A stretch of 64,000 bases of DNA from Acidimicrobiales bacterium (GTDB lineage: Bacteria > Actinomycetota > Acidimicrobiia > Acidimicrobiales > Ilumatobacteraceae), in assembly GCA_040002995.1 (NCBI GenBank), contig JBDUDK010000075.1, positions 24,160 through 88,159 of the forward strand. Reading direction: 5' to 3'. Both the position numbers and the translations under genes were made by a program. Every line of letters begins with the position of its first letter. The first letter of the stretch is position 1. The notes beneath the pieces were generated by a model that was not told the origin of the DNA, did no database searches, and saw nothing but the letters and a program-made list of their open reading frames with translations. Positions 1-64,000 of the stretch are shown here, one piece after another.

Positions 1-1262
1 CCCACTACCAGCGGGCCACGTCGCTGCGTTTGACCCGGCGGCGGGGGCGTCAACGTGAATACTTCGACGCGGTCGCGGCCACGTGACTTCGCGCGGTACA
101 TGGCGTCGTCGGCGCGCCGCAAGAGGTCGTGGGCGCTGAGCCCTTCCCCGCCTGACCACGCGATTCCGATGGAGACCCCCACCGCGGTGACCGCGTCGTA
201 GAGAGCAAGCGGCTCGGCGATCGCGATCCGCACGCGTTCGGCAACTTGGATCGCTGCATCGATGTCGGCCAGGTCGACACATACGACGCAGAACTCGTCG
301 CCGCCGAAGCGAGCAAGGATGTCGGTGGGGCGTACGGCCGCTTTGATCCGCTGAGCGACCACGTTCAACGCCTCATCACCGGTGTGGTGGCCGAAACGGT
401 CGTTGATTTCCTTGAAACCGTCGAGATCACAGAACAGCACGGCTACACCGATGCCGCCCGTGTCGGAGCGTGCCGTGAGCGAGCTGCTCAAACGGTCGAG
501 CAGAGCCGTCCGGTTGGGGAGGCCGGTGAGGGGGTCGTGGAGGGCGCGATGAAACAGTGCCTCTTGGGCCTGGCGACGCTCGTGCACGTCGCGCGCGTGG
601 ACCACGAGCCCACCGACGAGCGGATCGTGGTGCAAGTTCACCGCCGTCGCTTCGAGCCATCGGAACGTGCCCGCCGCGTTGCGGCAACGGAGCTCCACAC
701 GCCGCACGCCACCGGGCACCGCCTCAGCCTCGGCGACGGCGTCGTGCCAAAGCGTGAGATCGTCGGGGTGAACGAACGCCGACGCCGGCAGATTGCCGAA
801 CTCCTCCGGTTGGTAACCGAGCATCGGCGTCACCGACGGACTCACGTAGATGCGGTTGTTGCTGAGGTCGGTGATGGTCGTGATGTCGGTGGCGGTCATC
901 GCAAGCGTGCGGTACAGATGCTCGCTTGCCGCGAAGGCCCGGTCGGCGAGCCGTTTCGAGCTGATGTCGCGAAGCGTCAGGATGACCCCCTCGACATCGG
1001 GGTCGTCGAGCTGGTTGCTGGCGAGCACCTCGAGATAACGCCATTCGCCGTCGGCATGAAGAATTCTGAGTGCGAGGGCGCGACCGACGTTGTTGCCGCC
1101 GAGCTCCTTGGCCAACTCGTCGAGCGTGCGGTCCACGTCGTCGGGATGCACAAGGTCGATCGCCGATGTGCCCACCAACTCAGCCGGGTCGTAGCCGAGA
1201 TGGGTGCTGATGCTCTCGCTGACCCAGCGGATGATCGTGTCGGGTTCGATGACGGCGATCAT
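1..1262 (-). CDS. PAS-PAS-GGDEF diguanylate cyclase (partial; C-terminus lies beyond the left window edge)
   Basis: Own translation of a minus-strand frame that the ORF track lacks because it has no in-window stop. It reads MIAVIEPDTIIRWVSES...LVHPDD and ...YVSPSVTPMLGYQPEE...FVHPDD (two PAS-like blocks). It then reads HDPLTGLPNRTALLD...LFCDLDGFKEINDRFGHHTGDEALN...RFGGDEFCVV...RRADDAMYRAKSRGRDRVEVF, a canonical GGDEF domain. ATG is at 1262; the frame stays open upstream to a possible GTG at 1328. Confidence 0.8.
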   Translation of the reverse strand, partial: MIAVIEPDTIIRWVSESISTHLGYDPAELVGTSAIDLVHPDDVDRTLDELAKELGGNNVGRALALRILHADGEWRYLEVLASNQLDDPDVEGVILTLRDISSKRLADRAFAASEHLYRTLAMTATDITTITDLSNNRIYVSPSVTPMLGYQPEEFGNLPASAFVHPDDLTLWHDAVAEAEAVPGGVRRVELRCRNAAGTFRWLEATAVNLHHDPLVGGLVVHARDVHERRQAQEALFHRALHDPLTGLPNRTALLDRLSSSLTARSDTGGIGVAVLFCDLDGFKEINDRFGHHTGDEALNVVAQRIKAAVRPTDILARFGGDEFCVVCVDLADIDAAIQVAERVRIAIAEPLALYDAVTAVGVSIGIAWSGGEGLSAHDLLRRADDAMYRAKSRGRDRVEVFTLTPPPPGQTQRRGPLVV

Positions 1263-1491
1263 GTCGAAGACGCGTAGCGCGACCGACTGGTAACGGGCGC
1301 CGACATCGTCGAGCGGGAGCCGGTTCACAGTGTCGCCACGGCACAAACAAGGGAACGCGACTGCGCGACGGCTGGCCCCAACTCCCTCATGCTCGGGACT
1401 GTACGCCTCGACCAGTCGCGTTTGATAGAGCGCAAATGGTCAGGTTCGAGTCAAGGGACCGGCAAGACAGCGGGACCAGAGTCCCACCAGT

Positions 1492-2544
1492 TCAGGCGCT
1501 GTCTACGAGGTCGCGGAGCGTCTCGATTGTGCGCACTGCGTCGCCCCCGACGGGGTTGACAGACAGCACGGTGACGCCGGCCTCCCTGAACGCGGCCACG
1601 CGCTCCGCGATGTAGCTCTTGGGACCGATGAGGTTCGTCTTTTCGAGCCAGTCGGCGGGCACTTTGGCCGCGGCCTCTTCCTTCTTGCCGTCGAGGTAGA
1701 GGTTCTGGATTTCTTCTGCCTCGGCCTCGTAGCCGTAGCGGCGGGCGAGGTCGTTATAGAAGTTTTTGCCTCGTGCGCCCATGCCGCCCACGTAGAGCGC
1801 GACACCCGGCCGGCTCTTGTCACGTATCCGGGTCGCCTCCTCCCCCACCAGGTCGTCGCCGATGGCGACGGTGCCGCCCGCGGCAATCTCGAGCGGCCTC
1901 AGGTCGCTCGACCGCTTGGCGAGGCCCGCCTTGAGCTGGTCGCCCCAGACGCGACTGGACCGCTCGGGGATGAACATGATCGGAAGCCAGCCGTCGGCGT
2001 ATTGGGCCGTTGTCTCGACGCTCTTGCCCATGAGCGATGCCCACCAGATCGGGATGTCGGCGCGCACTGGGTGGTTGATCAGCTTCAGCGGCTTGCCGAG
2101 CCCGGTGCCCTCCTCGGGCGGGAGCGGGATCTTGACCGCGTCACCGTCATAAACCAGGACCTCTCGCTTCCAGACCTTCCGGCAGACCTCGATGTACTCC
2201 TTGATGCGGGTCATCGGCTTGAGGTACGCCACGCCGTGGAAGCCCTCGACCACCTGAGGACCCGACGCCCCCAGGCCGCAGATCGCGCGCCCGTCGCTCA
2301 CGTAGTCGAGACCGGCGAACGTCATCGCGACAAGGGCGGCCGTGCGTGAGTAGACGTTCACGATGCCCGACCCGATCTCGATGCGGTCGGTCACGCCGGC
2401 CAGGTAACCCATCTGACTGATCGCGTCGAAGCTGTAGGCCTCCGCGACCCACACGATGTCGAGGCCGACCTTCTCGAGCTCGACCACTTGTTTGGCCGTC
2501 TCCTTAAAGTCTCCGACGTAGTTGATACCCATGCTCAGCCGCAT
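1492..2544 (-). CDS. LLM-class (luciferase-like) F420/flavin-dependent oxidoreductase
   Basis: 350-aa ORF. Sequence MRLSMGINYVG...LDIVWVAEAYSFDA...GLGASGPQVVEGFHG fits the pattern of actinobacterial LLM TIM-barrel oxidoreductases. Confidence 0.75.
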   Translation of the reverse strand: MRLSMGINYVGDFKETAKQVVELEKVGLDIVWVAEAYSFDAISQMGYLAGVTDRIEIGSGIVNVYSRTAALVAMTFAGLDYVSDGRAICGLGASGPQVVEGFHGVAYLKPMTRIKEYIEVCRKVWKREVLVYDGDAVKIPLPPEEGTGLGKPLKLINHPVRADIPIWWASLMGKSVETTAQYADGWLPIMFIPERSSRVWGDQLKAGLAKRSSDLRPLEIAAGGTVAIGDDLVGEEATRIRDKSRPGVALYVGGMGARGKNFYNDLARRYGYEAEAEEIQNLYLDGKKEEAAAKVPADWLEKTNLIGPKSYIAERVAAFREAGVTVLSVNPVGGDAVRTIETLRDLVDSA

Positions 2545-2571
2545 GGCCCCCCCTTTGCGATCGACAGACGG

Positions 2572-3723
2572 TCAGATACTTGCGTACACGGCCTCGAGGA
2601 TCGCCAGCTTGCGCGGGTCACCGTTCAAGACGCCACCCATGCGGTTCATCACCCAGGCCACGGCCAGACCATTCTCGGGGTCGGCCATGGCGAACGATCC
2701 GCCCCAGCCGTCGTGGCCGAACGAACGGGGATTCGGGCCGTACGCGCCGAGCTCGCCGCCGACGACGTAGCCCAGGCCCCACGACACGGGCAGCATCAGG
2801 ACGAGGTCGGGGTTCGTCACCTGGATTTCGCGCATGCGCTCGACGGCTTCGGCTGACACGAGACGGACGCCATCGATCTCGCCGCCCGCGGCGAGCGCCG
2901 CGTAGACGCGGGCGAGTCCTCGCGCCGTGGCCTGTCCGTTCGCCGCGGGGATCTCGGCCGCGCGCCATCCGGTGAGGTTGGCGTCCCTTGGCGACAGCAT
3001 CGGGTTCGTGAGCGCGGCCAGAGCGGCCGGCGTGGCGTTCGCGAACATCTGGGCCATGTCGGCCGCCATCTGCGCGCTCATGACGACCTCGGTGAGATCC
3101 GCGCAGCGATCGTGGTCGATGACCGGAAGCCCGATGTAGATGTCGGCCCCGAGTGGAGCCGCGACCTCCTTCGAGAAGAACGCGCCAAGCGAGACGCCAG
3201 TGATGCGGCGCACGATCTCACCCACGAGGTAACCAAAAGTGATGGCCTGGTAGCCCGACTGGGTGCCCGGCTCCCAGATCGGCGCCTGCGCAGCGAGCAG
3301 GCCACAGATCTTGTCCCAGTCCTCGTAGTCGGTGGCGACCGTGGGAGTCGTGAGGCCCGAGAGCCCCGTACGGTGCGAGAGCACCCAGCGCACGAGCACG
3401 TCCTGCTTGCCCGCGGCCGCGAACTCCGGCCAGTACCGCGCGACGGGCGCATCGAGGTCGAGTTCGCCTCGGTCGACCAAGATGTGCGCGCACAGGCTGG
3501 TCATGCCCTTGGTGGTCGACCACACGTTGACGAGGGTGTCGTGTTGCCAAGGCCGGCCCGACTCATCGGCGGCCCCGCCCCAAAGGTCGACCACCGGACG
3601 ACCGTTGTGCGTCACCGCTACCGCCGCCCCGACGTCGCTTCTCTCAGAGTAGTTGTCCACGAACGCGGCGCGGACTTTGGCGAAACGATCGTCACAGGTG
3701 CCGTCGATCTCGGTCATAGCCAC
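2572..3723 (-). CDS. Serine hydrolase, beta-lactamase/esterase (class C-like) family
   Basis: 383 aa with the S-x-x-K nucleophile motif in VWSTTKGMTS. Clear paralogue of the CDS at 13049..14203 (shared RPVVDLWGG, LDLDAPV.RYWP.F). Confidence 0.8.
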   Translation of the reverse strand: MAMTEIDGTCDDRFAKVRAAFVDNYSERSDVGAAVAVTHNGRPVVDLWGGAADESGRPWQHDTLVNVWSTTKGMTSLCAHILVDRGELDLDAPVARYWPEFAAAGKQDVLVRWVLSHRTGLSGLTTPTVATDYEDWDKICGLLAAQAPIWEPGTQSGYQAITFGYLVGEIVRRITGVSLGAFFSKEVAAPLGADIYIGLPVIDHDRCADLTEVVMSAQMAADMAQMFANATPAALAALTNPMLSPRDANLTGWRAAEIPAANGQATARGLARVYAALAAGGEIDGVRLVSAEAVERMREIQVTNPDLVLMLPVSWGLGYVVGGELGAYGPNPRSFGHDGWGGSFAMADPENGLAVAWVMNRMGGVLNGDPRKLAILEAVYASI

Positions 3724-3735
3724 GAGAGTACGCGC

Positions 3736-4602
3736 TCAGGTAGTTCCCGACTTCGTAGGTAGACCCGCCGGCAGTGAAGGAGGCAGATCACGCAGCATGC
3801 GGTCGACGCGATCGGTGGTCTGGCCGTGCTGAAGCTCGGGGTGGGTGAATATGTAGAAGCGGTCGTCCCGGATCGCACAGAAGACCTTGTCGGCCACCTC
3901 CGCCGGATCCATGCCGCCGGTGAGCAATCGCTTCACGTCCTGGATCATCCGCTCGAGGTCGGTCGTCGGCTCGGGCTCGGGTACCGCTCCACCGGGGCGG
4001 TGCTCGGCGCTCCGGTTGATGTTGGTGTTGATCGGACCCGGTATCAGCACCGACGCGCTCACCTTGGCCTCTTGGTCGTGCAGTTCGAGATAGAGCGCTT
4101 CAGTGAGGGCGAGCACTCCGTGCTTGGCCAGCCCGTAGGGCGCCGAGTACGGGCAGGGGAACAGCGCTGCCGTCGACGACGTGTTGACCACGTGGCCCTC
4201 CTCGCCCCCGGCCAGCATCCGAGGAATGAAGGTGCGGATCCCGTGTACGACCGACCAGAGGTCGACGCCGAGCACCCATTCCCAGTCGGCTTCCGACAGA
4301 GCCCAGCTCCGTCCCTCCATCGAGACGCCGGCGTTGTTGCAGAGGACGTTGACGATTCCGAAGCGGTCGTAGGCGGCGTCGGCGAGCCGCTCGATCTCGG
4401 AGAGCTGGCTCACGTCGGTGGGCATCGCGAGCACCTGAGCCCCCGTCATCGCGAGCTGCTGGGCGGCGGCCGTCAGCTGCTCGGCCTCGATGTCGGCAAG
4501 TACCACCTTCATGCCCTCGGCTGCGAAGCGAGCGGCCATGGCCAGTCCCATCCCGCTCGCAGCGCCGGTGACGACGGCAACGCGATCCTGAAAGACCTTC
4601 AT
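3736..4602 (-). CDS. Short-chain dehydrogenase/reductase (SDR)
   Basis: 288 aa. Rossmann motif VVTGAASGMGLA and catalytic Y-x3-K (YGLAKHG). Confidence 0.85.
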   Translation of the reverse strand: MKVFQDRVAVVTGAASGMGLAMAARFAAEGMKVVLADIEAEQLTAAAQQLAMTGAQVLAMPTDVSQLSEIERLADAAYDRFGIVNVLCNNAGVSMEGRSWALSEADWEWVLGVDLWSVVHGIRTFIPRMLAGGEEGHVVNTSSTAALFPCPYSAPYGLAKHGVLALTEALYLELHDQEAKVSASVLIPGPINTNINRSAEHRPGGAVPEPEPTTDLERMIQDVKRLLTGGMDPAEVADKVFCAIRDDRFYIFTHPELQHGQTTDRVDRMLRDLPPSLPAGLPTKSGTT

Positions 4603-4604
4603 GG

Positions 4605-5114
4605 CTACGCCCGTTGCTTCAGCTGTTGGGGTTGGCTGTTGCGCAATCCCGGCATGTACTCGATGAACTCGAGCAGGTTGCCGTCGGGGTCACGGCAGAG
4701 CGAGACGGCTTTGATACCGAGAGTGTGGTGCTGCTCGTCGTCGCGAAGAACGATGAACTCGATGCCCTTCGACTGGAGGTCGTGGTACGCGGCGACCACG
4801 TTCTCGGTGAGCAGCGCGATGAGCGTTGGCACCCGTTCCTCGACCGGGGTGGTGGGTTCGGGCAGTGTTGGGTCGAGCCACTGGATGAGGTCGAGCCGCG
4901 TGTGTAGGTCGCCGGCATCGATCGCCATGAGCACGCCTCGCCCCGAGGCCACCCGCATGCCGAAGTTCTCGGCCACCATGTCGGGCCAGATCGCGTTGCG
5001 CCGATCGTGGATCATCTGAAATCCGACCTTCGTGTAGAACTCGATAGAGCGCTCGAGGTTGCGCACGGCGAGCGTGAAGTGCGACAGGCAGCGAATACTC
5101 CATTGCTCGGGCAT
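4605..5114 (-). CDS. VOC (glyoxalase/bleomycin-resistance/dioxygenase) family protein
   Basis: 169 aa. LSHFTLAVRNLERSIEFY...DPDGNLLEF is the typical VOC-fold signature. Confidence 0.7.
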   Translation of the reverse strand: MPEQWSIRCLSHFTLAVRNLERSIEFYTKVGFQMIHDRRNAIWPDMVAENFGMRVASGRGVLMAIDAGDLHTRLDLIQWLDPTLPEPTTPVEERVPTLIALLTENVVAAYHDLQSKGIEFIVLRDDEQHHTLGIKAVSLCRDPDGNLLEFIEYMPGLRNSQPQQLKQRA

Positions 5115-5137
5115 GAGATCTCCTTTTTGTTGACCGC

Positions 5138-5866
5138 CTAGCCGGCGGTTGGTTGTTTCTCCGTCGTGTCCGTGAGATAGGCGGCGCGGATCTCGTGCAG
5201 ATGCGCGCGCATGTAGTCGGCGTCGCCCTGAATGACCACTTGACCGCGCCGTAAGACATACGCGCGGTTCGCGATGCGAAGGACGTTGTGGATGCCCTGC
5301 TCGACCACGATGACCCCGGTGCCGTCGGCCGCCGCTGATTCGAGCAAGCCCATCATGCGCTTCACCACGACGGGTGCGAGTCCGAGCGAGAGTTCGTCGA
5401 CGAGGAGAACGCGTGGCTTTGCGGCGAGGGCGCGCGCCAGCACCAAGATCTGCTGCTCGCCACCTGACAGCAGTCCGGCGCGAACGTTGAGACGGTTGGC
5501 GAGCTCGGGCGCGTAGGTGAGTGCCTCCTCCACCGGGCCTAATCCCAGCTTGAGGTTGGCCTCCGCCGTGATCCTGCGGAAAATCGACCGCTGCTCAGGG
5601 ACGAGCGCCAAGCCCCGCCGCGCCCGGCGGTGCAGGGGCGCCTTCGTCTTCTCCCCGAACAGTTCGATGTGTCCCTTCATCGGCGCAAGGACTCCGGCCA
5701 GTCCGAGCAGCGTCGTGGTCTTACCGACGCCGTTGGCGCCGAGGAGGCCGACGATTTCGCCCGACCGCACCTCGAGGTCGAGGTCGACGACCGCGGGCAC
5801 CTGGCCGTAGCCGACCGTGAGGCCGCGCGACTGGAGGACGACGTCAGCCGGAGCCATCGACCGCAT
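5138..5866 (-). CDS. Branched-chain-amino-acid-type ABC transporter ATP-binding protein (LivF-like)
   Basis: 242 aa. Walker A GANGVGKTT, signature LSGGEQQ, Walker B LLLVDE. The start overlaps the 3' end of the upstream fused gene. Confidence 0.85.
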   Translation of the reverse strand: MRSMAPADVVLQSRGLTVGYGQVPAVVDLDLEVRSGEIVGLLGANGVGKTTTLLGLAGVLAPMKGHIELFGEKTKAPLHRRARRGLALVPEQRSIFRRITAEANLKLGLGPVEEALTYAPELANRLNVRAGLLSGGEQQILVLARALAAKPRVLLVDELSLGLAPVVVKRMMGLLESAAADGTGVIVVEQGIHNVLRIANRAYVLRRGQVVIQGDADYMRAHLHEIRAAYLTDTTEKQPTAG

Positions 5867-8525
5867 CTTCCAACTCGTCGCCGAGATACGAGGCGACCAC
5901 CTCTGGGTGGTGCAGGACCACGGAAGGCGGACCGGTCACGATCGGCCGCCCGTAGTTGATGACCGTGATTTCATCGCTGACCGCGGCGACCAGACCGACG
6001 TCGTGCTCGACGAGGAGGATGCCGACGCCCCGTTCGTGCGCGATGCCCCGGAGGCGTTCACCGACGGCGGCCGTGTCGGTGTCGGAAAGTCCGGCGGCGG
6101 GTTCGTCGAGCAGGCAGATCACCGGGTTAGCCGCGAGCGCCCTCGCGATCCCGACCAGCTTGCGGTCTCCGTAAGAGATCTCGGTGGGGAGCCGGTCGAG
6201 GACCCCGTCGAGGCCGAGATCGGACACCATTGCTCCCACCAGACCGGGCAGGCGCGACTCCGGCCGCGGGACCAAGTCACGTAGCCACGCGTGCCACGGC
6301 ATCGGTTCACACGCGATGAGGATGTTCTCGCGCACGGTCATGTCGTCGAACAACTCGACGGACTGGAACGAGCGACCGACGCCCGCGCGACTCCTCCGGT
6401 GCGCGGCCATGCCGGTGAGGCGCTGGTCGCCCAACCAGACCTCGCCCGTGGCCGCGGGCAGGAATCCGCTCACCGCGTCGATGAGCGTGGTCTTGCCGGC
6501 GCCGTTCGGTCCGATGAGGCCGTGGATCGTTCCCGGTCGCACCGTGAGCGTCAGACCGTCGACCGCCTTCACCGCGCCAAACCTCACACTCAGGTTGGTC
6601 ACCACCAACTCCGACGGCGGTCGAGCCGGGCTCGTCCACTTCTCCTCGCGCGCCCGCAGCCTGGGTATCGGGACGGGGAGGCGGCGCAGGGCCGTGGCGA
6701 TCGGTCGGTAGGTGGCGGCGATGCCCTGCGGGTAGCCGATCAAGATGAGGATGACCACTGGTCCCGAGATGGCGATGAGGATCTCGGCGAGGTTGTCGAC
6801 TTTCGCGATGAGGAAACCGAACACGCCGCTCGGCACCATCATGCCGCCGACGAGCGCGCCGGCGACGTAGCCGACCCCGCCGATCACGCTGAACGCGACG
6901 ACGTTCAGCGATTGGCCGATGCTGTACTGCTGGTAGACGACGATGCGGAACCGAAAGGCCATCAGGATGCCGCCGACCGCGGCGATGGATCCGGCCAACC
7001 CGAATGCGTAGAGCTTCACGCCGGTGATGCTCACGCCAACGGCGGCCGCCGCGCGTTCGTTGCTGCGCACGGCCAGCAGGCGCCGACCGATACGACTGGC
7101 ACGCGCGCAGGCCACGGCCATACCCACGATGCCGAAGATCACCACCGCGAACGCCGCGTAGCGCTGGGGATACTTGCTGGGATCGAGGTTGATACCGGCG
7201 ACGGAAGGGGCGTGGACGCTGGTGCCCGCGAAGCCACCGACCGCCTTCGGGTTCGAGAACACCATCGACTGCACCACCAGCGCGAGGCCGAGGGTGGCCA
7301 CCGCGAGGGTGGGGCCGCGCGTGCGGAGCGCGGGCAGTCCGAAAACAAGGGCGCCAACAGTGCCCACCGCGATACCGACGATGGCGACGGCGACGAACGG
7401 CCATCCCCAGTCGTGACTGAGTCGAGCCGCGATGAAGCCGGCGATGCCGGCGATGGCGAACTGACCGAGGGAGATCTGGCCGGCGAGACCGGTCAGCACG
7501 ACGAGCGACAGTGCCACCGTGGCGAAGAGCACTGTGGTGGTGAGGTTGACGGCGACGTCGTTCGGCAGCCGGCCGGCGACGACCGCCGCCACCGCCACCA
7601 GAACCAGAACACCAACGCCGGGGCGGTTCCGGCCGACTCGCGGAAGTCGCGCCGCGCGCTCGTCGCGAGTGGGGATCACCCCTCCTCGGACGGCGGCGAC
7701 GAGGATGATCACGACGAATGGAAAGGCCGAGGCCGCACCGACGATGTGGACGTACTTGTTGAGAAGGCTCTGGCCGATTCCAATCACCAGCGATCCCGCC
7801 GCCACACCCAGAAACGACGAGAAGCCGCCGAGCATGGCTCCGGCCAGCGCGGGCACGACCAGCAGCGTGAGCGTCTGCGCGTCGAGGCCGGTGATCGGCA
7901 CGATGAGTACGCCCGCCAACCCGGCCAGCGCCGAGCCGATCACCCAGTTGGCCGTCGACACGGCTTCTGGAGAGTGACCGAGGGTCTGTACGCCGAGTTG
8001 GTTCTCGGCACTCGCGAGCGTGAGCGCGCCGAATGTCGAACGGCGCGTCAACAGCGTGAGCGCGACCGCGATGGCGATCCCGATCGCGAGGATCGTGAGC
8101 CGGTCGTGGCCGACACCGACCGTCCCCGTCATCTTGAACGTCCCCCCCGGCAAGAAGTTGCGCACGATGCGGAGGTTGGTTCCGAAGATCACGATCATGA
8201 CCTGTTGGAACAACGCCAGGATGCCGAGCGTGGCGATGATCTTGACGACGGGGGGGCGGTCGCGCAGCGGGCGCATGACCGCCTGGGCGATGATCGCGCC
8301 CACCGCCGCGCTCATGACGACGCTCGTCACGACCGCCGCGGTGAGCGGCCAGGTCTTGTCCTGCCAGAGCCACACGAAGACCTCGGCGGCCACGAGGGCC
8401 TGCGCGCCATAGGCGAAGTTCAGGACGCCGGAGCCGCGGTAGATGAGGACGAGGCCCTGCCCGGCGAGGGCGTAGATCCCTGCCGGGCCGAGGCCTAAAA
8501 GTACGAACTGGAGGAAGATCGCCAA
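5844..8525 (-). CDS. Fused LivH-like permease / LivM-like permease / LivG-like ATPase (single 893-aa polypeptide)
   Basis: One uninterrupted 893-aa ORF. The N-terminal ~290 aa are hydrophobic and LivH-like (MAIFLQFVLLGLG...). A second ~330-aa polytopic LivM-like block follows. The C-terminal ~250 aa form an ABC ATPase (GLIGPNGAGKTT, ISYGDRKLVGIARAL, LLDEPAAGL). Confidence 0.8.
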   Translation of the reverse strand: MAIFLQFVLLGLGPAGIYALAGQGLVLIYRGSGVLNFAYGAQALVAAEVFVWLWQDKTWPLTAAVVTSVVMSAAVGAIIAQAVMRPLRDRPPVVKIIATLGILALFQQVMIVIFGTNLRIVRNFLPGGTFKMTGTVGVGHDRLTILAIGIAIAVALTLLTRRSTFGALTLASAENQLGVQTLGHSPEAVSTANWVIGSALAGLAGVLIVPITGLDAQTLTLLVVPALAGAMLGGFSSFLGVAAGSLVIGIGQSLLNKYVHIVGAASAFPFVVIILVAAVRGGVIPTRDERAARLPRVGRNRPGVGVLVLVAVAAVVAGRLPNDVAVNLTTTVLFATVALSLVVLTGLAGQISLGQFAIAGIAGFIAARLSHDWGWPFVAVAIVGIAVGTVGALVFGLPALRTRGPTLAVATLGLALVVQSMVFSNPKAVGGFAGTSVHAPSVAGINLDPSKYPQRYAAFAVVIFGIVGMAVACARASRIGRRLLAVRSNERAAAAVGVSITGVKLYAFGLAGSIAAVGGILMAFRFRIVVYQQYSIGQSLNVVAFSVIGGVGYVAGALVGGMMVPSGVFGFLIAKVDNLAEILIAISGPVVILILIGYPQGIAATYRPIATALRRLPVPIPRLRAREEKWTSPARPPSELVVTNLSVRFGAVKAVDGLTLTVRPGTIHGLIGPNGAGKTTLIDAVSGFLPAATGEVWLGDQRLTGMAAHRRSRAGVGRSFQSVELFDDMTVRENILIACEPMPWHAWLRDLVPRPESRLPGLVGAMVSDLGLDGVLDRLPTEISYGDRKLVGIARALAANPVICLLDEPAAGLSDTDTAAVGERLRGIAHERGVGILLVEHDVGLVAAVSDEITVINYGRPIVTGPPSVVLHHPEVVASYLGDELEDAVDGSG

Positions 8526-8562
8526 GTGGCGCCGCTCCTACCAGTGCCGGTGTGTGGCTCCC

Positions 8563-9897
8563 TTACTTCTTCTCGAACGGGTAGTACCACTGGAACGGCA
8601 AGATCGACTTGACCACGCCGCCCTCGACCTTGGCATAGGCCACGCTCCCGTTCGTGAAGCGCGGAACCGTGCCCTTGAGGAGGGTGCCGGGAACCGTGTA
8701 GTCGATGTCGGGCGTTAGGCCACCGGTGCTGTACTTCGTCATCTTGGTCAGGCTGTCGAGAATCGACTTCCTGTCGATCGTGGCAAGTCCCTTGGCCGCG
8801 GCGTCGAGCATCTGCAGCCCGACCCAGGCCTGCTTCGAGAAGTCGTCGCTGTCCTTGCCGTTTCCGTACTTCTTCAGGGCGTCGGTGAACGCCTTGATAC
8901 CGGGCTGGTCGATGTCGTCAAAGGCGAACAGACCGCTCACGAAAAGGCCCTCGGCGGCGTCGCCCATACTCGAGAGCACCGCGGGAGTGAACGCGTCGAT
9001 GTTGGTGGCGAACGCCACCTTCGAGCCCTGCTTGCGCGCCTCGGCCACCACCTTCGCCGCAGTCTGCGGATCGGTGAGGAGCACTGCGCCGTCGGTTCCG
9101 CCGCTGAGCAAATCGGCGGTCTGGGGCGCGACGTCGGCGGTACCGATGTCGATCGGCACCTTCTTGTTGATCGTCAGGCCGCGGCTGGCGAGCGCCTCCA
9201 CAACCGTGTCCACGGCGGCAAGGGCCGCCGGCACGTTGACGTAGATCGCCGATATCTTCTTCGCGTTGCCGACGTCGGCCAGTTCTGTGGCCATGCCCGC
9301 GCTCGACACCAGATATCCGGCATTCACCGGGAAGGCGATCTTGCTCTGACCGTCGGACGCGCTGTACGGCTGCGGGGCCACGCTCGCGAGTCCGGCCTTC
9401 TCCAGAACGCCGTTGACGACGTCGGAGAAGTTCGACACGTTGGCAACCGTCGCGATGACCGAGTTGTCGTTCACGGCATCGGTGGCGCACTGCGCCTCGA
9501 TATTCGGGTCGAACTGCGTGGGGCAGAAGTCGAAGGTCACCGGGCGGTTGCTGCCTCCGAGTCCGCCGTGGTCGTTGATGTAGTCGGCCGCCATCTTCAT
9601 GCCCGACCGCAGTGTCGGATACGTGAGGCTGGCCGCGGTGCTCTCATCGACGATGGAAACGATCTTCACCGGGTCGCCGGTGGCCTTACCGCTCGGCGCC
9701 GCGGTGGTCGCCGCGCTCGGCGCCGCGGTGGTCGCCGCCGCACTAGGTGCCGCAGTAGTCGCCGCCGCACTCGGTGCCGCGGTGCTCTGCGGGCTCGAGG
9801 TGGTTTTTGAACTGCCGCAGCTCGCCAGCGCGGCGATCAGCGCCCCAATGACGAAGAGCCCTGTACCTCTGCTCCGGTTTACGTGCGCACGCCGCAT
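8563..9897 (-). CDS. Liv/amide-type ABC substrate-binding lipoprotein
   Basis: 444 aa. Signal peptide plus lipobox (LIAALASCGSS). A low-complexity linker follows with reiterated AAPSAAATT units, then a type-I periplasmic-binding-fold body. First gene of the minus-strand ABC operon. Confidence 0.8.
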   Translation of the reverse strand: MRRAHVNRSRGTGLFVIGALIAALASCGSSKTTSSPQSTAAPSAAATTAAPSAAATTAAPSAATTAAPSGKATGDPVKIVSIVDESTAASLTYPTLRSGMKMAADYINDHGGLGGSNRPVTFDFCPTQFDPNIEAQCATDAVNDNSVIATVANVSNFSDVVNGVLEKAGLASVAPQPYSASDGQSKIAFPVNAGYLVSSAGMATELADVGNAKKISAIYVNVPAALAAVDTVVEALASRGLTINKKVPIDIGTADVAPQTADLLSGGTDGAVLLTDPQTAAKVVAEARKQGSKVAFATNIDAFTPAVLSSMGDAAEGLFVSGLFAFDDIDQPGIKAFTDALKKYGNGKDSDDFSKQAWVGLQMLDAAAKGLATIDRKSILDSLTKMTKYSTGGLTPDIDYTVPGTLLKGTVPRFTNGSVAYAKVEGGVVKSILPFQWYYPFEKK

Positions 9898-9968
9898 CAG
9901 TGTCCCCCTAGGTGTGTGTATGTCATCCGACGGCGGGCGTCACGTCCCCAAGCGCTGGCCCGTTTCGT

Positions 9969-10020
9969 ACTCTATGAAGCGCTCACTTCGTTGTCAACAA
10001 TCACCTCGTTAGATATGTTG
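9969..10020 (-). promoter_or_regulatory. Promoter-operator module A (-35 TTGACA, 17-bp spacer, -10 TAGAGT, two 9-bp direct repeats)
   Basis: On the minus strand, TTGACA is the reverse complement of 9992..9997. A 17-nt spacer follows, then TAGAGT (reverse complement of 9969..9974). Repeats AACGAGGTG and AACGAAGTG (plus strand 10002..10010 and 9984..9992) flank and overlap the -35. 32 of 37 nt are identical to module B. The block starts 87 nt from the SBP start codon. Confidence 0.6.
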
Positions 10021-10025
10021 GCCGC

Positions 10026-10787
10026 TTACCTAATGAGATCGAGGATGCCGCTCGCCCCCTCGACCTGAGCGGCCCGGCGATCGGCCTTTTGGAGCTGGCG
10101 GCTCCAGAACGCCTCCGCGCCATCGGCGTCGCCGGCGTTGATCAGCTCGATGAGGCGCTGGCAGCCGCGAACCGCGGCCTCCATGAACGTCTGCCGGAAG
10201 GCCTTCTCGGTGCGCCACTCGCTGGCCATGACGGTGATGTGGAGCTCGACGATGTCGGACAACAGACGTCCGAGCAGGGCGATCGTTTTGTTTCCGGTCA
10301 GCTCGAGCAGGAGGTAGTTGAACCCGGTCAGCAGGTCGAGGAAAGCGAAGAAGTCATCGCCGGTGGTTTCCATCGTGGCGACGTGCGTGCGGAGGGCCTT
10401 GATGTCGCTCGCCGAATGGTGCCGCGCGAGAAGTTTCGCCGCGGCCGGAAGCAGAAGCTCGAACGCCTCGTCGACATCGACGATCGTTGCGCCCTGATGC
10501 TGCAGAACCAGCCCGACGTGGCGTGCCGCGACCTTGACGCTCGGCGTGCGCACTACCGGGCCCTTGCGCGCGCCACGGCGGATGGAGATGAGGTCCTCGG
10601 CCTCGAGGATCCGGAACGCCTCTCGCAATGTTGGTCGCGAGACGCGGAAGGTCTCGCACAGTTCGCTCTCGACGGGGAGGTTGTCGCCCTCCTTCAGTTC
10701 ACCTCGGATGATGCGGCGCCGGATTTCATCGGCGACCAACTCCGACGTCTTTGGAACGCGCGTCTCGGTGAATGCTGCCCTGTTCAA
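10026..10787 (-). CDS. GntR-family transcriptional regulator (FadR/FCD subfamily)
   Basis: Winged-HTH LVADEIRRRIIRGELKEGDNLPVESELCETFRVSRPTLREAFRILEAEDLI followed by a helical FCD-like domain. The 314-aa track ORF is trimmed to a TTG at 10787, which overlaps the upstream stop (TTGA). The longer N-terminus would run through the cyclase gene. Confidence 0.75.
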   Translation of the reverse strand: MNRAAFTETRVPKTSELVADEIRRRIIRGELKEGDNLPVESELCETFRVSRPTLREAFRILEAEDLISIRRGARKGPVVRTPSVKVAARHVGLVLQHQGATIVDVDEAFELLLPAAAKLLARHHSASDIKALRTHVATMETTGDDFFAFLDLLTGFNYLLLELTGNKTIALLGRLLSDIVELHITVMASEWRTEKAFRQTFMEAAVRGCQRLIELINAGDADGAEAFWSRQLQKADRRAAQVEGASGILDLIR

Positions 10788-11725
10788 AGGATCGCCACGG
10801 GATTCACCGGCGAACCCGTGCCTCCCTGGATCCGGAGGGGCAACACCGAGAACAGGAACTCCCAGCGTCGCTCCCGGTCGCACGCCTCGGCGAGCCGGGA
10901 CAACTGCAGGTTGTCGAGGAGATGCACGCCCATCGCCACAAGGCAGCACTGATGCACAGGGATCGGCCATCCCGACTCGAGGTTCGGAGGCAGTGGATCG
11001 GAGACACCGTCGCTACCGATGACGGCGATGTCGTGATTGTGGATCCACGGAATGCACGATGGATGCAGACCGGCCAGGCCCACCATCACCGGGTCCCAGG
11101 GCCCGACGGCGGTCCTGCGGGCATCGCGCCCCGTGCGGACCAACAAGATGTCGCCAGGTTTGATACCGACGGCCTGCGCGCCGGCGGCCTGGTCGAGCTC
11201 ATCGGCCGAGATCGTGTCCCCCGGCTCCAACCAGTCGACCCCGCGAAGTCTCGGGATGTCGAGCAACACACCACGCCCGACGATGCCGCCGAACGCCGCT
11301 TCGATCGAGTTGTAGAGAGCACCGATGCTCTTGACGTCGGTGGCCGGGCGCCCGTTGTACATCTCGCCACCGACGAAGACATGGCAGAGCGCGTCGATGT
11401 GAGAGACGGCCATGCCGTGGAAGGCCACTCCGACATAGTCGAGCGACGTCTCGAGCCCGGGGACTCCAGTGGCGTCAAGGCTGTCACCCGCGATCAACAT
11501 CATGTGCTGGGCTGGCGTCGGATTCTCGATCGACGGCACGACGGGCAACTCCAACGCGCAACTCACGACAGTGCCCGTCTTCACCAACGCCGCGGCCGCC
11601 AACACATTCTTCTCAGTGATGAGGTTGAGTGCGCCGCGCTGGTCGTCGTCTCCCCAGCGGCCCCAATTCTTGACGGACTCGAACATCGCCCGCATATCGT
11701 CTGGCCCGACTCGATCGGCCATCAC
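10784..11725 (-). CDS. Cyclase-family protein (kynurenine-formamidase-like fold)
   Basis: 313 aa. The N-terminus VKNWGRWGDDDQRGALNLIT and the His-rich metal-site region (HIDALCHVF) are typical of the putative-cyclase family. Confidence 0.7.
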   Translation of the reverse strand: MMADRVGPDDMRAMFESVKNWGRWGDDDQRGALNLITEKNVLAAAALVKTGTVVSCALELPVVPSIENPTPAQHMMLIAGDSLDATGVPGLETSLDYVGVAFHGMAVSHIDALCHVFVGGEMYNGRPATDVKSIGALYNSIEAAFGGIVGRGVLLDIPRLRGVDWLEPGDTISADELDQAAGAQAVGIKPGDILLVRTGRDARRTAVGPWDPVMVGLAGLHPSCIPWIHNHDIAVIGSDGVSDPLPPNLESGWPIPVHQCCLVAMGVHLLDNLQLSRLAEACDRERRWEFLFSVLPLRIQGGTGSPVNPVAIL

Positions 11726-11744
11726 TTTCTCCTTCCGAAACGCC

Positions 11745-12917
11745 CTACGCCAACGCGGGGATGAGGTACTCCCCCGTCAGACGGAGGCTGCGCATGACGT
11801 CCTCGTGAGAGAGGGCGCCGAACTGCTGAAGCGACATCAAGCGATCGACGCCGATGTCGGCATACCGGCGGGCCTTGCGTATGCACGTGTCGACATCGCC
11901 GACGATGACCGACTCGACTCCCTCCATCACCTCGTACGCCTCTTCAGGATCGACCTCCATGCCGAGGGCTTGGCGGTTCATGAGACGGAGCAAGGGGATC
12001 GGGTCGTCGGGATCCATGTCGACCATGATCTTGCTTGGATCATGCTCGGCGCTGATGGAGCGCGTGTCGATGCCCTGCCCGCGGATCATGTTGGTCCAGA
12101 TCGTGCGAGGGACGGCAAAGATGCGCGGGGCCGCGTTCACGTACCACATGGCCGCTTCCGCGGCCCGGCTGGCGATCGCCTGCTCCTTGGTCTCCGCGCA
12201 GTGAAGGAACGTGAACACCGCCTTCTGGTTGTTGTCGACCTGGCTGATGGGCTTGACCACCTGGCGCCCCTCGTCGTAGCGGTCGAGGAACGCCTTCAGA
12301 AGTGAGAGAGGAGAAAGCAGTGTGGTGGCGAGCGCGCCCACGCCGATACTGCCTGCCATGAAGAACGCGTCGGGGCTCGACACCGTCTGCCACATGGGCG
12401 GGTGCGGCTTCTGAAGGGGCTTGGGCACGACCGTTCGCTCAGGGAACGAAATGTGCTTGCCTTCAAACTTGAAGGTCTCCTGCGTCCACATCATCGGGAG
12501 GAGTTCGAACATCTCTCGGATCTGCTCGTAGGTGATGTCGCCGTCGACGCCGAAGGTCTCCCATTCGGTACCCCCCGATCGGGCCAGGCCCATCTCGAGC
12601 CGGCCATCGCTCAAGATGTCAAGAACGGCTGCCCGCTCGGCCACCCGGAAGGGGTTGTTGATGTTGAACGGGCTGAGCACACCGGAGTGGCCGACGTGAA
12701 TGTCTTTGGTGTTCAGGGCGATGGCCGTGAGGGTGAGTTCGGGCGCGGAGCTGTAGGAGAACTCCGGCGCGCCGTGGTGCTCCACCGTCCACCAGCACTT
12801 GTAGCCGAGTCCGTCACACAGCTTGGCCTGCTCGATTGTGTCGGTGAACACCTTCTTCTCGTGCCCCGGTGGCCATGGCTTGACCATCTGCTGCTCTGAG
12901 AAGATGTCGAAATCCAC
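11745..12917 (-). CDS. LLM-class flavin-dependent oxidoreductase
   Basis: 390 aa. MDFDIFSEQQM...CWWTVEHHGAPEFSYSSAPE...RLEMGLARSGG is the pattern of luciferase-like monooxygenases. Confidence 0.75.
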   Translation of the reverse strand: MDFDIFSEQQMVKPWPPGHEKKVFTDTIEQAKLCDGLGYKCWWTVEHHGAPEFSYSSAPELTLTAIALNTKDIHVGHSGVLSPFNINNPFRVAERAAVLDILSDGRLEMGLARSGGTEWETFGVDGDITYEQIREMFELLPMMWTQETFKFEGKHISFPERTVVPKPLQKPHPPMWQTVSSPDAFFMAGSIGVGALATTLLSPLSLLKAFLDRYDEGRQVVKPISQVDNNQKAVFTFLHCAETKEQAIASRAAEAAMWYVNAAPRIFAVPRTIWTNMIRGQGIDTRSISAEHDPSKIMVDMDPDDPIPLLRLMNRQALGMEVDPEEAYEVMEGVESVIVGDVDTCIRKARRYADIGVDRLMSLQQFGALSHEDVMRSLRLTGEYLIPALA

Positions 12918-12988
12918 CGTGGCTCCCTTCAGACATCCGCGACGACAGCGCGGCCCCCGGGCGCGAGCCCATCCTTGCTGCGGCGGCG

Positions 12989-13040
12989 ATCGTATGGAAG
13001 GTGCACCTCGTTGTCAAGGATCACCTCGTTAGGTATGTGG
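12989..13040 (-). promoter_or_regulatory. Promoter-operator module B (-35 TTGACA, 17-bp spacer, -10 TACGAT, two AACGAGGTG direct repeats)
   Basis: Same architecture as module A. The -35 is the reverse complement of 13012..13017 and the -10 is the reverse complement of 12989..12994. The repeats lie at plus-strand 13004..13012 and 13022..13030. The block again starts exactly 87 nt from the downstream minus-strand start (12917), and lies immediately upstream of the divergent hydrolase gene. Confidence 0.6.
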
Positions 13041-13048
13041 GAACGCAC

Positions 13049-14203
13049 GTGACGCCGCACGCACTGGTTGATGGATGGTGCGACCCGGCGTTCGCCGGGG
13101 TCGGCGAAGCGTTTCGCGAGAACTTCGCCGATGGGCTCGAGACAGGCGCCGCCCTTTCGGTGAGCGTGGCCGGTCGACCCGTCGTTGATCTTTGGGGCGG
13201 CTGGGCCGAGCCCGAGGATCGCGTCGCGTGGGATCGCGACACCGTTGTCTGCGTCTTCTCGTGCAGCAAGGGCCTGCTCGCGCTCGTGGCGTTGCGTCTC
13301 GTCGAAGAAGGTCGTCTCGATCTCGACGCGCCGGTCAGCCGTTACTGGCCCGACTTCGGATCGGGCGCGAAGCAATCGGTTCTCGTTCGCCACCTCCTCA
13401 CCCACGAGGCGGGACTGCCGGCGGTGACACGCCAGTTGCCGTTTGGTTCGCTGCGCGACTGGGACGTGATGACCACCGCGCTGGCCGAGACCGACCCTTG
13501 GTGGGAACCGGGAACGGCTCACGGCTACCACGGAGTGACTTTCGGGTACTTGCTCGGCGAAGTACTTCGTCGGATCACCGGATCGCTTCCGACGGAGCTC
13601 TTCCGATCCACACTGGCCGATCGACTCGGCGTCGACATCGACCTGCGGGCAACGCCACGACAGCAGGGCCGCATCGCTGAGCTTTTCTTGGCGCCGAGTC
13701 CCGATGGCACATTCTTCGAGCACTGGGGGCCCGACGACCTCGGGCCCAAGTCGTTTTTCAACCCACCCGACTGCAGCGACGTCTCGTACACGAACTCCGC
13801 GGCTTTTCGCGAGTCAGAAATTCCCGGAGCCAATGGGTTCGGTACGGCGCGAGCGCTCGATCGCGCGTATTCGGTTCTGGCGTGCGGCGGTCAGCGCGGC
13901 GGGGAACGCATCATCAGCAACGACCTCGTCGCGGAGGCGGGCCGGACGCATGTCTCAGGCATTGATCGGGTGATGAACCTTCCCACCGCGTTTGGCCTCG
14001 GCTTCGAACACACCATTCCGGAATGGAAGTTCGGGCCCTCCCCCAACGCCTACGGGCACAACGGCTCGGGTGGGTCGCTCGGGCTGGTCGATCCCGACGT
14101 TGGCCTCAGTTTGGGGTACGTGATGAACCGTTTGTACTGGGGCAAAACGCGCGACGACCCGCGGTGGGAACGCCTTTTCGACACCATCTATAACGCTCTT
14201 TAG
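13049..14203 (+). CDS. Serine hydrolase, beta-lactamase/esterase family (paralogue of 2572..3723)
   Basis: S-x-x-K motif in VFSCSKGLLA. The track ORF starts at GTG 13001, but those first 16 codons are the conserved operator sequence. The in-frame GTG at 13049 gives an N-terminus collinear with the paralogue. Confidence 0.8.
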   Translation: MTPHALVDGWCDPAFAGVGEAFRENFADGLETGAALSVSVAGRPVVDLWGGWAEPEDRVAWDRDTVVCVFSCSKGLLALVALRLVEEGRLDLDAPVSRYWPDFGSGAKQSVLVRHLLTHEAGLPAVTRQLPFGSLRDWDVMTTALAETDPWWEPGTAHGYHGVTFGYLLGEVLRRITGSLPTELFRSTLADRLGVDIDLRATPRQQGRIAELFLAPSPDGTFFEHWGPDDLGPKSFFNPPDCSDVSYTNSAAFRESEIPGANGFGTARALDRAYSVLACGGQRGGERIISNDLVAEAGRTHVSGIDRVMNLPTAFGLGFEHTIPEWKFGPSPNAYGHNGSGGSLGLVDPDVGLSLGYVMNRLYWGKTRDDPRWERLFDTIYNAL

Positions 14204-14313
14204 CAGACTTGTCCGAAGGCGACAGGGCCTCCCACCAGGGCGTAAACCTGTGGCGACTAGCTCTTTAGTCAAGCTTTGTTAAAGGCCGGACCCTCGATGC
14301 CGACCTTGGAGTC

Positions 14314-17300
14314 ATGCGAGGCCGAACAAGAGCGGCCGTCGGCCTGACGGTTGCTGCCTGCATCGTGAGCACCGGTGTGCCGGCGGAACGCGCATACGCC
14401 GTTACGCCCACGATGGTGGCGAGCCCAGTGACGACCGCGACGACGCGTTTGGCGACGACGGCAGGGACGGCATTCCCGACGATGTCGGTGACATTGACCA
14501 ACAGCGCGGGCACTGCCGCCGTGGGAGTCACCGTCGTATTCAGCGTGCCGGCCACCGGGGCCACGGGCACGTTCGCGAGCACGGGGACCAACGTCGAGAC
14601 CCAGATCAGCGACGCGACCGGGAAAGCGACCGCGTCGACGTTCACCGCCAACGGCATGTCGGGCAACTTCACGCTCACCGCCAGCGCCATCGTCTCGGGT
14701 ACCAGCCTGACGGCCAGCTTCTTCCTCACTAACAGCGGATTCACCGTGGCCACAACATCGGGCTCACCGCAGTCGGCCAAAACCGGGATCGCGTTTGCTG
14801 CCCTGACGGCCACGGTGGCCGTCGACGGGAACCTCGTCAGCGGCGCCACCGTCACGTTCACCGCGCCGGCGAGCGGAGCCAGCGGCACGTTCGCCACCAC
14901 CGGCACCAACACGGCCACCGCCGTCACCAGCACGTTGGGCGTGGCCACCGCACCAACGTTCACCGCCAACGGCACCACCGGCAGCTACATCGTCACCGCC
15001 ACAGCATCTGGTGCGATCACGTCTGCCGCATTCGCACTAACCAACACCCCCACCGGTGTCCCCACCATGTTGCCGAGTCCGCTGACGACGGCCACCACTC
15101 GGTTGGCTACGACGGCGGGCACGGCGTATCCGACGATGTCGGTGCTGTTGACTAACAGCGCGGGTGCGCCTGCGGTGGGGGTCAACGTGATCTTCAGCGC
15201 TCCCGCCACCGGCGCGACGGGGACTTTTGCCGGCACCGGGACGAACGTCGAGACCCAGACCAGCGACGCGTCGGGACGAGCCACCGCGTCGACGTTCACC
15301 GCCAACGGCAGCTCGGGCGCCTTCACTCTCACCGCCAGCGCGGTGGTGTCGGGCACCAGCCTCACGGCGAGCTTCTTCCTCACGAATACGGGCTACACGG
15401 TCGCCATGACGTCGGGCTCCCCTCAGTCGGTGAAGACCGGTACGGCCTTCGCCGCCTTGACCGCCACGGTGGCGATCGACGGCAACCTCGTCAGCGGCGC
15501 CACCGTCACCTTCACCGCCCCGGCCAGCGGAGCGTCCGGCACGTTCGTCACTACCAACACCAACACCGCCACGGCCATTACGAATACGTTGGGAGTGGCG
15601 ACCGCCCCCACGTTCACCGCGAACGGCGTCACCGGCGCGTACACCCTCACTGCCACCACGCCCAGCGCCATCACGTCCGGCGCGTTCGCGTTGACGAACA
15701 CGCCCACCGGTGTGCCGACCATGTCGCCGACTCCATTGACGACCGCCACGACGCGTTTGGTCACGGTGGCGGGTACCGCGTTCCCGACGATGTCGGTTTT
15801 GTTGACCAACAGCGCCGGCGCGCCCGCGGTTGGGGTCAACGTGATCTTCAGCGTTCCCGCCACCGGTGCCACCGGCACTTTCGCCAGCACCGGAACCAAC
15901 GTCGAGACCCAGACCACCGACGCGTCGGGACGAGCCACCGCGTCGACCTTTACGGCCAACGGAAGCTCTGGCGCGTTCACCCTCACCGCTAGCGCCTTCG
16001 TGTCAGGGACCAGCCTCACGTCCAGCTTCTTTCTCACGAATACGGGCTACACGGTCGCCATGACGTCGGGCTCCCCTCAGTCGGTCAAGACCGGTACGGC
16101 CTTCGCCGCCATGACCGCCACCGTTGCGATCGACGGCAACCTCGTGAGCGGGGCCACTGTCACGTTCACCGCGCCAGCGAGCGGGGCGAGCGGCACGTTC
16201 GCCACCACCAACACCAACACCGCCACCGCCATCACGAACACCGTCGGTGTGGCGACGGCGCCGACGTTCACGGCCAACGGCACGACCGGCAGCTACACCG
16301 TGACGGCGAACACCCCGAGCGCCATCACGTCGGGCGCGTTCGCATTGACGAACACGCCCACCGGTGTGCCCACTATGTCTCCGACTCCGTTGACGACGGC
16401 CACGACGCGCCTGGCGACGGTGGCGGGGACGGCCTTCCCGACGATGTCGGTGCTGTTGACCAACAGCGCCGGAAGCCCCGCTGTCGGAATCCCGGTCACG
16501 TTCGCTGCTCCGAGCACGGGTGCTACGGGCACGTTTGCCGGCACGGGGACGAACGTCGATACCCAGACCAGTGACGCCGTGGGCCGAGCCACCGCGTCGA
16601 CGTTCACCGCGAACGGCAACTCGGGCACCTTTACCCTCACCGCGAGTGCGGTGGTGTCGAGCACCAGCCTCACGGCCAGCTTCTTTCTCACCAACACCGG
16701 CTACACGGTGGCGGTGAAGGAAGGAACTCCACAAACCGTAAAAGTGGCCACGGCCGCGGCGCCCTTGACGGCCACGGTGGCCATCGACGGCAACCTCGTG
16801 AGCGGGGCCACCGTCACCTTCACCGCGCCAGCGAGCGGGGCGAGCGGCACGTTCGCCACCACCAACACCAACACCGCCACCGCCGTCACCAACACCTCAG
16901 GCGTGGCCACCGCACCCATCTTCACGGCCAACGGCACCACCGGTGCCTACACCGTCACCGCGACCGCCCCGAGCGCCATCACGTCGGCCGCCTACTCACT
17001 CACCAACACCGCCGCGGGCGTGCCTACCGCCATCACCATCGTGGCCGGGAGCAACCAAACAAGTTCGGTCAACACCACCTATCCGACTCGGTTGCAAGTA
17101 TCAGTGACCGACATCAACGCCGCTCCTGTTAGTGGCGTCACCGTCACGTTCACGGCTCCGTCCGGTGGTAACAGCGGAACGTTCTCCTCGACACTCAACA
17201 ACGTCGCCACCGCCGTGACCAACAGTTCCGGAGTGGCCATCGCGCCGATCTTCACCGCCAACACCACGGCCGGGTGGTACTCCGTCAACGCGTCCGTTGC

Positions 17301-19128
17301 GGATGTGTCGGGGACCGCAAGTTTCAGTCTCACCAATACTGCGGGTACCGCCGTCTCCATGATCGCGGTGGCGGGCAACAACCAGAACGCGTCGGTCAAC
17401 ACCGCATTCGCCACCAGACCCCAGGCCCGACTCACCGACGCCTACGGCAACTCGGTGAGCGGCGTCACGGTCACCTTCACCGCTCCCACCAGCGGGGCCA
17501 GCGGCACGTTCGCCATCACCAACACCAACACCGCCACCGCCGTCACCAACGCCTCGGGCGTGGCCACCGCCCCCACGCTCACCGCCAACGCGCTAGCGGG
17601 CAGCTACACGATCACCGCCACCATCGCCAGCGCGATCACGTCGGTCAACTTCTCACTCACCAATACGCCCGGTATACCGACAACTCTCACGATCGTGGCG
17701 GGCACCCCTCAGACGGCGGCGATCAACACCGCCTATCCGACGCGCTTGCAGGTATCCGTCACTGACATCAACACGAACCCTGTTAGTGGCGTCACCGTCA
17801 CGTTCACGGCTCCGTCCGGTGGTAACAGCGGAACGTTCTCCTCGACACTCAACAACGTCGCCACCGCCGTGACCAACAGTTCCGGAGTGGCCATCGCGCC
17901 GATCTTCACCGCCAACACCACGGCCGGGTGGTACTCCGTCAACGCGTCCGTTGCGGATGTGTCGGGGACCGCAAGTTTCAGTCTCACCAATACTGCGGGT
18001 ACCGCCGTCTCCATGATCGCGGTGGCGGGCAACAACCAGAACGCGTCGGTCAACACCGCATTCGCCACCAGACCCCAGGCCCGACTCACCGACGCCTACG
18101 GCAACTCGGTGAGCGGCGTCACGGTCACCTTCACCGCTCCCACCAGCGGGGCCAGCGGCACGTTCGCCATCACCAACACCAACACCGCCACCGCCGTCAC
18201 CGATGCAAACGGTGTGGCGACCGCCAATACCTTCACGGCCAATAGCACTCCGGGGTCCTACGTCGTGACGGCCACCGCCCCCGGCACCATCGCGTCCGCC
18301 ACCTTCTCACTCACCAACATTGCGCCGCCCCCGCCACCGCCACCGCCCCCGCCACCGCCACCGACTCCGTCTCCGTCGGGCGGAACCTGGCTCGTCGCTT
18401 CCGACGGCGGCATCTTCTCGTTCGGAAACGCCGGCTTCTTCGGCTCCACCGGCGCGATGGTTCTCAACCGGCGGATCGTGGGCATGGCATCGACTCCTGA
18501 TCGAAACGGCTACTGGCTCGTCGCGTCCGACGGCGGCATCTTCGCGTTCGGAAACGCTGCCTTCTACGGCTCCACCGGCGCGATGGTTCTCAACCGGCCA
18601 ATCGTCGGCATGGCGGCCACCCCCGACGGACACGGCTACTGGCTCGTCGCGTCCGACGGCGGCATCTTCGCGTTCGGAAACGCGGCCTTCTACGGCTCCA
18701 CCGGCGCGATGGTTCTCAACCGGCCAATCGTCGGCATGGCGGCCACCCCCGACGGACACGGCTACTGGCTCGTCGCGTCCGACGGCGGCATCTTTGGCTT
18801 CGGAAACGCCGCCTTCCACGGCTCCACCGGTGACATCGTTCTCAACCGGCCCATCGTGGGCATGGCGTCAACGGCCACCGGAAACGGCTACTGGCTCGCG
18901 GCGTACGACGGCGGCATCTTCGCGTTCGGCGACGCTCCGTCGTTCGGTTCTGCCGTCGACGCGGCTGGCAATCGTCCTTTCGCGGGAATGGCCGCGACCG
19001 CCGACGGAAAGGGCTACTGGATCGTCGCGTCCGACGGTGGCATCTTCGCCTTCGGTAATGCCCCCGCCGTCGGCTCCACCAGTGCGATGGTGCTCAGCCG
19101 GCCCATCGTGGGCATGGCCGCGTCCTGA
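14314..19128 (+). CDS. Giant secreted repeat protein: signal peptide, about 12 Ig-like domains, Pro13 linker, six 42-aa repeats
   Basis: 1604-aa ORF with signal peptide MRGRTRAAVGLTVAACIVSTGVPAERAYA. Reiterated ~105-110-aa T/A/S/G-rich units carry ...D..G....GVTVTF.AP..GA.GTF... (bacterial Ig-like, Big_1-like look). PPPPPPPPPPPPP lies at nt 18325..18363. Six copies of GYWLVASDGGIFAFGNAAFYGSTGAMVLNRPIVGMAATPDGH follow. Confidence 0.85.
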   Translation: MRGRTRAAVGLTVAACIVSTGVPAERAYAVTPTMVASPVTTATTRLATTAGTAFPTMSVTLTNSAGTAAVGVTVVFSVPATGATGTFASTGTNVETQISDATGKATASTFTANGMSGNFTLTASAIVSGTSLTASFFLTNSGFTVATTSGSPQSAKTGIAFAALTATVAVDGNLVSGATVTFTAPASGASGTFATTGTNTATAVTSTLGVATAPTFTANGTTGSYIVTATASGAITSAAFALTNTPTGVPTMLPSPLTTATTRLATTAGTAYPTMSVLLTNSAGAPAVGVNVIFSAPATGATGTFAGTGTNVETQTSDASGRATASTFTANGSSGAFTLTASAVVSGTSLTASFFLTNTGYTVAMTSGSPQSVKTGTAFAALTATVAIDGNLVSGATVTFTAPASGASGTFVTTNTNTATAITNTLGVATAPTFTANGVTGAYTLTATTPSAITSGAFALTNTPTGVPTMSPTPLTTATTRLVTVAGTAFPTMSVLLTNSAGAPAVGVNVIFSVPATGATGTFASTGTNVETQTTDASGRATASTFTANGSSGAFTLTASAFVSGTSLTSSFFLTNTGYTVAMTSGSPQSVKTGTAFAAMTATVAIDGNLVSGATVTFTAPASGASGTFATTNTNTATAITNTVGVATAPTFTANGTTGSYTVTANTPSAITSGAFALTNTPTGVPTMSPTPLTTATTRLATVAGTAFPTMSVLLTNSAGSPAVGIPVTFAAPSTGATGTFAGTGTNVDTQTSDAVGRATASTFTANGNSGTFTLTASAVVSSTSLTASFFLTNTGYTVAVKEGTPQTVKVATAAAPLTATVAIDGNLVSGATVTFTAPASGASGTFATTNTNTATAVTNTSGVATAPIFTANGTTGAYTVTATAPSAITSAAYSLTNTAAGVPTAITIVAGSNQTSSVNTTYPTRLQVSVTDINAAPVSGVTVTFTAPSGGNSGTFSSTLNNVATAVTNSSGVAIAPIFTANTTAGWYSVNASVADVSGTASFSLTNTAGTAVSMIAVAGNNQNASVNTAFATRPQARLTDAYGNSVSGVTVTFTAPTSGASGTFAITNTNTATAVTNASGVATAPTLTANALAGSYTITATIASAITSVNFSLTNTPGIPTTLTIVAGTPQTAAINTAYPTRLQVSVTDINTNPVSGVTVTFTAPSGGNSGTFSSTLNNVATAVTNSSGVAIAPIFTANTTAGWYSVNASVADVSGTASFSLTNTAGTAVSMIAVAGNNQNASVNTAFATRPQARLTDAYGNSVSGVTVTFTAPTSGASGTFAITNTNTATAVTDANGVATANTFTANSTPGSYVVTATAPGTIASATFSLTNIAPPPPPPPPPPPPPTPSPSGGTWLVASDGGIFSFGNAGFFGSTGAMVLNRRIVGMASTPDRNGYWLVASDGGIFAFGNAAFYGSTGAMVLNRPIVGMAATPDGHGYWLVASDGGIFAFGNAAFYGSTGAMVLNRPIVGMAATPDGHGYWLVASDGGIFGFGNAAFHGSTGDIVLNRPIVGMASTATGNGYWLAAYDGGIFAFGDAPSFGSAVDAAGNRPFAGMAATADGKGYWIVASDGGIFAFGNAPAVGSTSAMVLSRPIVGMAAS
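17125..18201 (+). repeat. Tandem duplication, period 654 bp, with an apparently perfect 423-bp core (17125..17547 = 17779..18201)
   Basis: The sense protein is identical across both copies. The shadow ORFs in two other frames (17079..17435 vs 17733..18089; 17274.. vs 17928..) are also identical over most of their length, which requires nucleotide identity. Confidence 0.8.
18376..19125 (+). repeat. Six tandem 126-nt (42-aa) coding repeats; copies 2 and 3 differ by a single nucleotide
   Basis: Direct reading: ggctactggctcgtcgcgtccgacggcggcatcttcgcgttcggaaacgc(t/g)gccttctac... is reiterated. Confidence 0.85.
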
Positions 19129-19143
19129 CGTCTACAACACGGC

Positions 19144-19590
19144 TCAGTCAACGGTGAATTTGATGTACATCCCGTTCTTGTAGTGGTCGGCGAGGTTGCA
19201 AACCAGCTGATACCTGCCCGGAGCCATTTTCACCTTGAACGAAATGGTGTTGCCCACGGCCAAGTCGCCCGTCTCGCCGACGTTGACGGCATTGGCACCT
19301 TCCTCGTTGAATCGGCCGTTCGCCTCGATGGGGATCTTGCCTACCGGCAGATCGGTGCGGATCACGAGCAACTCGTGTCCAATCGTCCCCTTGTTGAGGA
19401 ATGTGAAGGTCACGTCGCCGGCCTTGATCGTCTGGTGGTCAGCCACGACCTTCCACTCGCGTTCAAATCCTGTAACCGTGTTAGGGCTAGTGGGGTAGCC
19501 GTCGACGGCGTCGCCGCTATCCGTGCCGCATCCCGCCGCCACCGCCAGCACGGCCAGCACGCTTGCTACACACTTCCACTTTGTGTTCAC
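19144..19590 (-). CDS. Cupredoxin-fold (type-1 copper-like) lipoprotein
   Basis: Lipobox LAVAAGCG after a K-rich n-region. The candidate copper ligand set is His in IGHELLV plus C-x4-H-x4-M in LVCNLADHYKNGM. The start is placed at GTG 19590, preceded by GGGAGA; the track ORF extends to TTG 19632. Confidence 0.7.
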   Translation of the reverse strand: MNTKWKCVASVLAVLAVAAGCGTDSGDAVDGYPTSPNTVTGFEREWKVVADHQTIKAGDVTFTFLNKGTIGHELLVIRTDLPVGKIPIEANGRFNEEGANAVNVGETGDLAVGNTISFKVKMAPGRYQLVCNLADHYKNGMYIKFTVD

Positions 19591-19950
19591 AGAACGATCG
19601 TCTCCCGTGCCCCATCTACGGGCTAGGGCCAAAGGTCACCTCACCCGGCCCGATCGGCGAGTGGTTGTGACACGCCCTGTCACGGGACCGCCGGCAGAGC
19701 CCAGTGGTCCTTTGCCGCTTATGAACTCTCCACCGCTCGTACGGAGAGGCGAGGACCCGACGGGGGCGCGAACCCCTCCCGACTCACGGCAAAAGGCACA
19801 GCGAAGCTGCCCTCCTTGGCACTCCAATGGCACACTTCGGCGGTATCCGGTGGTGAACAGCCGTCAGTACCGGCCAGTGCTGGACACACGTGCTATCAAC
19901 GCTTACCGACTATCCAACCTGCTCAACGGGCTCGTGAACCGATCGGCCTG

Positions 19951-20009
19951 CTAGGACACGAACCGGTCGCGCCCGACCCAGAACGGCGCGCGGAGATCCT
20001 TCTTCAGGA
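19951..20009. repeat. attL candidate: orphan copy of the last 19 codons plus stop of the acyl-CoA synthetase gene
   Basis: 19976..20009 is identical to 43436..43469 (34/34). Over 59 bp down to the stop codon, 50/59 match. It encodes ...LKKDLRAPFWVGRDRFVS* with no AMP-ligase body upstream. Confidence 0.7.
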
Positions 20010-20053
20010 CAGCTCCAAAGCTCCTCTGACCTTGTGGTTCGCGACCGCGCAGG

Positions 20054-20082
20054 TCTCGTTGACACTCCGTTGCCACTTTTCG
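20054..20082. repeat. Arm-type repeat, left (P' arm), between attL core and integrase
   Basis: tctcgttgacactccgttgccacttttcg matches 43270..43298 at 26 of 28 positions. It contains TGACACT / TGCCACT half-sites 11 bp apart. Confidence 0.55.
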
Positions 20083-20146
20083 TGGGCGCTGCACTTTGGA
20101 CTTCCGTGCCTCTGTATTCGGGTGTGGACACTCGGAGTGCACCGTG

Positions 20147-21604
20147 ATGCTCGATGCGTCGAGGGTGACGGTGCTCGGTGGCGGCAGGCGCAAGATCGCC
20201 ACCGCCGACCGGCGCGGCCAGTCGGTCGATCGCTACGAGGTGCGCTGGCGAGCACACCTTCGACCCGGCGGCCAACGCGACTATCGACGACGCTTCGATC
20301 GGGCGGCCGACGCCGACGAGTTCATCAGACGCCTCAAGGCCGTCGGGCTTGCGGGCAGTACCTGGGGGCTCGACGACGAGGGTCGCCCGGTCGACTGCAC
20401 GAAGCAGTCGCCCGCCACATCGAGCGCGAGTCAAGTGACCCTCTGGTCAGGACTCGTCGCCTATCGAGCAGCGACATGGCGAGGAGCATCGGGCAACGGG
20501 CGAAAGGCTGCAGCACTAACGCTGCGCGCGATGGCGAAGACGCTGAAGACGGGCGCACCTGCTATTCCGCCGGCGACGCTGGCCTATCTCGACCTCGTCG
20601 CGTTTCGACGCGAGACCGAACCGGACGACATGGAGCGCTCAATACCGGAGAAACTCGAACACGACGGCCGGATCTTCTGCGCGTCCGACATCGTCGGTGG
20701 CAGGGCCTTCCTCGATCGCTGGTCGCTTCCAATCCCCGATCTCGATCGTTCTCACGTTCGCCGGCTGATCGCTGAACTCGGGCATGGTCGTGCGGCGTCG
20801 ACCGAACGCCGACGTTGGACGCAGATGCGCGCGGTTCTTAGATGGTGGCGCGACGAGGGACTCATCACAAACGACGTCACATCACGCGTCGGCGTCATCC
20901 GCGGCACCAGCGTCCCCACGCTCGGCGACGACGAAGCCATCCCAGACGAACACGAGATGTGGTCCATGGCATGGGCCCTTTGCTTGACCGGGAAGCCACA
21001 GTACGGCGCCCTGCCGTTGGTCATGGGAGGGGGTGGCTTGCGTATCGGTGAGTGCTGCGAGCTCCGCCGTCGAGACTGCATCGACGATCCGAACGGTGGC
21101 ATGTGGCTCTCCGTTCGGGGAACGCTGGCGAAGCCCGGCCGATCGTGGACGGACTCCGGTGAAGGCACGGAGCGCCGAGGCACCAAGGCGAAGGGGCCGG
21201 ACGGCGACCTTCGCGGTCGACGCACGTACCTGCCGCCGTCGGAGGCCAGCATTCTTCGCACGCACCTCATGACCTTCACCGGACGCGCGGCAGACGCGTA
21301 CGTCTTCACGAGCATGACCGGCAAGCCGCTTGACGTCTCGCACTTGCAGGAGCGTGCGTGGAAGCACGCTCGGGAGCTGGCGTTCCCTGAACCCCATCGA
21401 CTCCACGGTGTCGGCCGCCACGCGTTCCGACATCTCGCCGCCACTCGGTGGCTTCGCGCCGGCGTACCACTGCGCACCGCTGCGAGATGGGGCGGCTGGA
21501 AGGACGTCGCCACCATGCTGCGCTGGTACGAGTCACGGCTCCCTGGCGACGACGAGTTCGCAGCGAATCGCATGTCCGTATCAACCGAATGGAGGACAAG
21601 GTGA
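20147..21604 (+). CDS. Tyrosine recombinase / phage-type integrase
   Basis: The catalytic residues are recognisable: R in GLRIGECCELRRRD, H-x-x-R in HAFRHLAAT, and Y in ATMLRWYES. The track ORF begins at 20096; the first ATG is at 20147. Confidence 0.85.
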   Translation: MLDASRVTVLGGGRRKIATADRRGQSVDRYEVRWRAHLRPGGQRDYRRRFDRAADADEFIRRLKAVGLAGSTWGLDDEGRPVDCTKQSPATSSASQVTLWSGLVAYRAATWRGASGNGRKAAALTLRAMAKTLKTGAPAIPPATLAYLDLVAFRRETEPDDMERSIPEKLEHDGRIFCASDIVGGRAFLDRWSLPIPDLDRSHVRRLIAELGHGRAASTERRRWTQMRAVLRWWRDEGLITNDVTSRVGVIRGTSVPTLGDDEAIPDEHEMWSMAWALCLTGKPQYGALPLVMGGGGLRIGECCELRRRDCIDDPNGGMWLSVRGTLAKPGRSWTDSGEGTERRGTKAKGPDGDLRGRRTYLPPSEASILRTHLMTFTGRAADAYVFTSMTGKPLDVSHLQERAWKHARELAFPEPHRLHGVGRHAFRHLAATRWLRAGVPLRTAARWGGWKDVATMLRWYESRLPGDDEFAANRMSVSTEWRTR

Positions 21605-22089
21605 GCACTCACCGCTACGTGCCCACGACGATGGACCCGGCCTCTTCCCCAAGGCCGGTTTCGAGCGCGCCGCCCACGGCGAAGTTGACGGCACTCACGC
21701 GTGGCTCGCGGGCGTACTGGATCGATGGTTCACTCACCACGGCGTCGAACTCCGGGTGCCACAGCCGAACATCGAACCCGTCGGCCTCGACATCGACCTA
21801 TGACGAATCCCGTCAGCAGCACCGAAACCCCGCCAAAGGCCAAGCCGATCAAGCGTCCCAGAAAGGCATCGAGGATGCCGTTCAACGCGTACGAACCGAG
21901 CGTTCTGGGACAACCGCTGCGAGCGCCGATCGCCGGATAGGACGCGGTTCTCTCAACTGCTGAACATTCAGTGCGCGCCAGTGAACACCGCGGGCTCGTC
22001 GCCCGCAGGACGCCCGATCCGGCGATCGGCGCCCCTTCCGCTCGAGTTACGCACAGCTGAGGCCGCGAGTTTGTTCTCCATGGTCAGGT

Positions 22090-22605
22090 TCAGCAACGGC
22101 TCGCCCCTGTGATGCTTCCGGAACCGGTGCTATCGGTGAGGTAGGTGGCTACGCCGTGTCCGTGTGCGGTCATGCCGGCGAGTTCACCGCTTCCTCCGTG
22201 GCCGATCACCGTGAAGGTGGAGGTGGCGTTTCCTAACGCGTTGATCGTCTCGTGGGTGCGCACGAGGAACGAGCCGGCCCCGCACCCGGCGACGAGTCCC
22301 GTGAACTCCTCGATGATGTCGAGGTGGTACGTCCCGCGCGGGTCCACGACGTAGCGGTAGGTGTAGGTAGAAGTCCCGTCCCAGTCGCCGGAGTACGTGG
22401 CGACGCCGAACGCCTCGCCGTGGCAAACCGCGGCAACGTTATGCGGCGCGCAGCGCAGCGACGTGAGGGTGTCCGGGCCGGATGTGTAGGTGGCGGAGAA
22501 CGGCGTAGAGGTCGAACTGGCGCCGGCGGGCAGCGCGCCGCCGATGATGAGGGTTGCTACGGCGGCGATGACGCCGAGGGCCCGAGCGGCTCTGGTCCGG
22601 TTCAT
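22090..22605 (-). CDS. Secreted hypothetical protein
   Basis: Signal peptide MNRTRAARALGVIAAVATLIIGGALPAGASS. The ATG at 22605 overlaps the upstream stop (ATGA). No family recognised. Confidence 0.5.
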   Translation of the reverse strand: MNRTRAARALGVIAAVATLIIGGALPAGASSTSTPFSATYTSGPDTLTSLRCAPHNVAAVCHGEAFGVATYSGDWDGTSTYTYRYVVDPRGTYHLDIIEEFTGLVAGCGAGSFLVRTHETINALGNATSTFTVIGHGGSGELAGMTAHGHGVATYLTDSTGSGSITGASRC

Positions 22606-23033
22606 GACGTGCCTGCCGTGTCCGGCACGAGTCCTAGCTGCTGCATCATTTCGAGGTTGTCCCACACCGTTGAGATGTCGGTGACTTTGCCGTCGACGAC
22701 GCGGTCTATTGAGATGAAGGTGATGATTACGGACTTCTCGGTCGGCGCGATCCCGAAGTAGTCACCTCGGTGCGTGCCGCGGTAGGTCCAGCGACTCGCC
22801 ACAAGGTCGCCGTCGGCGACAATGTCTTCCAGGGTGATGTGCTGATCCGGGAACCCGATGAGGTCAGCGGCGACGGATTCCTTGAACGCCGCCAAGCCGT
22901 GCACCTCGGGAGCACCTGACGCTCGGTATCGGACGTGGGCGGCGACCGCGTCGTCGGCGACGGAGAGGTTCTTGTGGTTGTGGAGTTCCTGGTAGATCCG
23001 TTGGACGAGATCCCGGTTGGCTTTGTTGGACAT
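22602..23033 (-). CDS. SnoaL-like / ester-cyclase family protein
   Basis: NRDLVQRIYQELHNHKNL...HGLAAFKE...DGDLVASRWTYRGTHRGDYFGIAPTEK fits the ester cyclase (NTF2-like) pattern. The ATG at 23033 is preceded by AGGAG. Confidence 0.65.
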   Translation of the reverse strand: MSNKANRDLVQRIYQELHNHKNLSVADDAVAAHVRYRASGAPEVHGLAAFKESVAADLIGFPDQHITLEDIVADGDLVASRWTYRGTHRGDYFGIAPTEKSVIITFISIDRVVDGKVTDISTVWDNLEMMQQLGLVPDTAGTS

Positions 23034-23105
23034 GGTTTGACTCCTCATGGTTGGCGCGAGGCCTGCACCCTGGGAGGCGTAACTCCAACTGTTACGGGCG
23101 TACGC

Positions 23106-26100
23106 CTATTGCGACTCTGTGAGTTGGGAACGAGGAACGATGCCCAGCACGGTTGCTGCGGTCTGCGCCGCGTCGCTTAGCGCCCGGGCGCGTGCGACGT
23201 CGCCCCGTCTCCCTCTTTGACGGAGCGCTGCGGCCAGCTCGAAGCGTGTCTGGGTGGCCCACGACACTGCGCCGATGAGCTCGTGGTGTTCGAGGGTTTC
23301 CTCGAGATGGCCCACGGCGACCTCGGTCGCCCCGAAGGTGGCGGCGAGCATGCCGAGGTGATGGGAGGTAGCCCCGTTGAAGGCTGCCAGTTCGGCGGTG
23401 CAGTCGAGGGCAGCAAAGGGCACTACTGATTCGTAGAGCCGTTCAGCCCGCTCGTCGTCGCTCAGGACCGAGCACGCCAGCGCCAGCATGGGGACCGCGG
23501 TTGACCAGAGCCCGTCGTCGGCGAGCGCGGCGAATCCAGCTTCGTCTGAGCGGGACAGCGCCTGCCGGGCGTCGTCCCACCGATGGACCCCCACCGCAGT
23601 CGCCGCCTCCCAGGCCGAACGCAAGCTGCTCCACCGGCCGTCCCCGCGCGGGGGTGGCAACATGGCCAACTCGTGGAATCGGCCTTGGACGAACCAACAC
23701 GCCCACAACAGGTCGCGTTGCAGGTCGGTTGGCACGGTGACGTCCCAGCCGGCGCGCCGGGCGGCGTCCTCCATGCTCGCGGCGAGCCGTAAGGCTTCGG
23801 AGTAGTCGCCGGTGACACAGGCGCGCCGCCCGGCGATGGCGATGCGGTAGATGTCGAAGAAGGGTCGGTGTAGTTCTCGAGCGAGGGCGGCGAAGCGATC
23901 CTCGGCGTCGCCAGCGGCGGCATGGTCTCCGAGGTGGAGCAGTGCGAACGCGCGGTACAGCAGGGCTAAAGCCTGGGTTTCGGGATCGCGAAGACCGACG
24001 GCAAGGTCGTAGAGCTCGGTGCTGAGAGTCACTTGCGCCGCGACGTCGAGGGGACCGGATCGGGTGTACAGGGCGGCCACCAGCGCGTCGGCAATCAAGG
24101 CCGGTGCGCCGGTCCCTCGGGCGACACCGAGCGCGTCGCGCTCGAGCGCGCGTCGTTCGTCCCTCGTTGAGACGAAGGCTCGCCAACGCGCGAGCGCGCA
24201 GAGAAGGGCGACGCGGGCGCGATCGTCGTCGCTGCCGATTGCCGCAAGAGCCTGCCGGATGAAACGTACCGGTTCGTCCACCTCCTCGGGTGTCGTCGCC
24301 ACCGACAGGCTCCCGAACGCCAGCGCAGCGCGGACGATGAGGTCCGTCGCGCCGCACTCCGCGGCGACGTCGGTCGCCTCGCGCACCGCGACCTTCCCGA
24401 CTTCAGGTCGCCCGCTGCGGATCTCTGCTCCGCCGACCGTCACGAGAATCTCGGCGCGCCGTCGGTCGTCCAGCGAGGAGCTCGAGTCGAGGACCGCGAG
24501 CGCCGCTCGCCCCCACCTCGAGGTCTCCTCGAACGCTCCGCGGTCGAACGCCTCCGTGGCGGTCGCGTAACACTCGTCGACGGTTTGGGCCGTATCGACG
24601 ACGGGCGCGGCGAGCAGCAGGTGATGCGCGATGGCGCGGTGGTCGTGCGGGAACAACTTCTGCAACGCGCCGCCGACGCGCGCATGGAGGCGGATGCGAC
24701 GGGCGGCTTCGATGCCTTCATAGACGCCAGCCTGCATGACCCCATGGACCCACCCGTAGCGATCGACCGCGTCCGGGAGCGGTGTGATGAGTCCGGCGGC
24801 GTTCGCGTTCTCGACGGCCTGCAACAACTCCTCCTCGTCGACCGAGGCGGCCCGCTGCAGGACGACCAGGTCGAACTCCGCCCCGGCCACGGACGCGACG
24901 GCGAGCACCTGGCCGGCCAGACCCGGGAGCCGACCGACTCGTTCCTCCACCGACTCGCGAATTCCCGCAGGCAGCCGGTGCAGCGCTGTCCCCCCGCCGT
25001 AGGAGATCTCCTTTACGAACAACGGATTGCCCGCGGTGGCCGCGTGGACCTCGTCGGCGCCGGCGGTGTCGGCGCCGTGCGCGAGGAGCAGCGCCTCGAC
25101 CTCGATGCGCCCCAGCCCCGCGAGTCGGCAGCGGGTGATGCCGGGCTCACGTCGGAGGCCGGCAAGCGCGCCCACCAACGGATCGCCGCGTCGGGTGTCG
25201 GTGTCGCGGTATACGGCAATGATCGTCAGCGCCCCCACGTCCTCGGCGCGGGCGAGGTATCGAAGCAGTTGCAGGCCCGGGCGATCAGCACAGTGGAGAT
25301 CGTCGAGTACGAGCACCACCGGACCCGCGGCCGTCGCGCCAGCTAGGACCGCCTCCACGGCGACGAACACCTGGTAGCGGTCGACATCACCACGCCCCGA
25401 CGCCAACGGCCACCAGCGTTGCAGACGTTGCTCGAAGCTTGGCCCCAGCCTCGCCAGCGGCACGACGTGTGGTCTCACGACGTCGCGGGGCAACCAATCG
25501 ACGAGCGGCCCGAGCGCCTGGGCGAAAGGGTCGTAGCCGAACGCCAACTCCCGATCGCAGCGGCCGTACAGGACCTGGGCTCCCTCCCGCTTAGCCACGA
25601 GCGAGACCTCGGCGGCCAAGCGGGTCTTGCCGATTCCCGGTTCGCCACTGACCAGAACCAGCTGGGCCCCTTCTAACTTCGACGCGCGCCACCGGTCGAG
25701 CAACAGCTGCGACTCCTGAGCGCGACCCACGAAGGGGGGCGGCAGGTCAGCCTCCGCCCGCAACCTCGGTGGGAACACCAGACCCACATCCCCAACGTTC
25801 CGAGGCGGTGCCTCGGTCTGCCACCGCACGGGAACCCGGGGGTCCGGACGATAGGCGCAGTACGTGCCCGTATGGATGGTGCCCTCGAGGTGAGCTCCCA
25901 GGGCGGGAAGCGCTGCGGCGACGCGACCGAGTGCCGACCGGATCGCACGCGTCGCCCGAACTCGGGCCCGCTCGCTGCCCGATGCCGCGAGTCGGTCGCG
26001 GCCGCCGAGCCCCACCGCCGCCGACAGCTGCTCGACGAGCGCATCGACCTCCGCTTGAGCACGGGCGGCTCGTTCGAGGTCGGCGAACGCCTCAGCCTCG

Positions 26101-26393
26101 TCCACCTCGGCGCGAAGGTCCAACAGTCGGCGTCGGTACGCCGCCTTCGCGGCACCGTCGAGGATGGGCCCGGCGTCGCCTTCGCCTCTGAGCATGCTTG
26201 CGCCGGTCGAGGTGAGATCGAGCGCGTGGATGTCGCGACCAGGAGCTGCGAGCAGGCTGCTAAGCAGCTCTAAACCCCTGCTGTCTGCGAGCCGGACGAT
26301 GGCACCCTCGAACCCGACCGTCCAGCAATCGCCGTCGCGGAAGAACGCGCCCGTGGCGACCGACATCGAGGAGACGTCACGAGCACCGCTCAC
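23106..26393 (-). CDS. STAND-like P-loop NTPase (AAA_16-type) with N-terminal helical domain and C-terminal TPR-like repeats
   Basis: 1095 aa. Walker A LVSGEPGIGKTRLA and Walker B VVLVLDDLHCAD. A long Ala/Leu-rich helical-repeat C-terminus follows. The N-terminal ~190 aa (FFRDGDCWTVGFEG...) resemble the N-termini of large actinobacterial ATP-dependent regulators. I recognised no LuxR-type HTH at the C-terminus. Confidence 0.7.
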   Translation of the reverse strand: MSGARDVSSMSVATGAFFRDGDCWTVGFEGAIVRLADSRGLELLSSLLAAPGRDIHALDLTSTGASMLRGEGDAGPILDGAAKAAYRRRLLDLRAEVDEAEAFADLERAARAQAEVDALVEQLSAAVGLGGRDRLAASGSERARVRATRAIRSALGRVAAALPALGAHLEGTIHTGTYCAYRPDPRVPVRWQTEAPPRNVGDVGLVFPPRLRAEADLPPPFVGRAQESQLLLDRWRASKLEGAQLVLVSGEPGIGKTRLAAEVSLVAKREGAQVLYGRCDRELAFGYDPFAQALGPLVDWLPRDVVRPHVVPLARLGPSFEQRLQRWWPLASGRGDVDRYQVFVAVEAVLAGATAAGPVVLVLDDLHCADRPGLQLLRYLARAEDVGALTIIAVYRDTDTRRGDPLVGALAGLRREPGITRCRLAGLGRIEVEALLLAHGADTAGADEVHAATAGNPLFVKEISYGGGTALHRLPAGIRESVEERVGRLPGLAGQVLAVASVAGAEFDLVVLQRAASVDEEELLQAVENANAAGLITPLPDAVDRYGWVHGVMQAGVYEGIEAARRIRLHARVGGALQKLFPHDHRAIAHHLLLAAPVVDTAQTVDECYATATEAFDRGAFEETSRWGRAALAVLDSSSSLDDRRRAEILVTVGGAEIRSGRPEVGKVAVREATDVAAECGATDLIVRAALAFGSLSVATTPEEVDEPVRFIRQALAAIGSDDDRARVALLCALARWRAFVSTRDERRALERDALGVARGTGAPALIADALVAALYTRSGPLDVAAQVTLSTELYDLAVGLRDPETQALALLYRAFALLHLGDHAAAGDAEDRFAALARELHRPFFDIYRIAIAGRRACVTGDYSEALRLAASMEDAARRAGWDVTVPTDLQRDLLWACWFVQGRFHELAMLPPPRGDGRWSSLRSAWEAATAVGVHRWDDARQALSRSDEAGFAALADDGLWSTAVPMLALACSVLSDDERAERLYESVVPFAALDCTAELAAFNGATSHHLGMLAATFGATEVAVGHLEETLEHHELIGAVSWATQTRFELAAALRQRGRRGDVARARALSDAAQTAATVLGIVPRSQLTESQ

Positions 26394-26520
26394 GCTGCGA
26401 AGTGTAGGAATACGAGGGCGGCGGCGTTGCTCGTCGGTTCCGCCACCCGACGGTCACCACGCGAAGCCCCCGTCGCCTGTCGCCCGCCAGCAGAATGGGA
26501 CCACTTTGAGGTGGGCGGAT

Positions 26521-26840
26521 TCAACCGATCGGCCCAAGAAGTTCGGCGAGCCGCTCGGATGGTTTCATGAATCCGAGGGTCTTGCGAGGCCGATTGTTGA
26601 GGCTCCGGGCGATCCGGGCGAGCTCCTCGGCCGTAAGAACCGACAGGTCCGTGCCCTTGGGCAAGTACTGGCGAAGGAGGCCGTTGGTGTTCGCGTTCGT
26701 GCCGCGTTGCCAAGGACGGCGAACCTCAACGGCTCGCCGGCGACGTCGACCACGGCGAGCACGTTCACGTCGGGGAGTCCGACCAGCAGCTCGCACATGC
26801 GCGTACTCTCGAACTCCACAGGCGCTCTCCCGAACTCGAC
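26521..26840 (-). pseudogene. IS remnant: IS30-family transposase C-terminal fragment fused to an unrelated short N-terminal fragment
   Basis: [56 protein letters not shown] is the conserved IS30 C-terminus (26521..~26715). Upstream, in another frame, only a ~25-aa piece remains ([23 protein letters not shown]). No DDE core is present. Confidence 0.6.
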
Positions 26841-26857
26841 GACCTTAAAGTTGGTAC

Positions 26858-27646
26858 ATGGAAGAGCAGCCCCTGGTCGGTGGCATCGCGAACGTTGGCA
26901 AGGTCGTGCGGGTCGGTCAGCATGTGCTTCGCCCGCCGACCCGGCACACAGCATCCATTCGCGCCTTCCTCCGTGCGCTGGACCGGGCCGGATTCGTAGG
27001 CGCCCCACTCCCGGTCGGCATCGACGACGACGGACGAGAGCGCCTTGCTTTTATCGAGGGTGACGTCCCGCTGACGCCGTATCCCGCTTGGAGCCAGACG
27101 GACACCGCGCTCGCTTCCATCGCCCGACTGCTGCGCCAGATGCACGATGCAGCACACACCTTCGACCACCGAGATCACACCTGGAGTCACGCGCTGTCCG
27201 ACCCGGCCGGTGGGACGATCGTGTGCCACAACGACCTCGAGCCATCCAATATCGCGTTTCGCGACGGCATCGCAGTCGGGTTCATCGACTTTGAGTTCGC
27301 TGCACCCGGCCGGCCTGTCTACGACCTCGCCCAGATGGCCCGGGTCTGCGTGCCGATGGACGGCGAGGTCGACCGGGCGCGGCTCGGCTACCAACCAGCC
27401 GACCTACCAGCGCGGCTGCGGCTCGTGGCTGACGCCTACGGACTGGATCGTGACGGCCGGGCCGAGCTGCTCACGACGATGGATGTTGCCTTCGCGCGCA
27501 TCGAGGCGGCCATCCGGCGCAGCGTCGATGCCGGCAACCCGAACGCCAAGGCGCTGTGGGACCGGACCGAAGGCGGCGAGCGGTTCGACCGGCGGCGTCG
27601 CTGGTGGGCCGCGCATCACGACCAGTTCGTGGCTGCTCTTCGGTAG
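26858..27646 (+). CDS. Aminoglycoside/hydroxyurea-type phosphotransferase (APH) family kinase
   Basis: 262 aa. Catalytic loop CHNDLEPSN and metal-binding IDFEF. Confidence 0.75.
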   Translation: MEEQPLVGGIANVGKVVRVGQHVLRPPTRHTASIRAFLRALDRAGFVGAPLPVGIDDDGRERLAFIEGDVPLTPYPAWSQTDTALASIARLLRQMHDAAHTFDHRDHTWSHALSDPAGGTIVCHNDLEPSNIAFRDGIAVGFIDFEFAAPGRPVYDLAQMARVCVPMDGEVDRARLGYQPADLPARLRLVADAYGLDRDGRAELLTTMDVAFARIEAAIRRSVDAGNPNAKALWDRTEGGERFDRRRRWWAAHHDQFVAALR

Positions 27647-28097
27647 CCGTCGAAGATGTCTGACCTCTCTAGACACCGTCAAGTTCGCAGGGCCCCTGTC
27701 TCGCGTCAGGGATGCCCTACACCCCGCTCATTTCCGAAGCGCCCTTTATCTCAGCTCGTCCGAGGATTAGGCGGACCAACCTTCCCGCCGCTTCAGCGCG
27801 CAGCACGGTCACGTCAACAAGTTCGGGCCGACTGCGCGGGATCGAGAACTGGTCGCCGCCGTCGGCGCGCGCCTCACTAGGCATGATCGCTCCAACCTGG
27901 CGCGCCAGCGATTGTTGAATCCTCGGGGTCCGTTGCCTTGGGAGGAACCGAGGGTCGTGCCCGCACCGTCGACGAATTCGCCACTATCGCGGCGTCGTCG
28001 TCACGGTCAACGTCGACCACAGCGCGCCCGACTGTCGATCAGGCATCGAAACATTGGCCCGCGCTGGCGCCGGCACTAGCGCTGCCTCGCGACCGCC

Positions 28098-28259
28098 CTA
28101 AACGGCTAGGGCCTCCCGGGCGTCGAACTCCGCGCAGATCCGCACAGCCGTAGCCGCGGCGTCCCGCTTCTGATCTTCCATATAAGGCGCCGCCATCGCG
28201 ATCGTGGTTAGCGCCTTGATAGCTGCCTCGGCGCGGTCGAGGCGTTCTTCTGTCGTCAT
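28098..28259 (-). CDS. Small hypothetical protein (53 aa), possibly leaderless
   Basis: Own translation, below the track cutoff: MTTEERLDRAEAAIKALTTIAMAAPYMEDQKRDAAATAVRICAEFDAREALAV*. TAGGGT (TANNNT) ends 6 nt upstream of the ATG, and no SD is present. Confidence 0.3.
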   Translation of the reverse strand: MTTEERLDRAEAAIKALTTIAMAAPYMEDQKRDAAATAVRICAEFDAREALAV

Positions 28260-28571
28260 GCCGCAACCCTACGCCCGGCGCACGCGTAACCTTTCAGCAG
28301 CGGTTGACCCCGCCCGCTCGCGCGGTAGACCATCGGCGGCCGAACAGCGCACTCGTCCTCGGCGCGCTGGCCGGGCCGCGGGTTCCCCGTTCGTCCACGA
28401 AAGCTCAGGCGCGTACCGTCGGCCTCGGTCTTGCGTTCCTGAACTCCCTAGGCTCAGGCGCCCGCAAGTCGCGCGACTTGACCGCACAAGGGGCGCCGGT
28501 TCACCGGACCAAGCCATCGCAGACGAGAAGAGGAGCTCCAGCGCAACGCCGTGTCGGCAGTGCCCCGTGCT

Positions 28572-29819
28572 TTATTGGGCGGCGTTGGCTGTGCGCCCTT
28601 CGGTGCCTGGCGCGCTGCCGGTGATGGCTGACCCGGTGGCCAGGTCGAAAACCTGCATCTGCTCGACATCCACCGCGAGTTCGAAGGCTTCACCGACGTT
28701 GACTCTCGTGCGGGGATCGCATCGCGCGATGAGGAATGAGGAGGTCGTTCGGGCGAGGTCGCGTTCGGCGGTGGCGTCGAGGTCGGCGGCGATCTCGCGG
28801 AGATCCTCGGTGCGCACGGGTTTGGCGTCGATGGCCGCGTGGACCATGACGTCTGAGCCGAGGGCTTCGACCAGTTCGACGATGACCTTCACGCGTCGGC
28901 GGGGTGACATGTCTGGTCGTATTTGTGCGTCTTGAAGGTGTTCGGGGCGGATGCCGATGGCGATGGTGAGGCCGTCATAGCCGTTTAGCGCGGGTCGACG
29001 GCCGAGCAGCGCTGGAGTTAGTTCGAGAGCGGTGGTTCCGACGAGCACGTGGGGCTCGCCGTTCGTGAGCCGTACGGTCCCCTCGAGGAGGTTCATTGAT
29101 GGTGATCCGATGAAGCCGGCCACGAAGAGATTGACGGGTCGTTCGTAAAGATCGGCCGGGGTGGCGACTTGTTGGAGAACCCCGCGGCGCATGACGGCTA
29201 CACGGTCCCCCATCGTCATGGCCTCGACTTGATCGTGGGTGACGTAGAGGGTGGTGACGCCGAGCCGTCGTTGGATACGCGCGATTTCGGCTCGCATTTG
29301 AACCCGGAGCTTGGCGTCGAGGTTCGAGAGGGGCTCGTCCATGAGAAAGGCGCGCGGTTCTCGCACGATGGCGCGGCCCATGGCGACGCGCTGACGTTGA
29401 CCTCCGGAGAGTTGTTTGGGCTTGCGGTCTAGGAGGTCGGTGAGGTCGAGGACTCGGGCTGCCTCCTCGACTCGCTCGTCGCGTTGGGGCCTTGGCACGT
29501 GTCGGAGGCGTAGGCCGAATCCCATGTTCTGACGCACGCTCATGTGCGGGTAGAGCGCGTAGTTCTGAAAAACCATGGCGATGTCGCGCTTCTTGGCGGG
29601 GATGTCGTTCACGATGTCATCGCCGATCCGCAGAGTGCCGGACGTGACGTCTTCGAGGCCTGCCACCATGCGCAGCGATGTCGTTTTGCCGCAGCCGGAT
29701 GGTCCGACGAGCACCAGAAACTCGCCGTCGCCGAGGGCTAAGTCGAGGTCCTCGACGGCCACAACACCGTTGTCGAAGATCTTGGTGACATGCTCAAACA
29801 GAATTTCGGCCATGGTCAC
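28572..29819 (-). CDS. Sugar ABC transporter ATP-binding protein (MalK/UgpC/MsiK type)
   Basis: 415 aa. GPSGCGKTT, LSGGQRQRVAMGRA and FLMDEPLSNLD, plus the C-terminal regulatory (TOBE-like) domain. Confidence 0.9.
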   Translation of the reverse strand: MTMAEILFEHVTKIFDNGVVAVEDLDLALGDGEFLVLVGPSGCGKTTSLRMVAGLEDVTSGTLRIGDDIVNDIPAKKRDIAMVFQNYALYPHMSVRQNMGFGLRLRHVPRPQRDERVEEAARVLDLTDLLDRKPKQLSGGQRQRVAMGRAIVREPRAFLMDEPLSNLDAKLRVQMRAEIARIQRRLGVTTLYVTHDQVEAMTMGDRVAVMRRGVLQQVATPADLYERPVNLFVAGFIGSPSMNLLEGTVRLTNGEPHVLVGTTALELTPALLGRRPALNGYDGLTIAIGIRPEHLQDAQIRPDMSPRRRVKVIVELVEALGSDVMVHAAIDAKPVRTEDLREIAADLDATAERDLARTTSSFLIARCDPRTRVNVGEAFELAVDVEQMQVFDLATGSAITGSAPGTEGRTANAAQ

Positions 29820-29837
29820 CTCTTCCGGTGGGAGCGT

Positions 29838-30872
29838 TCATTGGATGGTGTGGGTGACCTTGGCGAGCCCTGCGGCAACGTCGGGATTTTGTCCTCGCTG
29901 CTCGGCGAGTGCGGCGGCAATGAGTTGGCCGGCCACCGTTAGAACGATCGGAGCGAGAGGTTCAGGTAGGTCGGGTCCGGTCACCCAACCGTCGGCGAGC
30001 GCCGCGAGGCTTGCGTGGCCGCCGACGGCGGTCACCGCGGCGGAAGCGGCACGAGCCGTGTGGGCGATCGCGGTGAGTCCGTTCAACGTGGGACCCGCGG
30101 CTGGCCCGATCAGCAGGACGCCGACGCCGGGCCGCAGGACGGCCGCAGGTCCGTGCTGCAGCTCGGCTGCGGAGATGGCGTAGCTGGGGATGGCCGCGGC
30201 CTCGACGATTTTCAGCGCCGTTTCTTGAGCGGTCGAAAGGGTGAGGGCGCGGCCGACGGCGAGGATCAGGTCTTGAGCTCCCAGGACGTCCACGACGGGT
30301 CGTATGTTGGCGAAGAGTTGGCGCTCTGCGGCTGCCGGTAGATCGCGCAGGTGCGCCGCCCAGGCTGGGCGGCGCTCCGCGAGGGCGAGCGCGATAAACG
30401 CGAGCGCGACCATGGCAGCGGTGAACGACTTCGTGGCAGGCACGGCACGCTCGACCCCCGTGGGCGTGACCACGGCAAGCCCGCACGCGGCGGCGAGCGA
30501 ACTGTCGGCAGTGTTGGTGAGGGCAATGGTGGCGGCCCCGTGCGACCGCGCCCACAAGGCGCACTCCTCGAGCTCCTCGGACTTGCCCGACTGGGAAATA
30601 AAAATGGCGAGAGTCTGTCCGAGATCGACAGCGGCGCGGAACAGAAACCCGATGGACGGCTCACCAAGACCGACCGGTAGGCCGGCCGTGACCTCGATGA
30701 GGTAGCGGCCGTATACGGCCGCGCCGCGGGAGCTACCTCGCCCGAAGAGCAGTACGTGACGCCGCCCGGCACCGACGCGGGCGATGTCTGGGACCACACC
30801 CTCCATAGCGTCGAGAGTGGCGGCGATGGCGGTGGGTTGTTCGGCGATCTCGAGGCGCATGTGCGAGGTCAT
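29838..30872 (-). CDS. Tandem-SIS-domain protein (GlmS isomerase-domain / AgaS / FrlB-like)
   Basis: EIAEQPTAIAATLD...LLFGRGSS...FISQSGKSEE...ALTN is a first SIS domain, and a second SIS-like half follows. The ATG at 30872 overlaps the upstream stop (ATGA). Confidence 0.75.
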   Translation of the reverse strand: MTSHMRLEIAEQPTAIAATLDAMEGVVPDIARVGAGRRHVLLFGRGSSRGAAVYGRYLIEVTAGLPVGLGEPSIGFLFRAAVDLGQTLAIFISQSGKSEELEECALWARSHGAATIALTNTADSSLAAACGLAVVTPTGVERAVPATKSFTAAMVALAFIALALAERRPAWAAHLRDLPAAAERQLFANIRPVVDVLGAQDLILAVGRALTLSTAQETALKIVEAAAIPSYAISAAELQHGPAAVLRPGVGVLLIGPAAGPTLNGLTAIAHTARAASAAVTAVGGHASLAALADGWVTGPDLPEPLAPIVLTVAGQLIAAALAEQRGQNPDVAAGLAKVTHTIQ

Positions 30873-31939
30873 CGGCGCGTGAGCCACGGCTCAATCGGCA
30901 TGGCTGCCGTGGTGTGGAACGGTAAAGCGACCTCAGCACCGGTTGCGGCTGACTGGTAAGCCGCCATCACGATTTCGAGTACTTGGCGCCCATCGGAACC
31001 GGTCTCCTCCGGGGCGATCGCGCCGGTAATGGCGTCGACGAAGTGTGCCATCTCGCCGTGCCAGCCCCAGGTGCGCGCTTCTTCGTGGGCGATGAAGTTC
31101 CATCCCGCGCGGCCGGGTGCCTTCTCGGCCGCGTCGTTGACGCCGATGTCGCTGTAGACCAGCAGCGATTGGCCGCGGGCAAGGTCAGCGGAGACGGACC
31201 CGGCGGTCCCGAGGACTTCGAGCCGTTCGTCGATCCCGCCGGGTGCGGCCCACGACGAGTCGATCACGGCGAGAGCTCCGGTCTGGAACTGCATGGTCAC
31301 AAGCGCGTGATCGTCGACGTTGCCACTGCTGTGTTTGAAGATCCCGAGGCGGGCGTGCACCGTCGCGACTGGTGGTTTGTCGAGCAACCAGCGGGCCACC
31401 TCGATGCCATGACACCCCATATCCAAAAGGACGCCGCCACCAGATTGTGTCGGGTCGTGGAACCAACGGGCGTGAGGTCCGCCGTGACGCTCCCAGTGCT
31501 GCATCTGAACGACGGTGCCGAGCGTTCCCGACTGGATCAGTTCGCGTACGCGCTGGTAGCGAGGCGCGAAGCACAGCTGCTCGCCATAGAGGAGAAGTAC
31601 CCCAGCGTCGCGGCAGGCGTCGAGCATCGTGTCGGCCTCGGCCAGGTTCATGGCTAAGGGTTTCTCGCAAATCACATGCACGCCGGCGGCCGCCGCCGCC
31701 AGGGTTGCGGGCAGGTGGAATCGGTTGGGAACAGCGATGGTGACAAGGTCGAGGCGTTCGGCAGCGAGCAATGTGTCCAGGTCGGGGTAGGCCGCACAGT
31801 GAAAATCTCTGGCGAACGCCGCACTCGAAGCCGGGCCGGCGGAGACAACGCCCGCGACCTCGACGCGACCGGTGGCGATCAGCGACTCGGCGTGCAGCCT
31901 GCCGGCGAAAGCCGCCCCGATCACGCCTGCGCGCAGCAT
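30869..31939 (-). CDS. Gfo/Idh/MocA-family NAD(P)-dependent oxidoreductase
   Basis: MLRAGVIGAAFAGRLHAE...VICEKPLA is the canonical N-terminal Rossmann/EKP motif. The start at 31939 shares one base with the upstream stop (TGATG). Confidence 0.85.
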   Translation of the reverse strand: MLRAGVIGAAFAGRLHAESLIATGRVEVAGVVSAGPASSAAFARDFHCAAYPDLDTLLAAERLDLVTIAVPNRFHLPATLAAAAAGVHVICEKPLAMNLAEADTMLDACRDAGVLLLYGEQLCFAPRYQRVRELIQSGTLGTVVQMQHWERHGGPHARWFHDPTQSGGGVLLDMGCHGIEVARWLLDKPPVATVHARLGIFKHSSGNVDDHALVTMQFQTGALAVIDSSWAAPGGIDERLEVLGTAGSVSADLARGQSLLVYSDIGVNDAAEKAPGRAGWNFIAHEEARTWGWHGEMAHFVDAITGAIAPEETGSDGRQVLEIVMAAYQSAATGAEVALPFHTTAAMPIEPWLTRR

Positions 31940-32982
31940 CAGCTGATGGCCACTCGTGGAAGCTGGGCCGCAAACCTCCACGCGGCGTCAGCATCGGCAT
32001 CGGTGAGATCACGCACATCGGCGAGGCCGACGTCGAGATCCTCGGCGCGTGCGTAGCCCCGCAGACTGACGAAGATGGGGCCGAAGACGTCGATTCCGAT
32101 GTCGAGGTCGAGCGGGTGGGCTCGGGTCCCGCACCGCCCGACGACGTCGAGGACCCAGCCTGGGTCGTTGTCCTGGGCGTGCGCGACGGCGGCAACGGCG
32201 AAGGCGACGAGTTCGCCGTGGATATGCCGTGCGCCGGTGGCGTGCTCGTAGGCGTAGGCCACGAAGTGCTCACTGCCTTCCTCGAAGCGGCTGTGACCGG
32301 CGGCCGCGCCCGCAGCGCCGACACGGGCGTACGCGTCGGCGAGCCACCGGACGGCGGCGGGCGTGACAGCGCGCACGTCCGCGGCGGCGGCATCGAGTTC
32401 GGCCAGGAGGCTAGCGGCGAGATGGGCGAGGTCGGCGCGCCACGCGGGTCCCTTCCCGACGGCGGCGGCGGCGCGCCAGTCCCACAGCGCGCTGTGGCAC
32501 GACAGGATGTCGCCGATCCCGGCGCGGTTGAGGTGCGGCGGCGCCGACCGGATAAGTCCTATGTCGAGCACCACTATGCGGGGCTCCATGTGCCCGACGT
32601 ATCGCACTCGCCCGTCGACTCGGACGCCGACGGCGTCGGTGAACCCGGCGTCCACCGAGGTGATCGTCGGGATCTGGATCAGTGGTCGGCTGGTGGACCA
32701 CGCCAGGTATTTAGCGGTGTCGAGGGCGGTGCCCCCACCTACGCCCACGACGACCCGCCCGTTGTCCGGCACGGCCGCGAGTGCTTGCAGATGCGCGAGC
32801 TCCATCGATCCAGCAAGTATCAGTTTCGCCGGCAGCCGTGGGAGGCGATCGGCGATCGCGGACCACGGGGGATCGTTGGCGACCACTAGAGCAGGCTCGT
32901 CGAGGTCGCCTAAGACCTCGAGCGCAGCAGCCTCCACGATGGGGAACGGTCGACCGATCACTACCGCCGGTTCGGCGGTCAT
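31939..32982 (-). CDS. Iron-containing alcohol dehydrogenase superfamily, glycerol-1-phosphate-dehydrogenase (AraM/EgsA)-like, copy 1
   Basis: 347 aa. VGVGGGTALDTAKY and RFEEGSEHFVAYAYE...HGELVA. About 40% identical by eye to 39563..40570. Confidence 0.65.
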   Translation of the reverse strand: MTAEPAVVIGRPFPIVEAAALEVLGDLDEPALVVANDPPWSAIADRLPRLPAKLILAGSMELAHLQALAAVPDNGRVVVGVGGGTALDTAKYLAWSTSRPLIQIPTITSVDAGFTDAVGVRVDGRVRYVGHMEPRIVVLDIGLIRSAPPHLNRAGIGDILSCHSALWDWRAAAAVGKGPAWRADLAHLAASLLAELDAAAADVRAVTPAAVRWLADAYARVGAAGAAAGHSRFEEGSEHFVAYAYEHATGARHIHGELVAFAVAAVAHAQDNDPGWVLDVVGRCGTRAHPLDLDIGIDVFGPIFVSLRGYARAEDLDVGLADVRDLTDADADAAWRFAAQLPRVAIS

Positions 32983-34202
32983 GTGCGTAACTCGTGGGCG
33001 TGAGCCTTTACTTTGGCTAGCGCTGCAACCACAGTGTCACAGTCGGCGGCGGTTCCCATGAGGACAGCGGTCTTGAACCAGAGAGTGTCCGACGCCAGCC
33101 GGTCGGTGACGGGACAATCGACGTTGGCATAGTCGGGCATGCCGTCGCGATCTTTGTAGCGGGGAGCGAAGCCGTCTGGGTCGCGGAAGCAGTCGACCCT
33201 GTGGATGGGGGGGTAGGACATGGTCAACGGGATGCCCTCGGCTTCGAGCGCCAGCCGTATTTGTTCGCGCGAAACGCCGAACATCTCGGGATCGATGCGC
33301 ACCACGTAGCAGTAGTTGCCCTGACTTGTGCAACGAGGGTCGCGCGTCTGGGGATGGACTCCAGGGATTTCAGCCAGGGCCGCGTTGAGGTGGTCGGCGT
33401 TGATGGCCCGCCGAGCCTGTTGGGCGGGGAAGCGCTGGAGCTGGGCGAGAAGTACAGCGCCCTGCCACTCCGTCATCCGGTAGTTGCCGCCGAGCGTGTA
33501 ATGCGCATAGAACCATTCGCCGGGTCGACGGCCACAGTCGCTGAAGGACCGGACGGCGACAGCCACCTCGGGGCGAGCCGAAACGACGACTCCGCCTTCA
33601 CCGCCGGTCATTAACTTGGACGCTTGAAAGGAAAAGGCGCCTGCGTCGCCGAGCGTGCCCACGGGGCGATCCCGCCAGGTGGACCCGTGCGCGTGAGCGC
33701 AATCCTCGATGAGGGCCAGGTGGTGGCGGGCACACAACTCGGCGAGCCGGTCCATGTTCGCGGGGTGGCCGGCGACGTGGACGGCGATGATCGCTGCGGT
33801 GCGCGGCCCGATAGCCGCGGCGGCGAGGTCCGCGTCGAGGCATCCGGTGCTTAGTTCCACGTCGACGAGTACGGGGACCGCGTTCACCATGAGCACCGCG
33901 GTTGCGGTGGCGACGAATGACCAGTCGGGCACGATGACTTCGTCGCCTTCGCCCACGCCGAGAGCGAGCAACGCCATCTCGAGGGCGTGCGTGCCGTTGG
34001 TGACGGCAACGCCGGGCGGCGTCCCGAAGGTGTCGCCCCACGCCGTTTCGAAGGCTCGCACCTTGGTACCTTGGCTCGCCCACCACTCGCCACTGTCGAG
34101 CACCTCGAGCAGCAGCTCGCGTTCATTGCCGTCGTGGACCGGCCAAGCCGGAAAGGGCGTGGTTCGTACCGGTACGCCACCGGCGGCGGCCAGCTCAGGC
34201 AT
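32979..34202 (-). CDS. DegT/DnrJ/EryC1/StrS-family PLP-dependent aminotransferase
   Basis: 407 aa. PLP-lysine region AFSFQASKLMTGGEGG, with a typical N-terminus (WP..D..E...L..VL.SG.W). Confidence 0.85.
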   Translation of the reverse strand: MPELAAAGGVPVRTTPFPAWPVHDGNERELLLEVLDSGEWWASQGTKVRAFETAWGDTFGTPPGVAVTNGTHALEMALLALGVGEGDEVIVPDWSFVATATAVLMVNAVPVLVDVELSTGCLDADLAAAAIGPRTAAIIAVHVAGHPANMDRLAELCARHHLALIEDCAHAHGSTWRDRPVGTLGDAGAFSFQASKLMTGGEGGVVVSARPEVAVAVRSFSDCGRRPGEWFYAHYTLGGNYRMTEWQGAVLLAQLQRFPAQQARRAINADHLNAALAEIPGVHPQTRDPRCTSQGNYCYVVRIDPEMFGVSREQIRLALEAEGIPLTMSYPPIHRVDCFRDPDGFAPRYKDRDGMPDYANVDCPVTDRLASDTLWFKTAVLMGTAADCDTVVAALAKVKAHAHELRT

Positions 34203-34229
34203 ATCGATCGCCCAAGGAGTCGGGTCTGG

Positions 34230-35429
34230 TCATGATATTGCACTCCCATCGAAGAGCGCGGCGCGGGCGTGCCGGCGGGCCAAAGTGATGGCGCCAACGA
34301 CGCCGCCGCGGGTGCCCAGGGCGCTGGCGGTCACTTCGATCGGGAACGGCGCGATGCGCTCGACGGCCGCGCGCACGGGTGCGAGCAGGTGGGGGTTCGT
34401 GCCGACGCCACCACAGAGCACGACCAGCTCGGGGTCGATGATGGCCGCCACCGACAGGATGGCCCACGCCAGAAGGCGGGCTTCGTCGGCCACGATCATC
34501 GTGGCGATCTCATCGCCGGTCGCGGCGGCCGCGAAGATGTCCTCCACCGTGCTATCCACCTCAAGCAGGCTTGAGGGGCGACCGTCGAGTGCGTGGCGTA
34601 GCGCGGCCGTGATCGCCGGGCCAGAGGCCGCCGTCTCGAGCGCGCCGCGACGTCGCGACTCGACGAGGGCGGGATCGGCCCCCAACGGGAGAAAGCCGAT
34701 TTCCCCGGCTGCGCCGTGGCGGCCGCGGAATAGTTCGCCGTTGACGACCAGACCGAGACCGACCCCTGTCCCAACGGCCAGAGCGGCAAACGTCTGGCAA
34801 TGAGTAGCGACACCACTTGCGTGCTCGGCGAGGGCGGCCAGGTTCACGTCGTTTTCGACGATGACTGGTGTCCGCAGCGCCCGCTTGAGCTCTTGGCCGA
34901 GGCGCACCTCACCGAGGCCGGCAACATTCTCGGCGAGGGCCAGTCGGCCGCCGGGCTGTACGACGCCCGGCGAGCCGACAGCCACCGCGCGAACCTTGCG
35001 CCACGGCACGCCCGCCCGCAGGGTGAGTCCTTTGGCGATCGTGGCCAGCTGGCCCACAACCGCGGCTCCCGGCCCGTGACGACTGGTGACCATTGTTTCT
35101 TCGGCGAGGACGTCGCCGTTCAGATCAGCTAAGGCAGCGCGAACCTTCGAGCCTCCCAAATCGATGCCGACGACGAGGCCGGCTTGAGGGTCTGGTTCGA
35201 ACATCACAGGGCTGCGGCCTGGGCTGCCGTTGCGTTGCGCCGCCCCGGCTCGGATGAGACCAGCCTCCTCGAGCGCAGTCACCAAGCCCAACACGGTGGG
35301 TTTGGATAAACCGGTCAGTTCGGCCAGGCGGTGACGGGTGATCGGACCGTGAAGCGACATCGCGCGAAGTACGGCTTGCTCGTTGGCCCGACGGACCAGG
35401 GCGTGGCGGTCGAGACCGGGCAGGCTCAT
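34230..35429 (-). CDS. ROK-family transcriptional regulator (N-terminal wHTH + ROK sugar-kinase-like fold)
   Basis: 399 aa. HTH is ITRHRLAELTGLSKPTVLGLVTALEEAGLI. ROK body is GIDLGGSKVRAAL...ENDVNLAALAEH. Confidence 0.8.
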   Translation of the reverse strand: MSLPGLDRHALVRRANEQAVLRAMSLHGPITRHRLAELTGLSKPTVLGLVTALEEAGLIRAGAAQRNGSPGRSPVMFEPDPQAGLVVGIDLGGSKVRAALADLNGDVLAEETMVTSRHGPGAAVVGQLATIAKGLTLRAGVPWRKVRAVAVGSPGVVQPGGRLALAENVAGLGEVRLGQELKRALRTPVIVENDVNLAALAEHASGVATHCQTFAALAVGTGVGLGLVVNGELFRGRHGAAGEIGFLPLGADPALVESRRRGALETAASGPAITAALRHALDGRPSSLLEVDSTVEDIFAAAATGDEIATMIVADEARLLAWAILSVAAIIDPELVVLCGGVGTNPHLLAPVRAAVERIAPFPIEVTASALGTRGGVVGAITLARRHARAALFDGSAIS

Positions 35430-35433
35430 CCGA

Positions 35434-36273
35434 TCATTCCTTGACCGCTCCCGAGCTGAGACCGCTCACGAGCTGACGCTGGATCAGCACTGTTAGCAAT
35501 GCGATGGGCACGATGGCCAACGAGCTGGCAGCCGCCATGGGCCCCCAGTCGAGCGTCCGGTTCGAGATGAACCCGCTGATGTAGACGGGCAACGTCTCGG
35601 CGTTGTTGCCCGCAAGGATCACCGGAAGAAGGAACTCGTTCCAATTCAATAGCGCAACGAAGATCATCGTGGCCGCTATTCCCGGCAAGGCGAGCGGGGC
35701 GATCACGAAGACAAACAGATGGAACCTGCCCGCGCCGTCGGTTCGCGCGCATTCCTCGACCTCGATAGGGATCTGCTCCAGAAACGATGTCATGAGCCAA
35801 ATCGAAAACGGCAGGTTGACCGTGGCGTAGATCACCACCATCGTCGGGCGCGAGTCGTAGAGACCAAACCGGGTGACGAGCTGATAGATGGGCACGATGA
35901 GCACGATGCCCGGCATGGCCCGGACCAGCACGAGAGTGGCTTCGAGAGGACGGCGTCCGTGGAACCGACGATGGCGGGCGAGGGCGTATGCGGCTACACC
36001 GCCGACCACGACACACAGCACCGTGGATGCCAAGGTGATAACGACGGTGTTGACGTAGACGCGTAGGAACTGGGGCCTGCCGAACAGGTCTCGATAGTTC
36101 TTCCAGGTGGCGGCGAAGTTGAAGAATTTAGGCGGGTTCGCGTAAGAGTCGACGCGGTCCTTCACGCTCGTTGACACGGTCCAGAACAAGGGGAACAACG
36201 CGGTCAGGGCGGCGATGATGAGCACGGCGTAAGCGGCTACGCGCCCTGCCCGGCTCCCGCGGGCGGCGCTCAC
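35434..36273 (-). CDS. Carbohydrate ABC transporter permease (CUT1, MalG-like)
   Basis: The track ORF (404 aa) is trimmed to the GTG at 36273, which overlaps the upstream stop (GTGA). The product has six-TM topology and an EAA-like loop (ECARTDGAGRFHLF). Confidence 0.85.
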   Translation of the reverse strand: MSAARGSRAGRVAAYAVLIIAALTALFPLFWTVSTSVKDRVDSYANPPKFFNFAATWKNYRDLFGRPQFLRVYVNTVVITLASTVLCVVVGGVAAYALARHRRFHGRRPLEATLVLVRAMPGIVLIVPIYQLVTRFGLYDSRPTMVVIYATVNLPFSIWLMTSFLEQIPIEVEECARTDGAGRFHLFVFVIAPLALPGIAATMIFVALLNWNEFLLPVILAGNNAETLPVYISGFISNRTLDWGPMAAASSLAIVPIALLTVLIQRQLVSGLSSGAVKE

Positions 36274-37232
36274 TTGTTGGCTCGTACAGCGCGGGTCCAC
36301 AGCAGGTAGACGGGAATCGTGAATACGGCGAGCACCACGCCGATGGCTGCCGCCCGGGAGATCTGCAAGAAGTTGAACCCGGTGTTGTAGTCGAGCAACC
36401 CCACCGTTTGCGTCGCGGTGCCCGGGCCACCGCGGGTGAGAATGAAGATGATGTCGAACAGTTTGGCCGCGTCGATGACACGGATCATCAAGATCACATA
36501 GAGCACGGGACGCAGCATCGGAAAGGTGACGAACCAGAACGTCTGCCATGCCGACCCGCCGTCGACGCGGGCCGCTTCCATCGGACTCTCGGGGAGCCCG
36601 GCCAGACCGGCGAGAGTTAGGAGCATGACGAAGGGAATGGCCTGCCACGAGTCGACAAGGACGATGGCTACTACAGCGCTGTGTTGGTCGCCGAGCCAGT
36701 CGACGTGGCCTAGACCCACGGTCTGCAGAAGCCAGTTCATGACGCCGAGGTCCGAATCAAGCATGAACCGCCACATGATTCCCACCGCGACCGGTGTGAG
36801 CAGCATCGGGATCAGCAGCGCCGAGCGGAAGAATCGGGTGCCGCGCAGGTTGCGGTGCAGCAAGAGAGCGAGACCGATTCCGGCCGGCAGTTGGATGGCG
36901 AGGCCCATCAACGCGATGACGGCCGTGGTCTTGACCGCATCGTAGAAGGTGCTGGTAAAGACATCGCGACGGAAGTTGCTAAAGCCCACAAAGCGTCCAC
37001 GGGCGAACGAGCCGATCGCCTCGTTGCGAAAGGAGAGGTAGACGCCCACGGCGATGGGCACCGCGAACAACGTCAGGAGCAGGACCCAAGCGGGGAGGGT
37101 GAGGACGGCGGCGCCAAGTCGACGCCGCCGAGCCGACCATCCCGGTCGCCTGGAGCGGGTGGCACGCTCGGGCCGCCCGGCCGGGATGGCAGCACTGCCC
37201 GGTTCAGGCAGGGTCCCGGCCGGAGCGGTCAT
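36270..37232 (-). CDS. Carbohydrate ABC transporter permease (CUT1, MalF-like)
   Basis: 320 aa with EAA loop MEAARVDGGSAWQTFWFVTFP. The start shares one base with the SBP stop (TGATG). Confidence 0.85.
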   Translation of the reverse strand: MTAPAGTLPEPGSAAIPAGRPERATRSRRPGWSARRRRLGAAVLTLPAWVLLLTLFAVPIAVGVYLSFRNEAIGSFARGRFVGFSNFRRDVFTSTFYDAVKTTAVIALMGLAIQLPAGIGLALLLHRNLRGTRFFRSALLIPMLLTPVAVGIMWRFMLDSDLGVMNWLLQTVGLGHVDWLGDQHSAVVAIVLVDSWQAIPFVMLLTLAGLAGLPESPMEAARVDGGSAWQTFWFVTFPMLRPVLYVILMIRVIDAAKLFDIIFILTRGGPGTATQTVGLLDYNTGFNFLQISRAAAIGVVLAVFTIPVYLLWTRAVRANK

Positions 37233-38566
37233 CAGCCTTTTTCGCCGGCCAGGATCGGCCCGAGCGCCTTCTCAAGGCCGTCGAGCCCCGACTTCACGTC
37301 GGACTTCCCAGTGAAGATGTTGGTGATGGTGTCCTGGATGGCCTTGTCCATTTCCGGCCACACCTTCAGTTGCGGGTAGCGCTCGATCCGGCTCGTGGAA
37401 GGAATGTTCAACAGTTTGAGATAGGGCTCCTTAGCCACAAGATCCGCGTTGGACGTAATCGACTCACGCCCGATAGCCGCGGCCCCCGCATTGAGGAAGT
37501 TGATGGCATTGGCCTTGCCGAGAACGAACTCGAGAAACTTCCACGCTGCGTCCTTGTTCTTGGAGTCGGCCGGGATGCCGATATTCCAGCCGGCGAGGTG
37601 GGTGATGTCGGCGGTGCCCATCGGCATCTTCGCCGTGCCGATCTTGCCGACGTACTTGTTCGTCTTGGGGTCCTGCATAAACCCGTAGTACCCCGAGTAC
37701 TGGATCATGGCGCCGATGTCCTGGGAGATGAACTTGCCGGTCACCCCATCGCCGTCGACACTCAGCGCGCCCTCGGGGGCGAGAGGAAGCAGACTCTTCA
37801 TGTACTCGGTGGCTTTGACGGCCTCGGGGGTATTGACCGTCGGCTGCAAATTGTCGTCGTAGAGCTTGCCGCCGAAGCTCCACACCAGGGTCATCCACCA
37901 CCACGTGGCCGCCGGGCCGAAGTCAATGAGCGCGCCATCACCCTTACCTGCCGCCTTGACCTTCTCCGCGTTCGATTTGAACTCGTCCCATGTTGTCGCC
38001 GGCTTGAGACCGAGCGCATCGTAGATATCTGTGCGGTACCACTGGATCATCGGCTCCGTCGACAACGTGAGTCCGAGGGTTGACCCGCCGTACTTGCCGT
38101 AGTCCTGTTGACCCTGAGAAAAGTCGGCAATGTCATAAGCACTGCTCTTCGCCAAATAGTCGTCGAGAGGGGTCATCACCTTGGCGGCGCCGAAGGCAGC
38201 TAGGAACGTGTTGTCGAACTGGGCCACGTCGTACGCGCCCTTCTTTTGTTGATAGCTCAGCAGCTCCTTCTGGTGCGCTTCGCCGTAGGGCGTCTCGGTG
38301 AAGTTCACCTTTATTCCGGTCTGCTTCGTGAACTCGGGAATGAACGACTGGATCGCCGTGCTCGAAGGACTAGGGATGAGAAAAACATTGATCTCACCGC
38401 TGGGCGGCGCCGTGGAGCCGACGCCAGCGACAGACGTGTTGGAGCCGGCGACAGTCGTGCCACTCGAACTTTTCGAACTGCTGCCGCAAGCGGCGGCCAC
38501 CACGCTCACCGCAAGAATCACGCTTGCCGCCACGAGCCGACGGCGTCGCCCAGATGTCGCTCCCAT
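37232..38566 (-). CDS. Extracellular solute-binding lipoprotein (family 1, sugar type)
   Basis: Lipobox VVAAACGSSS. The ATG at 38566 is preceded by GGGAGG; the track ORF starts 4 codons earlier at a TTG. Confidence 0.85.
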   Translation of the reverse strand: MGATSGRRRRLVAASVILAVSVVAAACGSSSKSSSGTTVAGSNTSVAGVGSTAPPSGEINVFLIPSPSSTAIQSFIPEFTKQTGIKVNFTETPYGEAHQKELLSYQQKKGAYDVAQFDNTFLAAFGAAKVMTPLDDYLAKSSAYDIADFSQGQQDYGKYGGSTLGLTLSTEPMIQWYRTDIYDALGLKPATTWDEFKSNAEKVKAAGKGDGALIDFGPAATWWWMTLVWSFGGKLYDDNLQPTVNTPEAVKATEYMKSLLPLAPEGALSVDGDGVTGKFISQDIGAMIQYSGYYGFMQDPKTNKYVGKIGTAKMPMGTADITHLAGWNIGIPADSKNKDAAWKFLEFVLGKANAINFLNAGAAAIGRESITSNADLVAKEPYLKLLNIPSTSRIERYPQLKVWPEMDKAIQDTITNIFTGKSDVKSGLDGLEKALGPILAGEKG

Positions 38567-38705
38567 AGTGCCTCCCAATCTCCGGGCGGCCTGCCCCCGC
38601 AGGATCCACCACCCCTATTCGCAGGGACATAACAAGTACAAGCGGATCCCAACGAATAAGTCAATAGTATTTACCGAATAGCACGCAGAGGGTTATCGTG
38701 CCCCG
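38567..38705. promoter_or_regulatory. Divergent control region of the sugar-type locus (GC-poor, repeat-bearing)
   Basis: 139 bp between divergent starts and visibly AT-richer than its surroundings. GGATCC occurs at 38602..38607 and 38644..38649. TATTCG (38616..38621) is inverted against CGAATA (38653..38658), and a third CGAATA lies at 38675..38680. Confidence 0.4.
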
Positions 38706-39566
38706 ATGGCTCACGTCCGCGACATCGAGCCCGGTGCCCAACGAGTAGTGCTCATCGTGGTCGCTCACGCCGACGATCCCACGCTCTTCGTTGGTGGAAC
38801 CATCGCCCGGTGGGCCGACGCTGGGTGGCGGGTCGTCGTGGTGCGGGCGACCGATGACCGGTGGGACTCCGTCGGGCTGTCGGAAACTGAGACGATCGAA
38901 CGCAGCGCGCTCGAGTTGCAACAAGCCGCCCACGTGCTGCGCATCCACCGCATCGTCGATCTGGGCATGGCCACCGACTCACTCGGCGACGCGAGCGAAG
39001 TCGCCCTGCGCGAGCAGATCATCAGGGAGATCCGACGGTGGAAGCCGTACGCCTTGGTCACGTTTGACCCGTACGCCATGTACGGCGAAGACAATCAGGA
39101 CCATGTCCTTGTTGCAGCAGCAACCGACGAAGCGTTCTGGACTAGCCAGTTTGACAAACATCACCCCGAGCAAACCGCCCAGGGCCTCGCGCCGCACGGC
39201 TGCTTCGAACGGTGGTATTTCGGACGCCGCGTTATCGACGTCACCGACGTCGTCGATACCACCGACACCTTGGAACGCAAAGTGGACGCGGCTTTGTGTC
39301 ACGACGCCGCGCTGCGAAACCTCGTCCACCAGCTTCGCCTACAAGCCCACACCGGAGGCTGGCAAATCCCCGCACTGGACACCGCCCTCGATGGCGACCT
39401 CCGCCCCGTCGTCGAGCCCCTCATCCGAGGCGCCGCCCAACGCACCGGAGCCCGATATGGACTCAACGCTGCCGAAGAGTTCCGAATCGTACGCTTCGGT
39501 GGACTCGCGGACTTCCTCACGGAGCACGGACAGCCCCTCGACCGCTTCCCCGATTCGCCCACATGA
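38706..39566 (+). CDS. PIG-L/LmbE-family N-acetylglucosaminyl deacetylase
   Basis: 286 aa. VVAHADDPTLFVGGT (AHxDD zinc motif) and a downstream DNQDH. Confidence 0.8.
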   Translation: MAHVRDIEPGAQRVVLIVVAHADDPTLFVGGTIARWADAGWRVVVVRATDDRWDSVGLSETETIERSALELQQAAHVLRIHRIVDLGMATDSLGDASEVALREQIIREIRRWKPYALVTFDPYAMYGEDNQDHVLVAAATDEAFWTSQFDKHHPEQTAQGLAPHGCFERWYFGRRVIDVTDVVDTTDTLERKVDAALCHDAALRNLVHQLRLQAHTGGWQIPALDTALDGDLRPVVEPLIRGAAQRTGARYGLNAAEEFRIVRFGGLADFLTEHGQPLDRFPDSPT

Positions 39567-40570
39567 TCGACGCGAATGGCTTCCCCACGGTCTACGGCCG
39601 CGGCCTGCTCGCTGCGCTCGTCGCCGACGTCGACCGCTATGTAGTGGTCACTCAACCCGAACCGTGGGCGGTCATGCAGCCGACCCTCGACCACCCTCCC
39701 GCCGCCGTGATCCAAGCCGGTGACCTGCGGCCCGCACACCTCGATGACCTGGCCAGCAACCTGCCCGACGTCGATCTGATCGTCGGCGTCGGCGGCGGCT
39801 CCGCAATGGACACCGCCAAGTGGGTGCACTGGCGACGCCAGCTCCCGCTGGTCCAAGTGCCGAGCCTGCCTTCGGTCAACGCCTGCTTCACTCGCATGAC
39901 CGCGCTCCGCATCGCTGGCGGCGTGCGTTACGAAGGCGATGCGATACCCGAACAAGTGCTCGTCGACTTCGACCTCATGTCCGCCGCCCCACCCTCCCTT
40001 GTCCGGGGGGGAATCGGCGACGTGCTCTCCTGCCACACCGCTCGCTTCGACTGGCACCTCGCCGTCAACAACAACTACGAGCCTGCCTGGGACGAGGAGG
40101 CCGCCACCATGTCGCTCCGCTATCTCGACGAGCTCGAGTCCCTCGCACCATCGCTTGCTGCCGGAACCGACGACGGTATCCGCGCGCTGATGGAACTTCA
40201 CCGCGACATTGGGTGGCGTTGCCATGAGCTCGGCCACGCCCGCTTCGAAGAAGGAAGCGAACACTTCTTCGCCTACGCCTTCGAGGAAGTCACCGGCCGC
40301 ACCATCATGCACGGAGAGCTCGTCACCGTCGGCGTGCTGATCATGAGCACCCTCCAAGGCAACCGACCTGAACGGCCGCGCTCTATCGCCGACCGAGTAG
40401 CCATGCGCACCGACCTCAACCAACTTGGAATCTCCTGGGACGAAATCGCCACCGCACTGCGCCGACTTCCCTCCTTCGTCACCGAACAACAGCTCTGGTA
40501 CTCGATCATCGACGAACTCGTCATCGACGAGCGCGCGCTAGCCGCTGCCCGTGCCGCCCTGGACCAATGA
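39563..40570 (+). CDS. Iron-containing alcohol dehydrogenase superfamily, glycerol-1-phosphate-dehydrogenase-like, copy 2
   Basis: The ATG at 39563 overlaps the PIG-L stop (ATGA). VGVGGGSAMDTAKW and RFEEGSEHFFAYAFE...HGELV. The N-terminal 117 codons of the track ORF are an Arg-rich out-of-context extension and were dropped. Confidence 0.65.
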   Translation: MIDANGFPTVYGRGLLAALVADVDRYVVVTQPEPWAVMQPTLDHPPAAVIQAGDLRPAHLDDLASNLPDVDLIVGVGGGSAMDTAKWVHWRRQLPLVQVPSLPSVNACFTRMTALRIAGGVRYEGDAIPEQVLVDFDLMSAAPPSLVRGGIGDVLSCHTARFDWHLAVNNNYEPAWDEEAATMSLRYLDELESLAPSLAAGTDDGIRALMELHRDIGWRCHELGHARFEEGSEHFFAYAFEEVTGRTIMHGELVTVGVLIMSTLQGNRPERPRSIADRVAMRTDLNQLGISWDEIATALRRLPSFVTEQQLWYSIIDELVIDERALAAARAALDQ

Positions 40571-41185
40571 CGGAGCCCCGTCCGCTCCAAATTCAGGTGG
40601 CTCGGAACAGTCCGAGGTTGCGAACGACGAAGACGTTCGGCTGGCCCATTCCGTCGAGAGTCTCTCCTCCGACGGCTCAACCGCAGCAGAGGCCGCCCCC
40701 TCCGGGCACCGACGTTTAGCGCGCTAACGAGCGGCGAACTCTCCGCCTTGTGAGCACTGCGAGCTCGTCACAAACCCCGTGACTACCTAGCTAAAGACGA
40801 GGCAAGGCCTCCCGATTCCGGTTGCATCGACGTGGATTCGACAAGGCGGACAAGGCCGCACAAGTCCTGGACTCGAAACGCGTATCTCGAGGGGGCTCGG
40901 ACAAGCAGGACGATCACGTGACCATTGCACGCTGGTGACAGGCAACTCGACACCCAATCCACGTTTGCATATAGGAAGTTAGGGTGCGCGGACTCGAAAC
41001 TGAACCCTCAGCTCACCAATCGACCAGTACTCGCGAGCGCGGGTGTGCTGACCGTCGGCCATTCCTCCCGGAAGCGCCAGAGATGAGGACGTCAAAGTAG
41101 GAGCCGGGCAACGCTGCTCGCGCTCCACGGTCTGTGGCGTTACGCTCGATTGTTGCTGTGAATCCGCTGCGTCCGGGGTGTGGGC

Positions 41186-41320
41186 CTGGTCGCGTCCACA
41201 GTCGCGTGATCAGTCGCGTCCGCAGTCGCGTGATCAGTCGCGTCCACAGAGTCGCGTGACGAGTCCGCGTCCGCAGTCGCGTGACCAGTCGCGTCGTAGT
41301 CGCGTGAGCAGACGCGTCCG
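41186..41320. repeat. Iteron-like array: 11 copies of a ~12-bp unit with core (A)GTCGCGT, alternating -CC / -GA tails
   Basis: Cores start at 41189, 41201, 41213, 41225, 41237, 41251, 41263, 41276, 41288, 41299 and 41311. Spacings are 12,12,12,12,14,12,13,12,11,12. There are no unique spacers, so it is not a CRISPR. Confidence 0.8.
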
Positions 41321-42068
41321 CGGTCCTATGCCAACCGCGCCCGTGGCGCGCTCGCGTGCCCGATGCTCGCTCGGCCTTGCAAGCCTCTATGCGACCTCGC
41401 GCGCCGTGTCACCCCGGAGCATGTACGTACCTCTGCGTCGCGCGGCGAGTTGGGGACGGGCGCCAGGTGTGTTCGCGACCCGACGGTCGGAGCCGCTCGG
41501 GCGCGACATCGGAGTCGCCTCTGTCTAGTCGCGCTCATGCCTCACACTGCAGGCGCAATGCCGTACACCGGAACGCGATTCCGGGATGGAGGCCGGACGG
41601 CTACCGCGACCCGGAGCAGCACGGCGGCCGGCAACCAGGTACACGCACCCCGGGGTGCAGATGTGTGACCCTATGCAGCGGGGGTTTGTCAAGGATCTTG
41701 TTCAGCTGGCGCGCTCCATGTTGGTTTGGGGTGGGGTCTCGTCCTGAGGAAAGCCGGGCGCGGAACTCTCCGCGTCGTGGAGTCCTATCGTCTCGATGAC
41801 TGGTCGGCTCCACCTCGGAGGTGGTGAGCGGGCGGAAACCCGCTACGGCGTACGCCGCGCGAGACGATGCAAACGCCAGAGAAGGCCATCTCGGCGCGAT
41901 GACCGGGTCGAGAAGCCCGGCCGCGGCGAGCCGAACGACGGCGACGTTGAAGCCGATGGCTTAAACGAGGTTGCCCTTGATGGTTGCGAGGCGGCGAAGC
42001 TCGACGCGTTCGAAAGCCCGCCAGGCGACCGCGGGACTGACCAACCCCGCCGTCGCGGGTGTGGTCGG

Positions 42069-42365
42069 TCACACGATGCGGGTAGACCAGTGGGGTGCTG
42101 GCTGCGGGTTGGTCGGCGTAGAGCCGGCGGCCTTCGCGTCGATCAGCTCGATGAAACCCTTCTCGGTGTTCAGCTTCTGCTCGGCTCGCTCCAGCTCAGC
42201 GACGTTGGCGAAAGCGGTCAACCACGACACCCCGCCGTCGTTGCCGGTCGAGTCGGCGAGGAACGCCGTAGGCAGCCCGGTGATCTGCTCGGCCCGCTGG
42301 GCGGTCTCGACCCCTAAAAGCAATCCCCGCGACACCCGACCGGCGCCGGTGGGGCCGCTGTACAT
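42069..42365 (-). CDS. Hypothetical small protein
   Basis: The protein-like composition and codon bias (…LTAFANVAELERAEQKLNTEKGFIELIDAKAAG…) contrast with the Arg-rich shadows around it. No family recognised, and the start is uncertain. Confidence 0.35.
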   Translation of the reverse strand: MYSGPTGAGRVSRGLLLGVETAQRAEQITGLPTAFLADSTGNDGGVSWLTAFANVAELERAEQKLNTEKGFIELIDAKAAGSTPTNPQPAPHWSTRIV

Positions 42366-42447
42366 CTCGCCCGCCTCTGGCGCATGGCTGACGGCACGTT
42401 CCACAACAACGAGCGACCAAGAACTCGACTCGGGGCCGCAGCGCTAC

Positions 42448-43134
42448 GTGCTGCTGCGCGGCGACATCTTGCACGTCGGTCTAGCCGTGCCCACCGACCC
42501 CAACACCGAGGTCCGCGGCGCCGTATCACCGGCCAACGCCACCGCCGACCAAATCGATCCGACCGTGCTCGGTCCGATCACCGCCCACAAGCTAGGGACC
42601 TACCTGGTACCCGACACACCCTCCGCCAACCAAATCAGAGACAAGTTCGCCGACCTGGCCGACTACGTCTCGCAAGTGCCTGGCCTCGACACGAACTGCG
42701 ACGCCACTGCGCCCGACACGAGCGCGGCGCCCGACACCAGCGAGTCGCCCACGTCGGTGACCGCCACCGACCGGCACTACTCGGGAGAGTTCGTGGACTT
42801 TGGCTCGACCCACTTCCCGGTCGTGTACGCGAGCAACCACATCGAAGTCGTCGTCCACCCCGACGGATCGGTGGATGGCTCCTACGAAGTCTCCTACACC
42901 GAAGATCTTCACAATCTCGTCGAGTACACCTGGCCCAGCAAGAAGACATACACGGTCAGCGGCACCCTGCGGATGGAGGCCGGCTCATCAAGTCTCGGGG
43001 ACGGCCAGACCGTGCACATCTCTGAGCCGGCCCCCACCCTCGACGGCTGCCAAGGCGACCACGGTATCTATGGGCACAGCCGGTTGCGGTGCTATCAACG
43101 ATCTCAGCGACACCCAAGTACTCGGCGGCGTTGA
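42448..43134 (+). CDS. Hypothetical protein, probably truncated and/or frameshifted
   Basis: Coding-like sequence (…HYSGEFVDFGSTHFPVVYASNHIEVVVHPDGSVDGSYEVSYTEDLHNLVEYTWPSKK…). There is no ATG, only a GTG at 42448, and no signal peptide. The C-terminus looks better in the frame ending at 43183. Confidence 0.3.
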   Translation: MLLRGDILHVGLAVPTDPNTEVRGAVSPANATADQIDPTVLGPITAHKLGTYLVPDTPSANQIRDKFADLADYVSQVPGLDTNCDATAPDTSAAPDTSESPTSVTATDRHYSGEFVDFGSTHFPVVYASNHIEVVVHPDGSVDGSYEVSYTEDLHNLVEYTWPSKKTYTVSGTLRMEAGSSSLGDGQTVHISEPAPTLDGCQGDHGIYGHSRLRCYQRSQRHPSTRRR

Positions 43135-43269
43135 CGTCTACGCCCACGGCCCCGGCTGCACACTCGCATCATCCGGCGGATAGCCAGCCAACCACCACGA
43201 GGCACCCGCGTTTCAAACATAGCCGCACCCACGAACTTAGAAGAGACACACCACCGCGGTCCCCCAGCG

Positions 43270-43298
43270 TCTCGATGACACTCCGTTGACACTTTTCA
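43270..43298. repeat. Arm-type repeat, right (P arm)
   Basis: tctcgatgacactccgttgacacttttca holds two TGACACT copies 11 bp apart. It matches 20054..20082. Confidence 0.55.
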
Positions 43299-43410
43299 GC
43301 GGTGTGCAGCGGTCACCTCCGGTTCGTGGCGGTCACTGCCAGTCAGATGCCCTCGCTACCAAAGAGCCATATTCGCCCAGCTCAGCGGCTACGCCGGCAC
43401 TTCCGACCGG

Positions 43411-43469
43411 CTACGATACGAAGCGTGTACGACCCACCCAGAACGGCGCGCGGAGATCCTTCTTCAGGA
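43411..43469. repeat. attR candidate (functional 3' end of the acyl-CoA synthetase gene)
   Basis: See attL. The 34-bp perfect core lies at 43436..43469. Confidence 0.7.
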
Positions 43470-44973
43470 TCTTTCCGCTCGGGTTGCGAGGCAACGACTC
43501 GACGAAGTCGACGGATGTCGGACATTTGAACTTCGCCAGTTGTTGCCGGCAGAAGCCGATGATGTCGGCCTCGCTGATATCGGAACCGGGCTTGCGCACC
43601 ACCATGGCCTTGGGCGTCTCGCCCCACTTGTCGTCGGGAATGCCGATGACGGCGGCATCGGCGATCGACGGATGGGCCATCAGCACGTTTTCGACTTCGG
43701 CCGGGTAGATGTTCTCGCCCCCGGACACGATCATGTCCTTCACCCGGTCGTGGATGTAGACGTAGCCATCGGCGTCGAGGAAGCCGGCGTCGCCCGTGCG
43801 GAACCAGCCGTCGTCGGCGAACGACCGCGCCGTCTCGTCGGGCAGGTTCCAGTAGCCGAGCATGTTCTGCGGCGAGCGCACCCAGATCTCGCCGACCTCG
43901 CCCGTCGGCAGCGGCGCCGTGGTGGCCGCGTCGACGATCTTCAACTCGACGCCGGGACCCGGCACTCCGGCCGAACGCAGGCGGTGCTTGTTCGGCCCGT
44001 CGGGATCGTGATCGGAAGGCGGAAGGTTGACAATCGCGCCGGTGGTTTCCGTAAGGCCGTAGGCCTGCCAGAACGCGCACTTGAACGTCTTGATCGAGTC
44101 GGCGAGCACCTGCTCCGAGATCGGCGAGGCGCCGTAGACGAGCACTTGCAACCTGGAGAAGTCGGCTTCCTTCACGCCGGGCACCATCAGCATGAACTGA
44201 AACACCGCTGGCACGAGGAACGCGTGGGTGATGCCTTGGTCGGGGATCAGGTGCACCAGCGCGGCGGGGTCGAGGTCGCGCACGATGACGCTCTTCGCGC
44301 CGTTGTACATGCCCGCGGTGGCCCAGCCTCCGCCGCCGATATGGAACAACGGCATGGCCACGAGGTTCACGGAGGTCGGGCCCATCTTCCACATCTCCGA
44401 CGTGAGCGGCAATAACGCGAAAAAATTATCGTGGGTGAGCATCACCCCCTTCGGCCGACCCGTCGTGCCCGAGGAGTACAGCTGAAAAGCGACGTCTTGA
44501 CCCGTGGCGGTGGCGCCGGGGTCGACGGCCGAATAGCGAGCCACCCAACTCTCGTACGACTCGTACTTGTCGTGGCCACCGATGACGACGAACTTCTTCA
44601 CCGTCGTGAGCTGGTCGGCAATGGCGTCGAGCACCGGCACGAAATCGTGCCCGACGACGAACACCTTGGTGAGGGCATCGTTGACGATGTACGCGACCTC
44701 GGGCGCGGCGAGTCGCCAGTTCACGTCGACGCAGACGGCATTCAACAGGGCGGCGCCGTAGAACACCTCGAAGTGCTCGACGCAGTTCTTGTCGAGGAAG
44801 GCGATGCGATCCTGGTTGCCGACTCCCTCGGCGGCGAGGGCATTCGCGACCTGACCCGCACGGGCCAGCAACTCGCCCCACGTGGTCCGGCGGTCGCCCA
44901 GGATCAAGGCGTCCTTGTCGTGGAGGTTCGCACCGTGTGTGCGGATGATGTCAGAGACGGTCGTGATCGCCAT
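43411..44973 (-). CDS. Long-chain-fatty-acid--CoA ligase / AMP-dependent synthetase
   Basis: 520 aa. AMP-binding motif LYSSGTTGRPKGV, TGD (WFRTGDAG) and the C-terminal PRNPSGKILKKDLR. Confidence 0.9.
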   Translation of the reverse strand: MAITTVSDIIRTHGANLHDKDALILGDRRTTWGELLARAGQVANALAAEGVGNQDRIAFLDKNCVEHFEVFYGAALLNAVCVDVNWRLAAPEVAYIVNDALTKVFVVGHDFVPVLDAIADQLTTVKKFVVIGGHDKYESYESWVARYSAVDPGATATGQDVAFQLYSSGTTGRPKGVMLTHDNFFALLPLTSEMWKMGPTSVNLVAMPLFHIGGGGWATAGMYNGAKSVIVRDLDPAALVHLIPDQGITHAFLVPAVFQFMLMVPGVKEADFSRLQVLVYGASPISEQVLADSIKTFKCAFWQAYGLTETTGAIVNLPPSDHDPDGPNKHRLRSAGVPGPGVELKIVDAATTAPLPTGEVGEIWVRSPQNMLGYWNLPDETARSFADDGWFRTGDAGFLDADGYVYIHDRVKDMIVSGGENIYPAEVENVLMAHPSIADAAVIGIPDDKWGETPKAMVVRKPGSDISEADIIGFCRQQLAKFKCPTSVDFVESLPRNPSGKILKKDLRAPFWVGRTRFVS

Positions 44974-45001
44974 TGCCCGTCACCCTAGATTCCGCGCAAA
45001 C

Positions 45002-45652
45002 TCAGGTGCGCCGGTTGCCGTAGGTGTCCCAATGCGTGAGGACCTCCACCGGCTTGCGGCGGGCCACACCGAAACGGCCGGCCGGCCGGCCCATGGGCAC
45101 CAGCGCGGCCACCTCGAACGTGTCCGGAATCGAGAGCGCGGCTCGGATCTCGTCGTGCACCACTCTGATGACGGTCGTCAACGCGGTTCCGATGCCCAGC
45201 CCACGCGCGGCCAGCATGAAGTTCTGCACGGCGGGATAAATGGACGCATAGAGCGGGCCGATGTCCATCGGTCCCTGCTCGTCGCTCGGAGTCCAGGGGA
45301 TGATCGGCAACAAGAACAGGACGAGCGCCGGGGCCTCGCCCAAGTGATCGGCCAGGTGTCGGGAGGCGTCGCGCGTGCGGGTCCACGACGCTTCGTCCTC
45401 CGGTGACCGAAACCGCGGCGGCGTATCCCCGAGCACGCGCTCGTAGCGATTGAACGCCGATTGGTAGAGCTGCCCTACCTCGGCCCGTGCCGCACCATCG
45501 CGCACAACGAGGTACTGCCACGGCTGCACGTTTCCGCCGCTCGGCGCCTGTTGCGCGGCGCGTAGACACGTGAGGATCTCGTCGTCGGTGACGGGCCCGT
45601 CGGTGTAGCGGCGCATCGCGCGCGTCGTCATGAGGGCCTCTAGCAACTCCAT
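45002..45652 (-). CDS. Nitroreductase-family protein
   Basis: 216 aa. TRAMRRYTDGPV.DDEI..CL.AAQQAPSGGNVQPW. Confidence 0.8.
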   Translation of the reverse strand: MELLEALMTTRAMRRYTDGPVTDDEILTCLRAAQQAPSGGNVQPWQYLVVRDGAARAEVGQLYQSAFNRYERVLGDTPPRFRSPEDEASWTRTRDASRHLADHLGEAPALVLFLLPIIPWTPSDEQGPMDIGPLYASIYPAVQNFMLAARGLGIGTALTTVIRVVHDEIRAALSIPDTFEVAALVPMGRPAGRFGVARRKPVEVLTHWDTYGNRRT

Positions 45653-45653
45653 G

Positions 45654-46433
45654 TCATCGTCCTTCGAATCGAGGGGACCGCTTCTCTCGTAAAGCGGCGA
45701 GCGCTTCGCGGTGGTCGTCAGAAGCGAACGTCACCAGCTCGAGCGCGGTCGACAGATCGAAGCTTTCGAGCAACGCCCGCTTCACCTGCGCGTTCACCGC
45801 CTGTTTCGTGTAGCGCAACGCAAGGGGCGCGCCCGCCGCCAGCCGCCGCGCCCATACCATCGCCCGCTCGGTCAACTCCGCCGCCGGCGCGACCTCGTTC
45901 ACGAGGCCGATGCGTTCGGCTTCGGCCGCGCCTATCGCGTCACCGGTGAGCAAGTACTGCTTCGCCCGTGCCGGTCCGACGACCAGAGGCCAGATCGCCG
46001 CGCCGCCGTCGCCGGCGACAATGCCGACGCGTACATGAGGGTCGGCGATCGTCGCGGTGTCGGCCATCACGATCACGTCGCAGAGCAGCGCGATCGACGC
46101 CCCGAGCCCGATGGCGGGGCCGTTGATCGCGCACACGATCGGTATATCGATGTCGAGCAGGTCCCAGATGAGTTGCTTGCCGTGGCGGTGGAGGTCGGCC
46201 AGCTTCTCGACGGAGTCGAGCGAGGGGAACCACGCGAAGTCACCTCCGGCTGAAAACGAGGTTCCCGCCCCGGTGAGCAGCACGCTGCGGGCACCGGGCT
46301 CGCGTCTCAAGTCGCGGAACAGCGCAGCGAGCGCATCGTGAAGCTCACTGTCGACGGCATTGCGCGGCGGACGGTCGATCGTCGCCACGAGAACGTCGCC
46401 GTCGAGCTCCCGCCGGACCAACTCACCCTTCAC
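45654..46433 (-). CDS. Enoyl-CoA hydratase/isomerase (crotonase) family
   Basis: 259 aa. FSAGGDF...INGPAIGLGASIALLCD. Confidence 0.85.
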   Translation of the reverse strand: MKGELVRRELDGDVLVATIDRPPRNAVDSELHDALAALFRDLRREPGARSVLLTGAGTSFSAGGDFAWFPSLDSVEKLADLHRHGKQLIWDLLDIDIPIVCAINGPAIGLGASIALLCDVIVMADTATIADPHVRVGIVAGDGGAAIWPLVVGPARAKQYLLTGDAIGAAEAERIGLVNEVAPAAELTERAMVWARRLAAGAPLALRYTKQAVNAQVKRALLESFDLSTALELVTFASDDHREALAALREKRSPRFEGR

Positions 46434-47548
46434 AGCATCGCCGTATCGACTTCGATCCCCATGCGCAGCTTTCCGAACGTCTCCAACATCCGGGGCGACA
46501 CCATGATGTGTTGCGTCGCGCTGTGCACGTCGCGAAAGCAGCGGCCCAACGAACTCGATGTGTAGACCGTCGAGCCTCCGCCTGCGTTATATGCGAGGTC
46601 GACAGCCCTCGCGGATTCGGCTCCCGCGTGTGCGCACGCGAGACGTATGCGCGCGCGCTGGGCCACCGGCACAGGGTCGCCCGCCTGCACGAGGTCCCAG
46701 GCCACCCCGACTTCGTGGTGGAGGAAGGCCCGGGCCGCGCCAAGCGCGGCTTCCGCCTTGGCCACGTCGATCTGCGCCATGGCAAACCCGGACAGCTTCT
46801 TTTGCGCGAGCATCGGCGTCTTCTCGGAGGCGAGCGCCACGAACTCGTCGATCGCGTGCGCGGCGATGCCGACGAGGGTGGTCGCGACGCCGCACGCCAA
46901 GAGCGAGAAGTTGGGGAAGCGGCTGAGAGGCGACTGCTCATGACGGTGCGCCACGAGTGGTTGTACCGAAAGGCCATCGGGCACCAACGCGTCATGCACC
47001 TCGAAATCGTTCGACCCTGTTCCGCGCAGCCCGTGGGAGTACCAGGTGTCGAGGATCTCGACGTCGGCCGCAGGGAAGAACATGAGATGAAACTCGCCGC
47101 GATCAGTGAGCGTGCCGCCCGTGATCCATTGGCAATGCTGCGTGCCGCTCCCCCACGCCCACCGACCGTTGACCCGATGCCCGCCGTCGACCGCGGTACC
47201 CACGCCGCTCGGGGCGAACGCGCCGCCGGTGATGACCGTGGCATCTTCGTAGATCTTCTCGGCCCAACTCTCCGGTAGGTACGAGGCCATCGACGACGTC
47301 GTCGACGCGATCATCGTGCACCAACCCGCCGCACCATCGGCCGCCGCCACGAGCTCGATGGCCGTCATCATCGTGAGCGGGTCTACCTCTGGTCCGCCGT
47401 ACTTCGCGGGAACGCACATCCGCAGCAAACCGGCGTCGCGGAGCGCCATAACAACATCATCGGGGAGCCGGCGCGCCGCTTCGGCTTCCTCAGCTCGCGA
47501 CCGTACGAGGGGCGCGACCGAGGTCGCGGCTTCGACGGCCGATGTCAC
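46430..47548 (-). CDS. Acyl-CoA dehydrogenase family protein (type-2 / partner-subunit-like)
   Basis: 372 aa with ACAD-fold pattern and C-terminal ...AYNAGGGSTVYTSSSLGRCFRDVHSATQH. It has 4-nt overlaps with both neighbours. Confidence 0.75.
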   Translation of the reverse strand: MTSAVEAATSVAPLVRSRAEEAEAARRLPDDVVMALRDAGLLRMCVPAKYGGPEVDPLTMMTAIELVAAADGAAGWCTMIASTTSSMASYLPESWAEKIYEDATVITGGAFAPSGVGTAVDGGHRVNGRWAWGSGTQHCQWITGGTLTDRGEFHLMFFPAADVEILDTWYSHGLRGTGSNDFEVHDALVPDGLSVQPLVAHRHEQSPLSRFPNFSLLACGVATTLVGIAAHAIDEFVALASEKTPMLAQKKLSGFAMAQIDVAKAEAALGAARAFLHHEVGVAWDLVQAGDPVPVAQRARIRLACAHAGAESARAVDLAYNAGGGSTVYTSSSLGRCFRDVHSATQHIMVSPRMLETFGKLRMGIEVDTAML

Positions 47549-48717
47549 CGTTGGGCCGCCGACCAGCTCTGCCCTTGCTCGACGTCGATGTCGTGCGGGA
47601 GGCCCAGCGCGCGTTCACCGACGATGTTGCGCTGCACCTCGCCGGTTCCGCCGCCCACGGTCAACGCGGGCGAGAAGAGGAAGCCGTAATGCCAGATGTC
47701 GTCGACGTCGGCGCCGAAGAATCCCTCGCCGGCTTCGGCCTTCCCGGTGAGCATGCCCGAGGCGCCTTGCATGTCCTTGGCCAACTGCATGATGTGCTGA
47801 CCGTGCTCGTCGGCGAGGATCTTGCGCACGCTGGATTCAGGCCCGGGTTGCTCGCCTTTGAGGCGAGCCGTGAGCGTGCGTAGGCGAATGAGGCGCAGGA
47901 TCTCGCCTTCGATGTGCAGGCGCGCCAGGCGGTCGCGAAAAACGGGATCGGTGCAGCCACCACCGCGGCGCACGACATTGAGAAGGTCTTCGGCGGTGGG
48001 GCCGCTTCCCCAGAGGGCGCCACCTCCCGAGAGCGACACGCGCTCGTTGCCGAGGGTGATCTTGGCGAGCGCCCATCCGCGGTTGACGTCGCCGAGCAGA
48101 TTTTCAGCGGGGATGTGCACGTCGGTGAGGAACACTTCGTTGAACGTCTGACCGCCCGTCATCTCGGTGATCGGGCGAATTTCGATGCCGGGCAGGTGCA
48201 TCGGGCAGATGAAGTAGGAGATGCCTTGATGCTTCGGCACACTCGGATCAGTGCGCGCGATCAAGATGCCGACTGCGCTGTTGACGGCCCCGCTCGTCCA
48301 GATCTTCTGCCCGTTGATGACCCACTCGTCGCCGTCGCGCACCGCGCGCGTGCCCAGGCTCGCGAGGTCACTGCCCGACCCCGGCTCGCTAAAGAGCTGG
48401 CACCAGATCTCCTCGCCCGCCAAGAGGGGGAAGAGGTAGCGGTCCTTTTGCTCCTGCGTCCCCGCGTACAAGATCGTGGGCCCCGCCCAGCCGATGCCGA
48501 TCGGATTCGCCGGCCGGTTGACGCCGGCGGCGGCCAGCTCGTCGTCGATGATGAGTTGGTGGATCGGGTCGGCGTCGAGTCCCCAAGGCCGTGGCCAGTG
48601 GGGGGCGACGTAACCGGCCTCGGCAAGCTCTCGTCCAGAGGGTCGGGGATGTTCGGCAAGCCAAGTCCGCATGGCCAAGCGTCGGGGATCGTCGGCGGCA
48701 GGAAGCTCGAAGTCCAT
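47545..48717 (-). CDS. Acyl-CoA dehydrogenase
   Basis: Trimmed to MDFELPAADDP... (ATG 48717). The C-terminus GGGTGEVQRNIVGERALGLP is typical of actinobacterial FadE proteins. Confidence 0.8.
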   Translation of the reverse strand: MDFELPAADDPRRLAMRTWLAEHPRPSGRELAEAGYVAPHWPRPWGLDADPIHQLIIDDELAAAGVNRPANPIGIGWAGPTILYAGTQEQKDRYLFPLLAGEEIWCQLFSEPGSGSDLASLGTRAVRDGDEWVINGQKIWTSGAVNSAVGILIARTDPSVPKHQGISYFICPMHLPGIEIRPITEMTGGQTFNEVFLTDVHIPAENLLGDVNRGWALAKITLGNERVSLSGGGALWGSGPTAEDLLNVVRRGGGCTDPVFRDRLARLHIEGEILRLIRLRTLTARLKGEQPGPESSVRKILADEHGQHIMQLAKDMQGASGMLTGKAEAGEGFFGADVDDIWHYGFLFSPALTVGGGTGEVQRNIVGERALGLPHDIDVEQGQSWSAAQR

Positions 48718-48778
48718 CGCCCGCCAGCGTATCGAGGCCGCATACAAAGCACGGCGCCGCGTCGTTAGCATTCCATTC

Positions 48779-49588
48779 ATGTCCAACCCCGTTCTCAACG
48801 AAAAGGCGTTCAAACAGGCCGCCACCGACGATCGAGTCGGTTGGGCCGCGCCGGAGACCGCCACCGTCTGGCACGAGCCCGTCTCCGACGGACCCATCAG
48901 CCCTTACAAGACCGGCCGGATGACGGTCGAGGGTGCGATCACCGCAACCGGCGTGCTCTTCGTGCTGTTGCTCGTGGGCGGGGTGGTCGGCTGGCTCTCG
49001 GTGAACCCCGATCCCCTCAACGTGCGCATCCCCGGCTGGATCTTCGCACCGCTGCTCGTGGCCCTTGGCCTGGTGATCTGGTCGGTGGTCAAGCCGCAGG
49101 TGTCCCGCTACACGGCGCCGGCCTACGCCCTGTGCGAAGGGGTCGTCCTCGGCGCGATCTCGCACGTCTTCGACACCCAGTGGCACGGCATAGCCGCCGA
49201 GGCGGCGCTCGGAACCGCCGGCGTGTTCGCCACGATGCTCGTCCTCTACACGACCCGAATCGTCAAGGTCACCGACCGGTTCCGCAAGATGGTCATCGCC
49301 GCCACGGTCGGCGTCATGGTGATCTACGCCGTCGGCCTGCTCGCCCGCCTCTTCGGCGGCTCGATCGGCTTCATCAACTCACCCAGCGCCTTCGGCATTT
49401 TGTTCAGTGTCGTGGTCGTGGGCATCGCCGCGTTCAACCTGATGCTCGACTTCGACCTCATCGAAAAGGGCGCCGCGGCGGGCGCGCCGAAATATATGGA
49501 GTGGTACGCGGCTCTCGGGCTGATGGTCACCGTGGTGTGGCTGTATCTCGAGATCCTGCGCTTGCTCGCCAAACTGCGCGAGCGGTGA
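48779..49588 (+). CDS. Bax-inhibitor-1/YccA-family membrane protein
   Basis: Trimmed to MSNPVLNEKAFKQ... (ATG 48779). Seven hydrophobic segments follow a soluble N-terminus, and the C-terminus is charged (LRLLAKLRER). Confidence 0.7.
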   Translation: MSNPVLNEKAFKQAATDDRVGWAAPETATVWHEPVSDGPISPYKTGRMTVEGAITATGVLFVLLLVGGVVGWLSVNPDPLNVRIPGWIFAPLLVALGLVIWSVVKPQVSRYTAPAYALCEGVVLGAISHVFDTQWHGIAAEAALGTAGVFATMLVLYTTRIVKVTDRFRKMVIAATVGVMVIYAVGLLARLFGGSIGFINSPSAFGILFSVVVVGIAAFNLMLDFDLIEKGAAAGAPKYMEWYAALGLMVTVVWLYLEILRLLAKLRER

Positions 49589-49739
49589 GCCCCGCCGGCA
49601 TCGTCCGGCTTTCGTCAACTTTCTCTTTCCTCTCAAGGCGAGCTCGTCTCGATCCGATCGAGACGAGGTCGCCTCGCGTTTCGAGGTGGTGTGCGGCCCC
49701 GACCGCTGTTCTCGGCTCGGACGGGAGAGAAGAAGAGCG

Positions 49740-50678
49740 ATGGCGGAATCACGCAAAAGGCACACGGCTGTTGTAGTGGTTGCCGTCGCGTTCGTATTTC
49801 CGGCGGTCGCCGCGACGGCCGAGGACGCTTCGACCACGACGGTGCCGGTGACATCGACTGAGACACCCACCACGGTCAACGTGCCGCGGCCTGCGGAAAT
49901 CGAACCCTGGTTCAACGTGCGCGCCAACTGGACGGCCACCAGGGGGATCCGCTTCCCGGTGCTCGGTCCGGTCGCGTTCCGCAACGACTGGGGCGAGTGC
50001 CGAGACGGCGAGACGGCGTCGAGTGGGCTCAGCGCCGCCGAAACGACCACGTGTCCCCGCCACCACGCCGGTAACGACCTGTTCGGCGTGAAGTTGCAAC
50101 CCCTTCTCGCGGCGGCCGACGGCACGGTGACCGAGTTGCTTGACGAGGAAGGCAAGGCCGGCAACGGCATCACGATCGAAGACGCCGAGCACTGGACCTA
50201 TCACTACTTCCACATGAACAACGACACGCCCGGCAGCAAGAACGATGGAGCCAATGCCTGGGTGTGGCGCTACGCCCCGGAAATCCGCGTCGGCGCCACC
50301 GTCCGCGCCGGGCAGTTCCTCGGCTTCATGGGCGACAGCGGCAACGCCGAGGGCGACGGGTCCCATCTCCACTTTGAGATCCACCGCCCGAGCGGCATCC
50401 CGATCGACCCCTTCAACAGCCTCCAAGCGGCCCGGAAGGCCGAGAGCTGTTCGCCGCCGCGGGTGCTCCTCGGCGACGTCGCCACCCAACGCGACGCGTT
50501 CGGAGTCGCGGTCGTCGCCGTCGATGTCGTGGACTCGACGAGACACGGCAGTTGGCGGATCTCCTCGGCGGGCGGGGTGGTGGCCAAGGGCGACGCTGCC
50601 ATCGTCGCCCCCGGTGGCTACGTCACGGACCCGTGCAAGCTCGCGCTCTCGTGGCCGGTGATGTTCGTCGTCGGCTGA
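49740..50678 (+). CDS. Secreted M23-family metallopeptidase
   Basis: Signal peptide after the ATG at 49740, with SD gggagagaagaagag. H-x3-D in RHHAGNDLF and H-x-H in GSHLHFEIH. Confidence 0.75.
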   Translation: MAESRKRHTAVVVVAVAFVFPAVAATAEDASTTTVPVTSTETPTTVNVPRPAEIEPWFNVRANWTATRGIRFPVLGPVAFRNDWGECRDGETASSGLSAAETTTCPRHHAGNDLFGVKLQPLLAAADGTVTELLDEEGKAGNGITIEDAEHWTYHYFHMNNDTPGSKNDGANAWVWRYAPEIRVGATVRAGQFLGFMGDSGNAEGDGSHLHFEIHRPSGIPIDPFNSLQAARKAESCSPPRVLLGDVATQRDAFGVAVVAVDVVDSTRHGSWRISSAGGVVAKGDAAIVAPGGYVTDPCKLALSWPVMFVVG

Positions 50679-50720
50679 ATGCGGCTGCTTCGTCCGTGCA
50701 CGGAGCCGTAGCGTTGGGGT

Positions 50721-51827
50721 ATGCGTGTCGACGAGCTCCGCGCCGAGGCCCGCACGTGGCTGGCCCGCCACCGGGCGGAAGCGCCCACTGACTACGGACC
50801 GATCCTTCCCCCCGATCTCCACGAGCGCGGTCGCTCATGGCAACGACTGTTGTTCGCGGAGGGCTGGGCGGGCATTCACTGGCCCGAGGAGTACGGCGGG
50901 CGCGGCCTCGCTCCTGAACACAACGCCGCATGGATGGAGGAGTGCGCGCTCGCGGGGCTTCCGCCGTTCATCAACATGGTGGGAATCGTCCTGGCGGGAG
51001 GCGCCTTGCTGCGCTTTGGTACGCCGGCCCAACAAGATCGCCACCTCCGATCGACACTCTGCGCCGACGAGGTGTGGTGCCAGCTGTTCAGCGAACCCGG
51101 CGCGGGTAGCGACCTCGCCGGCCTGACCACGAGCGCGGTGCGCGATGGTGAGCAATACATCGTCAACGGACAGAAGGTGTGGTGCTCCGGCGGGCGCTAC
51201 AGCGATTGGGGCATCCTGCTGGCCCGCACCAATCCAAACGCGGAGCGCCACAAGGGCATCTCGTTCTTCCTCCTCGACATGCATACCCCTGGTGTAGAGG
51301 TACGGGCTCTGCGCCAAATGACGGGCGAGGCCGAGTTCGACGAGGTGTTCCTCACCGACGTGGTCGTGCCCGCCGACTGTCTGCTCGGGCCGGAGAACGA
51401 AGGCTGGGCGGTGGCGATGGCCGTGTTGACGAGCGAGCGCGGACATGTCGGTGCGTCGGTCATCGGCCTCGAACGTCGCCTGGAAGCGCTGGCGGGCATG
51501 GGCGCGGGCCATCGCCTTGACGCATTGACACGCGACCGCCTCGCATCGCTTCTGGGACGCGGGCACGCCATGAAGGCGCTCGGGCAGCGGCGCGCGGAGG
51601 GAATCAGCGGATCATTGATGAAGCTCGGCGTCACCGAGCTGCTGTTCGACGCGGCGATGCTGCGCGGCGAAATAGCGGGAGCCGACGCCGTGCTCGAGGG
51701 CTCCGACGCGCGAGGCATGCTTGCCGCTCCGGGCGGCCGCATCGCCGGAGGAACCAGCCAGATTCAACGCACGATCATCGGCGAGCGCCTACTGGGGCTG
51801 CCGCGAGAAGCCAAAGGGGAGACATGA
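50721..51827 (+). CDS. Acyl-CoA dehydrogenase
   Basis: 368 aa. WCQLFSEPGAGSDLAGL and GGTSQIQRTIIGERLLGLP. Confidence 0.85.
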   Translation: MRVDELRAEARTWLARHRAEAPTDYGPILPPDLHERGRSWQRLLFAEGWAGIHWPEEYGGRGLAPEHNAAWMEECALAGLPPFINMVGIVLAGGALLRFGTPAQQDRHLRSTLCADEVWCQLFSEPGAGSDLAGLTTSAVRDGEQYIVNGQKVWCSGGRYSDWGILLARTNPNAERHKGISFFLLDMHTPGVEVRALRQMTGEAEFDEVFLTDVVVPADCLLGPENEGWAVAMAVLTSERGHVGASVIGLERRLEALAGMGAGHRLDALTRDRLASLLGRGHAMKALGQRRAEGISGSLMKLGVTELLFDAAMLRGEIAGADAVLEGSDARGMLAAPGGRIAGGTSQIQRTIIGERLLGLPREAKGET

Positions 51828-52087
51828 CCGATACTCCAGTACCAGCGCCTGAAAAGCCGCAACGCGAATTCAACGCCGCGCCGCTGCTCGCGCTCGCCGT
51901 GCTGGCGGCCGCGATCGTCGCGTTCGTCGTGCAGAACAGCGACAGCTACCCGGTGAAGTGGCTGATGTTCGACGGCAAGGCGCCCACGTGGCTCGTGATC
52001 GTGGCGAGCGCGGTGGCAGGGGCGATACTCGAACGCCTCACGGTGTGGACGATCAAACGTCGCCGCAGAGCGGTTCAACGCATCTGA
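51824..52087 (+). CDS. Small membrane protein, LapA/DUF1049-like
   Basis: 87 aa with two TM helices and a basic tail. 4-nt overlap with the upstream ACAD. Confidence 0.55.
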   Translation: MTDTPVPAPEKPQREFNAAPLLALAVLAAAIVAFVVQNSDSYPVKWLMFDGKAPTWLVIVASAVAGAILERLTVWTIKRRRRAVQRI

Positions 52088-52099
52088 CATCATGCGCCC

Positions 52100-52936
52100 A
52101 TGCGCACTGTGGTCTCGGCCGATGGCCTGTCGATCGCCATCCACGATCCCGTAGGCGCTGGTTCTGACATTTTGTTCGCCCACGCCACGGGGTTCCACGG
52201 GTTGGTGTGGCGCCCGCTCGCCCAGCTTCTCTCGACTGACCATCGGTGTTGGGCCTTCGACTTCAGGGGTCATGGCGAGTCGATCGCCCCCGACGACTAT
52301 TCGTTCGATTGGACGGCGTTCGGCGTCGACGTCCAATCTGTCGTCGATGAGCTCTCCCTCGTCCGACCGATCGGAATCGGCCACTCGAAGGGGGCCACGG
52401 CCCTCTTGATGGCCGAGATCGCACGGCCCGGAATGTTCCGGGGTCTCTATCTGTTTGAGCCGATCACCTTCCCGGAGGGGTTCCGCCCCGAAGGCGGGCC
52501 GAGCCCCATGGTGGCGGCGGCACGGCGCCGGCGTCCGAGCTTCCCGTCGCGCTATGAGGCCTACAAGAACTACGCCTCCAAGCCCCCGCTCTCAGTTTTC
52601 CACCCCGATGCCCTGCACGCGTACGTCGATCACGGCTTCGTCGACGGTCTCGACGGCCTCGTCCACCTGGCCTGCCGGCCCGAGCACGAGGCCCGCATCT
52701 TCGAGATGGGCGGGTCCCACCGCACCTTCGAGCGCCTCGGCGAGGTGACCTGCCCGGTCGTCGTGGGATGCGGCGCGGTGGGCGAAACCCCGGGTCCGGC
52801 GATGATCGCCCCGCTGGTCGCCGAAGCCCTCCCGGACGGCCGTCTGGAACAGTTCGACGACCTCGATCATTTCGGCCCGCTCGAGGCGCCCTCCCACTTC
52901 GCGGCACGGATCGCCGCCTTCGCGGGCTCGGTCTGA
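52100..52936 (+). CDS. Alpha/beta-fold hydrolase
   Basis: 278 aa. Nucleophile elbow GIGHSKGA and an HG-type oxyanion region (FAHATGFHG). Confidence 0.75.
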   Translation: MRTVVSADGLSIAIHDPVGAGSDILFAHATGFHGLVWRPLAQLLSTDHRCWAFDFRGHGESIAPDDYSFDWTAFGVDVQSVVDELSLVRPIGIGHSKGATALLMAEIARPGMFRGLYLFEPITFPEGFRPEGGPSPMVAAARRRRPSFPSRYEAYKNYASKPPLSVFHPDALHAYVDHGFVDGLDGLVHLACRPEHEARIFEMGGSHRTFERLGEVTCPVVVGCGAVGETPGPAMIAPLVAEALPDGRLEQFDDLDHFGPLEAPSHFAARIAAFAGSV

Positions 52937-52955
52937 GCGCCTATGCGGCTTCTCT

Positions 52956-53816
52956 GTGACACCCCCGGCGTACCATCGGCTCATGGCATTGGAGGTCCCT
53001 ACCAGCTTGTCGCCCAGCCGGGTTGAGGCGTTCACGAGCTGCCCCCAAGCCTTCCGTTTCGCGTCCATCGACAAGGTTCCGGAACCCCCGACGATCCATA
53101 TGTCGCGCGGCACCCTCGTACACAAGGCGCTCGAGTTGTTGCACACCGAGCCTCCCGCGCGGCGCACCGTCGAGGTCGCTCTCACCGCGCTCGATCGCGC
53201 CTACACCGAGCTTGCTCCCACCGCCGATTTCGCCGATCTGTACCTCAGCGACGATCAGCAACACATCCTCCTCGACGAGGCCGCGGTTCTCGTGCGGCGT
53301 TCCTTCGAGCTCGAAGATCCTCGCCTCGTGAGGTCCATCGGTCTCGAGCTCAAGCTCGAAGCGCGGGTCGGCTCGCTCACGTTGCGGGGCATCATCGACC
53401 GGCTCGATCTCGACGACAACGGCGACCTGGTCGTCACCGATTACAAGACCGGGCGTCCTCCGAGCGTGAAGTACGAACAGAGCCGCCTCAACGGTGTGCA
53501 GTTCTACGCGTTCTTGTGCGAGCAGAACTTCGGCCGTCGCCCGGCCCGCGTTCAACTGCTCTATCTGAGCGAACCACTGGCCATCCTCACGGCGCCGTCC
53601 GCGCAACAGGTCCGGTTCTTGCCCAAACGTGTCAACGCGGTGTGGCAGGCCGTCGAGAGGGCATGCGAGCGCGACGACTTCCGTCCTCGGCCGGGTCCGT
53701 TGTGCGAGAGCTGCTTCTACCGGGCGTGGTGCCCCGCCTTCGGGGGCGATCCGGCGCTCGCCGCCATCGAGGCGCCGCTCGTGCTGGCGGCGCGGGCCCC
53801 GACTGCCGCCGCGTGA
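52956..53816 (+). CDS. PD-(D/E)XK nuclease, RecB/Cas4-like with four-Cys cluster
   Basis: IIDRLDLDDNGDLVVTDYKTGRPP (D...D/E-x-K core). Cys in FTSCPQAF plus CESCFYRAWC at the C-terminus. An alternative start lies at 52983. Confidence 0.75.
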   Translation: MTPPAYHRLMALEVPTSLSPSRVEAFTSCPQAFRFASIDKVPEPPTIHMSRGTLVHKALELLHTEPPARRTVEVALTALDRAYTELAPTADFADLYLSDDQQHILLDEAAVLVRRSFELEDPRLVRSIGLELKLEARVGSLTLRGIIDRLDLDDNGDLVVTDYKTGRPPSVKYEQSRLNGVQFYAFLCEQNFGRRPARVQLLYLSEPLAILTAPSAQQVRFLPKRVNAVWQAVERACERDDFRPRPGPLCESCFYRAWCPAFGGDPALAAIEAPLVLAARAPTAAA

Positions 53817-54409
53817 CAGTCCCAACGGCTCCCAGCGAAGCCACTCCGACGGCAGCCGTCGTCGACGCGGCTCCGTTCGGCCGCACGGTGGCCCGTTTCG
53901 ACGACGCGATCGATCTCGCCTTTACCCGGTGGCGCGGCCATCCCCTCGCAGACGGGGTGTTCCACCTCGCCTCACAACTCGGCGACTGGAGCGTGCTCTG
54001 GCACATCATCGGCGGCGTCCGCGGCGTCGCCCGCTCCGACCTCCAGGACGAAGCCGTCCGCCTCTCCACAGTGCTCGGCGTCGAGTCTCTGCTCGTCAAC
54101 CAGATCGTGAAGCGGGTGTTCCTCCGGCGCCGTCCGATCAGTGAGCTCAAGGTGCCGGTCCGGGTTCGCCGCCCGGTCACGAGCAGCTTCCCGAGCGGCC
54201 ACGCGAGCTCAGCGTTCTGCGCCGCCGTGCTGTTGAGCACCGGGCATCGGCGCAGCGCGCCCCTCTGGTTCGCGCTCGCCAGCATCGTCGCGGCCAGCCG
54301 CATTCACGTGAAGTTGCACCACGCGTCCGATGTCGTGGCCGGGGCCCTGCTCGGCACCCTTATCGGTTCGGTCGCCCGATCGTTGTGGCCGCTCGACCAA
54401 AAGCGATGA
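53813..54409 (+). CDS. PAP2-family phosphatase
   Basis: KRVFLRRRP ... PSGH ... SRIHVKLHHASD is the tripartite PAP2 motif. The GTG at 53813 overlaps the upstream stop (GTGA). Confidence 0.8.
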   Translation: MTVPTAPSEATPTAAVVDAAPFGRTVARFDDAIDLAFTRWRGHPLADGVFHLASQLGDWSVLWHIIGGVRGVARSDLQDEAVRLSTVLGVESLLVNQIVKRVFLRRRPISELKVPVRVRRPVTSSFPSGHASSAFCAAVLLSTGHRRSAPLWFALASIVAASRIHVKLHHASDVVAGALLGTLIGSVARSLWPLDQKR

Positions 54410-54416
54410 TGGGGCC

Positions 54417-55010
54417 ATGAGCGTCCGGTTTGCCATCACCTACGACTACCGCTGCCCGTTCGCACGAAACGCCCACGAGCACGTCATCGCCGCCCTCGAC
54501 GCCGGCGCCGACTGGGACGTGACGTTTGTGCCGTTCTCACTGGGGCAGGCGAAAGAGCCCGACGAGCTGCGCTGGCTTTCTCCCGACGACGACACTGGTC
54601 TCCTCGCGCTGCAGGTCGGAGTCGTCGTGCGCGACAAGTACCCGGAGAGCTTCCATCGCGTTCATCTCGGGCTGTTCGCCGCCCGTCACGACCACGGACT
54701 GGCGATACGCGAGCGACCCGTTCTCGAGGACGTGCTCACGGCCAACGGCCTCGACGTCGATGAGATCGCCGCCCTCGTGGCCACCGGCGCTGCCCTCGAC
54801 ACTGTGCGGGCCGAACACCAGGCCGCGGTGGAGCTGCACCACGTCTGGGGAGTACCCACGTTCATTATCGGAGACCGAGCGGTGTTCGTGCGCCTCATGC
54901 ATCGCCCCGACGGCGACGCCGCCCTCGCCACGGCCACGATCGAACGCGTCCTCGGGCTGCTCGACTGGCCCGAACTGAACGAGTTCAAGCACACGACCGT
55001 CCCCCGGTAG
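54417..55010 (+). CDS. DsbA-family thioredoxin-fold protein
   Basis: Trimmed to MSVRFAITYDYRCPFARN.... The single CPF active-site-like motif and ...HHVWGVPTFI are typical of the family. Confidence 0.65.
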   Translation: MSVRFAITYDYRCPFARNAHEHVIAALDAGADWDVTFVPFSLGQAKEPDELRWLSPDDDTGLLALQVGVVVRDKYPESFHRVHLGLFAARHDHGLAIRERPVLEDVLTANGLDVDEIAALVATGAALDTVRAEHQAAVELHHVWGVPTFIIGDRAVFVRLMHRPDGDAALATATIERVLGLLDWPELNEFKHTTVPR

Positions 55011-55061
55011 CAGTCCCGGCGCCGTCGACCTAGGTTGTCGGCCGTGCCCGACGATCGCCGA

Positions 55062-56429
55062 ATGTCCCCTGCCGAGGCTTTGATGTGGCGGCTCGAACGA
55101 GACCCCGCGCTCTCCTCGACGTTCGCCAGCGTCACCGTTCTCGAGAGCGCGATCGACTTCGACACGTTCTGCCGCCGGATCGAACGGGCGACCTATCTCG
55201 TGCCCCGCCTACGCCACCGCGTGCAAGACGTACCGGCCAACCTAGCGCCGCCCGCATGGGTCGATGACCCCGACTTCGCCATCGAGCGTCACGTCACGCG
55301 GGCCACGATCGCGCCACCCGGTGACACGCGCGCGCTGCTGGATCTGGCCACCGAGGTCGCGGCTACGCCGTTCGATCGACGTCATCCGTTGTGGGAGTTC
55401 ATCGTCATCGACGACCTGGCCGATGGGCGGGGCGCGATCATCCAAAAGCAACACCACACGATCGCCGACGGTGAAGCGAGCGTGAAGTTGTCGCGCCTGT
55501 TCGTCGACTTCGAACGCGACGCGCCGGAGCCACCACCGCTTACCGCCGAAGAACTCGCGGACGCGGTCACGCCTAAACCCGCGCAGTCGACACCCGCCGA
55601 CCAAGTACGCGGACTCGTCGAGGAGGGGTTCCGCCGCTCGAGGGCGGCGTTCGGTCAAGCGAGCGAAATGCTACGCGACCCCACCCACCTGCCCAAGATG
55701 GCGACGGCGGCTGTGTCGACAGTGCGCTCGCTGGCCAAGCAGTTGACCGATGTCGAAAAGGCGCGCTCACCGGTTTGGACGGCGCGGTCGCTGAACCGGC
55801 GTTTCGAGACGCTGCGAGCGCCACTCGATCCGGTGCGGCGCGTCGCCAAGTCGCTCGGGGGCACCCTCAACACCGCGTTCCTGACGGGCGCGACCGCGGC
55901 GGCGGGTGCCTACCACCGTCAGGTCGGCACGCCGGTCGACGAGCTACGCGCATCGATGGCGATCAGTACACGCACCAAAGACTCGGGCGCCAACGCGTTC
56001 ACCCTGGCGCGCTTCCTCGTGCCGACGGGCGAGATGGACATGGCCAAACGTTTCCAAGCCGTCCGGGAGGTCACCGAAGCCCTGCGCTCGTCGTCGGGCG
56101 GCGCGTCACTCAACTCGATGGCCCAGATGGCGGCGATGCTGCCCACCGCGATCGTCGGCACCCTCGCCCGCCAGCAGACCCAGGCGGTGGACTTCGCCAC
56201 ATCAAACGTTCGGGCCGCCCACTTCCCGCTCTACATCGGTGGCGCCCGCATCATCGCGACTCACCCGCTCGGGCCGCTCGGCGGTGTGGCCTTCAATCTG
56301 ACACTGCTGTCCTACGACGGCAGCCTCGACATGGGCGTGAACATCGATACGGACGCGGTGGCCGAACCGGAATTGCTGCGTATCTGTCTCGAAGAGAGTT
56401 TCGCCGAGCTCGTCGCGCTCGACCAGTAA
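55062..56429 (+). CDS. Wax ester synthase / diacylglycerol acyltransferase (WS/DGAT)
   Basis: Catalytic HHTIADGEAS (HHxxxDG). The N-terminal MSPAEALMW and C-terminal ...NLTLLSYDGSLDMGV are typical. A TTG alternative start lies at 55035. Confidence 0.85.
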   Translation: MSPAEALMWRLERDPALSSTFASVTVLESAIDFDTFCRRIERATYLVPRLRHRVQDVPANLAPPAWVDDPDFAIERHVTRATIAPPGDTRALLDLATEVAATPFDRRHPLWEFIVIDDLADGRGAIIQKQHHTIADGEASVKLSRLFVDFERDAPEPPPLTAEELADAVTPKPAQSTPADQVRGLVEEGFRRSRAAFGQASEMLRDPTHLPKMATAAVSTVRSLAKQLTDVEKARSPVWTARSLNRRFETLRAPLDPVRRVAKSLGGTLNTAFLTGATAAAGAYHRQVGTPVDELRASMAISTRTKDSGANAFTLARFLVPTGEMDMAKRFQAVREVTEALRSSSGGASLNSMAQMAAMLPTAIVGTLARQQTQAVDFATSNVRAAHFPLYIGGARIIATHPLGPLGGVAFNLTLLSYDGSLDMGVNIDTDAVAEPELLRICLEESFAELVALDQ

Positions 56430-56444
56430 GCGCCTGGCGCGGTG

Positions 56445-56603
56445 TCAGCCGCCGGTGGGGGCGGTGAGGAGCGTGCGGACGTCGAGTAGAAGGTCGGCGA
56501 CCTCGTCGGTGGAGACGAGTTCGCGGTGCAGCATTTCGAGGAGACCCTTGTCGATGATCGCGAGCGCTTCAGCGATTACGTCCTGCTCGTGCGTTGCTGT
56601 CAT
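56445..56603 (-). CDS. Small acidic hypothetical protein (52 aa)
   Basis: The ATG at 56603 is preceded by a strong SD (GGAGGAG). MTATHEQDVIAEALAIIDKGLLEMLHRELVSTDEVADLLLDVRTLLTAPTGG. Confidence 0.45.
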   Translation of the reverse strand: MTATHEQDVIAEALAIIDKGLLEMLHRELVSTDEVADLLLDVRTLLTAPTGG

Positions 56604-56715
56604 CGCTCCTCCTCGTCCGCCTGTGAACTGCAGGGTAGCGAACACTGACCATGGTTTGTCAGCCAATGGTGCGAACGACCTGTGACAAGTTTGTTTCTGG
56701 AGGGGGGACCAGTCC

Positions 56716-57510
56716 CTAGGGATGACGGGCCACCACTGCTTTTAACAGTCGGTTGAGCAAACCAGAGGCGGTCTTGGCGTCGACGTTGTCGAACTGCAAC
56801 AACACGACAAAGTCGCCGAATCGCGCGTATGCGAGCCCCGACTCGTACGACGCGCCCCCGAGTATCACGGTCCGTGTCGCTGCCGTCACCTCCGGATGGG
56901 AGTTGGCTACCGACAACTTCACGCGCGTGTAAGAGACCGTTCCGGTCGACGGCCCCACCGCGATCGGCGCGTTCCGCGCGCACGCCCCGAAGGCCTCTGT
57001 GACCGCTGCCATCAGCTGCTCAGCGACGCCGGAGGGGTAGGCGGACACGATCTCGATGCCGTTGCCGGACGCCGTAAATATGTCGGCGCCAACCGTGGCC
57101 GTGGCCGCGTACTCCGTGGCCGGGTCATGGCCACCGCACAGCTCGACACGGGGAACTGACGCGTTGTCAGGCTGCGCGGTGAGATGAATGCCAGAGCGCG
57201 GGAGGTCGGCATCGGTGACGAGGAACGCCCGCAGCGCCTCACCGAGGGCAAGCGCAGGGTCGGTACTGGCCGCGGGCGGAACGGGCGTGGTCGCAGTCGC
57301 GGTCGTGCCGGTAGGGGCGGGCAACGAGCCTGAGGGCAACACGATCGAAGCAGGCGTGCCACGGACGGTCGCATGCGTGGTGGCCGGCGCGGTGAGCACG
57401 GGTCCGATGGTGCGCGGGGCAAAGCCGTTGTACTGCCCGGACCCGCATCCCGCGGCGAGCACGGCCACTAGCACGGCGGTCGGTCTCCACACAGCCACCA
57501 TGAATACCAT
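56716..57510 (-). CDS. Lipoprotein, function unknown
   Basis: MVFMVAVWRPTAVLVAVLAAGCGSGQ has a lipobox, followed by a Pro/Thr/Ala-rich linker. Candidate starts are at 57501, 57510 and 57519. Confidence 0.55.
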   Translation of the reverse strand: MVFMVAVWRPTAVLVAVLAAGCGSGQYNGFAPRTIGPVLTAPATTHATVRGTPASIVLPSGSLPAPTGTTATATTPVPPAASTDPALALGEALRAFLVTDADLPRSGIHLTAQPDNASVPRVELCGGHDPATEYAATATVGADIFTASGNGIEIVSAYPSGVAEQLMAAVTEAFGACARNAPIAVGPSTGTVSYTRVKLSVANSHPEVTAATRTVILGGASYESGLAYARFGDFVVLLQFDNVDAKTASGLLNRLLKAVVARHP

Positions 57511-57517
57511 CGGTCTC

Positions 57518-58315
57518 ATGGAGATCGAGGGCAGGGCGGTGGTCGTAACGGGCGGGGCGAGTGGCATCGGGCGGGCCTTAACCCGCCGCTTTCACGCCGA
57601 CGGGGCCCGCGGCATCGTGGTCGCCGACCGCGACCGCGACGGAGCGGTGGCCCTCGCGGCCGAACTCGACGCCAGCCGGCCGGGCTCCGCGCTCGCCGTG
57701 GCCTGCGACGTCGGCGTCGACGCCGAGGTCGGCGCCCTGGTGCGCAGCGCGGAGGAGGCGTTCGGGGCCATCGACCTGTTCTGTGCCAACGCCGGTATCG
57801 GCCTGGGCACCGGTCCGGAAACACCCGACGAGGACTGGGATCTCATCTGGCGCGTGAACGTGATGGCCCACGTGTTTGCGGCCCGGCACCTCTTACCTGG
57901 TTGGTTGGCTCGGGGCGAGGGTTACTTCCTCGCCACCGCCTCGGCCGCCGGCCTGCTGTCTCAGATCGGGTCGGCGCCGTATGCCGTCACCAAGCACGGT
58001 GCCGTCGCGTTCGCCGAGTGGCTGTCGATCACGTACGGCGACCGGGGCGTTCGGGTCTCGTGCCTGTGCCCCCAGGGAGTGAACACAAATATGTTGAACG
58101 GTGGCGTCGAGTCGACCGCCGGCGATGTCGTGAAGCTGGCCGGGGTCGTCATGGAGCCCGAAGAGGTCGCGAGTGTGGTCGTCGAGACGATCCGCGCCGA
58201 GCGGTTCCTCGCCCTCCCCCACCCAGAAGTGCTCACGTATCTGCAGCGCAAGACCGCCAACTACGACCGTTGGCTCTCGGGCATGCGGCGCCTGCAAGCG
58301 CGCGTGATTCCTTGA
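57518..58315 (+). CDS. Short-chain dehydrogenase/reductase (SDR)
   Basis: Trimmed to MEIEGRAVVVTGGASGIGRAL.... Y-x3-K in YAVTKHG. Confidence 0.85.
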   Translation: MEIEGRAVVVTGGASGIGRALTRRFHADGARGIVVADRDRDGAVALAAELDASRPGSALAVACDVGVDAEVGALVRSAEEAFGAIDLFCANAGIGLGTGPETPDEDWDLIWRVNVMAHVFAARHLLPGWLARGEGYFLATASAAGLLSQIGSAPYAVTKHGAVAFAEWLSITYGDRGVRVSCLCPQGVNTNMLNGGVESTAGDVVKLAGVVMEPEEVASVVVETIRAERFLALPHPEVLTYLQRKTANYDRWLSGMRRLQARVIP

Positions 58316-58581
58316 CGCTCGACGAGCTCAACCTCCGTCCCGGTGACCGTGTCCGATTCCGGCGCACGTCCGGAGCTACGTGGCACGAGGCCAAGGTGGT
58401 CGGCGTCGAGCGCGACGGGAGCGTCGCCTTGCGCGATGCCAAGGGGGCCGCACGGTCGATCGCCCCGCACCGCCTCGAGGTACAGGTGCGGACGCGCCGG
58501 GGAGCGCTGGTCTGGGAGCCCGTGCTCGAACACGCCCGGCGCACGACCCAACTCAGGCTGTTCCGCGCCCTTGGTGGCTAG
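58312..58581 (+). CDS. Small conserved-looking hypothetical protein (89 aa)
   Basis: The TTG at 58312 overlaps the SDR stop (TTGA). LTLDELNLRPGDRVRFRRTSGATWHEAKVVGVERDGSVALRD. Confidence 0.45.
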   Translation: MTLDELNLRPGDRVRFRRTSGATWHEAKVVGVERDGSVALRDAKGAARSIAPHRLEVQVRTRRGALVWEPVLEHARRTTQLRLFRALGG

Positions 58582-58600
58582 CCGCCTAGCGTGAGGCCGC

Positions 58601-60628
58601 ATGCATCCCGACGACATCGCCCAACTGGTAACCGTCGGGTCGCCCGCGGTGTCACCCGACGGGGCCACCGTGGCCTTCGTGGTCACCACGCTCGACCTCG
58701 AGCGCAACGACTACCGCAGCGCGATCTGGATGGCTCCCGCCGACGGATCCGCGCGCCCGACGCGGTTCACCGCCGGCGAACAGCGCGACGAGAACCCCTG
58801 CTGGGCCCCCGACGGCCATCGCCTCGCCTTTACATCGAAGCGAGAAGCCGGAAACGACAAGCACTCCACACTGCACCTCGCCCCGGTCGCGGTCGGCGGG
58901 GAAGTGGTGACGCTCACGACTCGCAACGAGGGCATCGGTGCCCTGTCGTGGTCACCCGATGGCAATTACCTCGCGTTCGCGTCGCGTGTACGCGATGAGC
59001 GCTACGAGAGCGATGATCCGAAGCGTCAACCGCCGAGGCGGATTGAGCGGTTGCGGTCAAAGCTCAACGCGGAGGGGTTCATCAGCGATCGCCCCCGTCA
59101 CATATTCGTCGTGGCGGCCGACGGGCTCGCTTCACCAGTCCAACTGACCGACGGCCCGTTCGAGCACGACTCACCCAGTTGGTCGCCCGACAGTACGCAG
59201 ATCGTCTTCTCCGGCGCCCGTCACGAGAACTTCGACCTCGAGCCGGCCGACGATCTCTTCGTCGTCGACCGTCGTGGAGGTGAGCTCCGCCGGGTCACCG
59301 ATACAACGCTCAGCTTCACGCACCCCTCATGGTCGCCGCAGGGCACATCGATCGCGACGCTGGTCGGTCCGGCGCGCTCGTACCCGCGCAACCATCAAGT
59401 CGAAGTCGTCGACCTCGCGAGCGGTGAACGGCGCCTGCTCACCGAAAAGCTCGAGCGCACGTGTGCGCCCTACCCCGGAGTGCGTTCTCCGGTCTGGGAC
59501 GGCAACGCGATCGTTTTCTCCGTTGAGGACCGTGGCAACGTCCACGTCTACCGCGTGGGTGCCGACGGCTCCGCGCCGCCGGAGCTTGTCGTCGGCGGCG
59601 AACGCCAAGTCACCGGTTACGACGTGCGCGCCGGCACGCTCGCATTCACGGCCACGACCCCGACGACGCTGGCCGAGCTGTTCGTCGCCAACGGTGAGGA
59701 ACGCCGCCTCACCCGGCTCACCGACGCGTTCCACGAGCGGGTCTCGAGCCTGCCGACCGAGCGCTTCGTCGCACCTACCGACGACGGTGAAGAGGTCGAC
59801 GCATGGATCGTGCGGCCTGCGGACTTCGACGCGTCGGCCCGCTATCCCCTGCTGCTCACGATCCACGGAGGGCCGTGGACCCAGTTCGGCAACAAATGGT
59901 TCGACGAAGTACAGCTGTACGCGTCGGCGGGCTACGTCGTGGTCTACGCGAACCCGCGAGGTTCGTCGGGTCGCCACGACGCGTGGGGTCGGGCGATCAG
60001 AGGACCGGTCACCGACGATGACCCCGGCACCGGTTGGGGCGGCGTCGACTACACCGACCTGCTCGCGGTCGTCGATACCGCGATCGCCCGCTATCCGTTT
60101 GTCGATCCCGATCGCCTTGGCGTATTGGGCGGTAGCTACGGCGGCTACATGACGTCGTGGATGATCGGCCACGATCACCGCTTCAAGGCCGCGCTTTCGG
60201 AGCGCGCCGTCAACAATCTGCTCTCGCTGGAGTGGACTTCCGACATTGCCGGTTTCTTCCGTTTCGAGTTCGGCACCGATCAGCTGGAACATCCCGAGGA
60301 GTACATCCGCATGTCGCCCATCACCTATGCGCGCGACATCGCGACGCCCGTGCTGATCGTGCACTCCGAGGACGACCTTCGCTGCCCCATCGAACAGGGC
60401 GAGCAGCTGTTCATCGCGTTGCGGATGATGGGCAAGCCCGTCGAGTTCGTACGCTTCCCGGGCGAGAACCACGAGCTGTCGCGGTCGGGCTCGCCGATCC
60501 ACCGGATCCAGCGCGCCAACATCGTCCTCGAGTGGTTCGACCGCCACCTCAAACCCGCCGCGCCCTCTGCGCACCAACCCTCGAAACGTGCCTCCAAGGG
60601 AACGAAACCTCGAAAGGTCGCGCCCTAG
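58601..60628 (+). CDS. S9-family serine peptidase (prolyl oligopeptidase / acylaminoacyl-peptidase type)
   Basis: 675 aa. An N-terminal beta-propeller-like region (WSPDG repeated) precedes the nucleophile GGSYGGYM. The Asp/His region is HSEDDLRCP...GENHELS. Confidence 0.85.
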   Translation: MHPDDIAQLVTVGSPAVSPDGATVAFVVTTLDLERNDYRSAIWMAPADGSARPTRFTAGEQRDENPCWAPDGHRLAFTSKREAGNDKHSTLHLAPVAVGGEVVTLTTRNEGIGALSWSPDGNYLAFASRVRDERYESDDPKRQPPRRIERLRSKLNAEGFISDRPRHIFVVAADGLASPVQLTDGPFEHDSPSWSPDSTQIVFSGARHENFDLEPADDLFVVDRRGGELRRVTDTTLSFTHPSWSPQGTSIATLVGPARSYPRNHQVEVVDLASGERRLLTEKLERTCAPYPGVRSPVWDGNAIVFSVEDRGNVHVYRVGADGSAPPELVVGGERQVTGYDVRAGTLAFTATTPTTLAELFVANGEERRLTRLTDAFHERVSSLPTERFVAPTDDGEEVDAWIVRPADFDASARYPLLLTIHGGPWTQFGNKWFDEVQLYASAGYVVVYANPRGSSGRHDAWGRAIRGPVTDDDPGTGWGGVDYTDLLAVVDTAIARYPFVDPDRLGVLGGSYGGYMTSWMIGHDHRFKAALSERAVNNLLSLEWTSDIAGFFRFEFGTDQLEHPEEYIRMSPITYARDIATPVLIVHSEDDLRCPIEQGEQLFIALRMMGKPVEFVRFPGENHELSRSGSPIHRIQRANIVLEWFDRHLKPAAPSAHQPSKRASKGTKPRKVAP

Positions 60629-60745
60629 GCCAAACGTTTCGAGACTTGTACCCCTGGGAGGGAACCAAACCTCGAAACCTCGGCCCGGCGTGCCAGGGTG
60701 GCGGCGAGGTGTCAGCGCGCGCTATCGGCCGTACAGTTCTCTGCC

Positions 60746-61858
60746 ATGCGTGGCAGGTTGAAGATCGGGAAGATCGCCGGGGTTCCCGTCTCGCTGCATT
60801 GGAGCCTGATCGCGGTCGGCTCGCTCCTCGCGCTGCAACTGGCCGACGGTCTTTTACCCAACAACCACCCCGGTCACTCGGCGACCACGTATTGGGCCCT
60901 CGGGGTGGGTGCCGCGGTCGTGTTCTTTGGTGCCGTCCTGGCCCATGAGCTGGCCCACGCCGTCGTCGCCCGCCGTCGCGGCGTGGGCGTGGAAGGCATC
61001 GAGTTGTGGGCGCTCGGTGGCCTCGCCCGCCTGAGTCGCGACCCCGAATCGCCCGCCGACGAGTTCTTGATCGCCGTCGCCGGTCCCCTCGCCAGCCTCG
61101 CCGCGGCTGCTGTGTTCCTCGGCACCGCCGCGGGCATCGAGACGGCCGGGCTTCCCAAGGTCGTGGCCGCGACATTCGGGTGGCTCGGCGTCACGAACCT
61201 GATTCTCGGCGCGTTCAACCTCCTACCCGCCGCGCCCCTCGACGGCGGACGGATTCTCCGCGCCGCCGTGTGGAAGACGAGCGGCAACCGGGTGAAAGGC
61301 ATGCGCACCGCGGCCAAGGCCGGACAGGTCCTCGGGATGACCGTGCTATTCGGCGGCATGTGGCTCGTGCTGCTCGGGCGGGGCACGCTCTTCCTTCCGC
61401 TCATCGGCTGGTTCCTGCTCAACAGCGCGCGCATGGAAGAGGTCGGAGTCCGCACCGAAGCCGCCCTGCTCGGTAAGCAGGTGCGCGACGCCACATGGTT
61501 CGGCGTGGCCCGTGCCACCGATGCCACCGACGTCGCCACCATGCTCTGGCAATCGAGTCGCATGGGCCCCACGCGGCTGGTGGCCGTTGAGCGCTTCGAT
61601 GGATCACTCACTGGTCTCGTCAGCGAAGACCAACTGTGGCGGATCCCCGAAGAAGATCGCTCCGGTGTTCGGCTGGCGCAGATCGCGGTCCCGATGGAGA
61701 AGCTCGCTCACGCGGGGCCCGATGAGCTCCTCATGGACGCGGCGCGCCGGATGAATCCGTTGGCCCCCGTGCTCACGGTGTGGGATGCGGGCCGCTTGGT
61801 GGGCGTGGTCACCGCCGAGCAGTTCCGCCGGCTCATCGAGGGGACGAAGCCGATCTGA
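60746..61858 (+). CDS. Site-2 protease (M50) family metalloprotease with C-terminal CBS pair
   Basis: HELAHAVVA (HExxH) and NLLPAAPLDGGR. The C-terminal ~120 aa are CBS-like. Confidence 0.8.
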   Translation: MRGRLKIGKIAGVPVSLHWSLIAVGSLLALQLADGLLPNNHPGHSATTYWALGVGAAVVFFGAVLAHELAHAVVARRRGVGVEGIELWALGGLARLSRDPESPADEFLIAVAGPLASLAAAAVFLGTAAGIETAGLPKVVAATFGWLGVTNLILGAFNLLPAAPLDGGRILRAAVWKTSGNRVKGMRTAAKAGQVLGMTVLFGGMWLVLLGRGTLFLPLIGWFLLNSARMEEVGVRTEAALLGKQVRDATWFGVARATDATDVATMLWQSSRMGPTRLVAVERFDGSLTGLVSEDQLWRIPEEDRSGVRLAQIAVPMEKLAHAGPDELLMDAARRMNPLAPVLTVWDAGRLVGVVTAEQFRRLIEGTKPI

Positions 61859-62738
61859 GCAGCCACCGGTCGATCAGCTGACGGGCTATCGAGATACCCG
61901 GCGGGATCATCGGCAGCGAGTCGGCGCGATACCAACTGGCATCGACGATCTCGGCCGGGTCGCAGACGATCTCGCCGCGTTGCCAGCGGGCATTGAATCC
62001 GATCATGAGCGAGTGAGGAAATGGCCACGGCTGGCTGCCCACGTACGTGATGTCGGTGACCTCCACACCAACTTCCTCGCGGACCTCGCGAGCGACCGCT
62101 TGTTCGAGTGTCTCGCCCGGTTCGACGAAACCGGCCAGACACGAATACATCGGCAGCGGGAACTGCACGCCGCGGGCCAACAGCACTTCGTCGTCGCGCT
62201 CGACCAACGTGATGATCGCGGGGGCGAGACGAGGAAAGGCGAGAAGGCCGCAATCGGGACATCGCTTGGCGCGCTCGTTTGGCGACTGCTCCGTCGGCGT
62301 GCCGCAGCGCCCGCAGTACCGGTGCGTCCGCTCCCACTCGACGAGCTGTACGGCGCGGCCGGCGATTGTCCAGTGCTCGTCGGGGACGACGCCGTACAGG
62401 CCGCGTAGCGCGACGAACCCGTGGGCTTCCGCGCTATCGGCGTCGACGGCCCAGCACGCGTGGTCGTCGAGCATGCCGAGGAACACCGGCGCGACGTCGT
62501 CGATGACCCGCGCGCCGGCGATGTGGAGGTCGGCTCCTCGCACATGGAACCAGAGTGCGGGGCCTTCGTGGCCGGCCGGTGGCGCGAGCGATGGGACAAA
62601 GTCGGCCACGCGTTCCACCGTAGAGTTCTTCGCCGTGCGGACCGGCATCTGGATGTTCCCTGGGCGTCCCGCGGGTGAGCTCGTCGACGCAACTGTGCGG
62701 CCGAACAAGGCGGCATCGACGAAGTGTGAATAGGTCAC
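61833..62738 (-). CDS. nudC: NAD+ diphosphatase (NADH pyrophosphatase)
   Basis: Zinc ribbon CGRCG-x14-CPDCG. Nudix box GFVEPGETLEQAVAREVREEVGV. NudC-specific SQPWPFPHS. Confidence 0.85.
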   Translation of the reverse strand: MTYSHFVDAALFGRTVASTSSPAGRPGNIQMPVRTAKNSTVERVADFVPSLAPPAGHEGPALWFHVRGADLHIAGARVIDDVAPVFLGMLDDHACWAVDADSAEAHGFVALRGLYGVVPDEHWTIAGRAVQLVEWERTHRYCGRCGTPTEQSPNERAKRCPDCGLLAFPRLAPAIITLVERDDEVLLARGVQFPLPMYSCLAGFVEPGETLEQAVAREVREEVGVEVTDITYVGSQPWPFPHSLMIGFNARWQRGEIVCDPAEIVDASWYRADSLPMIPPGISIARQLIDRWLLRSASSPR

Positions 62739-62759
62739 GAAGGCGCCGAGCGCGAGCCG

Positions 62760-63385
62760 TTCACCTGCTTGCGGCCGCGGCGGCGCGCACCGACCGTGTC
62801 CGCCTCGGTGTGGGCGTCGCTAATGCATACGGCCGCCATCCGCTCGTGACCGCATGGCAGGTTGACACACTCTTCGAGCTGTCCGACGGCCGTTTCGTGC
62901 TCGGGCTGGGCCCAGGCGGATCCGTCGTTCTTGGGCGGCTGGGCGTGCGGCCCGTGCGATCGCTCACCGATTGCCGCGGGCGCTTAGCCAGATCCGCACG
63001 GCCTCTCAGGTGCCGGTGTACGTCGGCGCCCGGAACGAACGCTTCAACCGGTGGGCGTCGGAAGCCGCCGATGGCGTGCTCGTTGCGGGAGTTCCGCTGC
63101 CGTTCATCGGCAACGTGGTCGACTGCGCCCTGTCGGTGAAGCGACAGCCAGCTGGAAACCTTTCGTCACGATCAGCGTTCCGGCCTCCTCGAGCAGACGC
63201 CCGAGGCCCCGAGGTTCTCGGCGCTGACTCGGCCGCGCTCAGCGCGGCCGAAGACCCCCAACGACACCGTGATCGCCGCGTGCGGCCTTTGGGCACGACG
63301 GGGTCGATCGTCGACCGGCTCCGCTGGCTCGTCGCGCGCTTCCAGCCGACCACGATCGGCTTGCCCTGCCTGTCGAGGGCCTGAT
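62760..63385 (+). pseudogene. Decayed LLM-class F420-dependent oxidoreductase (5'-truncated, at least two frameshifts)
   Basis: LLM-like pieces lie in three frames: TDRVRLGVGVANAYGRHPLVTAWQVDTLFELSDGRFVLGLGPGG (track ORF 62675..63139), PVYVGARNERFNRWASEAADGVLVAGVP (track ORF 62971..63384) and GTTGSIVDRLRWLV. The first ~70 residues of the family are missing. Confidence 0.6.
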
Positions 63386-63463
63386 CGACAATGTCGACCG
63401 AGCCACCGAGGTGTTCGCGGGCCTGCAGTCCCGCTAGTCATCTCTTACGACGGTTGGAAAATG

Positions 63464-63952
63464 TCAGGTACCGGCGATGATGCGGGTGCCGCTAAATGTG
63501 CCATCGCCTGTCGCCCCAGCCACCGGGGCACCCGTGTCGTCGAAAATGGTGAACGTAAACGTGCCAGAAATCTGATCACCAGTCCACGTGCCGGCAACGA
63601 TCACCTTCACCGTCAAGTTCGGTCCGTCGGGACCCTCGCTGGCCGTGTCCCAGAACGTGGCGACGAAGTTGCGGCCGCGTGTCTTGCGCCAGGCACCGAG
63701 CTGTGCGGTACCAGGCGGATTGATGTCTCGCGCGACCAAGGCCCCGCCTACGGCGAGGGTGACAACCGCTTGAGCCGTTGAAGGCTCCGGGCCTGATTCC
63801 ATGTGGGTGATGAGCCACGCACCCTCCAGACCCCGTCGAGAGTGTCCGTCATCGTCCGCTACGGCCGCGGTGGCCGGCAGAGCAACCGCCGCCAAGCCGA
63901 TGGTTCCTGCCCCCGCCCCCATGAGCACCTCACGACGACCTATGCGTTGCAT
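63464..63952 (-). CDS. Tat-signal secreted hypothetical protein
   Basis: MQRIGRREVLMGAGAGTIGLAAVALPATAAVA has a twin-arginine-like motif. No family recognised. Confidence 0.5.
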   Translation of the reverse strand: MQRIGRREVLMGAGAGTIGLAAVALPATAAVADDDGHSRRGLEGAWLITHMESGPEPSTAQAVVTLAVGGALVARDINPPGTAQLGAWRKTRGRNFVATFWDTASEGPDGPNLTVKVIVAGTWTGDQISGTFTFTIFDDTGAPVAGATGDGTFSGTRIIAGT

Positions 63953-64000
63953 AGCTATCCCCCGTTCCGGCAGTGCCATCACCGCCAACGGCGGGAGTGT

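What the first reader, a model, noticed from the sequence alone, without database searches (positions are those of the whole stretch)
9969..10020. Duplicated promoter-operator module placed exactly 87 nt upstream of two operons flanking the GntR gene
9984..10020 and 13004..13040 share 32 of 37 nt: CAC(T/C)TCGTTGTCAA..ATCACCTCGTTAG.TATGT.G.

Read on the minus strand, each contains a consensus -35 TTGACA, a 17-nt spacer and a TANNNT -10 (TAGAGT at 9969..9974; TACGAT at 12989..12994). Each also has two 9-bp direct repeats, AACGAGGTG, 18 bp apart. One of the repeats abuts and overlaps the -35.

Both blocks begin exactly 87 nt from the start codon of the downstream minus-strand gene. These are the SBP at 9897 and the LLM at 12917. 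The latter heads the LLM-cyclase-GntR operon.

Module B also occupies the first 16 codons of the track ORF for the divergent serine hydrolase, which argues for the later GTG start at 13049.

The simplest reading is one repressor controlling three units: its own operon, the divergent hydrolase, and the long ABC/VOC/SDR/hydrolase/LLM operon. The locally encoded FadR-type GntR is the obvious candidate. That would define a regulon for an unidentified substrate. The direct-repeat layout is unusual for GntR operators, which are normally palindromic.
Basis: partly seen in the sequence, partly recalled or inferred. Interest (0 to 1): 0.6.

Follow-up and report, generated by a model that had tools for sequence, protein, structure and literature searches.

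The report
Duplicated promoter-operator of a GntR regulon
Two near-identical promoter segments carrying repeated protein-binding boxes sit in front of two neighbouring gene clusters and are conserved in related uncultured bacteria, so they are most likely the switch through which the locally encoded GntR-type repressor controls an uncharacterised uptake-and-breakdown pathway; this is a solid but fairly ordinary regulatory prediction.

Summary
Two ~50-nt blocks (9969-10021 and 12989-13041, read on the minus strand) share 32/37 core bases. Each holds TTGACA, a 17-nt spacer, a TAnnnT -10, and two AACGArGTG boxes 18 bp apart.

These are the only two such sites in the 3.68-Mb genome.

The same module (cACATA.CtAAC.A.GT-N5-TTGACrAC.A.GT ... 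TAnnnT) precedes orthologous LLM-cyclase-GntR, binding-protein/ABC and neighbouring catabolic operons. It occurs in five independent metagenome lineages whose GntR is 54-66% identical, three times in one contig. A matrix built only from those foreign copies ranks the two window sites first and second genome-wide (46 and 44 bits; next 23).

Conservation is a sharp island: 71% identity inside, about 29% in the flanks.

Best reading (about 0.7): a sigma-70-type promoter with an embedded operator for the local FadR/FCD-type GntR. The GntR would act as an autoregulated repressor of its own operon, the 7-gene ABC/VOC/SDR/esterase/F420-LLM operon, and probably the divergent esterase.

The "exactly 87 nt" spacing is coincidence: orthologues vary from 53 to 184 nt and the leaders are unrelated. 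Direct-repeat operators are rare in this family but have precedent (NanR, FarR, NagQ). Binding, transcription starts and the ligand remain untested.

The parts
12989..12994 (-). Module B, -10 hexamer TACGAT
   Evidence: TAnnnT conserved at the same 17-nt spacing in orthologous modules
13012..13017 (-). Module B, -35 hexamer TTGACA
   Evidence: TTGAC invariant in 8/8 modules
13005..13012 (-). Module B, box 2 AACGAGGT (promoter-proximal; first A is the last base of the -35, the rest lies in the spacer, about -31 to -24)
13023..13030 (-). Module B, box 1 AACGAGGT (about -49 to -42)
13034..13038 (-). Module B, conserved upstream block ACATA (about -57 to -53); a possible inverted half-site or UP-like element
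9969..9974 (-). Module A, -10 hexamer TAGAGT
9992..9997 (-). Module A, -35 hexamer TTGACA
9985..9992 (-). Module A, box 2 AACGAAGT
10003..10010 (-). Module A, box 1 AACGAGGT
10014..10018 (-). Module A, conserved upstream block ACATA
10026..10787 (-). FadR/FCD-type GntR regulator, 253 aa. Its TTG start overlaps the cyclase stop codon (TTGA). It is the candidate repressor.
   Evidence: Pfam GntR 64.9 bits and FCD 48.8 bits; start and the 253-aa orthologue P0001
10784..11725 (-). Putative cyclase-family (PF04199) hydrolase, second gene of the operon driven by module B
11745..12917 (-). Luciferase-like monooxygenase, first gene after module B
13049..14203 (+). Divergent EstB/LipL-like serine hydrolase. 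The start is revised to GTG 13049, 8 nt beyond the module, so its promoter must overlap module B.
1492..9897 (-). Seven tightly spaced genes after module A: binding protein (8563-9897), fused LivH/M/G permease-ATPase (5844-8525), LivF ATPase (5138-5866), VOC (4605-5114), SDR (3736-4602), EstB/LipL-like hydrolase (2572-3723), F420-dependent LLM (1492-2544)
   Evidence: gaps or overlaps between genes are -23 to +37 nt

Best explanation
Each block is a housekeeping-sigma (sigma-70/sigma-A type) promoter, TTGACA-17 nt-TAnnnT, with a built-in operator.

The operator is two head-to-tail AACnAnGT boxes 18 bp apart. One lies at about -49 to -42. The other starts at the last base of the -35 and fills the upstream part of the spacer. 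A conserved ACATA block sits at about -57.

The FadR/FCD-type GntR encoded between the two blocks most likely binds these boxes, probably one dimer per box. Binding would occlude the -35 and spacer and so repress transcription until an unknown small-molecule ligand releases the protein.

Module B would control the LLM-cyclase-GntR operon, giving autoregulation. Because the hydrolase start codon lies 8 nt from the module, it would also control the divergent esterase gene. Module A lies 6 nt after the GntR stop codon, with no terminator in between. It would control the binding-protein/ABC/VOC/SDR/esterase/F420-LLM operon.

Shown here: the sequence anatomy, its uniqueness in the genome, its conservation, and its co-occurrence with the regulator. 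Inferred: who binds, the sign of regulation, the stoichiometry, the transcription starts and the ligand.
For: - Anatomy and non-randomness.
- Only two sites in the genome. The other relaxed period-18 hits are GAC-GAC-GTx codon artefacts.
- The same module stands upstream of the LLM-cyclase-GntR operon in L029, L031/L032 and L035. It also precedes the binding-protein/ABC operon in L035 and L034/L036, and a third catabolic operon in L035.
- In all 8 independent modules the TTGAC, the 17-nt spacer and AAC.A.GT / rAC.A.G are kept. The central base of every box is A in 16/16, so the orientation is truly tandem.
- Cross-validation: a matrix built only from the 5 foreign modules scores window B at 46.2 bits and A at 43.8 bits. 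The next genomic hit scores 23.1 and the reversed-sequence control reaches 20.1 at most.
- Sharp island of conservation: 25.7/36 mean pairwise identity in the core against 9.8 and 11.2 in the adjoining 36-mers. Window B against L031 is 30/36, although their GntR proteins are only 63% identical.
- The GntR is the only regulator gene consistently linked to the module.
- No module is found next to GntR homologues at or below 49% identity or in 150 other genomes of the family.
- A near-identical strain keeps both modules; its only SNP within them is at a variable column.
- The 18-bp direct shift is the strongest self-similarity, 0.52 against 0.25 +/- 0.08.
- A box overlapping the -35 and spacer of a near-consensus promoter is the classic position for a repressor (established knowledge).
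Against: - No binding, expression or transcription-start data exist.
- The conserved boxes do not fit the FadR-subfamily operator consensus NyGTM-N0-1-KACNy (PMC4494728).
- Co-occurrence cannot separate 'module with GntR' from 'module with the catabolic genes', so an unlinked regulator is not excluded.
- One orthologue locus (L045-47, GntR 57% identical) keeps only ACATA plus box 1, as a 14/16 palindrome, and lacks box 2 and the TTGACA. The architecture is therefore not universal in the clade.
- L029 encodes two paralogous GntRs, so the assignment there is ambiguous.
- A and B are no more alike (31/36) than B and L031 (30/36), so nothing ties the pair specifically to one protein beyond the shared consensus.
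Confidence: 0.7

Rival explanations
1. The boxes are an operator, but for a different, unlinked transcription factor. Alternatively the local GntR binds elsewhere, for example a non-conserved GGT-N(1-2)-ACC palindrome that follows box 2 in some modules.
For: The boxes do not match the FadR-subfamily GT..AC consensus. Module B has AGGTGCACCT and L029 has GAGGTAACCTC immediately after or overlapping box 2, which look like canonical GntR cores. Co-occurrence is equally with the catabolic genes.
Against: The GGT..ACC palindromes are absent from module A and L031 and shift in register between loci, so they are not conserved. No other regulator gene is shared by the loci. The module disappears together with the GntR orthologue.
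Confidence: 0.12
2. The GntR binds the boxes but acts as an activator, or as a dual regulator, from the -49/-42 box.
For: Box 1 lies where class I/II activators bind. FadR itself is a dual regulator (established knowledge).
Against: The promoters are already near consensus (10/12, optimal 17-nt spacer) and should not need activation. Box 2 sits inside the -35/spacer, where a bound protein blocks RNA polymerase.
Confidence: 0.1
3. No dedicated regulator is involved. The conserved sequence is promoter-intrinsic, for example an UP-like AT-rich element, or a back-to-back bidirectional promoter that reads TTGTCA-17-TATGTn on the opposite strand.
For: The scan finds TTGTCA-17-TATGTT on the plus strand of module A. 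ACATA.CTAAC is the only AT-rich patch in a 67% GC genome and lies at -57 to -45. In B, L029 and L034 a divergent gene starts 5-9 nt beyond the module.
Against: ACATA is equally conserved where no divergent gene exists (A, L031, L35c). Box 2 lies in the spacer, where sigma-70 promoters have no sequence requirement. The 6/6 match of conserved positions between box 1 and box 2 at an 18-bp shift is not explained by promoter elements.
Confidence: 0.06
4. The two blocks are alike by chance or through a neutral recent duplication, without function.
For: Only two copies; identical distance to the start codons.
Against: There are 0 matches in shuffles. The module is conserved across lineages whose proteins are 54-66% identical while the flanks are at random level. 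The leaders are unrelated, so there was no segmental duplication.
Confidence: 0.02

Closest known systems
E. coli NanR and its (GGTATA)3 operator (FadR subfamily of GntR regulators; PMC8012715)
   Same: A FadR/FCD-type regulator whose operator is made of tandem direct repeats overlapping a promoter, with one dimer per repeat and release by a small-molecule effector. NanR is the best-scoring named NCBIfam model (80 bits) and the second-best PDB hit.
   Different: The repeat sequence differs (AACnAnGT against GGTATA). The period is 18 bp against about 8-9 bp. There are two boxes, not three. This protein has about 13 residues before helix 1, not the 32-residue extension that mediates NanR cooperativity. 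It has Ser where NanR has the base-reading Arg59. Its score is far below the NanR family cutoff of 260.
Canonical FadR-subfamily operators (FadR, PdhR, LldR, DgoR: palindromes NyGTM-N0-1-KACNy; PMC4494728)
   Same: The same protein architecture (wHTH plus FCD) and the same logic of a locally encoded, autoregulated repressor of a catabolic/transport locus. The recognition-helix motif SRPTLREA is close to PdhR's (the PdhR sequence is from my own knowledge).
   Different: The conserved part of the module has AC-N3-GT cores in tandem, not a single GT..AC palindrome. The helix-2 Arg is replaced by Ser/Ala throughout the clade.
FarR, NagQ and MoyR (HutC subfamily) direct-repeat operators (PMC4494728; bioRxiv 10.1101/2025.08.21.671446)
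   Same: GntR-family repressors that recognise imperfect direct repeats. MoyR also controls a monooxygenase locus and forms higher oligomers on its operator.
   Different: They belong to a different subfamily with a different effector domain (UTRA, not FCD). Their repeats are adjacent (10-bp period) and AT-rich (TGTATTA-like).

Membership tests
GntR family, FadR subfamily (the regulator) | N-terminal winged-HTH GntR domain (PF00392) | tested here: met
   64.9 bits against a cutoff of 27
GntR family, FadR subfamily (the regulator) | C-terminal all-helical FCD effector domain (PF07729) | tested here: met
   48.8 bits against a cutoff of 24.3; full-length alignment to PDB 7c7e and PdhR 9jpj
GntR family, FadR subfamily (the operator) | Palindromic operator NyGTM-N0-1-KACNy | tested here: not met
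   The conserved columns read AAC.A.GT twice in tandem. GT..AC palindromes after box 2 occur only in some modules and in shifting register. The consensus is taken from PMC4494728.
GntR family, FadR subfamily (the operator) | Specific binding of the regulator to the site, relieved by a ligand | not testable with these tools
   Needs EMSA or footprinting; only co-occurrence is shown
NanR-type repeat operator system | Operator made of tandem direct repeats | tested here: met
   The 18-bp direct shift is the strongest self-similarity; the centre of every box is A in 16/16
NanR-type repeat operator system | GGTATA repeat units less than half a helical turn apart | tested here: not met
   The units are AACnAnGT with an 18-bp period; NanR details from PMC8012715
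NanR-type repeat operator system | 32-residue N-terminal extension mediating cooperativity | tested here: not met
   The start at TTG 10787 leaves about 13 residues before helix 1. Orthologues are 251-256 aa.
NanR-type repeat operator system | Protein scores above the NanR family cutoff | tested here: not met
   NF003011 scores 80.4 bits against a cutoff of 260
Sigma-70/sigma-A type promoter | -35 TTGACA-like and -10 TAnnnT hexamers 16-18 nt apart | tested here: met
   10/12 matches with a 17-nt spacer at both sites; conserved in orthologues
Sigma-70/sigma-A type promoter | Transcription start about 7 nt downstream of the -10 | not testable with these tools

The most novel reading that the evidence does not exclude
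A clade of FadR/FCD-type GntR regulators has lost the base-reading arginine of helix 2. It recognises head-to-tail AACnAnGT boxes at an 18-bp period, possibly the conserved halves of two adjacent 16-bp pseudo-palindromes, without a NanR-like N-terminal extension. That would be a DNA-recognition and assembly mode not yet described for the subfamily. It would also define the regulon of an uncharacterised LLM/cyclase/esterase/F420 catabolic pathway in uncultured high-GC bacteria.
Probability: 0.3. Interest if true: 0.55.

Novelty: new member of a known kind. Interest (0 to 1): 0.36.

Why it matters
If confirmed, the module gives a ready-made, cross-validated binding motif and a three-unit regulon for an orphan GntR regulator in an uncultured lineage.

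It ties together about 11 genes of unknown substrate into one inducible pathway: a binding protein with its ABC importer, two luciferase-like oxidoreductases (one F420-dependent), a cyclase-family hydrolase, two EstB/LipL-like esterases, a VOC protein and an SDR. That makes ligand and substrate hunting tractable, because the regulator can serve as a biosensor.

It would also add a second, differently built example beside NanR of a FadR-subfamily protein using tandem repeats instead of the family's palindrome.

It does not challenge any established concept. Local autoregulated GntR repressors are commonplace.

Tried and rejected
1. My first collection-wide patterns had the wrong gap: 7 or 6-7 N instead of 5 between box 1 and TTGAC. 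Those scans are void. The only metagenome-contig scan was wasted; its four hits (L037-L040) are low-GC chance matches. The error showed up because the window's own genome scored 0. The corrected pattern was verified on the window and on known loci.

2. The two genome-contig hits with the corrected pattern (L041, L042) lie inside long ORFs of unrelated organisms. They lack ACATA and a -10, so they are chance.

3. DNA for the 83%-identical orthologue P0002 could not be fetched. Its gene order is the same.

4. A leader or segmental duplication as the cause of the equal 87-nt distance is rejected.

5. Additional regulon members in the genome: none found.

6. A riboswitch or other known RNA in 9700-13300: none found at E<=1.

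7. A single palindromic reading: dyads at module positions 26.0, 9.5 and 27.5 score alike (0.48-0.54), so none is singled out. The ACATA/box 1 dyad is strong only in L045 (7/8 pairs) and L35c (6/8).

8. Recognition-helix covariation with the motif: the helix is invariant across the clade, so this test is uninformative.

9. GntR homologues at 46-49% identity (L048-L050) and family homologues (L006-L028) have no module.

11. Earlier notes of this scan hold nothing on this motif.

Full report
**Observation**

The two blocks are as described. 9984-10020 and 13004-13040 agree at 32 of 37 positions. The repeat finder extends the pair to 49 nt at 80% identity (9973-10021 / 12993-13041).

Read on the minus strand, each block has these parts:
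- TTGACA at 9997-9992 and at 13017-13012;
- a 17-nt spacer;
- TAGAGT (9974-9969) or TACGAT (12994-12989);
- two 9-mers, AACGAGGTG / AACGArGTG, 18 bp apart. The proximal one shares its first A with the last base of the -35.

The two-box pattern occurs twice in the window and never in 100 dinucleotide-preserving shuffles. The generic promoter scan returns exactly these two sites as the only minus-strand promoter-like sites in 9700-13300. Each scores 10/12, with 3 sites found against 0.4 expected.

**Gene context**

All the following genes lie on the minus strand.
- Module B precedes a luciferase-like monooxygenase (11745-12917), a cyclase-family protein (10784-11725) and a GntR/FCD regulator.
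- The regulator's real start is the TTG at 10787, which overlaps the cyclase stop (TTGA). This gives 253 aa, like its orthologues. The 314-aa ORF from 10970 is an over-extension.
- Module A begins 6 nt after the GntR stop, with no terminator-like site between them.
- Module A precedes seven tightly spaced genes: a Peripla_BP_6 binding protein, a fused LivH/LivM/LivG protein, LivF, a VOC protein, an SDR, an EstB/LipL-like serine hydrolase and an F420-dependent LLM (TIGR03559, above cutoff).

On the plus strand, a second EstB/LipL-like hydrolase diverges from module B. Alignment with its paralogue begins at residue 23 of the long ORF against residue 6 of the paralogue.

**Uniqueness**

- In the window's own 3.68-Mb assembly the strict two-box pattern and the module pattern hit only these two places.
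- A looser AC.A.GT pair at an 18-nt period gave 20 hits against 5 in the control. The other 18 are GAC-GAC-GTx-type codon strings inside coding frames.
- None of 150 other genomes of the same family has the module. Those genomes also lack a close orthologue of the regulator; the best is 47% identical.
- Among one genome each of about 185,000 species, the corrected pattern found two places. Both lie inside long ORFs of unrelated, lower-GC organisms and have neither the ACATA block nor a -10, so they are chance hits.

I made an error earlier. The patterns had a wrong gap, so those scans are void.

**Conservation**

The large protein collection holds closer orthologues of the regulator at 99, 83, 66, 64, 59-60, 57 and 54% identity. 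Their contigs show the following.
- L029, L031/L032 and L035 carry the same LLM-cyclase-GntR cassette.
- L034/L036 carry the regulator divergent from a binding-protein/ABC operon.
- In every one of these loci the module is present in register.
- L035 has it three times: before the binding-protein/ABC operon, before a divergent amidohydrolase/CoA-transferase/thiolase operon, and before LLM-cyclase-GntR-ECH-ligase-SDR.

The consensus of eight independent copies is cACATA.CtAAC.A.GT.a.c.TTGACaAC.A.GT...(17-nt spacer)...TA.g.T.

Three numbers make the case:
- A matrix built only from the five foreign copies ranks window B (46.2 bits) and A (43.8 bits) first and second in the entire genome. The next hit scores 23.1 and the reversed control reaches 20.1 at most.
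- Mean pairwise identity is 25.7/36 inside the core, against 9.8/36 and 11.2/36 in the adjoining 36-mers.
- Window B and the L031 module are 30/36 identical, although their regulators are only 63% identical as proteins.

A near-identical strain (L051) keeps both modules. Its one SNP within them falls on a variable column. Homologues at 46-49% identity and the family-level homologues have no module.

One locus (L045-47, 57% identity) keeps only ACATA plus box 1. There they form a 14/16 palindrome, ACATAGTTAACTAAGT, that overlaps the regulator's start codon.

**Internal structure**

The strongest self-similarity of the module is the direct shift of 18 bp: 0.52 identity against 0.25 +/- 0.08 over all shifts. 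All six conserved positions of box 1 recur in box 2, and the central base is A in 16 of 16 boxes. The repeats are therefore truly head-to-tail.

Dyads centred at module positions 26.0 (TTG-A-CAA), 9.5 (ACATA against box 1) and 27.5 score 0.48-0.54 against 0.25 +/- 0.11. None of them stands out. The boxes may be the better-kept halves of two adjacent 16-bp pseudo-palindromes, but sequence alone cannot decide this.

**The 87 nt**

The equality is arithmetically true but not meaningful. The leaders downstream of the -10 are unrelated (22/71 identical, the same as shuffles). The -35-to-start distance is 53-184 nt in the orthologous modules. No Rfam family matches the region.

**Mechanism**

A near-consensus promoter with one box inside the -35/spacer and one at about -45 is the standard geometry for steric repression (established knowledge). 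The GntR/FCD protein is the only regulator gene consistently linked to the module.

I therefore favour, at about 0.7, an autoregulated repressor that controls three units:
- its own operon;
- the long transport/catabolic operon;
- the divergent esterase, whose start lies 8 nt from the module, so that its promoter must overlap it.

Because no terminator separates the GntR gene from module A, read-through from promoter B into the second operon is likely. This is an inference.

**Comparison with known systems**

The FadR-subfamily consensus is a palindrome, NyGTM-N0-1-KACNy. Documented exceptions with direct repeats are NanR (FadR subfamily), and FarR and NagQ (HutC) (PMC4494728). MoyR is a further case (bioRxiv 10.1101/2025.08.21.671446).

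NanR binds one dimer per GGTATA repeat, and its cooperativity comes from a 32-residue N-terminal extension. Its probable base-reading residues are Arg59, Arg69, Arg73 and Asn89 (PMC8012715).

The present regulator's best named hit is the NanR model, but far below cutoff (80 against 260 bits). It differs in these ways:
- it lacks the N-terminal extension;
- its repeats differ in sequence and in period (18 bp);
- like its whole clade, it has Ser/Ala where NanR has Arg59, while the two helix-3 arginines are kept.

It works like NanR in outline, but it is not a NanR family member. Its operator fails the canonical FadR-type test.

**Verdict**

This is a well-supported new member of a known kind: a local GntR repressor with its operator, in the uncommon direct-repeat layout. 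Interest is moderate to low. Binding, transcription starts, the sign of regulation and the ligand all remain to be shown.

Noticed in passing
window 10026-10970 (-): The 314-aa ORF for the GntR is an over-extension. The real start is TTG at 10787, overlapping the cyclase stop codon as TTGA (translational coupling). This gives 253 aa, like the orthologues at 251-256 aa.
   Followed up: yes
window 9991-10019 (+): Module A also reads as a promoter-like site on the opposite strand (TTGTCA-17-TATGTT, 9/12), pointing antisense into the 3' end of the GntR gene. The equivalent in module B (TTGTCA-17-TATGTG) points at the divergent esterase, whose GTG lies 9 nt beyond it. This may indicate a bidirectional promoter or a near-leaderless esterase mRNA.
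   Followed up: partly
L029 7715-7735: Upstream of the second GntR paralogue (P0004, the closest homologue of the window's regulator in that contig) there is a perfect inverted repeat, ACGAG-GCG-CTCGT. It contains the same AACGAGG string as the window's boxes but in palindromic arrangement.
   Followed up: no
L045 3184-3229 (and L046, L047): In the locus with a 57%-identical GntR, only 46 nt separate the divergent start codons. That stretch holds ACATAGTTAACTAAGT (a 14/16 palindrome of the ACATA block plus box 1) overlapping the GntR ATG, and TGACTTA twice at a 17-nt period. There is no TTGACA and no box 2.
   Followed up: partly
window 9673-9787: The binding protein carries a tandemly repeated Ala/Thr/Pro/Ser-rich linker (TTAAPSAAA repeats, DNA period about 24-27 nt) just after its lipoprotein signal (LASCGSS).
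   Followed up: no
window 1492-2544 versus 11745-12917: The two luciferase-like genes of the putative regulon are of different kinds. The distal one is a clear F420-dependent LLM (TIGR03559, 449 bits, above cutoff). The promoter-proximal one reaches no subfamily cutoff.
   Followed up: partly
L035 1925-2415: Two copies of the module face away from each other about 190 nt apart in one 490-nt intergenic region. Each drives one of two divergent operons, and both are more degenerate than the window's copies.
   Followed up: partly

Follow-up and report, generated by a model that had tools for sequence, protein, structure and literature searches.

Organization of the locus

The 64-kb window (i.e., the whole stretch of DNA analysed) contains exactly two copies of a 34-bp sequence, ACCCAGAACGGCGCGCGGAGATCCTTCTTCAGGA, both on the forward strand and 23.5 kb apart, the right copy lying within the final codons of a fadD gene (Table 1). 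No further copy was found in the window even with three mismatches allowed, and chance expectation was 0 matches in 100 shuffles. When both copies were extended to the stop codons (at 19951 and 43411), 16 of the additional 25 nt matched, for 50 identical positions of 59 overall. The perfect repeat and the 50/59 match claimed in an earlier note on this DNA were thus both reproduced, and the dispersed repeat that the note had named as a possible refutation was not seen. On the minus strand, the left copy encodes a product ending in LKKDLRAPFWVGRDRFVS and the right copy one ending in LKKDLRAPFWVGRTRFVS, each followed by a stop codon. As the note had also claimed, an intact 520-aa ligase ends in the right copy, and the left copy is an orphan stub in which similarity to the ligase ends at the repeat boundary. 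AMP-binding and AMP-binding_C domains were identified in the ligase. The fadD gene is the last of a same-strand cluster, in which it accompanies genes for two acyl-CoA dehydrogenases, an enoyl-CoA hydratase and a nitroreductase. A tyrosine recombinase gene, placed by the note about 140 bp inside the left copy, starts 135–138 bp from the left core, depending on the start codon. A comparison of GC3 with the flanks, proposed in the same note, gave a lower value for the island than for the host (0.79 vs 0.83, p = 6e-4), although the shift is only slight.

Table 1. Features of the island and its flanks, with window positions.
Feature	Position	Strand	Basis
P-arm-like sequence outside attL, including motif TGGCACTCCAATGGCAC at 19817-19833; possibly left over from another element next to the island	19780..19950	+	Alignment to family P arms
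Orphan fadD terminus GRDRFVS + stop; displaced resident end, native-like	19951..19975	-	21-23/25 nt identical to termini of L083, L084, L090
Left 34-bp att core (attL)	19976..20009	+	Exact repeat; minus strand encodes LKKDLRAPFWV
Arm-type motif TGACACTCCGTTGCCAC, int-proximal (P') arm, between core and int	20060..20076	+	Two TTGNCAC half-sites 11 bp apart
Tyrosine recombinase (integrase), 485 aa	20147..21604	+	PF00589, 45.8 bits vs cut-off of 27.1; alternative GTG start at 20144
DUF3224 protein	22090-22665	-	Pfam
SnoaL-like protein	22602-23048	-	Pfam
1095-aa AAA_16/STAND-like ATPase	23106..26393	-	Pfam AAA_16, 1.4e-22
IS30-family transposase remnant, C-terminal ~60 aa only	26521..26796	-	tblastn, 70-73% identity to annotated IS30 transposases
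APH-family phosphotransferase	26858..27646	+	Pfam PF01636
Sugar/amino-sugar uptake and conversion locus	28572..40570		Pfam, NCBIfam
Two ORFs with coding signal	42069-42404 and about 42385-43134	- and +	GC3 frame analysis
Arm-type motif TGACACTCCGTTGACAC, int-distal (P) arm, 160 bp left of right core	43276..43292	+	Aligns with P arms of L100, L103 and L096 beside their fadD ends
Replacement fadD terminus GRTRFVS + stop, element-supplied	43411..43435	-	17-18/25 nt vs relatives' native termini
Right 34-bp att core (attR), inside intact fadD	43436..43469	+	Exact repeat
Target: long-chain-fatty-acid--CoA ligase (fadD), 520 aa	43411..44973	-	Pfam AMP-binding, AMP-binding_C; NCBIfam NF004837, 565 bits

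Unoccupied sites and the two fadD termini

Uninterrupted fadD genes were noted in three relatives (L083, L084 and L090; ANI of about 91%) that show 91–92% nucleotide identity to the window across the fadD operon, with synteny of the cluster kept in L083 and L090. Each relative carries a single copy of the repeat segment with a native-type terminus, and neither integrase nor arm motif was found in the 0.5–2.6 kb of sequence past fadD. Homology to the window was lost 3–9 bp past the fadD stop, the DNA downstream of fadD differs among the window and all three relatives, and the end of a convergent gene lies 10 bp past fadD in L083. Since the contigs reach only this short distance past the gene, the term unoccupied refers to the lack of a P arm and to a terminus of native type and not to a long conserved flank. 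Unoccupied sites in this sense, for which the earlier note had proposed a search, exist in these genomes, and the result that it had named as contrary, relatives that lack the integrase and still keep both repeats, was not seen.

Outside its terminus the fadD gene of the window is about 91% identical to those of the relatives, whereas the terminus itself matches at only 17–18 of 25 nt, which indicates that it came from the element. The FadD proteins of the relatives, like the close homologs P0002, P0003 and P0005, end in GRDRFVS as does the left stub (FadD homologs ending so share 95–97% identity), and FadD of the window ends in GRTRFVS. This pattern, which bears out the replacement terminus claimed earlier, is the one expected if the element brought a new terminus while the native one stayed behind next to int.

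The segment from 20010 to 43435 together with one 34-bp core is very probably an integrative genomic island that entered the end of fadD in the chromosome of an uncultured Acidimicrobiales bacterium by tyrosine-recombinase site-specific recombination. In the proposed mechanism, attP of the element would carry a look-alike of the last 20 or so codons of a fadD-type acyl-CoA ligase gene, and strand exchange would take place inside the 34-bp stretch encoding LKKDLRAPFWV, at a crossover point that we can place only by inference. Integration would then join the fadD body to the last eight codons in the version brought by the element (GRTRFVS and stop), so that the enzyme stays full length, and the previous terminus (GRDRFVS and stop) would persist next to int as an orphan stub.

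Integrase and putative arm-type sites

In an alignment of 20 homologous sequences, R299, H425, R428, W451 and Y461 of the integrase were invariant and corresponded to the R, H-x-x-R, W and Tyr nucleophile of tyrosine recombinases; these assignments cover the R, H-x-x-R, H/W and Tyr positions, with the beta-hairpin Lys outside the residues assigned. An AF2 model (pLDDT 82.6) consists of an N-terminal three-stranded sheet plus helix, predicted with high confidence, a helical core-binding domain and a catalytic domain. Foldseek matched the model to Tn1549 Int, XerH, Cre and lambda Int with E values from 5e-8 to 5e-5. No match to an arm-binding domain was obtained with Pfam. The N-terminal sheet and helix resemble the domains with which lambda and Tn916 Int bind their arm sites. 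The nearest annotated relatives of the protein were "site-specific integrases" of Streptomyces plasmids (26–31% identity), and no match was noted in GenBank phages (50,697 phage records) or IMG/VR.

Three occurrences of a 17-bp arm-type motif were found in the window, compared with 0.03 expected, and each is near a repeat copy. Two of these are putative arm sites of the island, 50 bp inside its left end and 143 bp inside its right end, and the motif appears at the equivalent place upstream of int in L085–L089, L091–L094, L096, L099 and L111–L113. Binding of arm-type sites through an N-terminal domain is the mode of lambda-type integrases, and the three-stranded-sheet domain of the present integrase probably binds the pairs of TTGNCAC half-sites in the same way.

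Integrase family at other loci

Homologs of the integrase numbered 54 and form a small family that is known from metagenomes only and is apparently confined to Acidimicrobiia. At about 20 other loci, an orphan fadD stub was noted on the strand opposite to int and 100–140 bp upstream of it. The sequences support a tie between this integrase family and a fadD-type target at about 20 independent loci. L100, L103, L107 and L108 were complete members, in which an intact fadD closes the far end; in L107 and L108, a 53-bp perfect direct repeat bounds elements of 5.7–5.9 kb with an integrase of 37% identity. Decay was seen in other members, including an array in L096, a degenerate stub in L092 and truncated int genes in L100 and L102. 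Cargo was not conserved; the shared parts of the family are the integrase and att arms only, and sizes range from about 3 to 23 kb. The single-copy relatives, the pattern of termini and these stub-int loci together support the attL/attR reading given in the earlier note, i.e., an element in the 3' end of a protein-coding gene. Of the checks that the note had proposed, all those that could be run spoke for this reading.

These loci bear also on whether the island is an artefact in which unrelated contigs were fused at a short fadD-like sequence, which we regard as highly improbable. The source is a contig of a metagenome-assembled genome, no independent contig spans either junction, and the Logan unitig L002 stops inside the core, breaking exactly k-1 = 30 nt into it, which means that assembly graphs do branch at the repeat. 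However, a 34-bp repeat is shorter than the reads and the k-mers of modern metagenome assemblers, and the whole architecture (stub, arm and int at one end, arm and intact fadD at the other) recurs on independent contigs of other samples (L100, L103, L107 and L108). Moreover, the pattern of native and foreign termini is a prediction of the biological process and not of a chimera.

Left flank

The third arm-type motif lies outside the left core, on the flank taken to be chromosomal. The sequence at 19780–19975 aligned with P arms of other family members, and its motif is 159 bp from the core compared with 160 bp for the P arm of the island itself, i.e., in register. An int-distal att arm in this position means that the left boundary may join a second element and not native chromosome; the sequence suggests a second element, tandem or decayed, and the left stub may be the terminus of that element rather than the original chromosomal one.

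The chance that the island belongs to a composite or tandem array as one of its units, with an element of the same family lying, or having once lain, directly to its left, appears to us nearly even. The layout of P arm, stub, P' arm and int was seen also in L091 and L099, an array is visible in L096, and the DNA past fadD is different in all four related genomes. Against an array, neither a second integrase nor a third fadD stub was found within 1–19950, the genes of the left flank are of ordinary metabolism with a host-like GC3 of 0.83, and the near identity of the stub to the native terminus of the relatives is most simply explained if the stub is the original chromosomal end. Were an array present, 19951–20009 would be an element-to-element junction and acquired DNA would reach left of 19951, possibly spanning a cupredoxin gene and the gene for a 1604-aa surface protein.

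Cargo and possible mobility of the island

The self-contained transport and metabolic locus described in the earlier note was present as an ABC sugar transporter with amino-sugar-type enzymes. Its order is MalK-type ABC ATPase, SIS protein (GlmS-C/NagB-II-like), GFO/IDH/MocA oxidoreductase, Fe-ADH_2/G1PDH-like protein, DegT aminotransferase, ROK protein, two permeases, solute-binding protein, PIG-L deacetylase and a second Fe-ADH_2-like protein. The 1095-aa ATPase, for which PADLOC gave no match, is probably a regulator, and the two ORFs near the right end had no family match in Pfam, NCBIfam or PADLOC. The IS remnant mentioned in the note was identified as a piece of an IS30 transposase. Its claim of decayed genes held in part: no coding signal was seen in the stretches at 27.7–28.5 kb and 40.6–42.0 kb, but the majority of the cargo ORFs appear to be intact.

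No replication, conjugation, relaxase or phage genes were recognised with Pfam among the ORFs of the island. An integrative conjugative element or AICE was not supported, as no relaxase/T4SS, FtsK-like Tra or Rep family was found with Pfam in any ORF of the island. A prophage was likewise not supported, since no phage-type domains (structural, packaging or lysis) and no match to the integrase in GenBank phages or IMG/VR were found. No excisionase was recognised, as small ORFs near either end gave neither an HTH_17/Xis-type nor any other match. A scan of JGI metagenome contigs gave neither a circular junction nor an identical empty site, a weak null result since this collection also lacks the known relative L083.

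Whether the island still moves is a separate matter from how it arrived. The IS30 scar and the non-coding stretches are signs of a certain decay that may have ended its mobility, and we consider it plausible, with some leaning towards doubt, that it is a fossil, inserted by the mechanism proposed above but now fixed, with excision and transfer functions lost, as a part of the ordinary chromosome. The undetected excisionase and transfer genes, the nearly host-like composition and the decayed arrays and members elsewhere are in keeping with such a state. On the other hand, excisionases are small and diverse, and profile searches easily overlook them. The integrase ORF has kept its full length and all assigned catalytic residues, and both arm motifs and the perfect 34-bp core have stayed intact, even though no coding constraint acts on the left copy. 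The island may excise at present and may pass between cells.

Comparison with known integrative elements

In E. coli, the 3' end of icd is the integration target of lambdoid phage 21 and of the e14 element. In these cases, as in the island described here, a tyrosine integrase recombines within a protein-coding 3' end, a diverged terminus carried by the element keeps the gene intact and the native terminus is orphaned at the other junction; they are, however, a prophage and a prophage remnant of Enterobacteria, whereas no phage genes were found in the island, which differs in host and target gene. Elements of the ICESt1/ICESt3 type target the 3' end of fda, and other ICEs and IMEs target the 3' ends of housekeeping genes and accrete in tandem. 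Like the present family, these elements insert site-specifically into metabolic genes at the 3' end, are bounded by att sites in direct repeat, vary in cargo and form tandem arrays in which neighbours have decayed. The difference is that no relaxase, coupling protein or FtsK-like Tra was found in the island, which is from another phylum and has an integrase unrelated in sequence. AICEs (pSAM2, SLP1) and the integrases of Streptomyces plasmids share with it an actinobacterial host, a tyrosine recombinase, the N-terminal sheet plus helix and arm-type repeats, although the usual targets of AICEs are tRNA genes and not, as for the island, a protein-coding gene, and none of the xis, rep and FtsK-like tra genes that AICEs carry was detected in the island.

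Among solved structures, those of Tn1549/Tn916 integrases are closest, and the modelled core-binding and catalytic fold fits Tn1549 Int best (the best PDB match, E = 5e-8). Sequence identity to these integrases is 14–16%, and target choice of the Tn916 type is relaxed whereas the present family is strictly tied to one gene end. A literature search gave no description of fadD-targeting islands in Acidimicrobiia; the kind of island is itself textbook, and the integrase family, which always targets this gene, appears so far undescribed. The island belongs to the same class as the TIGER/Islander genomic islands, which are integrase-bearing, bounded by att repeats and mapped against an uninterrupted site (PMC12424338).

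The direct repeat and its target gene

The 34-mer ACCCAGAACGGCGCGCGGAGATCCTTCTTCAGGA occurred exactly twice in the window, on the same strand, and no third copy was present there with up to three mismatches allowed (0 in 100 shuffles). From each core leftwards to the minus-strand stop codons at 19951 and 43411 lay 25 nt, of which 16 matched, giving 50 of 59 identical positions overall. The right copy forms the end of a ligase gene (fadD), the product of which matched NCBIfam NF004837 (long-chain-fatty-acid--CoA ligase) with 565 bits and which is preceded on the same strand by genes for two acyl-CoA dehydrogenases, an enoyl-CoA hydratase and a nitroreductase. At the left copy there is only a stub of 20 codons, and no ligase likeness was seen past the repeat. 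No tRNA genes were found in the window. An earlier note's description of the repeat pair, its extension and the intact ligase ending in its right copy was thus confirmed, and the 34-mer proved not to be dispersed in the window.

Coordinates of features in the window and of homology to three related contigs
Feature	Position in window	Strand	Remarks
attL core	19976-20009		left copy
attR core	43436-43469		right copy
Island	20010-43435 plus one core copy		contents from left: int; DUF3224 protein; SnoaL-like protein; 1095-aa AAA_16 ATPase; IS30 scar; APH-family kinase; 12-kb locus; two unknown-family ORFs
Tyrosine recombinase (int)	20147-21604 (alternative start 20144)	+	485 aa; PF00589
Ligase (fadD)	43411-44973	-	intact 520-aa ORF; AMP-binding and AMP-binding_C; right copy is its end
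Arm motif	20060	+	50 bp inside left core, between core and int
Arm motif	43276	+	160 bp left of right core
Arm motif	19817-19833	+	outside island, 159 bp left of left core
AAA_16/STAND-like ATPase	23106-26393	-	1095 aa; weak nSTAND3 match; partial likeness to TOMM kinase/cyclase fusion
IS30 transposase C-terminal scar	26521-26796	-	
12-kb locus			MalK-type ATPase; SIS (GlmS-C/NagB-II-like); GFO/IDH/MocA oxidoreductase; two Fe-ADH_2/G1PDH-like; DegT aminotransferase; ROK; two permeases; solute-binding protein; PIG-L deacetylase
L083 (JGI)	54967-43402		91.6% nt identity; homology ends 9 bp past fadD stop
L084 (ENA)			~90.6% nt identity across fadD; homology ends at stop
L090 (ENA)	46298-43408		92.3% nt identity; homology ends 3 bp past stop

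Unoccupied sites and two fadD termini

Among FadD homologs with 95-97% identity (n = 4), three ended in ...WVGRDRFVS, the terminus of the window's left stub, and the fourth in ...AGRDRRVS; the C-terminus of the window FadD and of its database match P0001 was ...GRTRFVS. Contigs were fetched for three of the four (L083, L084 and L090). Neither an integrase nor an arm motif was found downstream of fadD in these contigs, and in L083 the end of a convergent PAP2/LPG-synthase gene lies 10 bp past fadD. Over the gene body, the relatives aligned with the window's right copy and the left copy diverged immediately at the core boundary. At the terminus the pattern was reversed, the left stub being identical to the relatives at 21-23 of 25 nt and the right copy at only 17-18 of 25, with the remainder of fadD about 91% identical. 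This reversed pattern is the signature left when an attB on the chromosome recombines with an attP carrying a diverged gene end. It is the element's terminus that completes fadD at present, the resident one lies stranded beside the integrase, and a restored attB would read fadD body, core, CGGGCGCGACCGG...TAG, and then leftwards from 19950.

The check for empty sites proposed in the earlier note therefore yielded three single-copy sites with native-type termini, and these, together with the native and foreign termini in the window and the linkage of the stub to int, support its reading of an island in the end of fadD. The element is a site-specific integrative genomic island that occupies the 3' end of a protein-coding gene and replaces its terminus. 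Phage 21 and e14 (in icd) and ICEs (in fda) are long-known examples of such a mechanism; that of the fadD island is of the same type and conceptually adds nothing beyond it.

DNA immediately after fadD was wholly different in all four related genomes (L083 11564-14176, L084 5617-8089, L090 2899-3431 and the window from 19950 leftwards), which share 91-92% nt identity over the fadD operon; the fadD 3' site thus marks a break in synteny, or a hot spot. The window's left flank was not collinear with the flanks of two integrase-family loci (L085 and L089), with which it shared only a luciferase-like gene (~70-75% aa identity) and a weak beta-lactamase-family match.

In the protein database, the matches listed at 100%, P0001 for FadD and P0121 for the integrase, were both on one contig labeled "MAG: Acidimicrobiales bacterium"; the window thus belongs to a metagenome-assembled genome of an uncultured lineage. 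Exact-protein look-ups with the window FadD and P0001 returned no record. Among GTDB species representatives no close empty site was found, the closest FadD relatives, from Acidimicrobiales/Acidimicrobiia MAGs, being at most 64% identical in amino acid sequence. Soils, fresh water and wastewater commonly harbor uncultured Acidimicrobiia, the mobile elements of which are, to our knowledge, barely described.

Attachment-site anatomy and the integrase

A 17-bp motif, TGRCACTCCRWTGVCAC, consisting of two TTGNCAC half-sites 11 bp apart, was present in three copies in the window as compared with 0.03 expected, all on the plus strand. The position of the copy between the left core and int was kept upstream of int in other loci, and that of the copy left of the right core was kept beside the fadD end in L096, L100 and L103, where further blocks, among them a CCAGCTCAG box, were conserved as well. 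Since these arm positions are conserved, joining 43469 to 20010 would reconstruct a predicted attP in the order P arm (int-distal), replacement terminus, core, P' arm (int-proximal) and int. A degenerate pattern scan of JGI metagenomes for attB, attP, attL and attR gave no matches.

A look-up with the cupredoxin gene returned only two Logan unitigs of ~1.1 kb that ended at or before the core and were uninformative on junctions. An independent Logan unitig of the same strain (L002, from SRR26386605) that matched window 18908-20005 stopped inside the 34-bp core after exactly 30 nt (k-1), as expected if the core had two predecessors in the k=31 graph of that sample, i.e., if the sample contained the two repeat copies or, alternatively, a further fadD allele sharing this core.

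Residues R299, H425, R428, W451 and Y461 of the integrase were invariant in 20 homologs. An AlphaFold model (pLDDT 82.6) comprised an N-terminal three-stranded sheet and helix (residues 4-64), a helical domain (approximately residues 99-236) and the catalytic domain, and the closest Foldseek match to the last two domains was Tn1549 Int, followed by XerH, Cre and lambda Int. The sheet-plus-helix module, an architecture known from the arm-binding domains of the lambda and Tn916 integrases, is predicted to bind arm sites. No match to the integrase was found in GenBank phages or IMG/VR, and a prophage reading was rejected on these grounds. The only plasmid matches were Streptomyces and Nonomuraea integrases with 26-31% identity.

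The integrase family and its loci

A search of 5.8 billion proteins at E <= 1e-10 yielded only 54 integrase homologs, all of them metagenomic and the named ones from Acidimicrobiales or Ilumatobacteraceae. In approximately 20 of 30 loci examined (L085, L086, L088, L089, L091-L094, L096-L099, L101, L105, L107, L108 and L111-L113, some of them duplicates), the arrangement was that of the window: an orphan ligase C-terminus, typically reading ...ILKKDLRAPYWEGRSRNVN before the stop codon, was encoded on the strand opposite int and 100-140 bp upstream of it. Six loci had too little upstream sequence to judge, the integrases of L100 and L102 were 5'-truncated, and L114 and L115 were merely weak partial matches.

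Whole elements with an intact ligase gene at the far end were seen in L103 (~3.3 kb) and L100 (~5.6 kb), and those of L107 and L108 (5.7-5.9 kb) were bounded by a perfect 53-bp direct repeat although their integrase was only 37% identical to that of the window. The body-side edge of the repeat in L107 coincided with that of the window, at the ILKK codons, so the target is a conserved property of the whole family. The orphan stub of L104 (5120-5200), from a clade with 47% integrase identity, differed, reading ...FSKKELRDRFADYTLPTA before the stop, and no direct repeat was found around it within 10 kb; integrases of this clade may target the end of another acyl-CoA-ligase-like gene.

Outside the P arm, comparison of the island with the cargo of 17 other members by tblastx gave chains at chance level only, and there is therefore no conserved backbone beyond int and the att sites. 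In small members (4-6 kb), int is immediately followed by the gene for a conserved 246-248-aa protein (L096 1854-3034, L100 2985-3725), and in L096 that for a 144-aa protein comes next; by eye these look like a DUF433-like/PIN-like toxin-antitoxin pair.

Literature searches turned up no description of this fadD-targeting system; the integrase family, its fadD target, the arm motif and the apparently Acidimicrobiia-restricted distribution are new. A family defined by its integrase, attachment site, arm motifs and conserved target allows systematic mapping of islands in Acidimicrobiia MAGs, explains the break in gene order just after fadD in every relative examined, and could serve as a site-specific integration tool in actinobacteria with the fadD target gene. 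More tentatively, and with doubt somewhat outweighing confidence, we propose a hitherto undescribed family, spread across Acidimicrobiia, of minimal elements made up of an integrase and att arms, each of which homes to the final codons of a single acyl-CoA ligase gene and stacks there in tandem; accessory genes in this abundant uncultured lineage would then land mainly at the fadD 3' end. Lacking transfer genes, the ~3-kb members would need to hitch-hike on a helper, which might be a virus, a conjugative element or vesicles.

A possible second element at the left junction

At 159 bp from its core, the motif at 19817 keeps the register of the P arm of the island itself (160 bp), and window 19780-19975 could be aligned with other members' P arms. 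When the two regions left of the cores were compared by Smith-Waterman, the score was 21 as compared with a shuffle mean of 18.7, which is not significant by score alone. Motif register and the multiple alignment suggest a putative second P arm at 19780-19950. The same order of P arm, stub, P' arm and int was seen in L091 and L099, and in L096 a second junction, which is truncated, comes after an element. On the simplest reading, family elements insert at fadD in tandem, and the window's island adjoins another or at any rate its remnant, which fits the differing DNA downstream of fadD in all four related genomes. Three findings speak against a complete second element: no other integrase or stub was found in 1-19950, the genes there are of ordinary metabolism with host-like codon usage, and the stub terminus is almost identical to the native terminus of the relatives. 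Whether stacking occurred bears on the left limit of the acquired DNA and not on the main conclusion.

Farther left, an ORF at 14314-19128 (+) encodes a genuine 1604-aa Thr/Ala-rich protein of secreted or surface type. Its repeats comprise about nine Ig-like (Big_1/MG4) units and, at the C-terminus, seven of ~42 aa (GYWLVASDGGIFAFGNA); it also has a poly-Pro linker. The opposite strand contains misleadingly gene-like high-GC3 ORFs interrupted by stops.

Cargo and composition of the island

The 12-kb locus looks like a unit for uptake and conversion of an amino sugar or related carbohydrate, as predicted from its gene content, and the 1095-aa ATPase, for which PADLOC gave no defence match, is probably a regulator. 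None of the island ORFs was recognised as an excisionase or relaxase gene or as one for replication, conjugation, phage functions or defence; searches of Pfam, NCBIfam and PADLOC, which included small ORFs near the ends, gave no excisionase candidate and no family for ORFs 21448-21963, 42069-42404 and 42385-43134 or for small ORFs near both ends.

The comparison of composition proposed in the earlier note showed a difference in GC3, with a mean of 0.79 for island genes versus 0.83 for both flanks (p = 6e-4), but not in tetranucleotide profiles, by which the island could not be separated from the flanks, usage being near that of the host. This near-host composition suggests a donor within the same broad lineage.

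Remnants of the C-terminus of an IS30-family transposase were present in two otherwise unrelated members, as the scar in the window's island and at 11497-11880 in L107.

What the first reader, a model, noticed from the sequence alone, without database searches (positions are those of the whole stretch)
28572..40570. Island cargo: tightly coupled importer plus deacetylase / dehydrogenase / aminotransferase / SIS locus that fits no pathway I can name
Gene content. Nine minus-strand genes run in order: SBP, two CUT1 permeases, ROK regulator, DegT-family aminotransferase, G1PDH-like Fe-ADH, Gfo/Idh/MocA oxidoreductase, tandem-SIS protein and MsiK-like ATPase. A divergent pair encodes a PIG-L deacetylase and a second G1PDH-like paralogue.

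Coupling. Five of the gene junctions are start/stop overlaps. ATGA occurs at 39563, 32979 and 30869. GTGA occurs at 36270. TGATG occurs at 37232 and 31939.

Known parallels:
- Gfo/Idh/MocA + DegT pairs perform sugar keto-oxidation then transamination in NtdC/NtdA (kanosamine), WbpB/WbpE and GnnA/GnnB.
- An inositol dehydrogenase plus a StsC-type aminotransferase interconverts inositol and scyllo-inosamine.
- PIG-L enzymes deacetylate GlcNAc-inositol (MshB) or N-acetylparomamine (BtrD/NeoL).
- SIS-only GlmS-like proteins (AgaS, FrlB) deaminate or deglycate amino-sugar phosphates.

Interpretation. Combined with an importer and a ROK repressor, the set argues for uptake and conversion of an N-acetylated amino-sugar or aminocyclitol-type compound rather than NDP-sugar biosynthesis. 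I recognised no glycosyltransferase, nucleotidyltransferase or glycoside hydrolase. The duplicated G1PDH-like enzymes have no obvious role in any of the cited pathways. An APH-family kinase lies 0.9 kb beyond the ATPase gene (26858..27646).
Basis: partly seen in the sequence, partly recalled or inferred. Interest (0 to 1): 0.75.

Follow-up and report, generated by a model that had tools for sequence, protein, structure and literature searches.

The report
Island-borne amino-sugar uptake and breakdown locus
This is a real, co-regulated 11-gene sugar-uptake operon pair carried on a mobile island, and its importer + deacetylase + glycerol-phosphate-dehydrogenase-like core recurs in abundant freshwater and soil bacteria but matches no characterised amino-sugar pathway.

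Summary
All 11 genes, their families and six start/stop overlaps (not five) are present at 28572-40570.

New findings:
- The locus is cargo of a ~23.5 kb island with an integrase and a 34-nt perfect direct repeat.
- A conserved palindromic operator (38653-38681) lies between the divergent operons and occurs only in loci that encode the ROK regulator.
- Anchoring on the G1PDH-like enzyme gave relatives in 303 species-level genomes; anchoring on the SBP gave 146 metagenome relatives. Both show one invariant core: CUT1 importer + PIG-L deacetylase + a distinct Fe-ADH_2 clade.
- This core occurs in Ilumatobacteraceae, Nanopelagicaceae and proteobacterial-type contigs.

Interchangeable parts:
- GlcN-6-P deaminase of either fold (SIS here, NagB-I type in sister loci).
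- A BadF-type kinase in some lineages.
- A PLP enzyme plus dehydrogenase pair: DegT+Gfo here, DgaE-family lyase + glucose-1-dehydrogenase-like SDR elsewhere.

Best reading: deacetylation-first catabolism of an N-acetylhexosamine-type compound. One exit is phosphorylative and deaminating; the other is oxidative or transaminating, probably via a hexosaminate.

The substrate and the Fe-ADH_2 reaction remain unresolved, and no characterised pathway matches. I rate it a new variant of a known kind, of moderate-to-high interest.

The parts
28572..29819 (-). ABC transporter ATPase (MalK/UgpC/MsiK type); probable ATG start at 29813
   Evidence: Pfam ABC_tran, OB_MalK and TOBE_2. NCBIfam UgpC subfamily, 460.9 bits against a cutoff of 432. 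Follows Fe-ADH_2 in sister loci.
29838..30872 (-). Double-SIS protein, GlmS-isomerase/NagB-II-like; predicted amino-sugar-6-phosphate deaminase/isomerase
   Evidence: NCBIfam hits: GlmS 153.6 bits and NagB_SO3506 146.6 bits, both below cutoff. PDB 8eol (NagB-II) 2e-27. The SQSGKS phosphate loop, ELQHGP and C-terminal LAK are conserved. Replaced by a NagB-I-type protein in type B loci.
30869..31939 (-). Gfo/Idh/MocA NAD-dependent sugar/cyclitol dehydrogenase
   Evidence: Three Gfo Pfam domains. Full-length match to PDB 6nor (2.7e-48) and 6jw6 (9e-38). IolG model 173 bits and UDP-GlcNAc 3-dehydrogenase model 144 bits, both below cutoff. Always accompanies DegT in related loci.
31939..32982 (-). 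Fe-ADH_2 paralogue 1 (FeADH1): G1PDH/GldA-fold, metal/NAD-type dehydrogenase of a distinct clade
   Evidence: Pfam Fe-ADH_2, 9.9e-14. G1PDH model 98.7 bits against a cutoff of 413. AlphaFold pLDDT 91.6. Foldseek top hits are G1PDH 5fb3/4rgq, 3ce9, AraM and GldA at TM 0.70-0.76, with no DHQS/DOIS in the top 50. Relatives in 303 species genomes.
32979..34202 (-). DegT/DnrJ/EryC1-family PLP aminotransferase (catalytic Lys in the SFQASK motif)
   Evidence: Pfam, 1.9e-97. Best solved relatives are L-Gln:2-deoxy-scyllo-inosose aminotransferases 5w71 and 2c7t (about 1e-71) and AHBA synthase. No NCBIfam equivalog reached.
34230..35429 (-). ROK-family transcriptional regulator with an N-terminal winged helix; atypical (no CxCGxxGC zinc motif, EIGF instead of ExGH)
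   Evidence: Pfam ROK 1.5e-50 plus HTH_24/MarR_2. Motif check. Its presence correlates with the operator.
35434..36273 (-). CUT1 ABC permease 2 (MalG/GlcU-like)
   Evidence: BPD_transp_1. NCBIfam GlcU and MalG hits. 53-72% identical orthologues in all architecture groups.
36270..37232 (-). CUT1 ABC permease 1 (MalF/UgpA-like)
   Evidence: BPD_transp_1. UgpA and GlcT hits.
37232..38578 (-). Lipoprotein solute-binding protein (lipobox AAAC at residues 28-31)
   Evidence: SBP_bac_1, 1.6e-43. Closest solved relative is 5iai (ribitol-bound), 6e-32 by sequence and TM 0.74-0.82 by fold. 61-78% identical orthologues occur in Acidimicrobiia, low-GC freshwater loci assigned to Nanopelagicaceae via their Fe-ADH_2, proteobacterial-type contigs and Mesorhizobium neociceri.
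38653..38681 (.). Palindromic operator in the divergent promoter region; consensus ATTCGGTCAAC-N(3-5)-GTTGACCGAAT; presumed ROK binding site
   Evidence: Conserved in all 9 divergent PIG-L<>SBP intergenic regions examined. Single occurrence in the window. The exact core is found in 15 of 28 ROK loci and 0 of 53 loci without ROK. In metagenome loci it lies upstream of the SBP gene.
38706..39566 (+). PIG-L/LmbE (CE14) family zinc de-N-acetylase
   Evidence: Pfam PIG-L, 1.3e-18. BshB1 model 61 bits, below cutoff. Best solved relatives are archaeal diacetylchitobiose deacetylases 3wl4 and 8bgn (2-3e-9). AHADD motif present. Linked to Fe-ADH_2 in 50 of 54 loci.
39563..40570 (+). Fe-ADH_2 paralogue 2 (FeADH2), translationally coupled to PIG-L; orthologue of the single Fe-ADH_2 in the low-GC freshwater (Nanopelagicaceae-like) loci
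   Evidence: Pfam Fe-ADH_2, 2.5e-10. G1PDH model 109.8 bits against a cutoff of 413. 58-60% identical to the PIG-L-coupled Fe-ADH_2 of the low-GC freshwater loci.
19976..20009 (.). Left copy of the 34-nt perfect direct repeat bounding the island (att-like core)
   Evidence: the repeat finder D2/D3 and pairwise alignment; similarity stops abruptly after the core.
20096..21604 (+). Tyrosine recombinase (island integrase)
   Evidence: Pfam Phage_integrase, 7.7e-12.
43436..43469 (.). Right copy of the 34-nt repeat, inside the 3' end of the acyl-CoA synthetase gene 43411-44973 (-)

Best explanation
What it is. The locus is a ROK-repressed catabolic locus for an imported N-acetylhexosamine-type compound, carried on a ~23.5 kb integrative island. 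It belongs to a widespread, uncharacterised family of loci. The invariant core of that family is a CUT1 ABC importer, a PIG-L (CE14) de-N-acetylase and a distinct clade of G1PDH/GldA-fold NAD/metal enzymes (Fe-ADH_2).

Proposed mechanism. The gene anatomy and regulation site are shown; the chemistry is inferred.
1. ROK binds the palindrome at 38653-38681 and is released by an unknown inducer.
2. The lipoprotein SBP, two permeases and the MsiK-like ATPase import the substrate.
3. PIG-L removes the N-acetyl group. FeADH2, translationally coupled to PIG-L, carries out an obligatory NAD-dependent step on that product. This step could be oxidoreduction, epimerisation or NAD-assisted cleavage; it is unresolved.
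4. The resulting hexosamine has two exits.
   a. An unlinked kinase phosphorylates it, and the SIS protein then deaminates or isomerises it to fructose-6-P.
   b. Gfo, DegT and FeADH1 provide a non-phosphorylative route (amine -> ketone -> alcohol). This most probably runs by C1 oxidation to a 2-amino-2-deoxy-aldonate (glucosaminate type), transamination to the 2-keto acid, and reduction.

Candidate substrates: GlcNAc or chitobiose, or an oxidised, epimeric or reduced derivative such as the chitin-oxidation products GlcNAc1A or chitobionic acid.
For: - Anatomy, overlaps and intact catalytic motifs.
- Regulation: the operator is conserved in 9 of 9 divergent promoters and is restricted to ROK-containing loci, 15 of 28 against 0 of 53.
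- Core, anchored on Fe-ADH_2: of 54 loci of at least 12 kb, 50 have PIG-L, 44 DegT and 40 Gfo.
- Core, anchored independently on the SBP: of 19 loci with enough flank, 19 have Fe-ADH_2, 16 PIG-L and 10 SIS or NagB.
- Hexosamine-6-P step: the SIS protein keeps the GlmS/NagB-II phosphate loop and catalytic residues. In type B loci a NagB-I-type protein occupies that role (NagB subfamily model 224 bits, 6-phosphogluconolactonase model 44 bits). In the low-GC freshwater (Nanopelagicaceae-like) loci a NagB-II (217 bits) is overlapped by a BadF-type NagK-like kinase.
- Oxidative or transaminating exit: in proteobacterial-type loci the slot after the permeases holds a DgaE-family ammonia-lyase (TIGR01437 248 bits; glucosaminate-6-P lyase model 222 bits) plus a glucose-1-dehydrogenase-like SDR (194.5 bits against a cutoff of 215), sometimes with an SGL lactonase. 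Another lineage has a fold-III D-Ser-dehydratase-like PLP enzyme, an SDR and a lactonase. Mesorhizobium has a DAO-type FAD oxidoreductase. These are different ways of removing an alpha-amino-acid-type amine.
- OngC, the characterised glucosaminate deaminase, is a fold-III PLP enzyme (PMC9537276).
- Pairs of an Fe-ADH-fold enzyme and an aminotransferase that interconvert alcohol, carbonyl and amine are known: KdnB/KdnA appear among the hits.
- The best solved relatives of PIG-L are diacetylchitobiose deacetylases.
Against: - No kinase and no glycoside hydrolase is encoded in the window locus or recurs in the high-GC loci.
- The reaction of the invariant Fe-ADH_2 enzymes is not explained by any step of known hexosamine pathways.
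- The closest solved relatives of DegT act on cyclitols. I recall, without verifying, that those of Gfo are aminoglycoside 3''-dehydrogenases.
- PIG-L resembles Dac only weakly (2e-9).
- The SBP's nearest relatives bind ribitol, sorbitol, disaccharides or SQ-glycerol, not chitobiose, so ligand size and class are open.
- Salmonella DgaE acts on the 6-phosphate.
- Equivalence by operon position is an inference, not a demonstration.
Confidence: 0.45

Rival explanations
1. Catabolism or salvage of an aminocyclitol or aminoglycoside fragment, such as an inosamine, 2-deoxystreptamine, or an N-acetylated aminoglycoside or paromamine-like pseudodisaccharide. PIG-L would remove the acetyl group. DegT with Gfo and Fe-ADH_2 would convert ring amines to ketones and then alcohols.
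For: - DegT is closest to L-Gln:2-deoxy-scyllo-inosose aminotransferases (about 1e-71).
- Gfo is closest to 6nor and 6jw6, which I recall to be GenD2 and KanD2 (not verified), and to the IolG model.
- The PIG-L family includes BtrD-type enzymes (established knowledge).
- The SBP is nearest to a polyol-binding SBP.
- An APH-like ORF lies on the same island.
Against: - A GlcN-6-P deaminase of either fold is recruited recurrently, along with a NagK-like kinase. This points to a hexosamine, not a cyclitol.
- DegT+Gfo are replaced by a DgaE-family lyase plus a glucose-1-dehydrogenase-like SDR.
- The low-GC freshwater (Nanopelagicaceae-like) loci lack any transaminase yet keep importer, PIG-L and Fe-ADH_2.
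- The APH ORF is not conserved with the locus.
- No iol genes were found nearby.
- The very wide distribution in oligotrophic freshwater bacteria fits an abundant substrate better.
Confidence: 0.12
2. Uptake of a GlcNAc-aglycone glycoside, for example GlcNAc-inositol or mycothiol fragments, or GlcNAc-glycerol or GlcNAc-ribitol from teichoic acids. PIG-L would deacetylate the sugar. The G1PDH/GldA-like enzymes would oxidise the polyol aglycone, or cleave the glucosaminide by an NAD-assisted oxidation-elimination cycle. The released GlcN would go to the deaminase.
For: - All characterised PIG-L substrates are GlcNAc linked to an aglycone, or chitobiose (established knowledge; PDB hits).
- Fe-ADH_2 has the fold and metal ligands of polyol and polyol-phosphate dehydrogenases.
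- The SBP resembles polyol and glycosyl-glycerol binders.
- There is no glycosidase in the locus, so a non-hydrolytic cleavage is attractive.
- PIG-L and FeADH2 are translationally coupled.
- The DHQS superfamily is known for oxidation-elimination-reduction cycles with bound NAD (established knowledge).
Against: - The role of DegT, DgaE and DAO enzymes is not explained.
- There is no precedent for glycoside cleavage by this fold.
- The low-GC freshwater loci carry a GH1 next to the transporter.
- This is purely inferential.
Confidence: 0.15
3. Catabolism of a diamino sugar such as 2-acetamido-3-amino-2,3-dideoxyglucose (GlcNAc3N type). DegT+Gfo would convert the C3 amine to a hydroxyl, PIG-L would free the C2 amine, and the SIS deaminase would finish after phosphorylation.
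For: - Gfo scores on the UDP-GlcNAc 3-dehydrogenase model (144 bits) and on 6nor/6jw6, recalled to be sugar C3 dehydrogenases.
- I recall PIG-L + Gfo + DegT trios from pactamycin biosynthesis (PtmG/N/A).
- It explains why both a transaminase and a C2 deaminase are present.
Against: - It gives no role to the invariant Fe-ADH_2 enzymes.
- It does not explain the DgaE, fold-III or DAO replacements, which are enzymes of alpha-amino acids.
- The substrate is rare compared with the locus distribution.
Confidence: 0.1
4. A biosynthetic cluster for an aminocyclitol or amino-sugar natural product, or for a cell-envelope component.
For: - Gene families are shared with aminoglycoside clusters.
- A minimal version (PIG-L<>DegT-FeADH1, Gfo), without a transporter, sits in a conserved housekeeping context in Ilumatobacteraceae.
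Against: - The locus has an importer with a lipoprotein SBP, a repressor/operator architecture and catabolic deaminases.
- No glycosyltransferase, nucleotidyltransferase, cyclase or exporter is present or recurs.
- Fe-ADH_2 is not DHQS/DOIS-like.
Confidence: 0.03

Closest known systems
Archaeal (Thermococcus/Pyrococcus) deacetylation-first chitin pathway: Dac (PIG-L/CE14), GlmA, GlcN kinase, GlmD (SIS)
   Same: A PIG-L-family deacetylase acts before phosphorylation, and a SIS-type GlcN-6-P deaminase finishes. The best solved relatives of PIG-L are Dac enzymes. An ABC importer is used.
   Different: There is no GlmA-type glucosaminidase and no ADP-dependent kinase. The GlmD model scores only 40 bits against a cutoff of 580. 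The locus adds two Fe-ADH_2 enzymes, DegT and Gfo, which have no counterpart.
Shewanella/Xanthomonas NagK-NagA-NagB-II route for GlcNAc
   Same: A NagB-II-like SIS deaminase is present (146.6 bits here; 217 bits with an adjacent NagK_SO3507-like kinase in the low-GC freshwater loci).
   Different: NagA (amidohydrolase) is absent and PIG-L takes its place. There is no kinase in the window. Redox and PLP enzymes are added.
ong pathway for the chitin-oxidation product GlcNAc1A (Pseudoalteromonas; PMC9537276, PMC12017989)
   Same: The logic is the same: deacetylate, then remove the alpha-amine of a 2-amino-aldonate without prior phosphorylation. A related locus (L090) that shares the importer and Fe-ADH_2 carries a fold-III PLP enzyme of the OngC type, and also an Amidohydro_1/3-domain protein whose NCBIfam hits are not D-aminoacylase-like.
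   Different: The window has none of OngB, OngC, OngD, KdgK, OngR or the SSS transporter. It uses PIG-L, DegT, a ROK regulator and an ABC importer. The ong pathway is known only in Gammaproteobacteria.
Salmonella D-glucosaminate (Dga) pathway, DgaE ammonia-lyase
   Same: DgaE-family enzymes occupy, in sister loci, the operon slot that DegT occupies here.
   Different: The window has no DgaE, PTS or DgaF. The function of DegT on a hexosaminate is inferred, not shown.
Fe-ADH-fold oxidoreductase plus aminotransferase pairs: KdnB/KdnA for Kdo8N; daptide MpaB/MpaC type
   Same: Adjacent, coupled genes convert alcohol <-> carbonyl <-> amine. KdnA and KdnB appear among the hits, and the daptide dehydrogenase model gives 1.5e-6.
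   Different: Those systems are biosynthetic and act on Kdo or on peptides. Here the setting is catabolic and the Fe-ADH_2 clade is different.
sn-Glycerol-1-phosphate dehydrogenase (EgsA/AraM) and glycerol dehydrogenase GldA
   Same: Same fold (TM 0.70-0.76). The GGG NAD motif and the Asp/His/His metal ligands are conserved, as is the shared GDxxS...DW/GSEH/HGE signature.
   Different: Identity is only 17-24%. The G1PDH model scores 99-110 bits against a cutoff of 413. There is an invariant SCH motif after the metal-binding Asp. The genomic context is amino-sugar catabolism, not lipid synthesis.
2-Deoxystreptamine/aminoglycoside enzymes (BtrS/BtrR, BtrD, GenD2/GenS2, KanD2/KanS2)
   Same: These are the closest solved homologues of DegT. 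I recall, without verifying, that they are also the closest for Gfo. A PIG-L deacetylase is present.
   Different: There is no DOI synthase (Fe-ADH_2 is not DHQS-like) and no glycosyltransferase. The locus has an importer, a repressor and deaminases.

Membership tests
CUT1 carbohydrate ABC importer | An SBP_bac_1 binding protein, two BPD_transp_1 permeases and a MalK/MsiK-type ATPase with a C-terminal OB/TOBE domain | tested here: met
   lipobox found
ROK repressor-controlled operon | ROK domain with an N-terminal winged helix, plus a cognate palindromic operator in the promoter | tested here: met
   wHTH+ROK. Conserved palindrome restricted to ROK loci. Binding itself not testable here.
Canonical NagK/PTS-NagA-NagB GlcNAc pathway | NagA amidohydrolase acting on GlcNAc-6-P | tested here: not met
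   No Amidohydro_1 protein in the locus; PIG-L is present instead.
Canonical NagK/PTS-NagA-NagB GlcNAc pathway | GlcN-6-P deaminase (NagB-I or NagB-II) | tested here: inconclusive
   The SIS protein scores 146.6 bits on NagB_SO3506 against a cutoff of 430, but the catalytic residues are conserved.
Canonical NagK/PTS-NagA-NagB GlcNAc pathway | Linked sugar kinase or PTS | tested here: not met
   None in the window. The APH-like ORF is not conserved. The second ROK in L029 is also an HTH regulator.
Archaeal Dac-GlmA-GlmD chitin pathway | Dac-type PIG-L deacetylase | tested here: inconclusive
   Best PDB hits are Dac enzymes, but only at 2e-9.
Archaeal Dac-GlmA-GlmD chitin pathway | Exo-beta-D-glucosaminidase (GlmA) | tested here: not met
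   No glycoside hydrolase in the window or recurrent in the high-GC loci.
ong (GlcNAc1A) pathway | OngB D-aminoacylase-fold deacetylase, OngC fold-III PLP deaminase, KdgK and an RpiR regulator | tested here: not met
   None of these families is in the window. Pathway definition taken from PMC9537276.
Dga (D-glucosaminate) pathway | DgaE-family PLP ammonia-lyase | tested here: not met
   Absent from the window. Present at the equivalent position in L092-type loci.
2-Deoxystreptamine/aminoglycoside biosynthesis | Sugar-phosphate cyclase (DOI synthase, DHQS-like) | tested here: not met
   aroB model only 3.5e-5. Foldseek top 50 contains G1PDH, GldA and Fe-ADH structures but no DHQS or DOIS.
2-Deoxystreptamine/aminoglycoside biosynthesis | Glycosyltransferase | tested here: not met
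   None in the window or in related loci.
sn-Glycerol-1-phosphate dehydrogenase (equivalog) | Score above the curated G1PDH cutoff | tested here: not met
   98.7 and 109.8 bits against a cutoff of 413.
sn-Glycerol-1-phosphate dehydrogenase (equivalog) | Fold, NAD motif and Asp/His/His metal site | tested here: met
sn-Glycerol-1-phosphate dehydrogenase (equivalog) | DHAP/G1P phosphate pocket | not tested
Kanosamine NtdABC pathway | NtdA-type aminotransferase plus NtdB phosphatase | tested here: not met
   NtdA scores only 5e-24, far below the DOI aminotransferases. No HAD phosphatase in the locus.
Integrative genomic island | Tyrosine recombinase at one end and flanking direct repeats, one inside the target gene's 3' end | tested here: met
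   No tRNA target.

The most novel reading that the evidence does not exclude
The Fe-ADH_2 clade found here is a new class of NAD/metal enzymes that is an obligate partner of CE14 (PIG-L) deacetylases. Together with a dedicated ABC importer, the pair defines an undescribed hexosamine pathway that deacetylates first and is partly non-phosphorylative (oxidative or transaminative, via a hexosaminate). This pathway would be used by the dominant freshwater Actinobacteria (Nanopelagicaceae/acI, Ilumatobacteraceae/acIV) and by soil bacteria, possibly as their route for chitin-derived products, including LPMO-oxidised ones. The Fe-ADH_2 step itself would be novel chemistry, such as epimerisation or NAD-assisted cleavage of a glucosaminide.
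Probability: 0.35. Interest if true: 0.72.

Novelty: new variant of a known kind. Interest (0 to 1): 0.62.

Why it matters
Amino sugars from chitin and peptidoglycan are a major carbon and nitrogen pool in lakes and soils. Nanopelagicaceae (acI) and Ilumatobacteraceae (acIV), which I know as prominent freshwater consumers of such compounds, both carry this core.

Their genomes hold a conserved importer + PIG-L + G1PDH-like core that no characterised pathway explains. Relatives occur in 303 species-level genomes, and some protein clusters have hundreds of metagenomic members.

Working out the substrate and the Fe-ADH_2 reaction would do three things:
- assign function to a large 'iron-containing alcohol dehydrogenase / glycerol-1-phosphate dehydrogenase' annotation class;
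- possibly reveal a second, non-gammaproteobacterial route for oxidised chitin products or a non-phosphorylative hexosamine route;
- supply a defined regulator/operator pair.

The modular swapping seen here is also a clean natural experiment in non-orthologous displacement: SIS with NagB-I, and DegT+Gfo with DgaE+SDR, a fold-III PLP enzyme or a DAO-type oxidoreductase.

Tried and rejected
- De novo ORF clustering of neighbours. Shadow ORFs in high-GC DNA merged the families. I replaced it with panel tblastn and masked-region clustering.
- tblastn of FeADH1 against 72,556 plasmids found no match.
- Ten full-text literature searches found no characterised equivalent. The ong papers were the only relevant lead.
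- I tried to read the G1PDH phosphate-pocket residues from the literature so as to test for a phosphorylated substrate. The paper was not held and the review was uninformative.
- SBP structure prediction plus Foldseek returned only generic CUT1 neighbours with heterogeneous ligands. It does not discriminate the ligand.
- APH ORF as the missing kinase: rejected. It is not conserved, matches the profile only partially and has no PDB relative.
- Second ROK in L029 as a kinase: rejected, because it also carries an HTH.
- Fe-ADH_2 as a DOI-synthase-like cyclase: rejected on fold and profile.
- Rhizopine (moc) catabolism: no MocC/D/E/F-type genes.
- Neutral-ceramidase, amidase-signature and beta-lactamase-family neighbours of the minimal module were noted but are absent from the window.

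Full report
**Observation**

- Pfam and NCBIfam identify nine genes on the minus strand. In transcription order these are: a lipoprotein SBP_bac_1 binding protein, two BPD_transp_1 permeases, a winged-helix ROK regulator, a DegT aminotransferase, an Fe-ADH_2 protein, a Gfo/Idh/MocA dehydrogenase, a double-SIS protein and a MalK/UgpC-type ATPase.
- On the plus strand lie a PIG-L deacetylase and a second Fe-ADH_2 protein. The two Fe-ADH_2 paralogues are 37% identical.
- All listed overlaps are present. There are six, not five.
- Catalytic and cofactor motifs are intact in every enzyme, so nothing looks like a pseudogene.
- The source is an Acidimicrobiales MAG whose PGAP names are generic.

**Island**

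- A tyrosine recombinase gene lies at 20096-21604.
- A ~200-nt colinear repeat ends in a perfect 34-nt core. The copies are at 19976-20009 and 43436-43469.
- The right copy lies in the 3' end of an acyl-CoA synthetase gene.
- The ~23.5 kb between the repeats holds the integrase, a STAND/AAA_16 regulator, an APH-like ORF, the locus and some unknown ORFs.
- A sister locus (L029) also abuts an integrase. 'Island cargo' is therefore supported.

**Regulation**

- The nine divergent PIG-L<>SBP intergenic regions that I could extract all carry a palindrome, ATTCGGTCAAC-N(3-5)-GTTGACCGAAT. The window copy is at 38653-38681.
- The exact core occurs in 15 of 28 loci that encode the ROK protein and in none of 53 loci that lack it.
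- In unidirectional operons the palindrome precedes PIG-L, DegT or the SBP gene.
- This makes the two divergent transcription units one regulon. ROK binding itself is inferred.
- The ROK protein is atypical: it lacks the zinc-binding cysteine motif.

**Enzymes**

- Fe-ADH_2 proteins:
  - They score 99-110 bits on the G1PDH model against a cutoff of 413.
  - A confident model (pLDDT 91.6) superposes best on G1PDH, AraM, 3ce9 and GldA at TM 0.70-0.76.
  - No dehydroquinate or DOI synthase appears among the top 50 hits.
  - The NAD motif and the Asp/His/His metal ligands are conserved.
  - They are therefore a separate clade of polyol-dehydrogenase-fold enzymes, not cyclases.
- DegT is closest to L-Gln:2-deoxy-scyllo-inosose aminotransferases and to AHBA synthase (about 1e-70).
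- Gfo aligns end to end with 6nor and 6jw6. I recall these as GenD2 and KanD2 but could not verify it.
- The SIS protein retains the GlmS/NagB-II phosphate loop and catalytic Glu, His and Lys.
- The nearest solved relatives of PIG-L are archaeal diacetylchitobiose deacetylases, though only weakly (2e-9).
- The nearest solved relative of the SBP is the ribitol-bound 5iai. The wider structural neighbourhood is heterogeneous.

**Comparative genomics anchored on Fe-ADH_2**

- A profile scan of species-representative genomes found 303 relatives. The 80 best are almost all Ilumatobacteraceae or Acidimicrobiia MAGs.
- Among 54 loci of at least 12 kb, 50 have PIG-L, 44 DegT, 40 Gfo, 17 ROK and about 15 the importer.
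- Architectures:
  - the window type;
  - a one-strand variant;
  - 'type B', in which a NagB-I-type deaminase sits between FeADH2 and DegT (NagB subfamily model 224 bits against 44 bits for the 6-phosphogluconolactonase model);
  - a minimal PIG-L<>DegT-FeADH1 (+Gfo) module without a transporter, in a conserved housekeeping context.
- Swapping a SIS-type for a NagB-type deaminase is classic non-orthologous displacement. It argues that a hexosamine-6-phosphate is formed.

**Comparative genomics anchored on the SBP**

- SBP orthologues of 61-78% identity reach far beyond Acidimicrobiia. Contexts come and from a panel search of 80 metagenome loci.
- Group II (proteobacterial type): FeADH-ATPase<>SBP-perm-perm-DgaE-family lyase-SDR-(lactonase)-FeADH-GntR-PIG-L-SIS.
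  - The lyase scores 248 bits on TIGR01437 and 222 bits on the glucosaminate-6-P lyase model.
  - The SDR is glucose-1-dehydrogenase-like.
  - The SIS protein is NagB-II-like.
- Group III (GC 0.40-0.47; its Fe-ADH_2 has a 67%-identical homologue annotated Ca. Nanopelagicaceae): PIG-L-FeADH<>SBP-perm-perm, with an adjacent NagB-II (217 bits) overlapped by a NagK-like BadF kinase.
- Group IV: SIS-FeADH-PIG-L-FeADH<>SBP-perm-perm-(ROK)-DegT-Gfo.
- One high-GC lineage (L090) pairs the importer and two Fe-ADH_2 genes with an SDR, an SGL lactonase, a large Amidohydro_1/3-domain protein and a fold-III D-Ser-dehydratase-like PLP enzyme.
- Mesorhizobium neociceri pairs the importer with a DAO-type FAD oxidoreductase, a BadF kinase, a SIS protein and RpiR regulators.
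- In 19 SBP-anchored loci with adequate flanks, Fe-ADH_2 is present in 19, PIG-L in 16 and SIS or NagB in 10.
- The PIG-L-coupled FeADH2 is the orthologue (58-60%) of the single group III enzyme. FeADH1 is a separate paralogue that travels with the PLP + dehydrogenase pair.

**Interpretation**

Two modules emerge.
- Module A is invariant: importer + PIG-L + FeADH2-type enzyme, usually with a GlcN-6-P deaminase and sometimes a kinase.
  - It resembles the archaeal deacetylation-first GlcNAc/chitobiose route.
  - It adds one unexplained, obligatory NAD-dependent step.
- Module B is optional: a PLP or FAD amine-removing enzyme + a dehydrogenase + an FeADH1-type enzyme, with or without a lactonase.
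  - The slot is filled by DegT+Gfo, by DgaE+SDR, by a fold-III PLP enzyme + SDR + lactonase, or by DAO.
  - Three of those four enzyme types are known to act on alpha-amino acids. The characterised glucosaminate enzymes are of exactly these kinds: OngC is fold III and DgaE is named by NCBIfam.
  - I therefore infer that module B oxidises the hexosamine at C1 and removes the C2 amine from the resulting 2-amino-aldonate. Here that removal would be by transamination, followed by ketoreduction.
- This is inference from positional equivalence. None of it has been shown biochemically.

**What remains open**

- The identity of the imported compound. Candidates are GlcNAc or chitobiose, an epimer such as GalNAc, or oxidised chitin products such as GlcNAc1A or chitobionic acid.
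- The reaction of the Fe-ADH_2 enzymes.
- The source of the kinase in the window organism.
- How a glycosidic bond would be cleaved if the substrate is a disaccharide.

The aminocyclitol reading keeps some support from the closest solved homologues of DegT and Gfo. It is weakened by the recurrent recruitment of hexosamine-6-P deaminases, NagK-like kinases and glucosaminate-type lyases. It is also weakened by Nanopelagicaceae-like loci that lack any transaminase.

**Comparison with known systems**

- The locus fails the defining features of every pathway tested: canonical Nag, archaeal Dac-GlmA-GlmD, ong, Dga, 2-deoxystreptamine, kanosamine and moc (see membership tests).
- It works partly like the archaeal and NagB-II routes, and plausibly like the glucosaminate routes.
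- The ong pathway is so far described only in Gammaproteobacteria.
- I rate the locus a new variant of a known kind: a sugar catabolic operon with an ABC importer and a ROK repressor, but with a novel enzyme complement and an uncharacterised, widely distributed enzyme clade at its core.

Noticed in passing
window 19810-20009 and 43269-43469; integrase 20096-21604: A ~23.5 kb integrative island is bounded by a 34-nt perfect direct repeat within a ~200-nt degenerate repeat. The right copy lies in the 3' end of an AMP-binding acyl-CoA synthetase gene. No tRNA gene is present in the window.
   Followed up: yes
window 41189-41325: A tandem array with a 24-nt period (two 12-nt subunits), 5.6 copies at 83% match, lies in the island's unannotated right arm. 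ORFs between 41.2 and 43.1 kb have no Pfam hits.
   Followed up: partly
window 26858-27646: The APH-like ORF matches only the C-terminal catalytic part of the APH profile. Its weak NCBIfam hits are to GntI and homoserine kinase II, and it has no PDB relative. It is not linked to the locus in any other genome and is probably separate island cargo.
   Followed up: yes
window 23106-26393: A 1095-aa STAND-type (AAA_16) regulator-like protein lies on the island between the integrase and the locus. Its function is unknown.
   Followed up: no
window 34230-35429: The ROK regulator lacks the canonical CxCGxxGC zinc motif and has EIGF instead of ExGH. Its sugar-sensing site may therefore differ from that of NagC/Mlc-type ROK proteins.
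   Followed up: partly
L003/L087, L023, L024, L026, L045, L046, L064, L072, L076, L077, L080; L050-L073 type D loci; L083: Extra amide hydrolases recur next to the PIG-L/Fe-ADH_2 module in loci without the importer. These are a neutral-ceramidase-family protein (PF04734, 4.7e-13), an amidase-signature enzyme (2e-90) and a beta-lactamase-family protein. They hint that related modules handle other N-acyl groups. All are absent from the window.
   Followed up: partly
L029 11773-13116: A second importer-type locus is also adjacent to a tyrosine recombinase, which suggests repeated mobilisation of this gene set.
   Followed up: no
L023, L024, L026, L045, L046, L064, L079: Some MAGs carrying the module are labelled Phenylobacterium, Alphaproteobacteria, Gammaproteobacteria or even Bifidobacterium breve. 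This could be genuine horizontal transfer or mis-binning; I did not resolve it.
   Followed up: no
L094-L096 and about 25 low-GC metagenome loci: In the low-GC freshwater (Nanopelagicaceae-like) loci the transporter is flanked by a bona fide GH1 beta-glucosidase (642 bits, above cutoff) with a GNAT acetyltransferase. A GntR/UTRA-SIS_2-GH84-ABC unit also lies alongside. Together these form a larger GlcNAc-glycan utilisation region.
   Followed up: partly
window 14314-19128: A 1604-aa ORF with MG4 macroglobulin and Big_1 Ig-like domains, presumably a surface protein, lies just left of the island.
   Followed up: no
window 5138-9897: A branched-chain-amino-acid-type ABC system is present: Peripla_BP_6, a long ORF with two BPD_transp_2 stretches plus an ABC_tran domain, and a second ATPase. 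The 893-aa ORF 5844-8525 may be a fusion or two genes read through by the ORF lister.
   Followed up: no
window 36001-40000: GC content dips to 0.63 over the transporter and PIG-L part of the locus, against 0.65-0.71 elsewhere.
   Followed up: no
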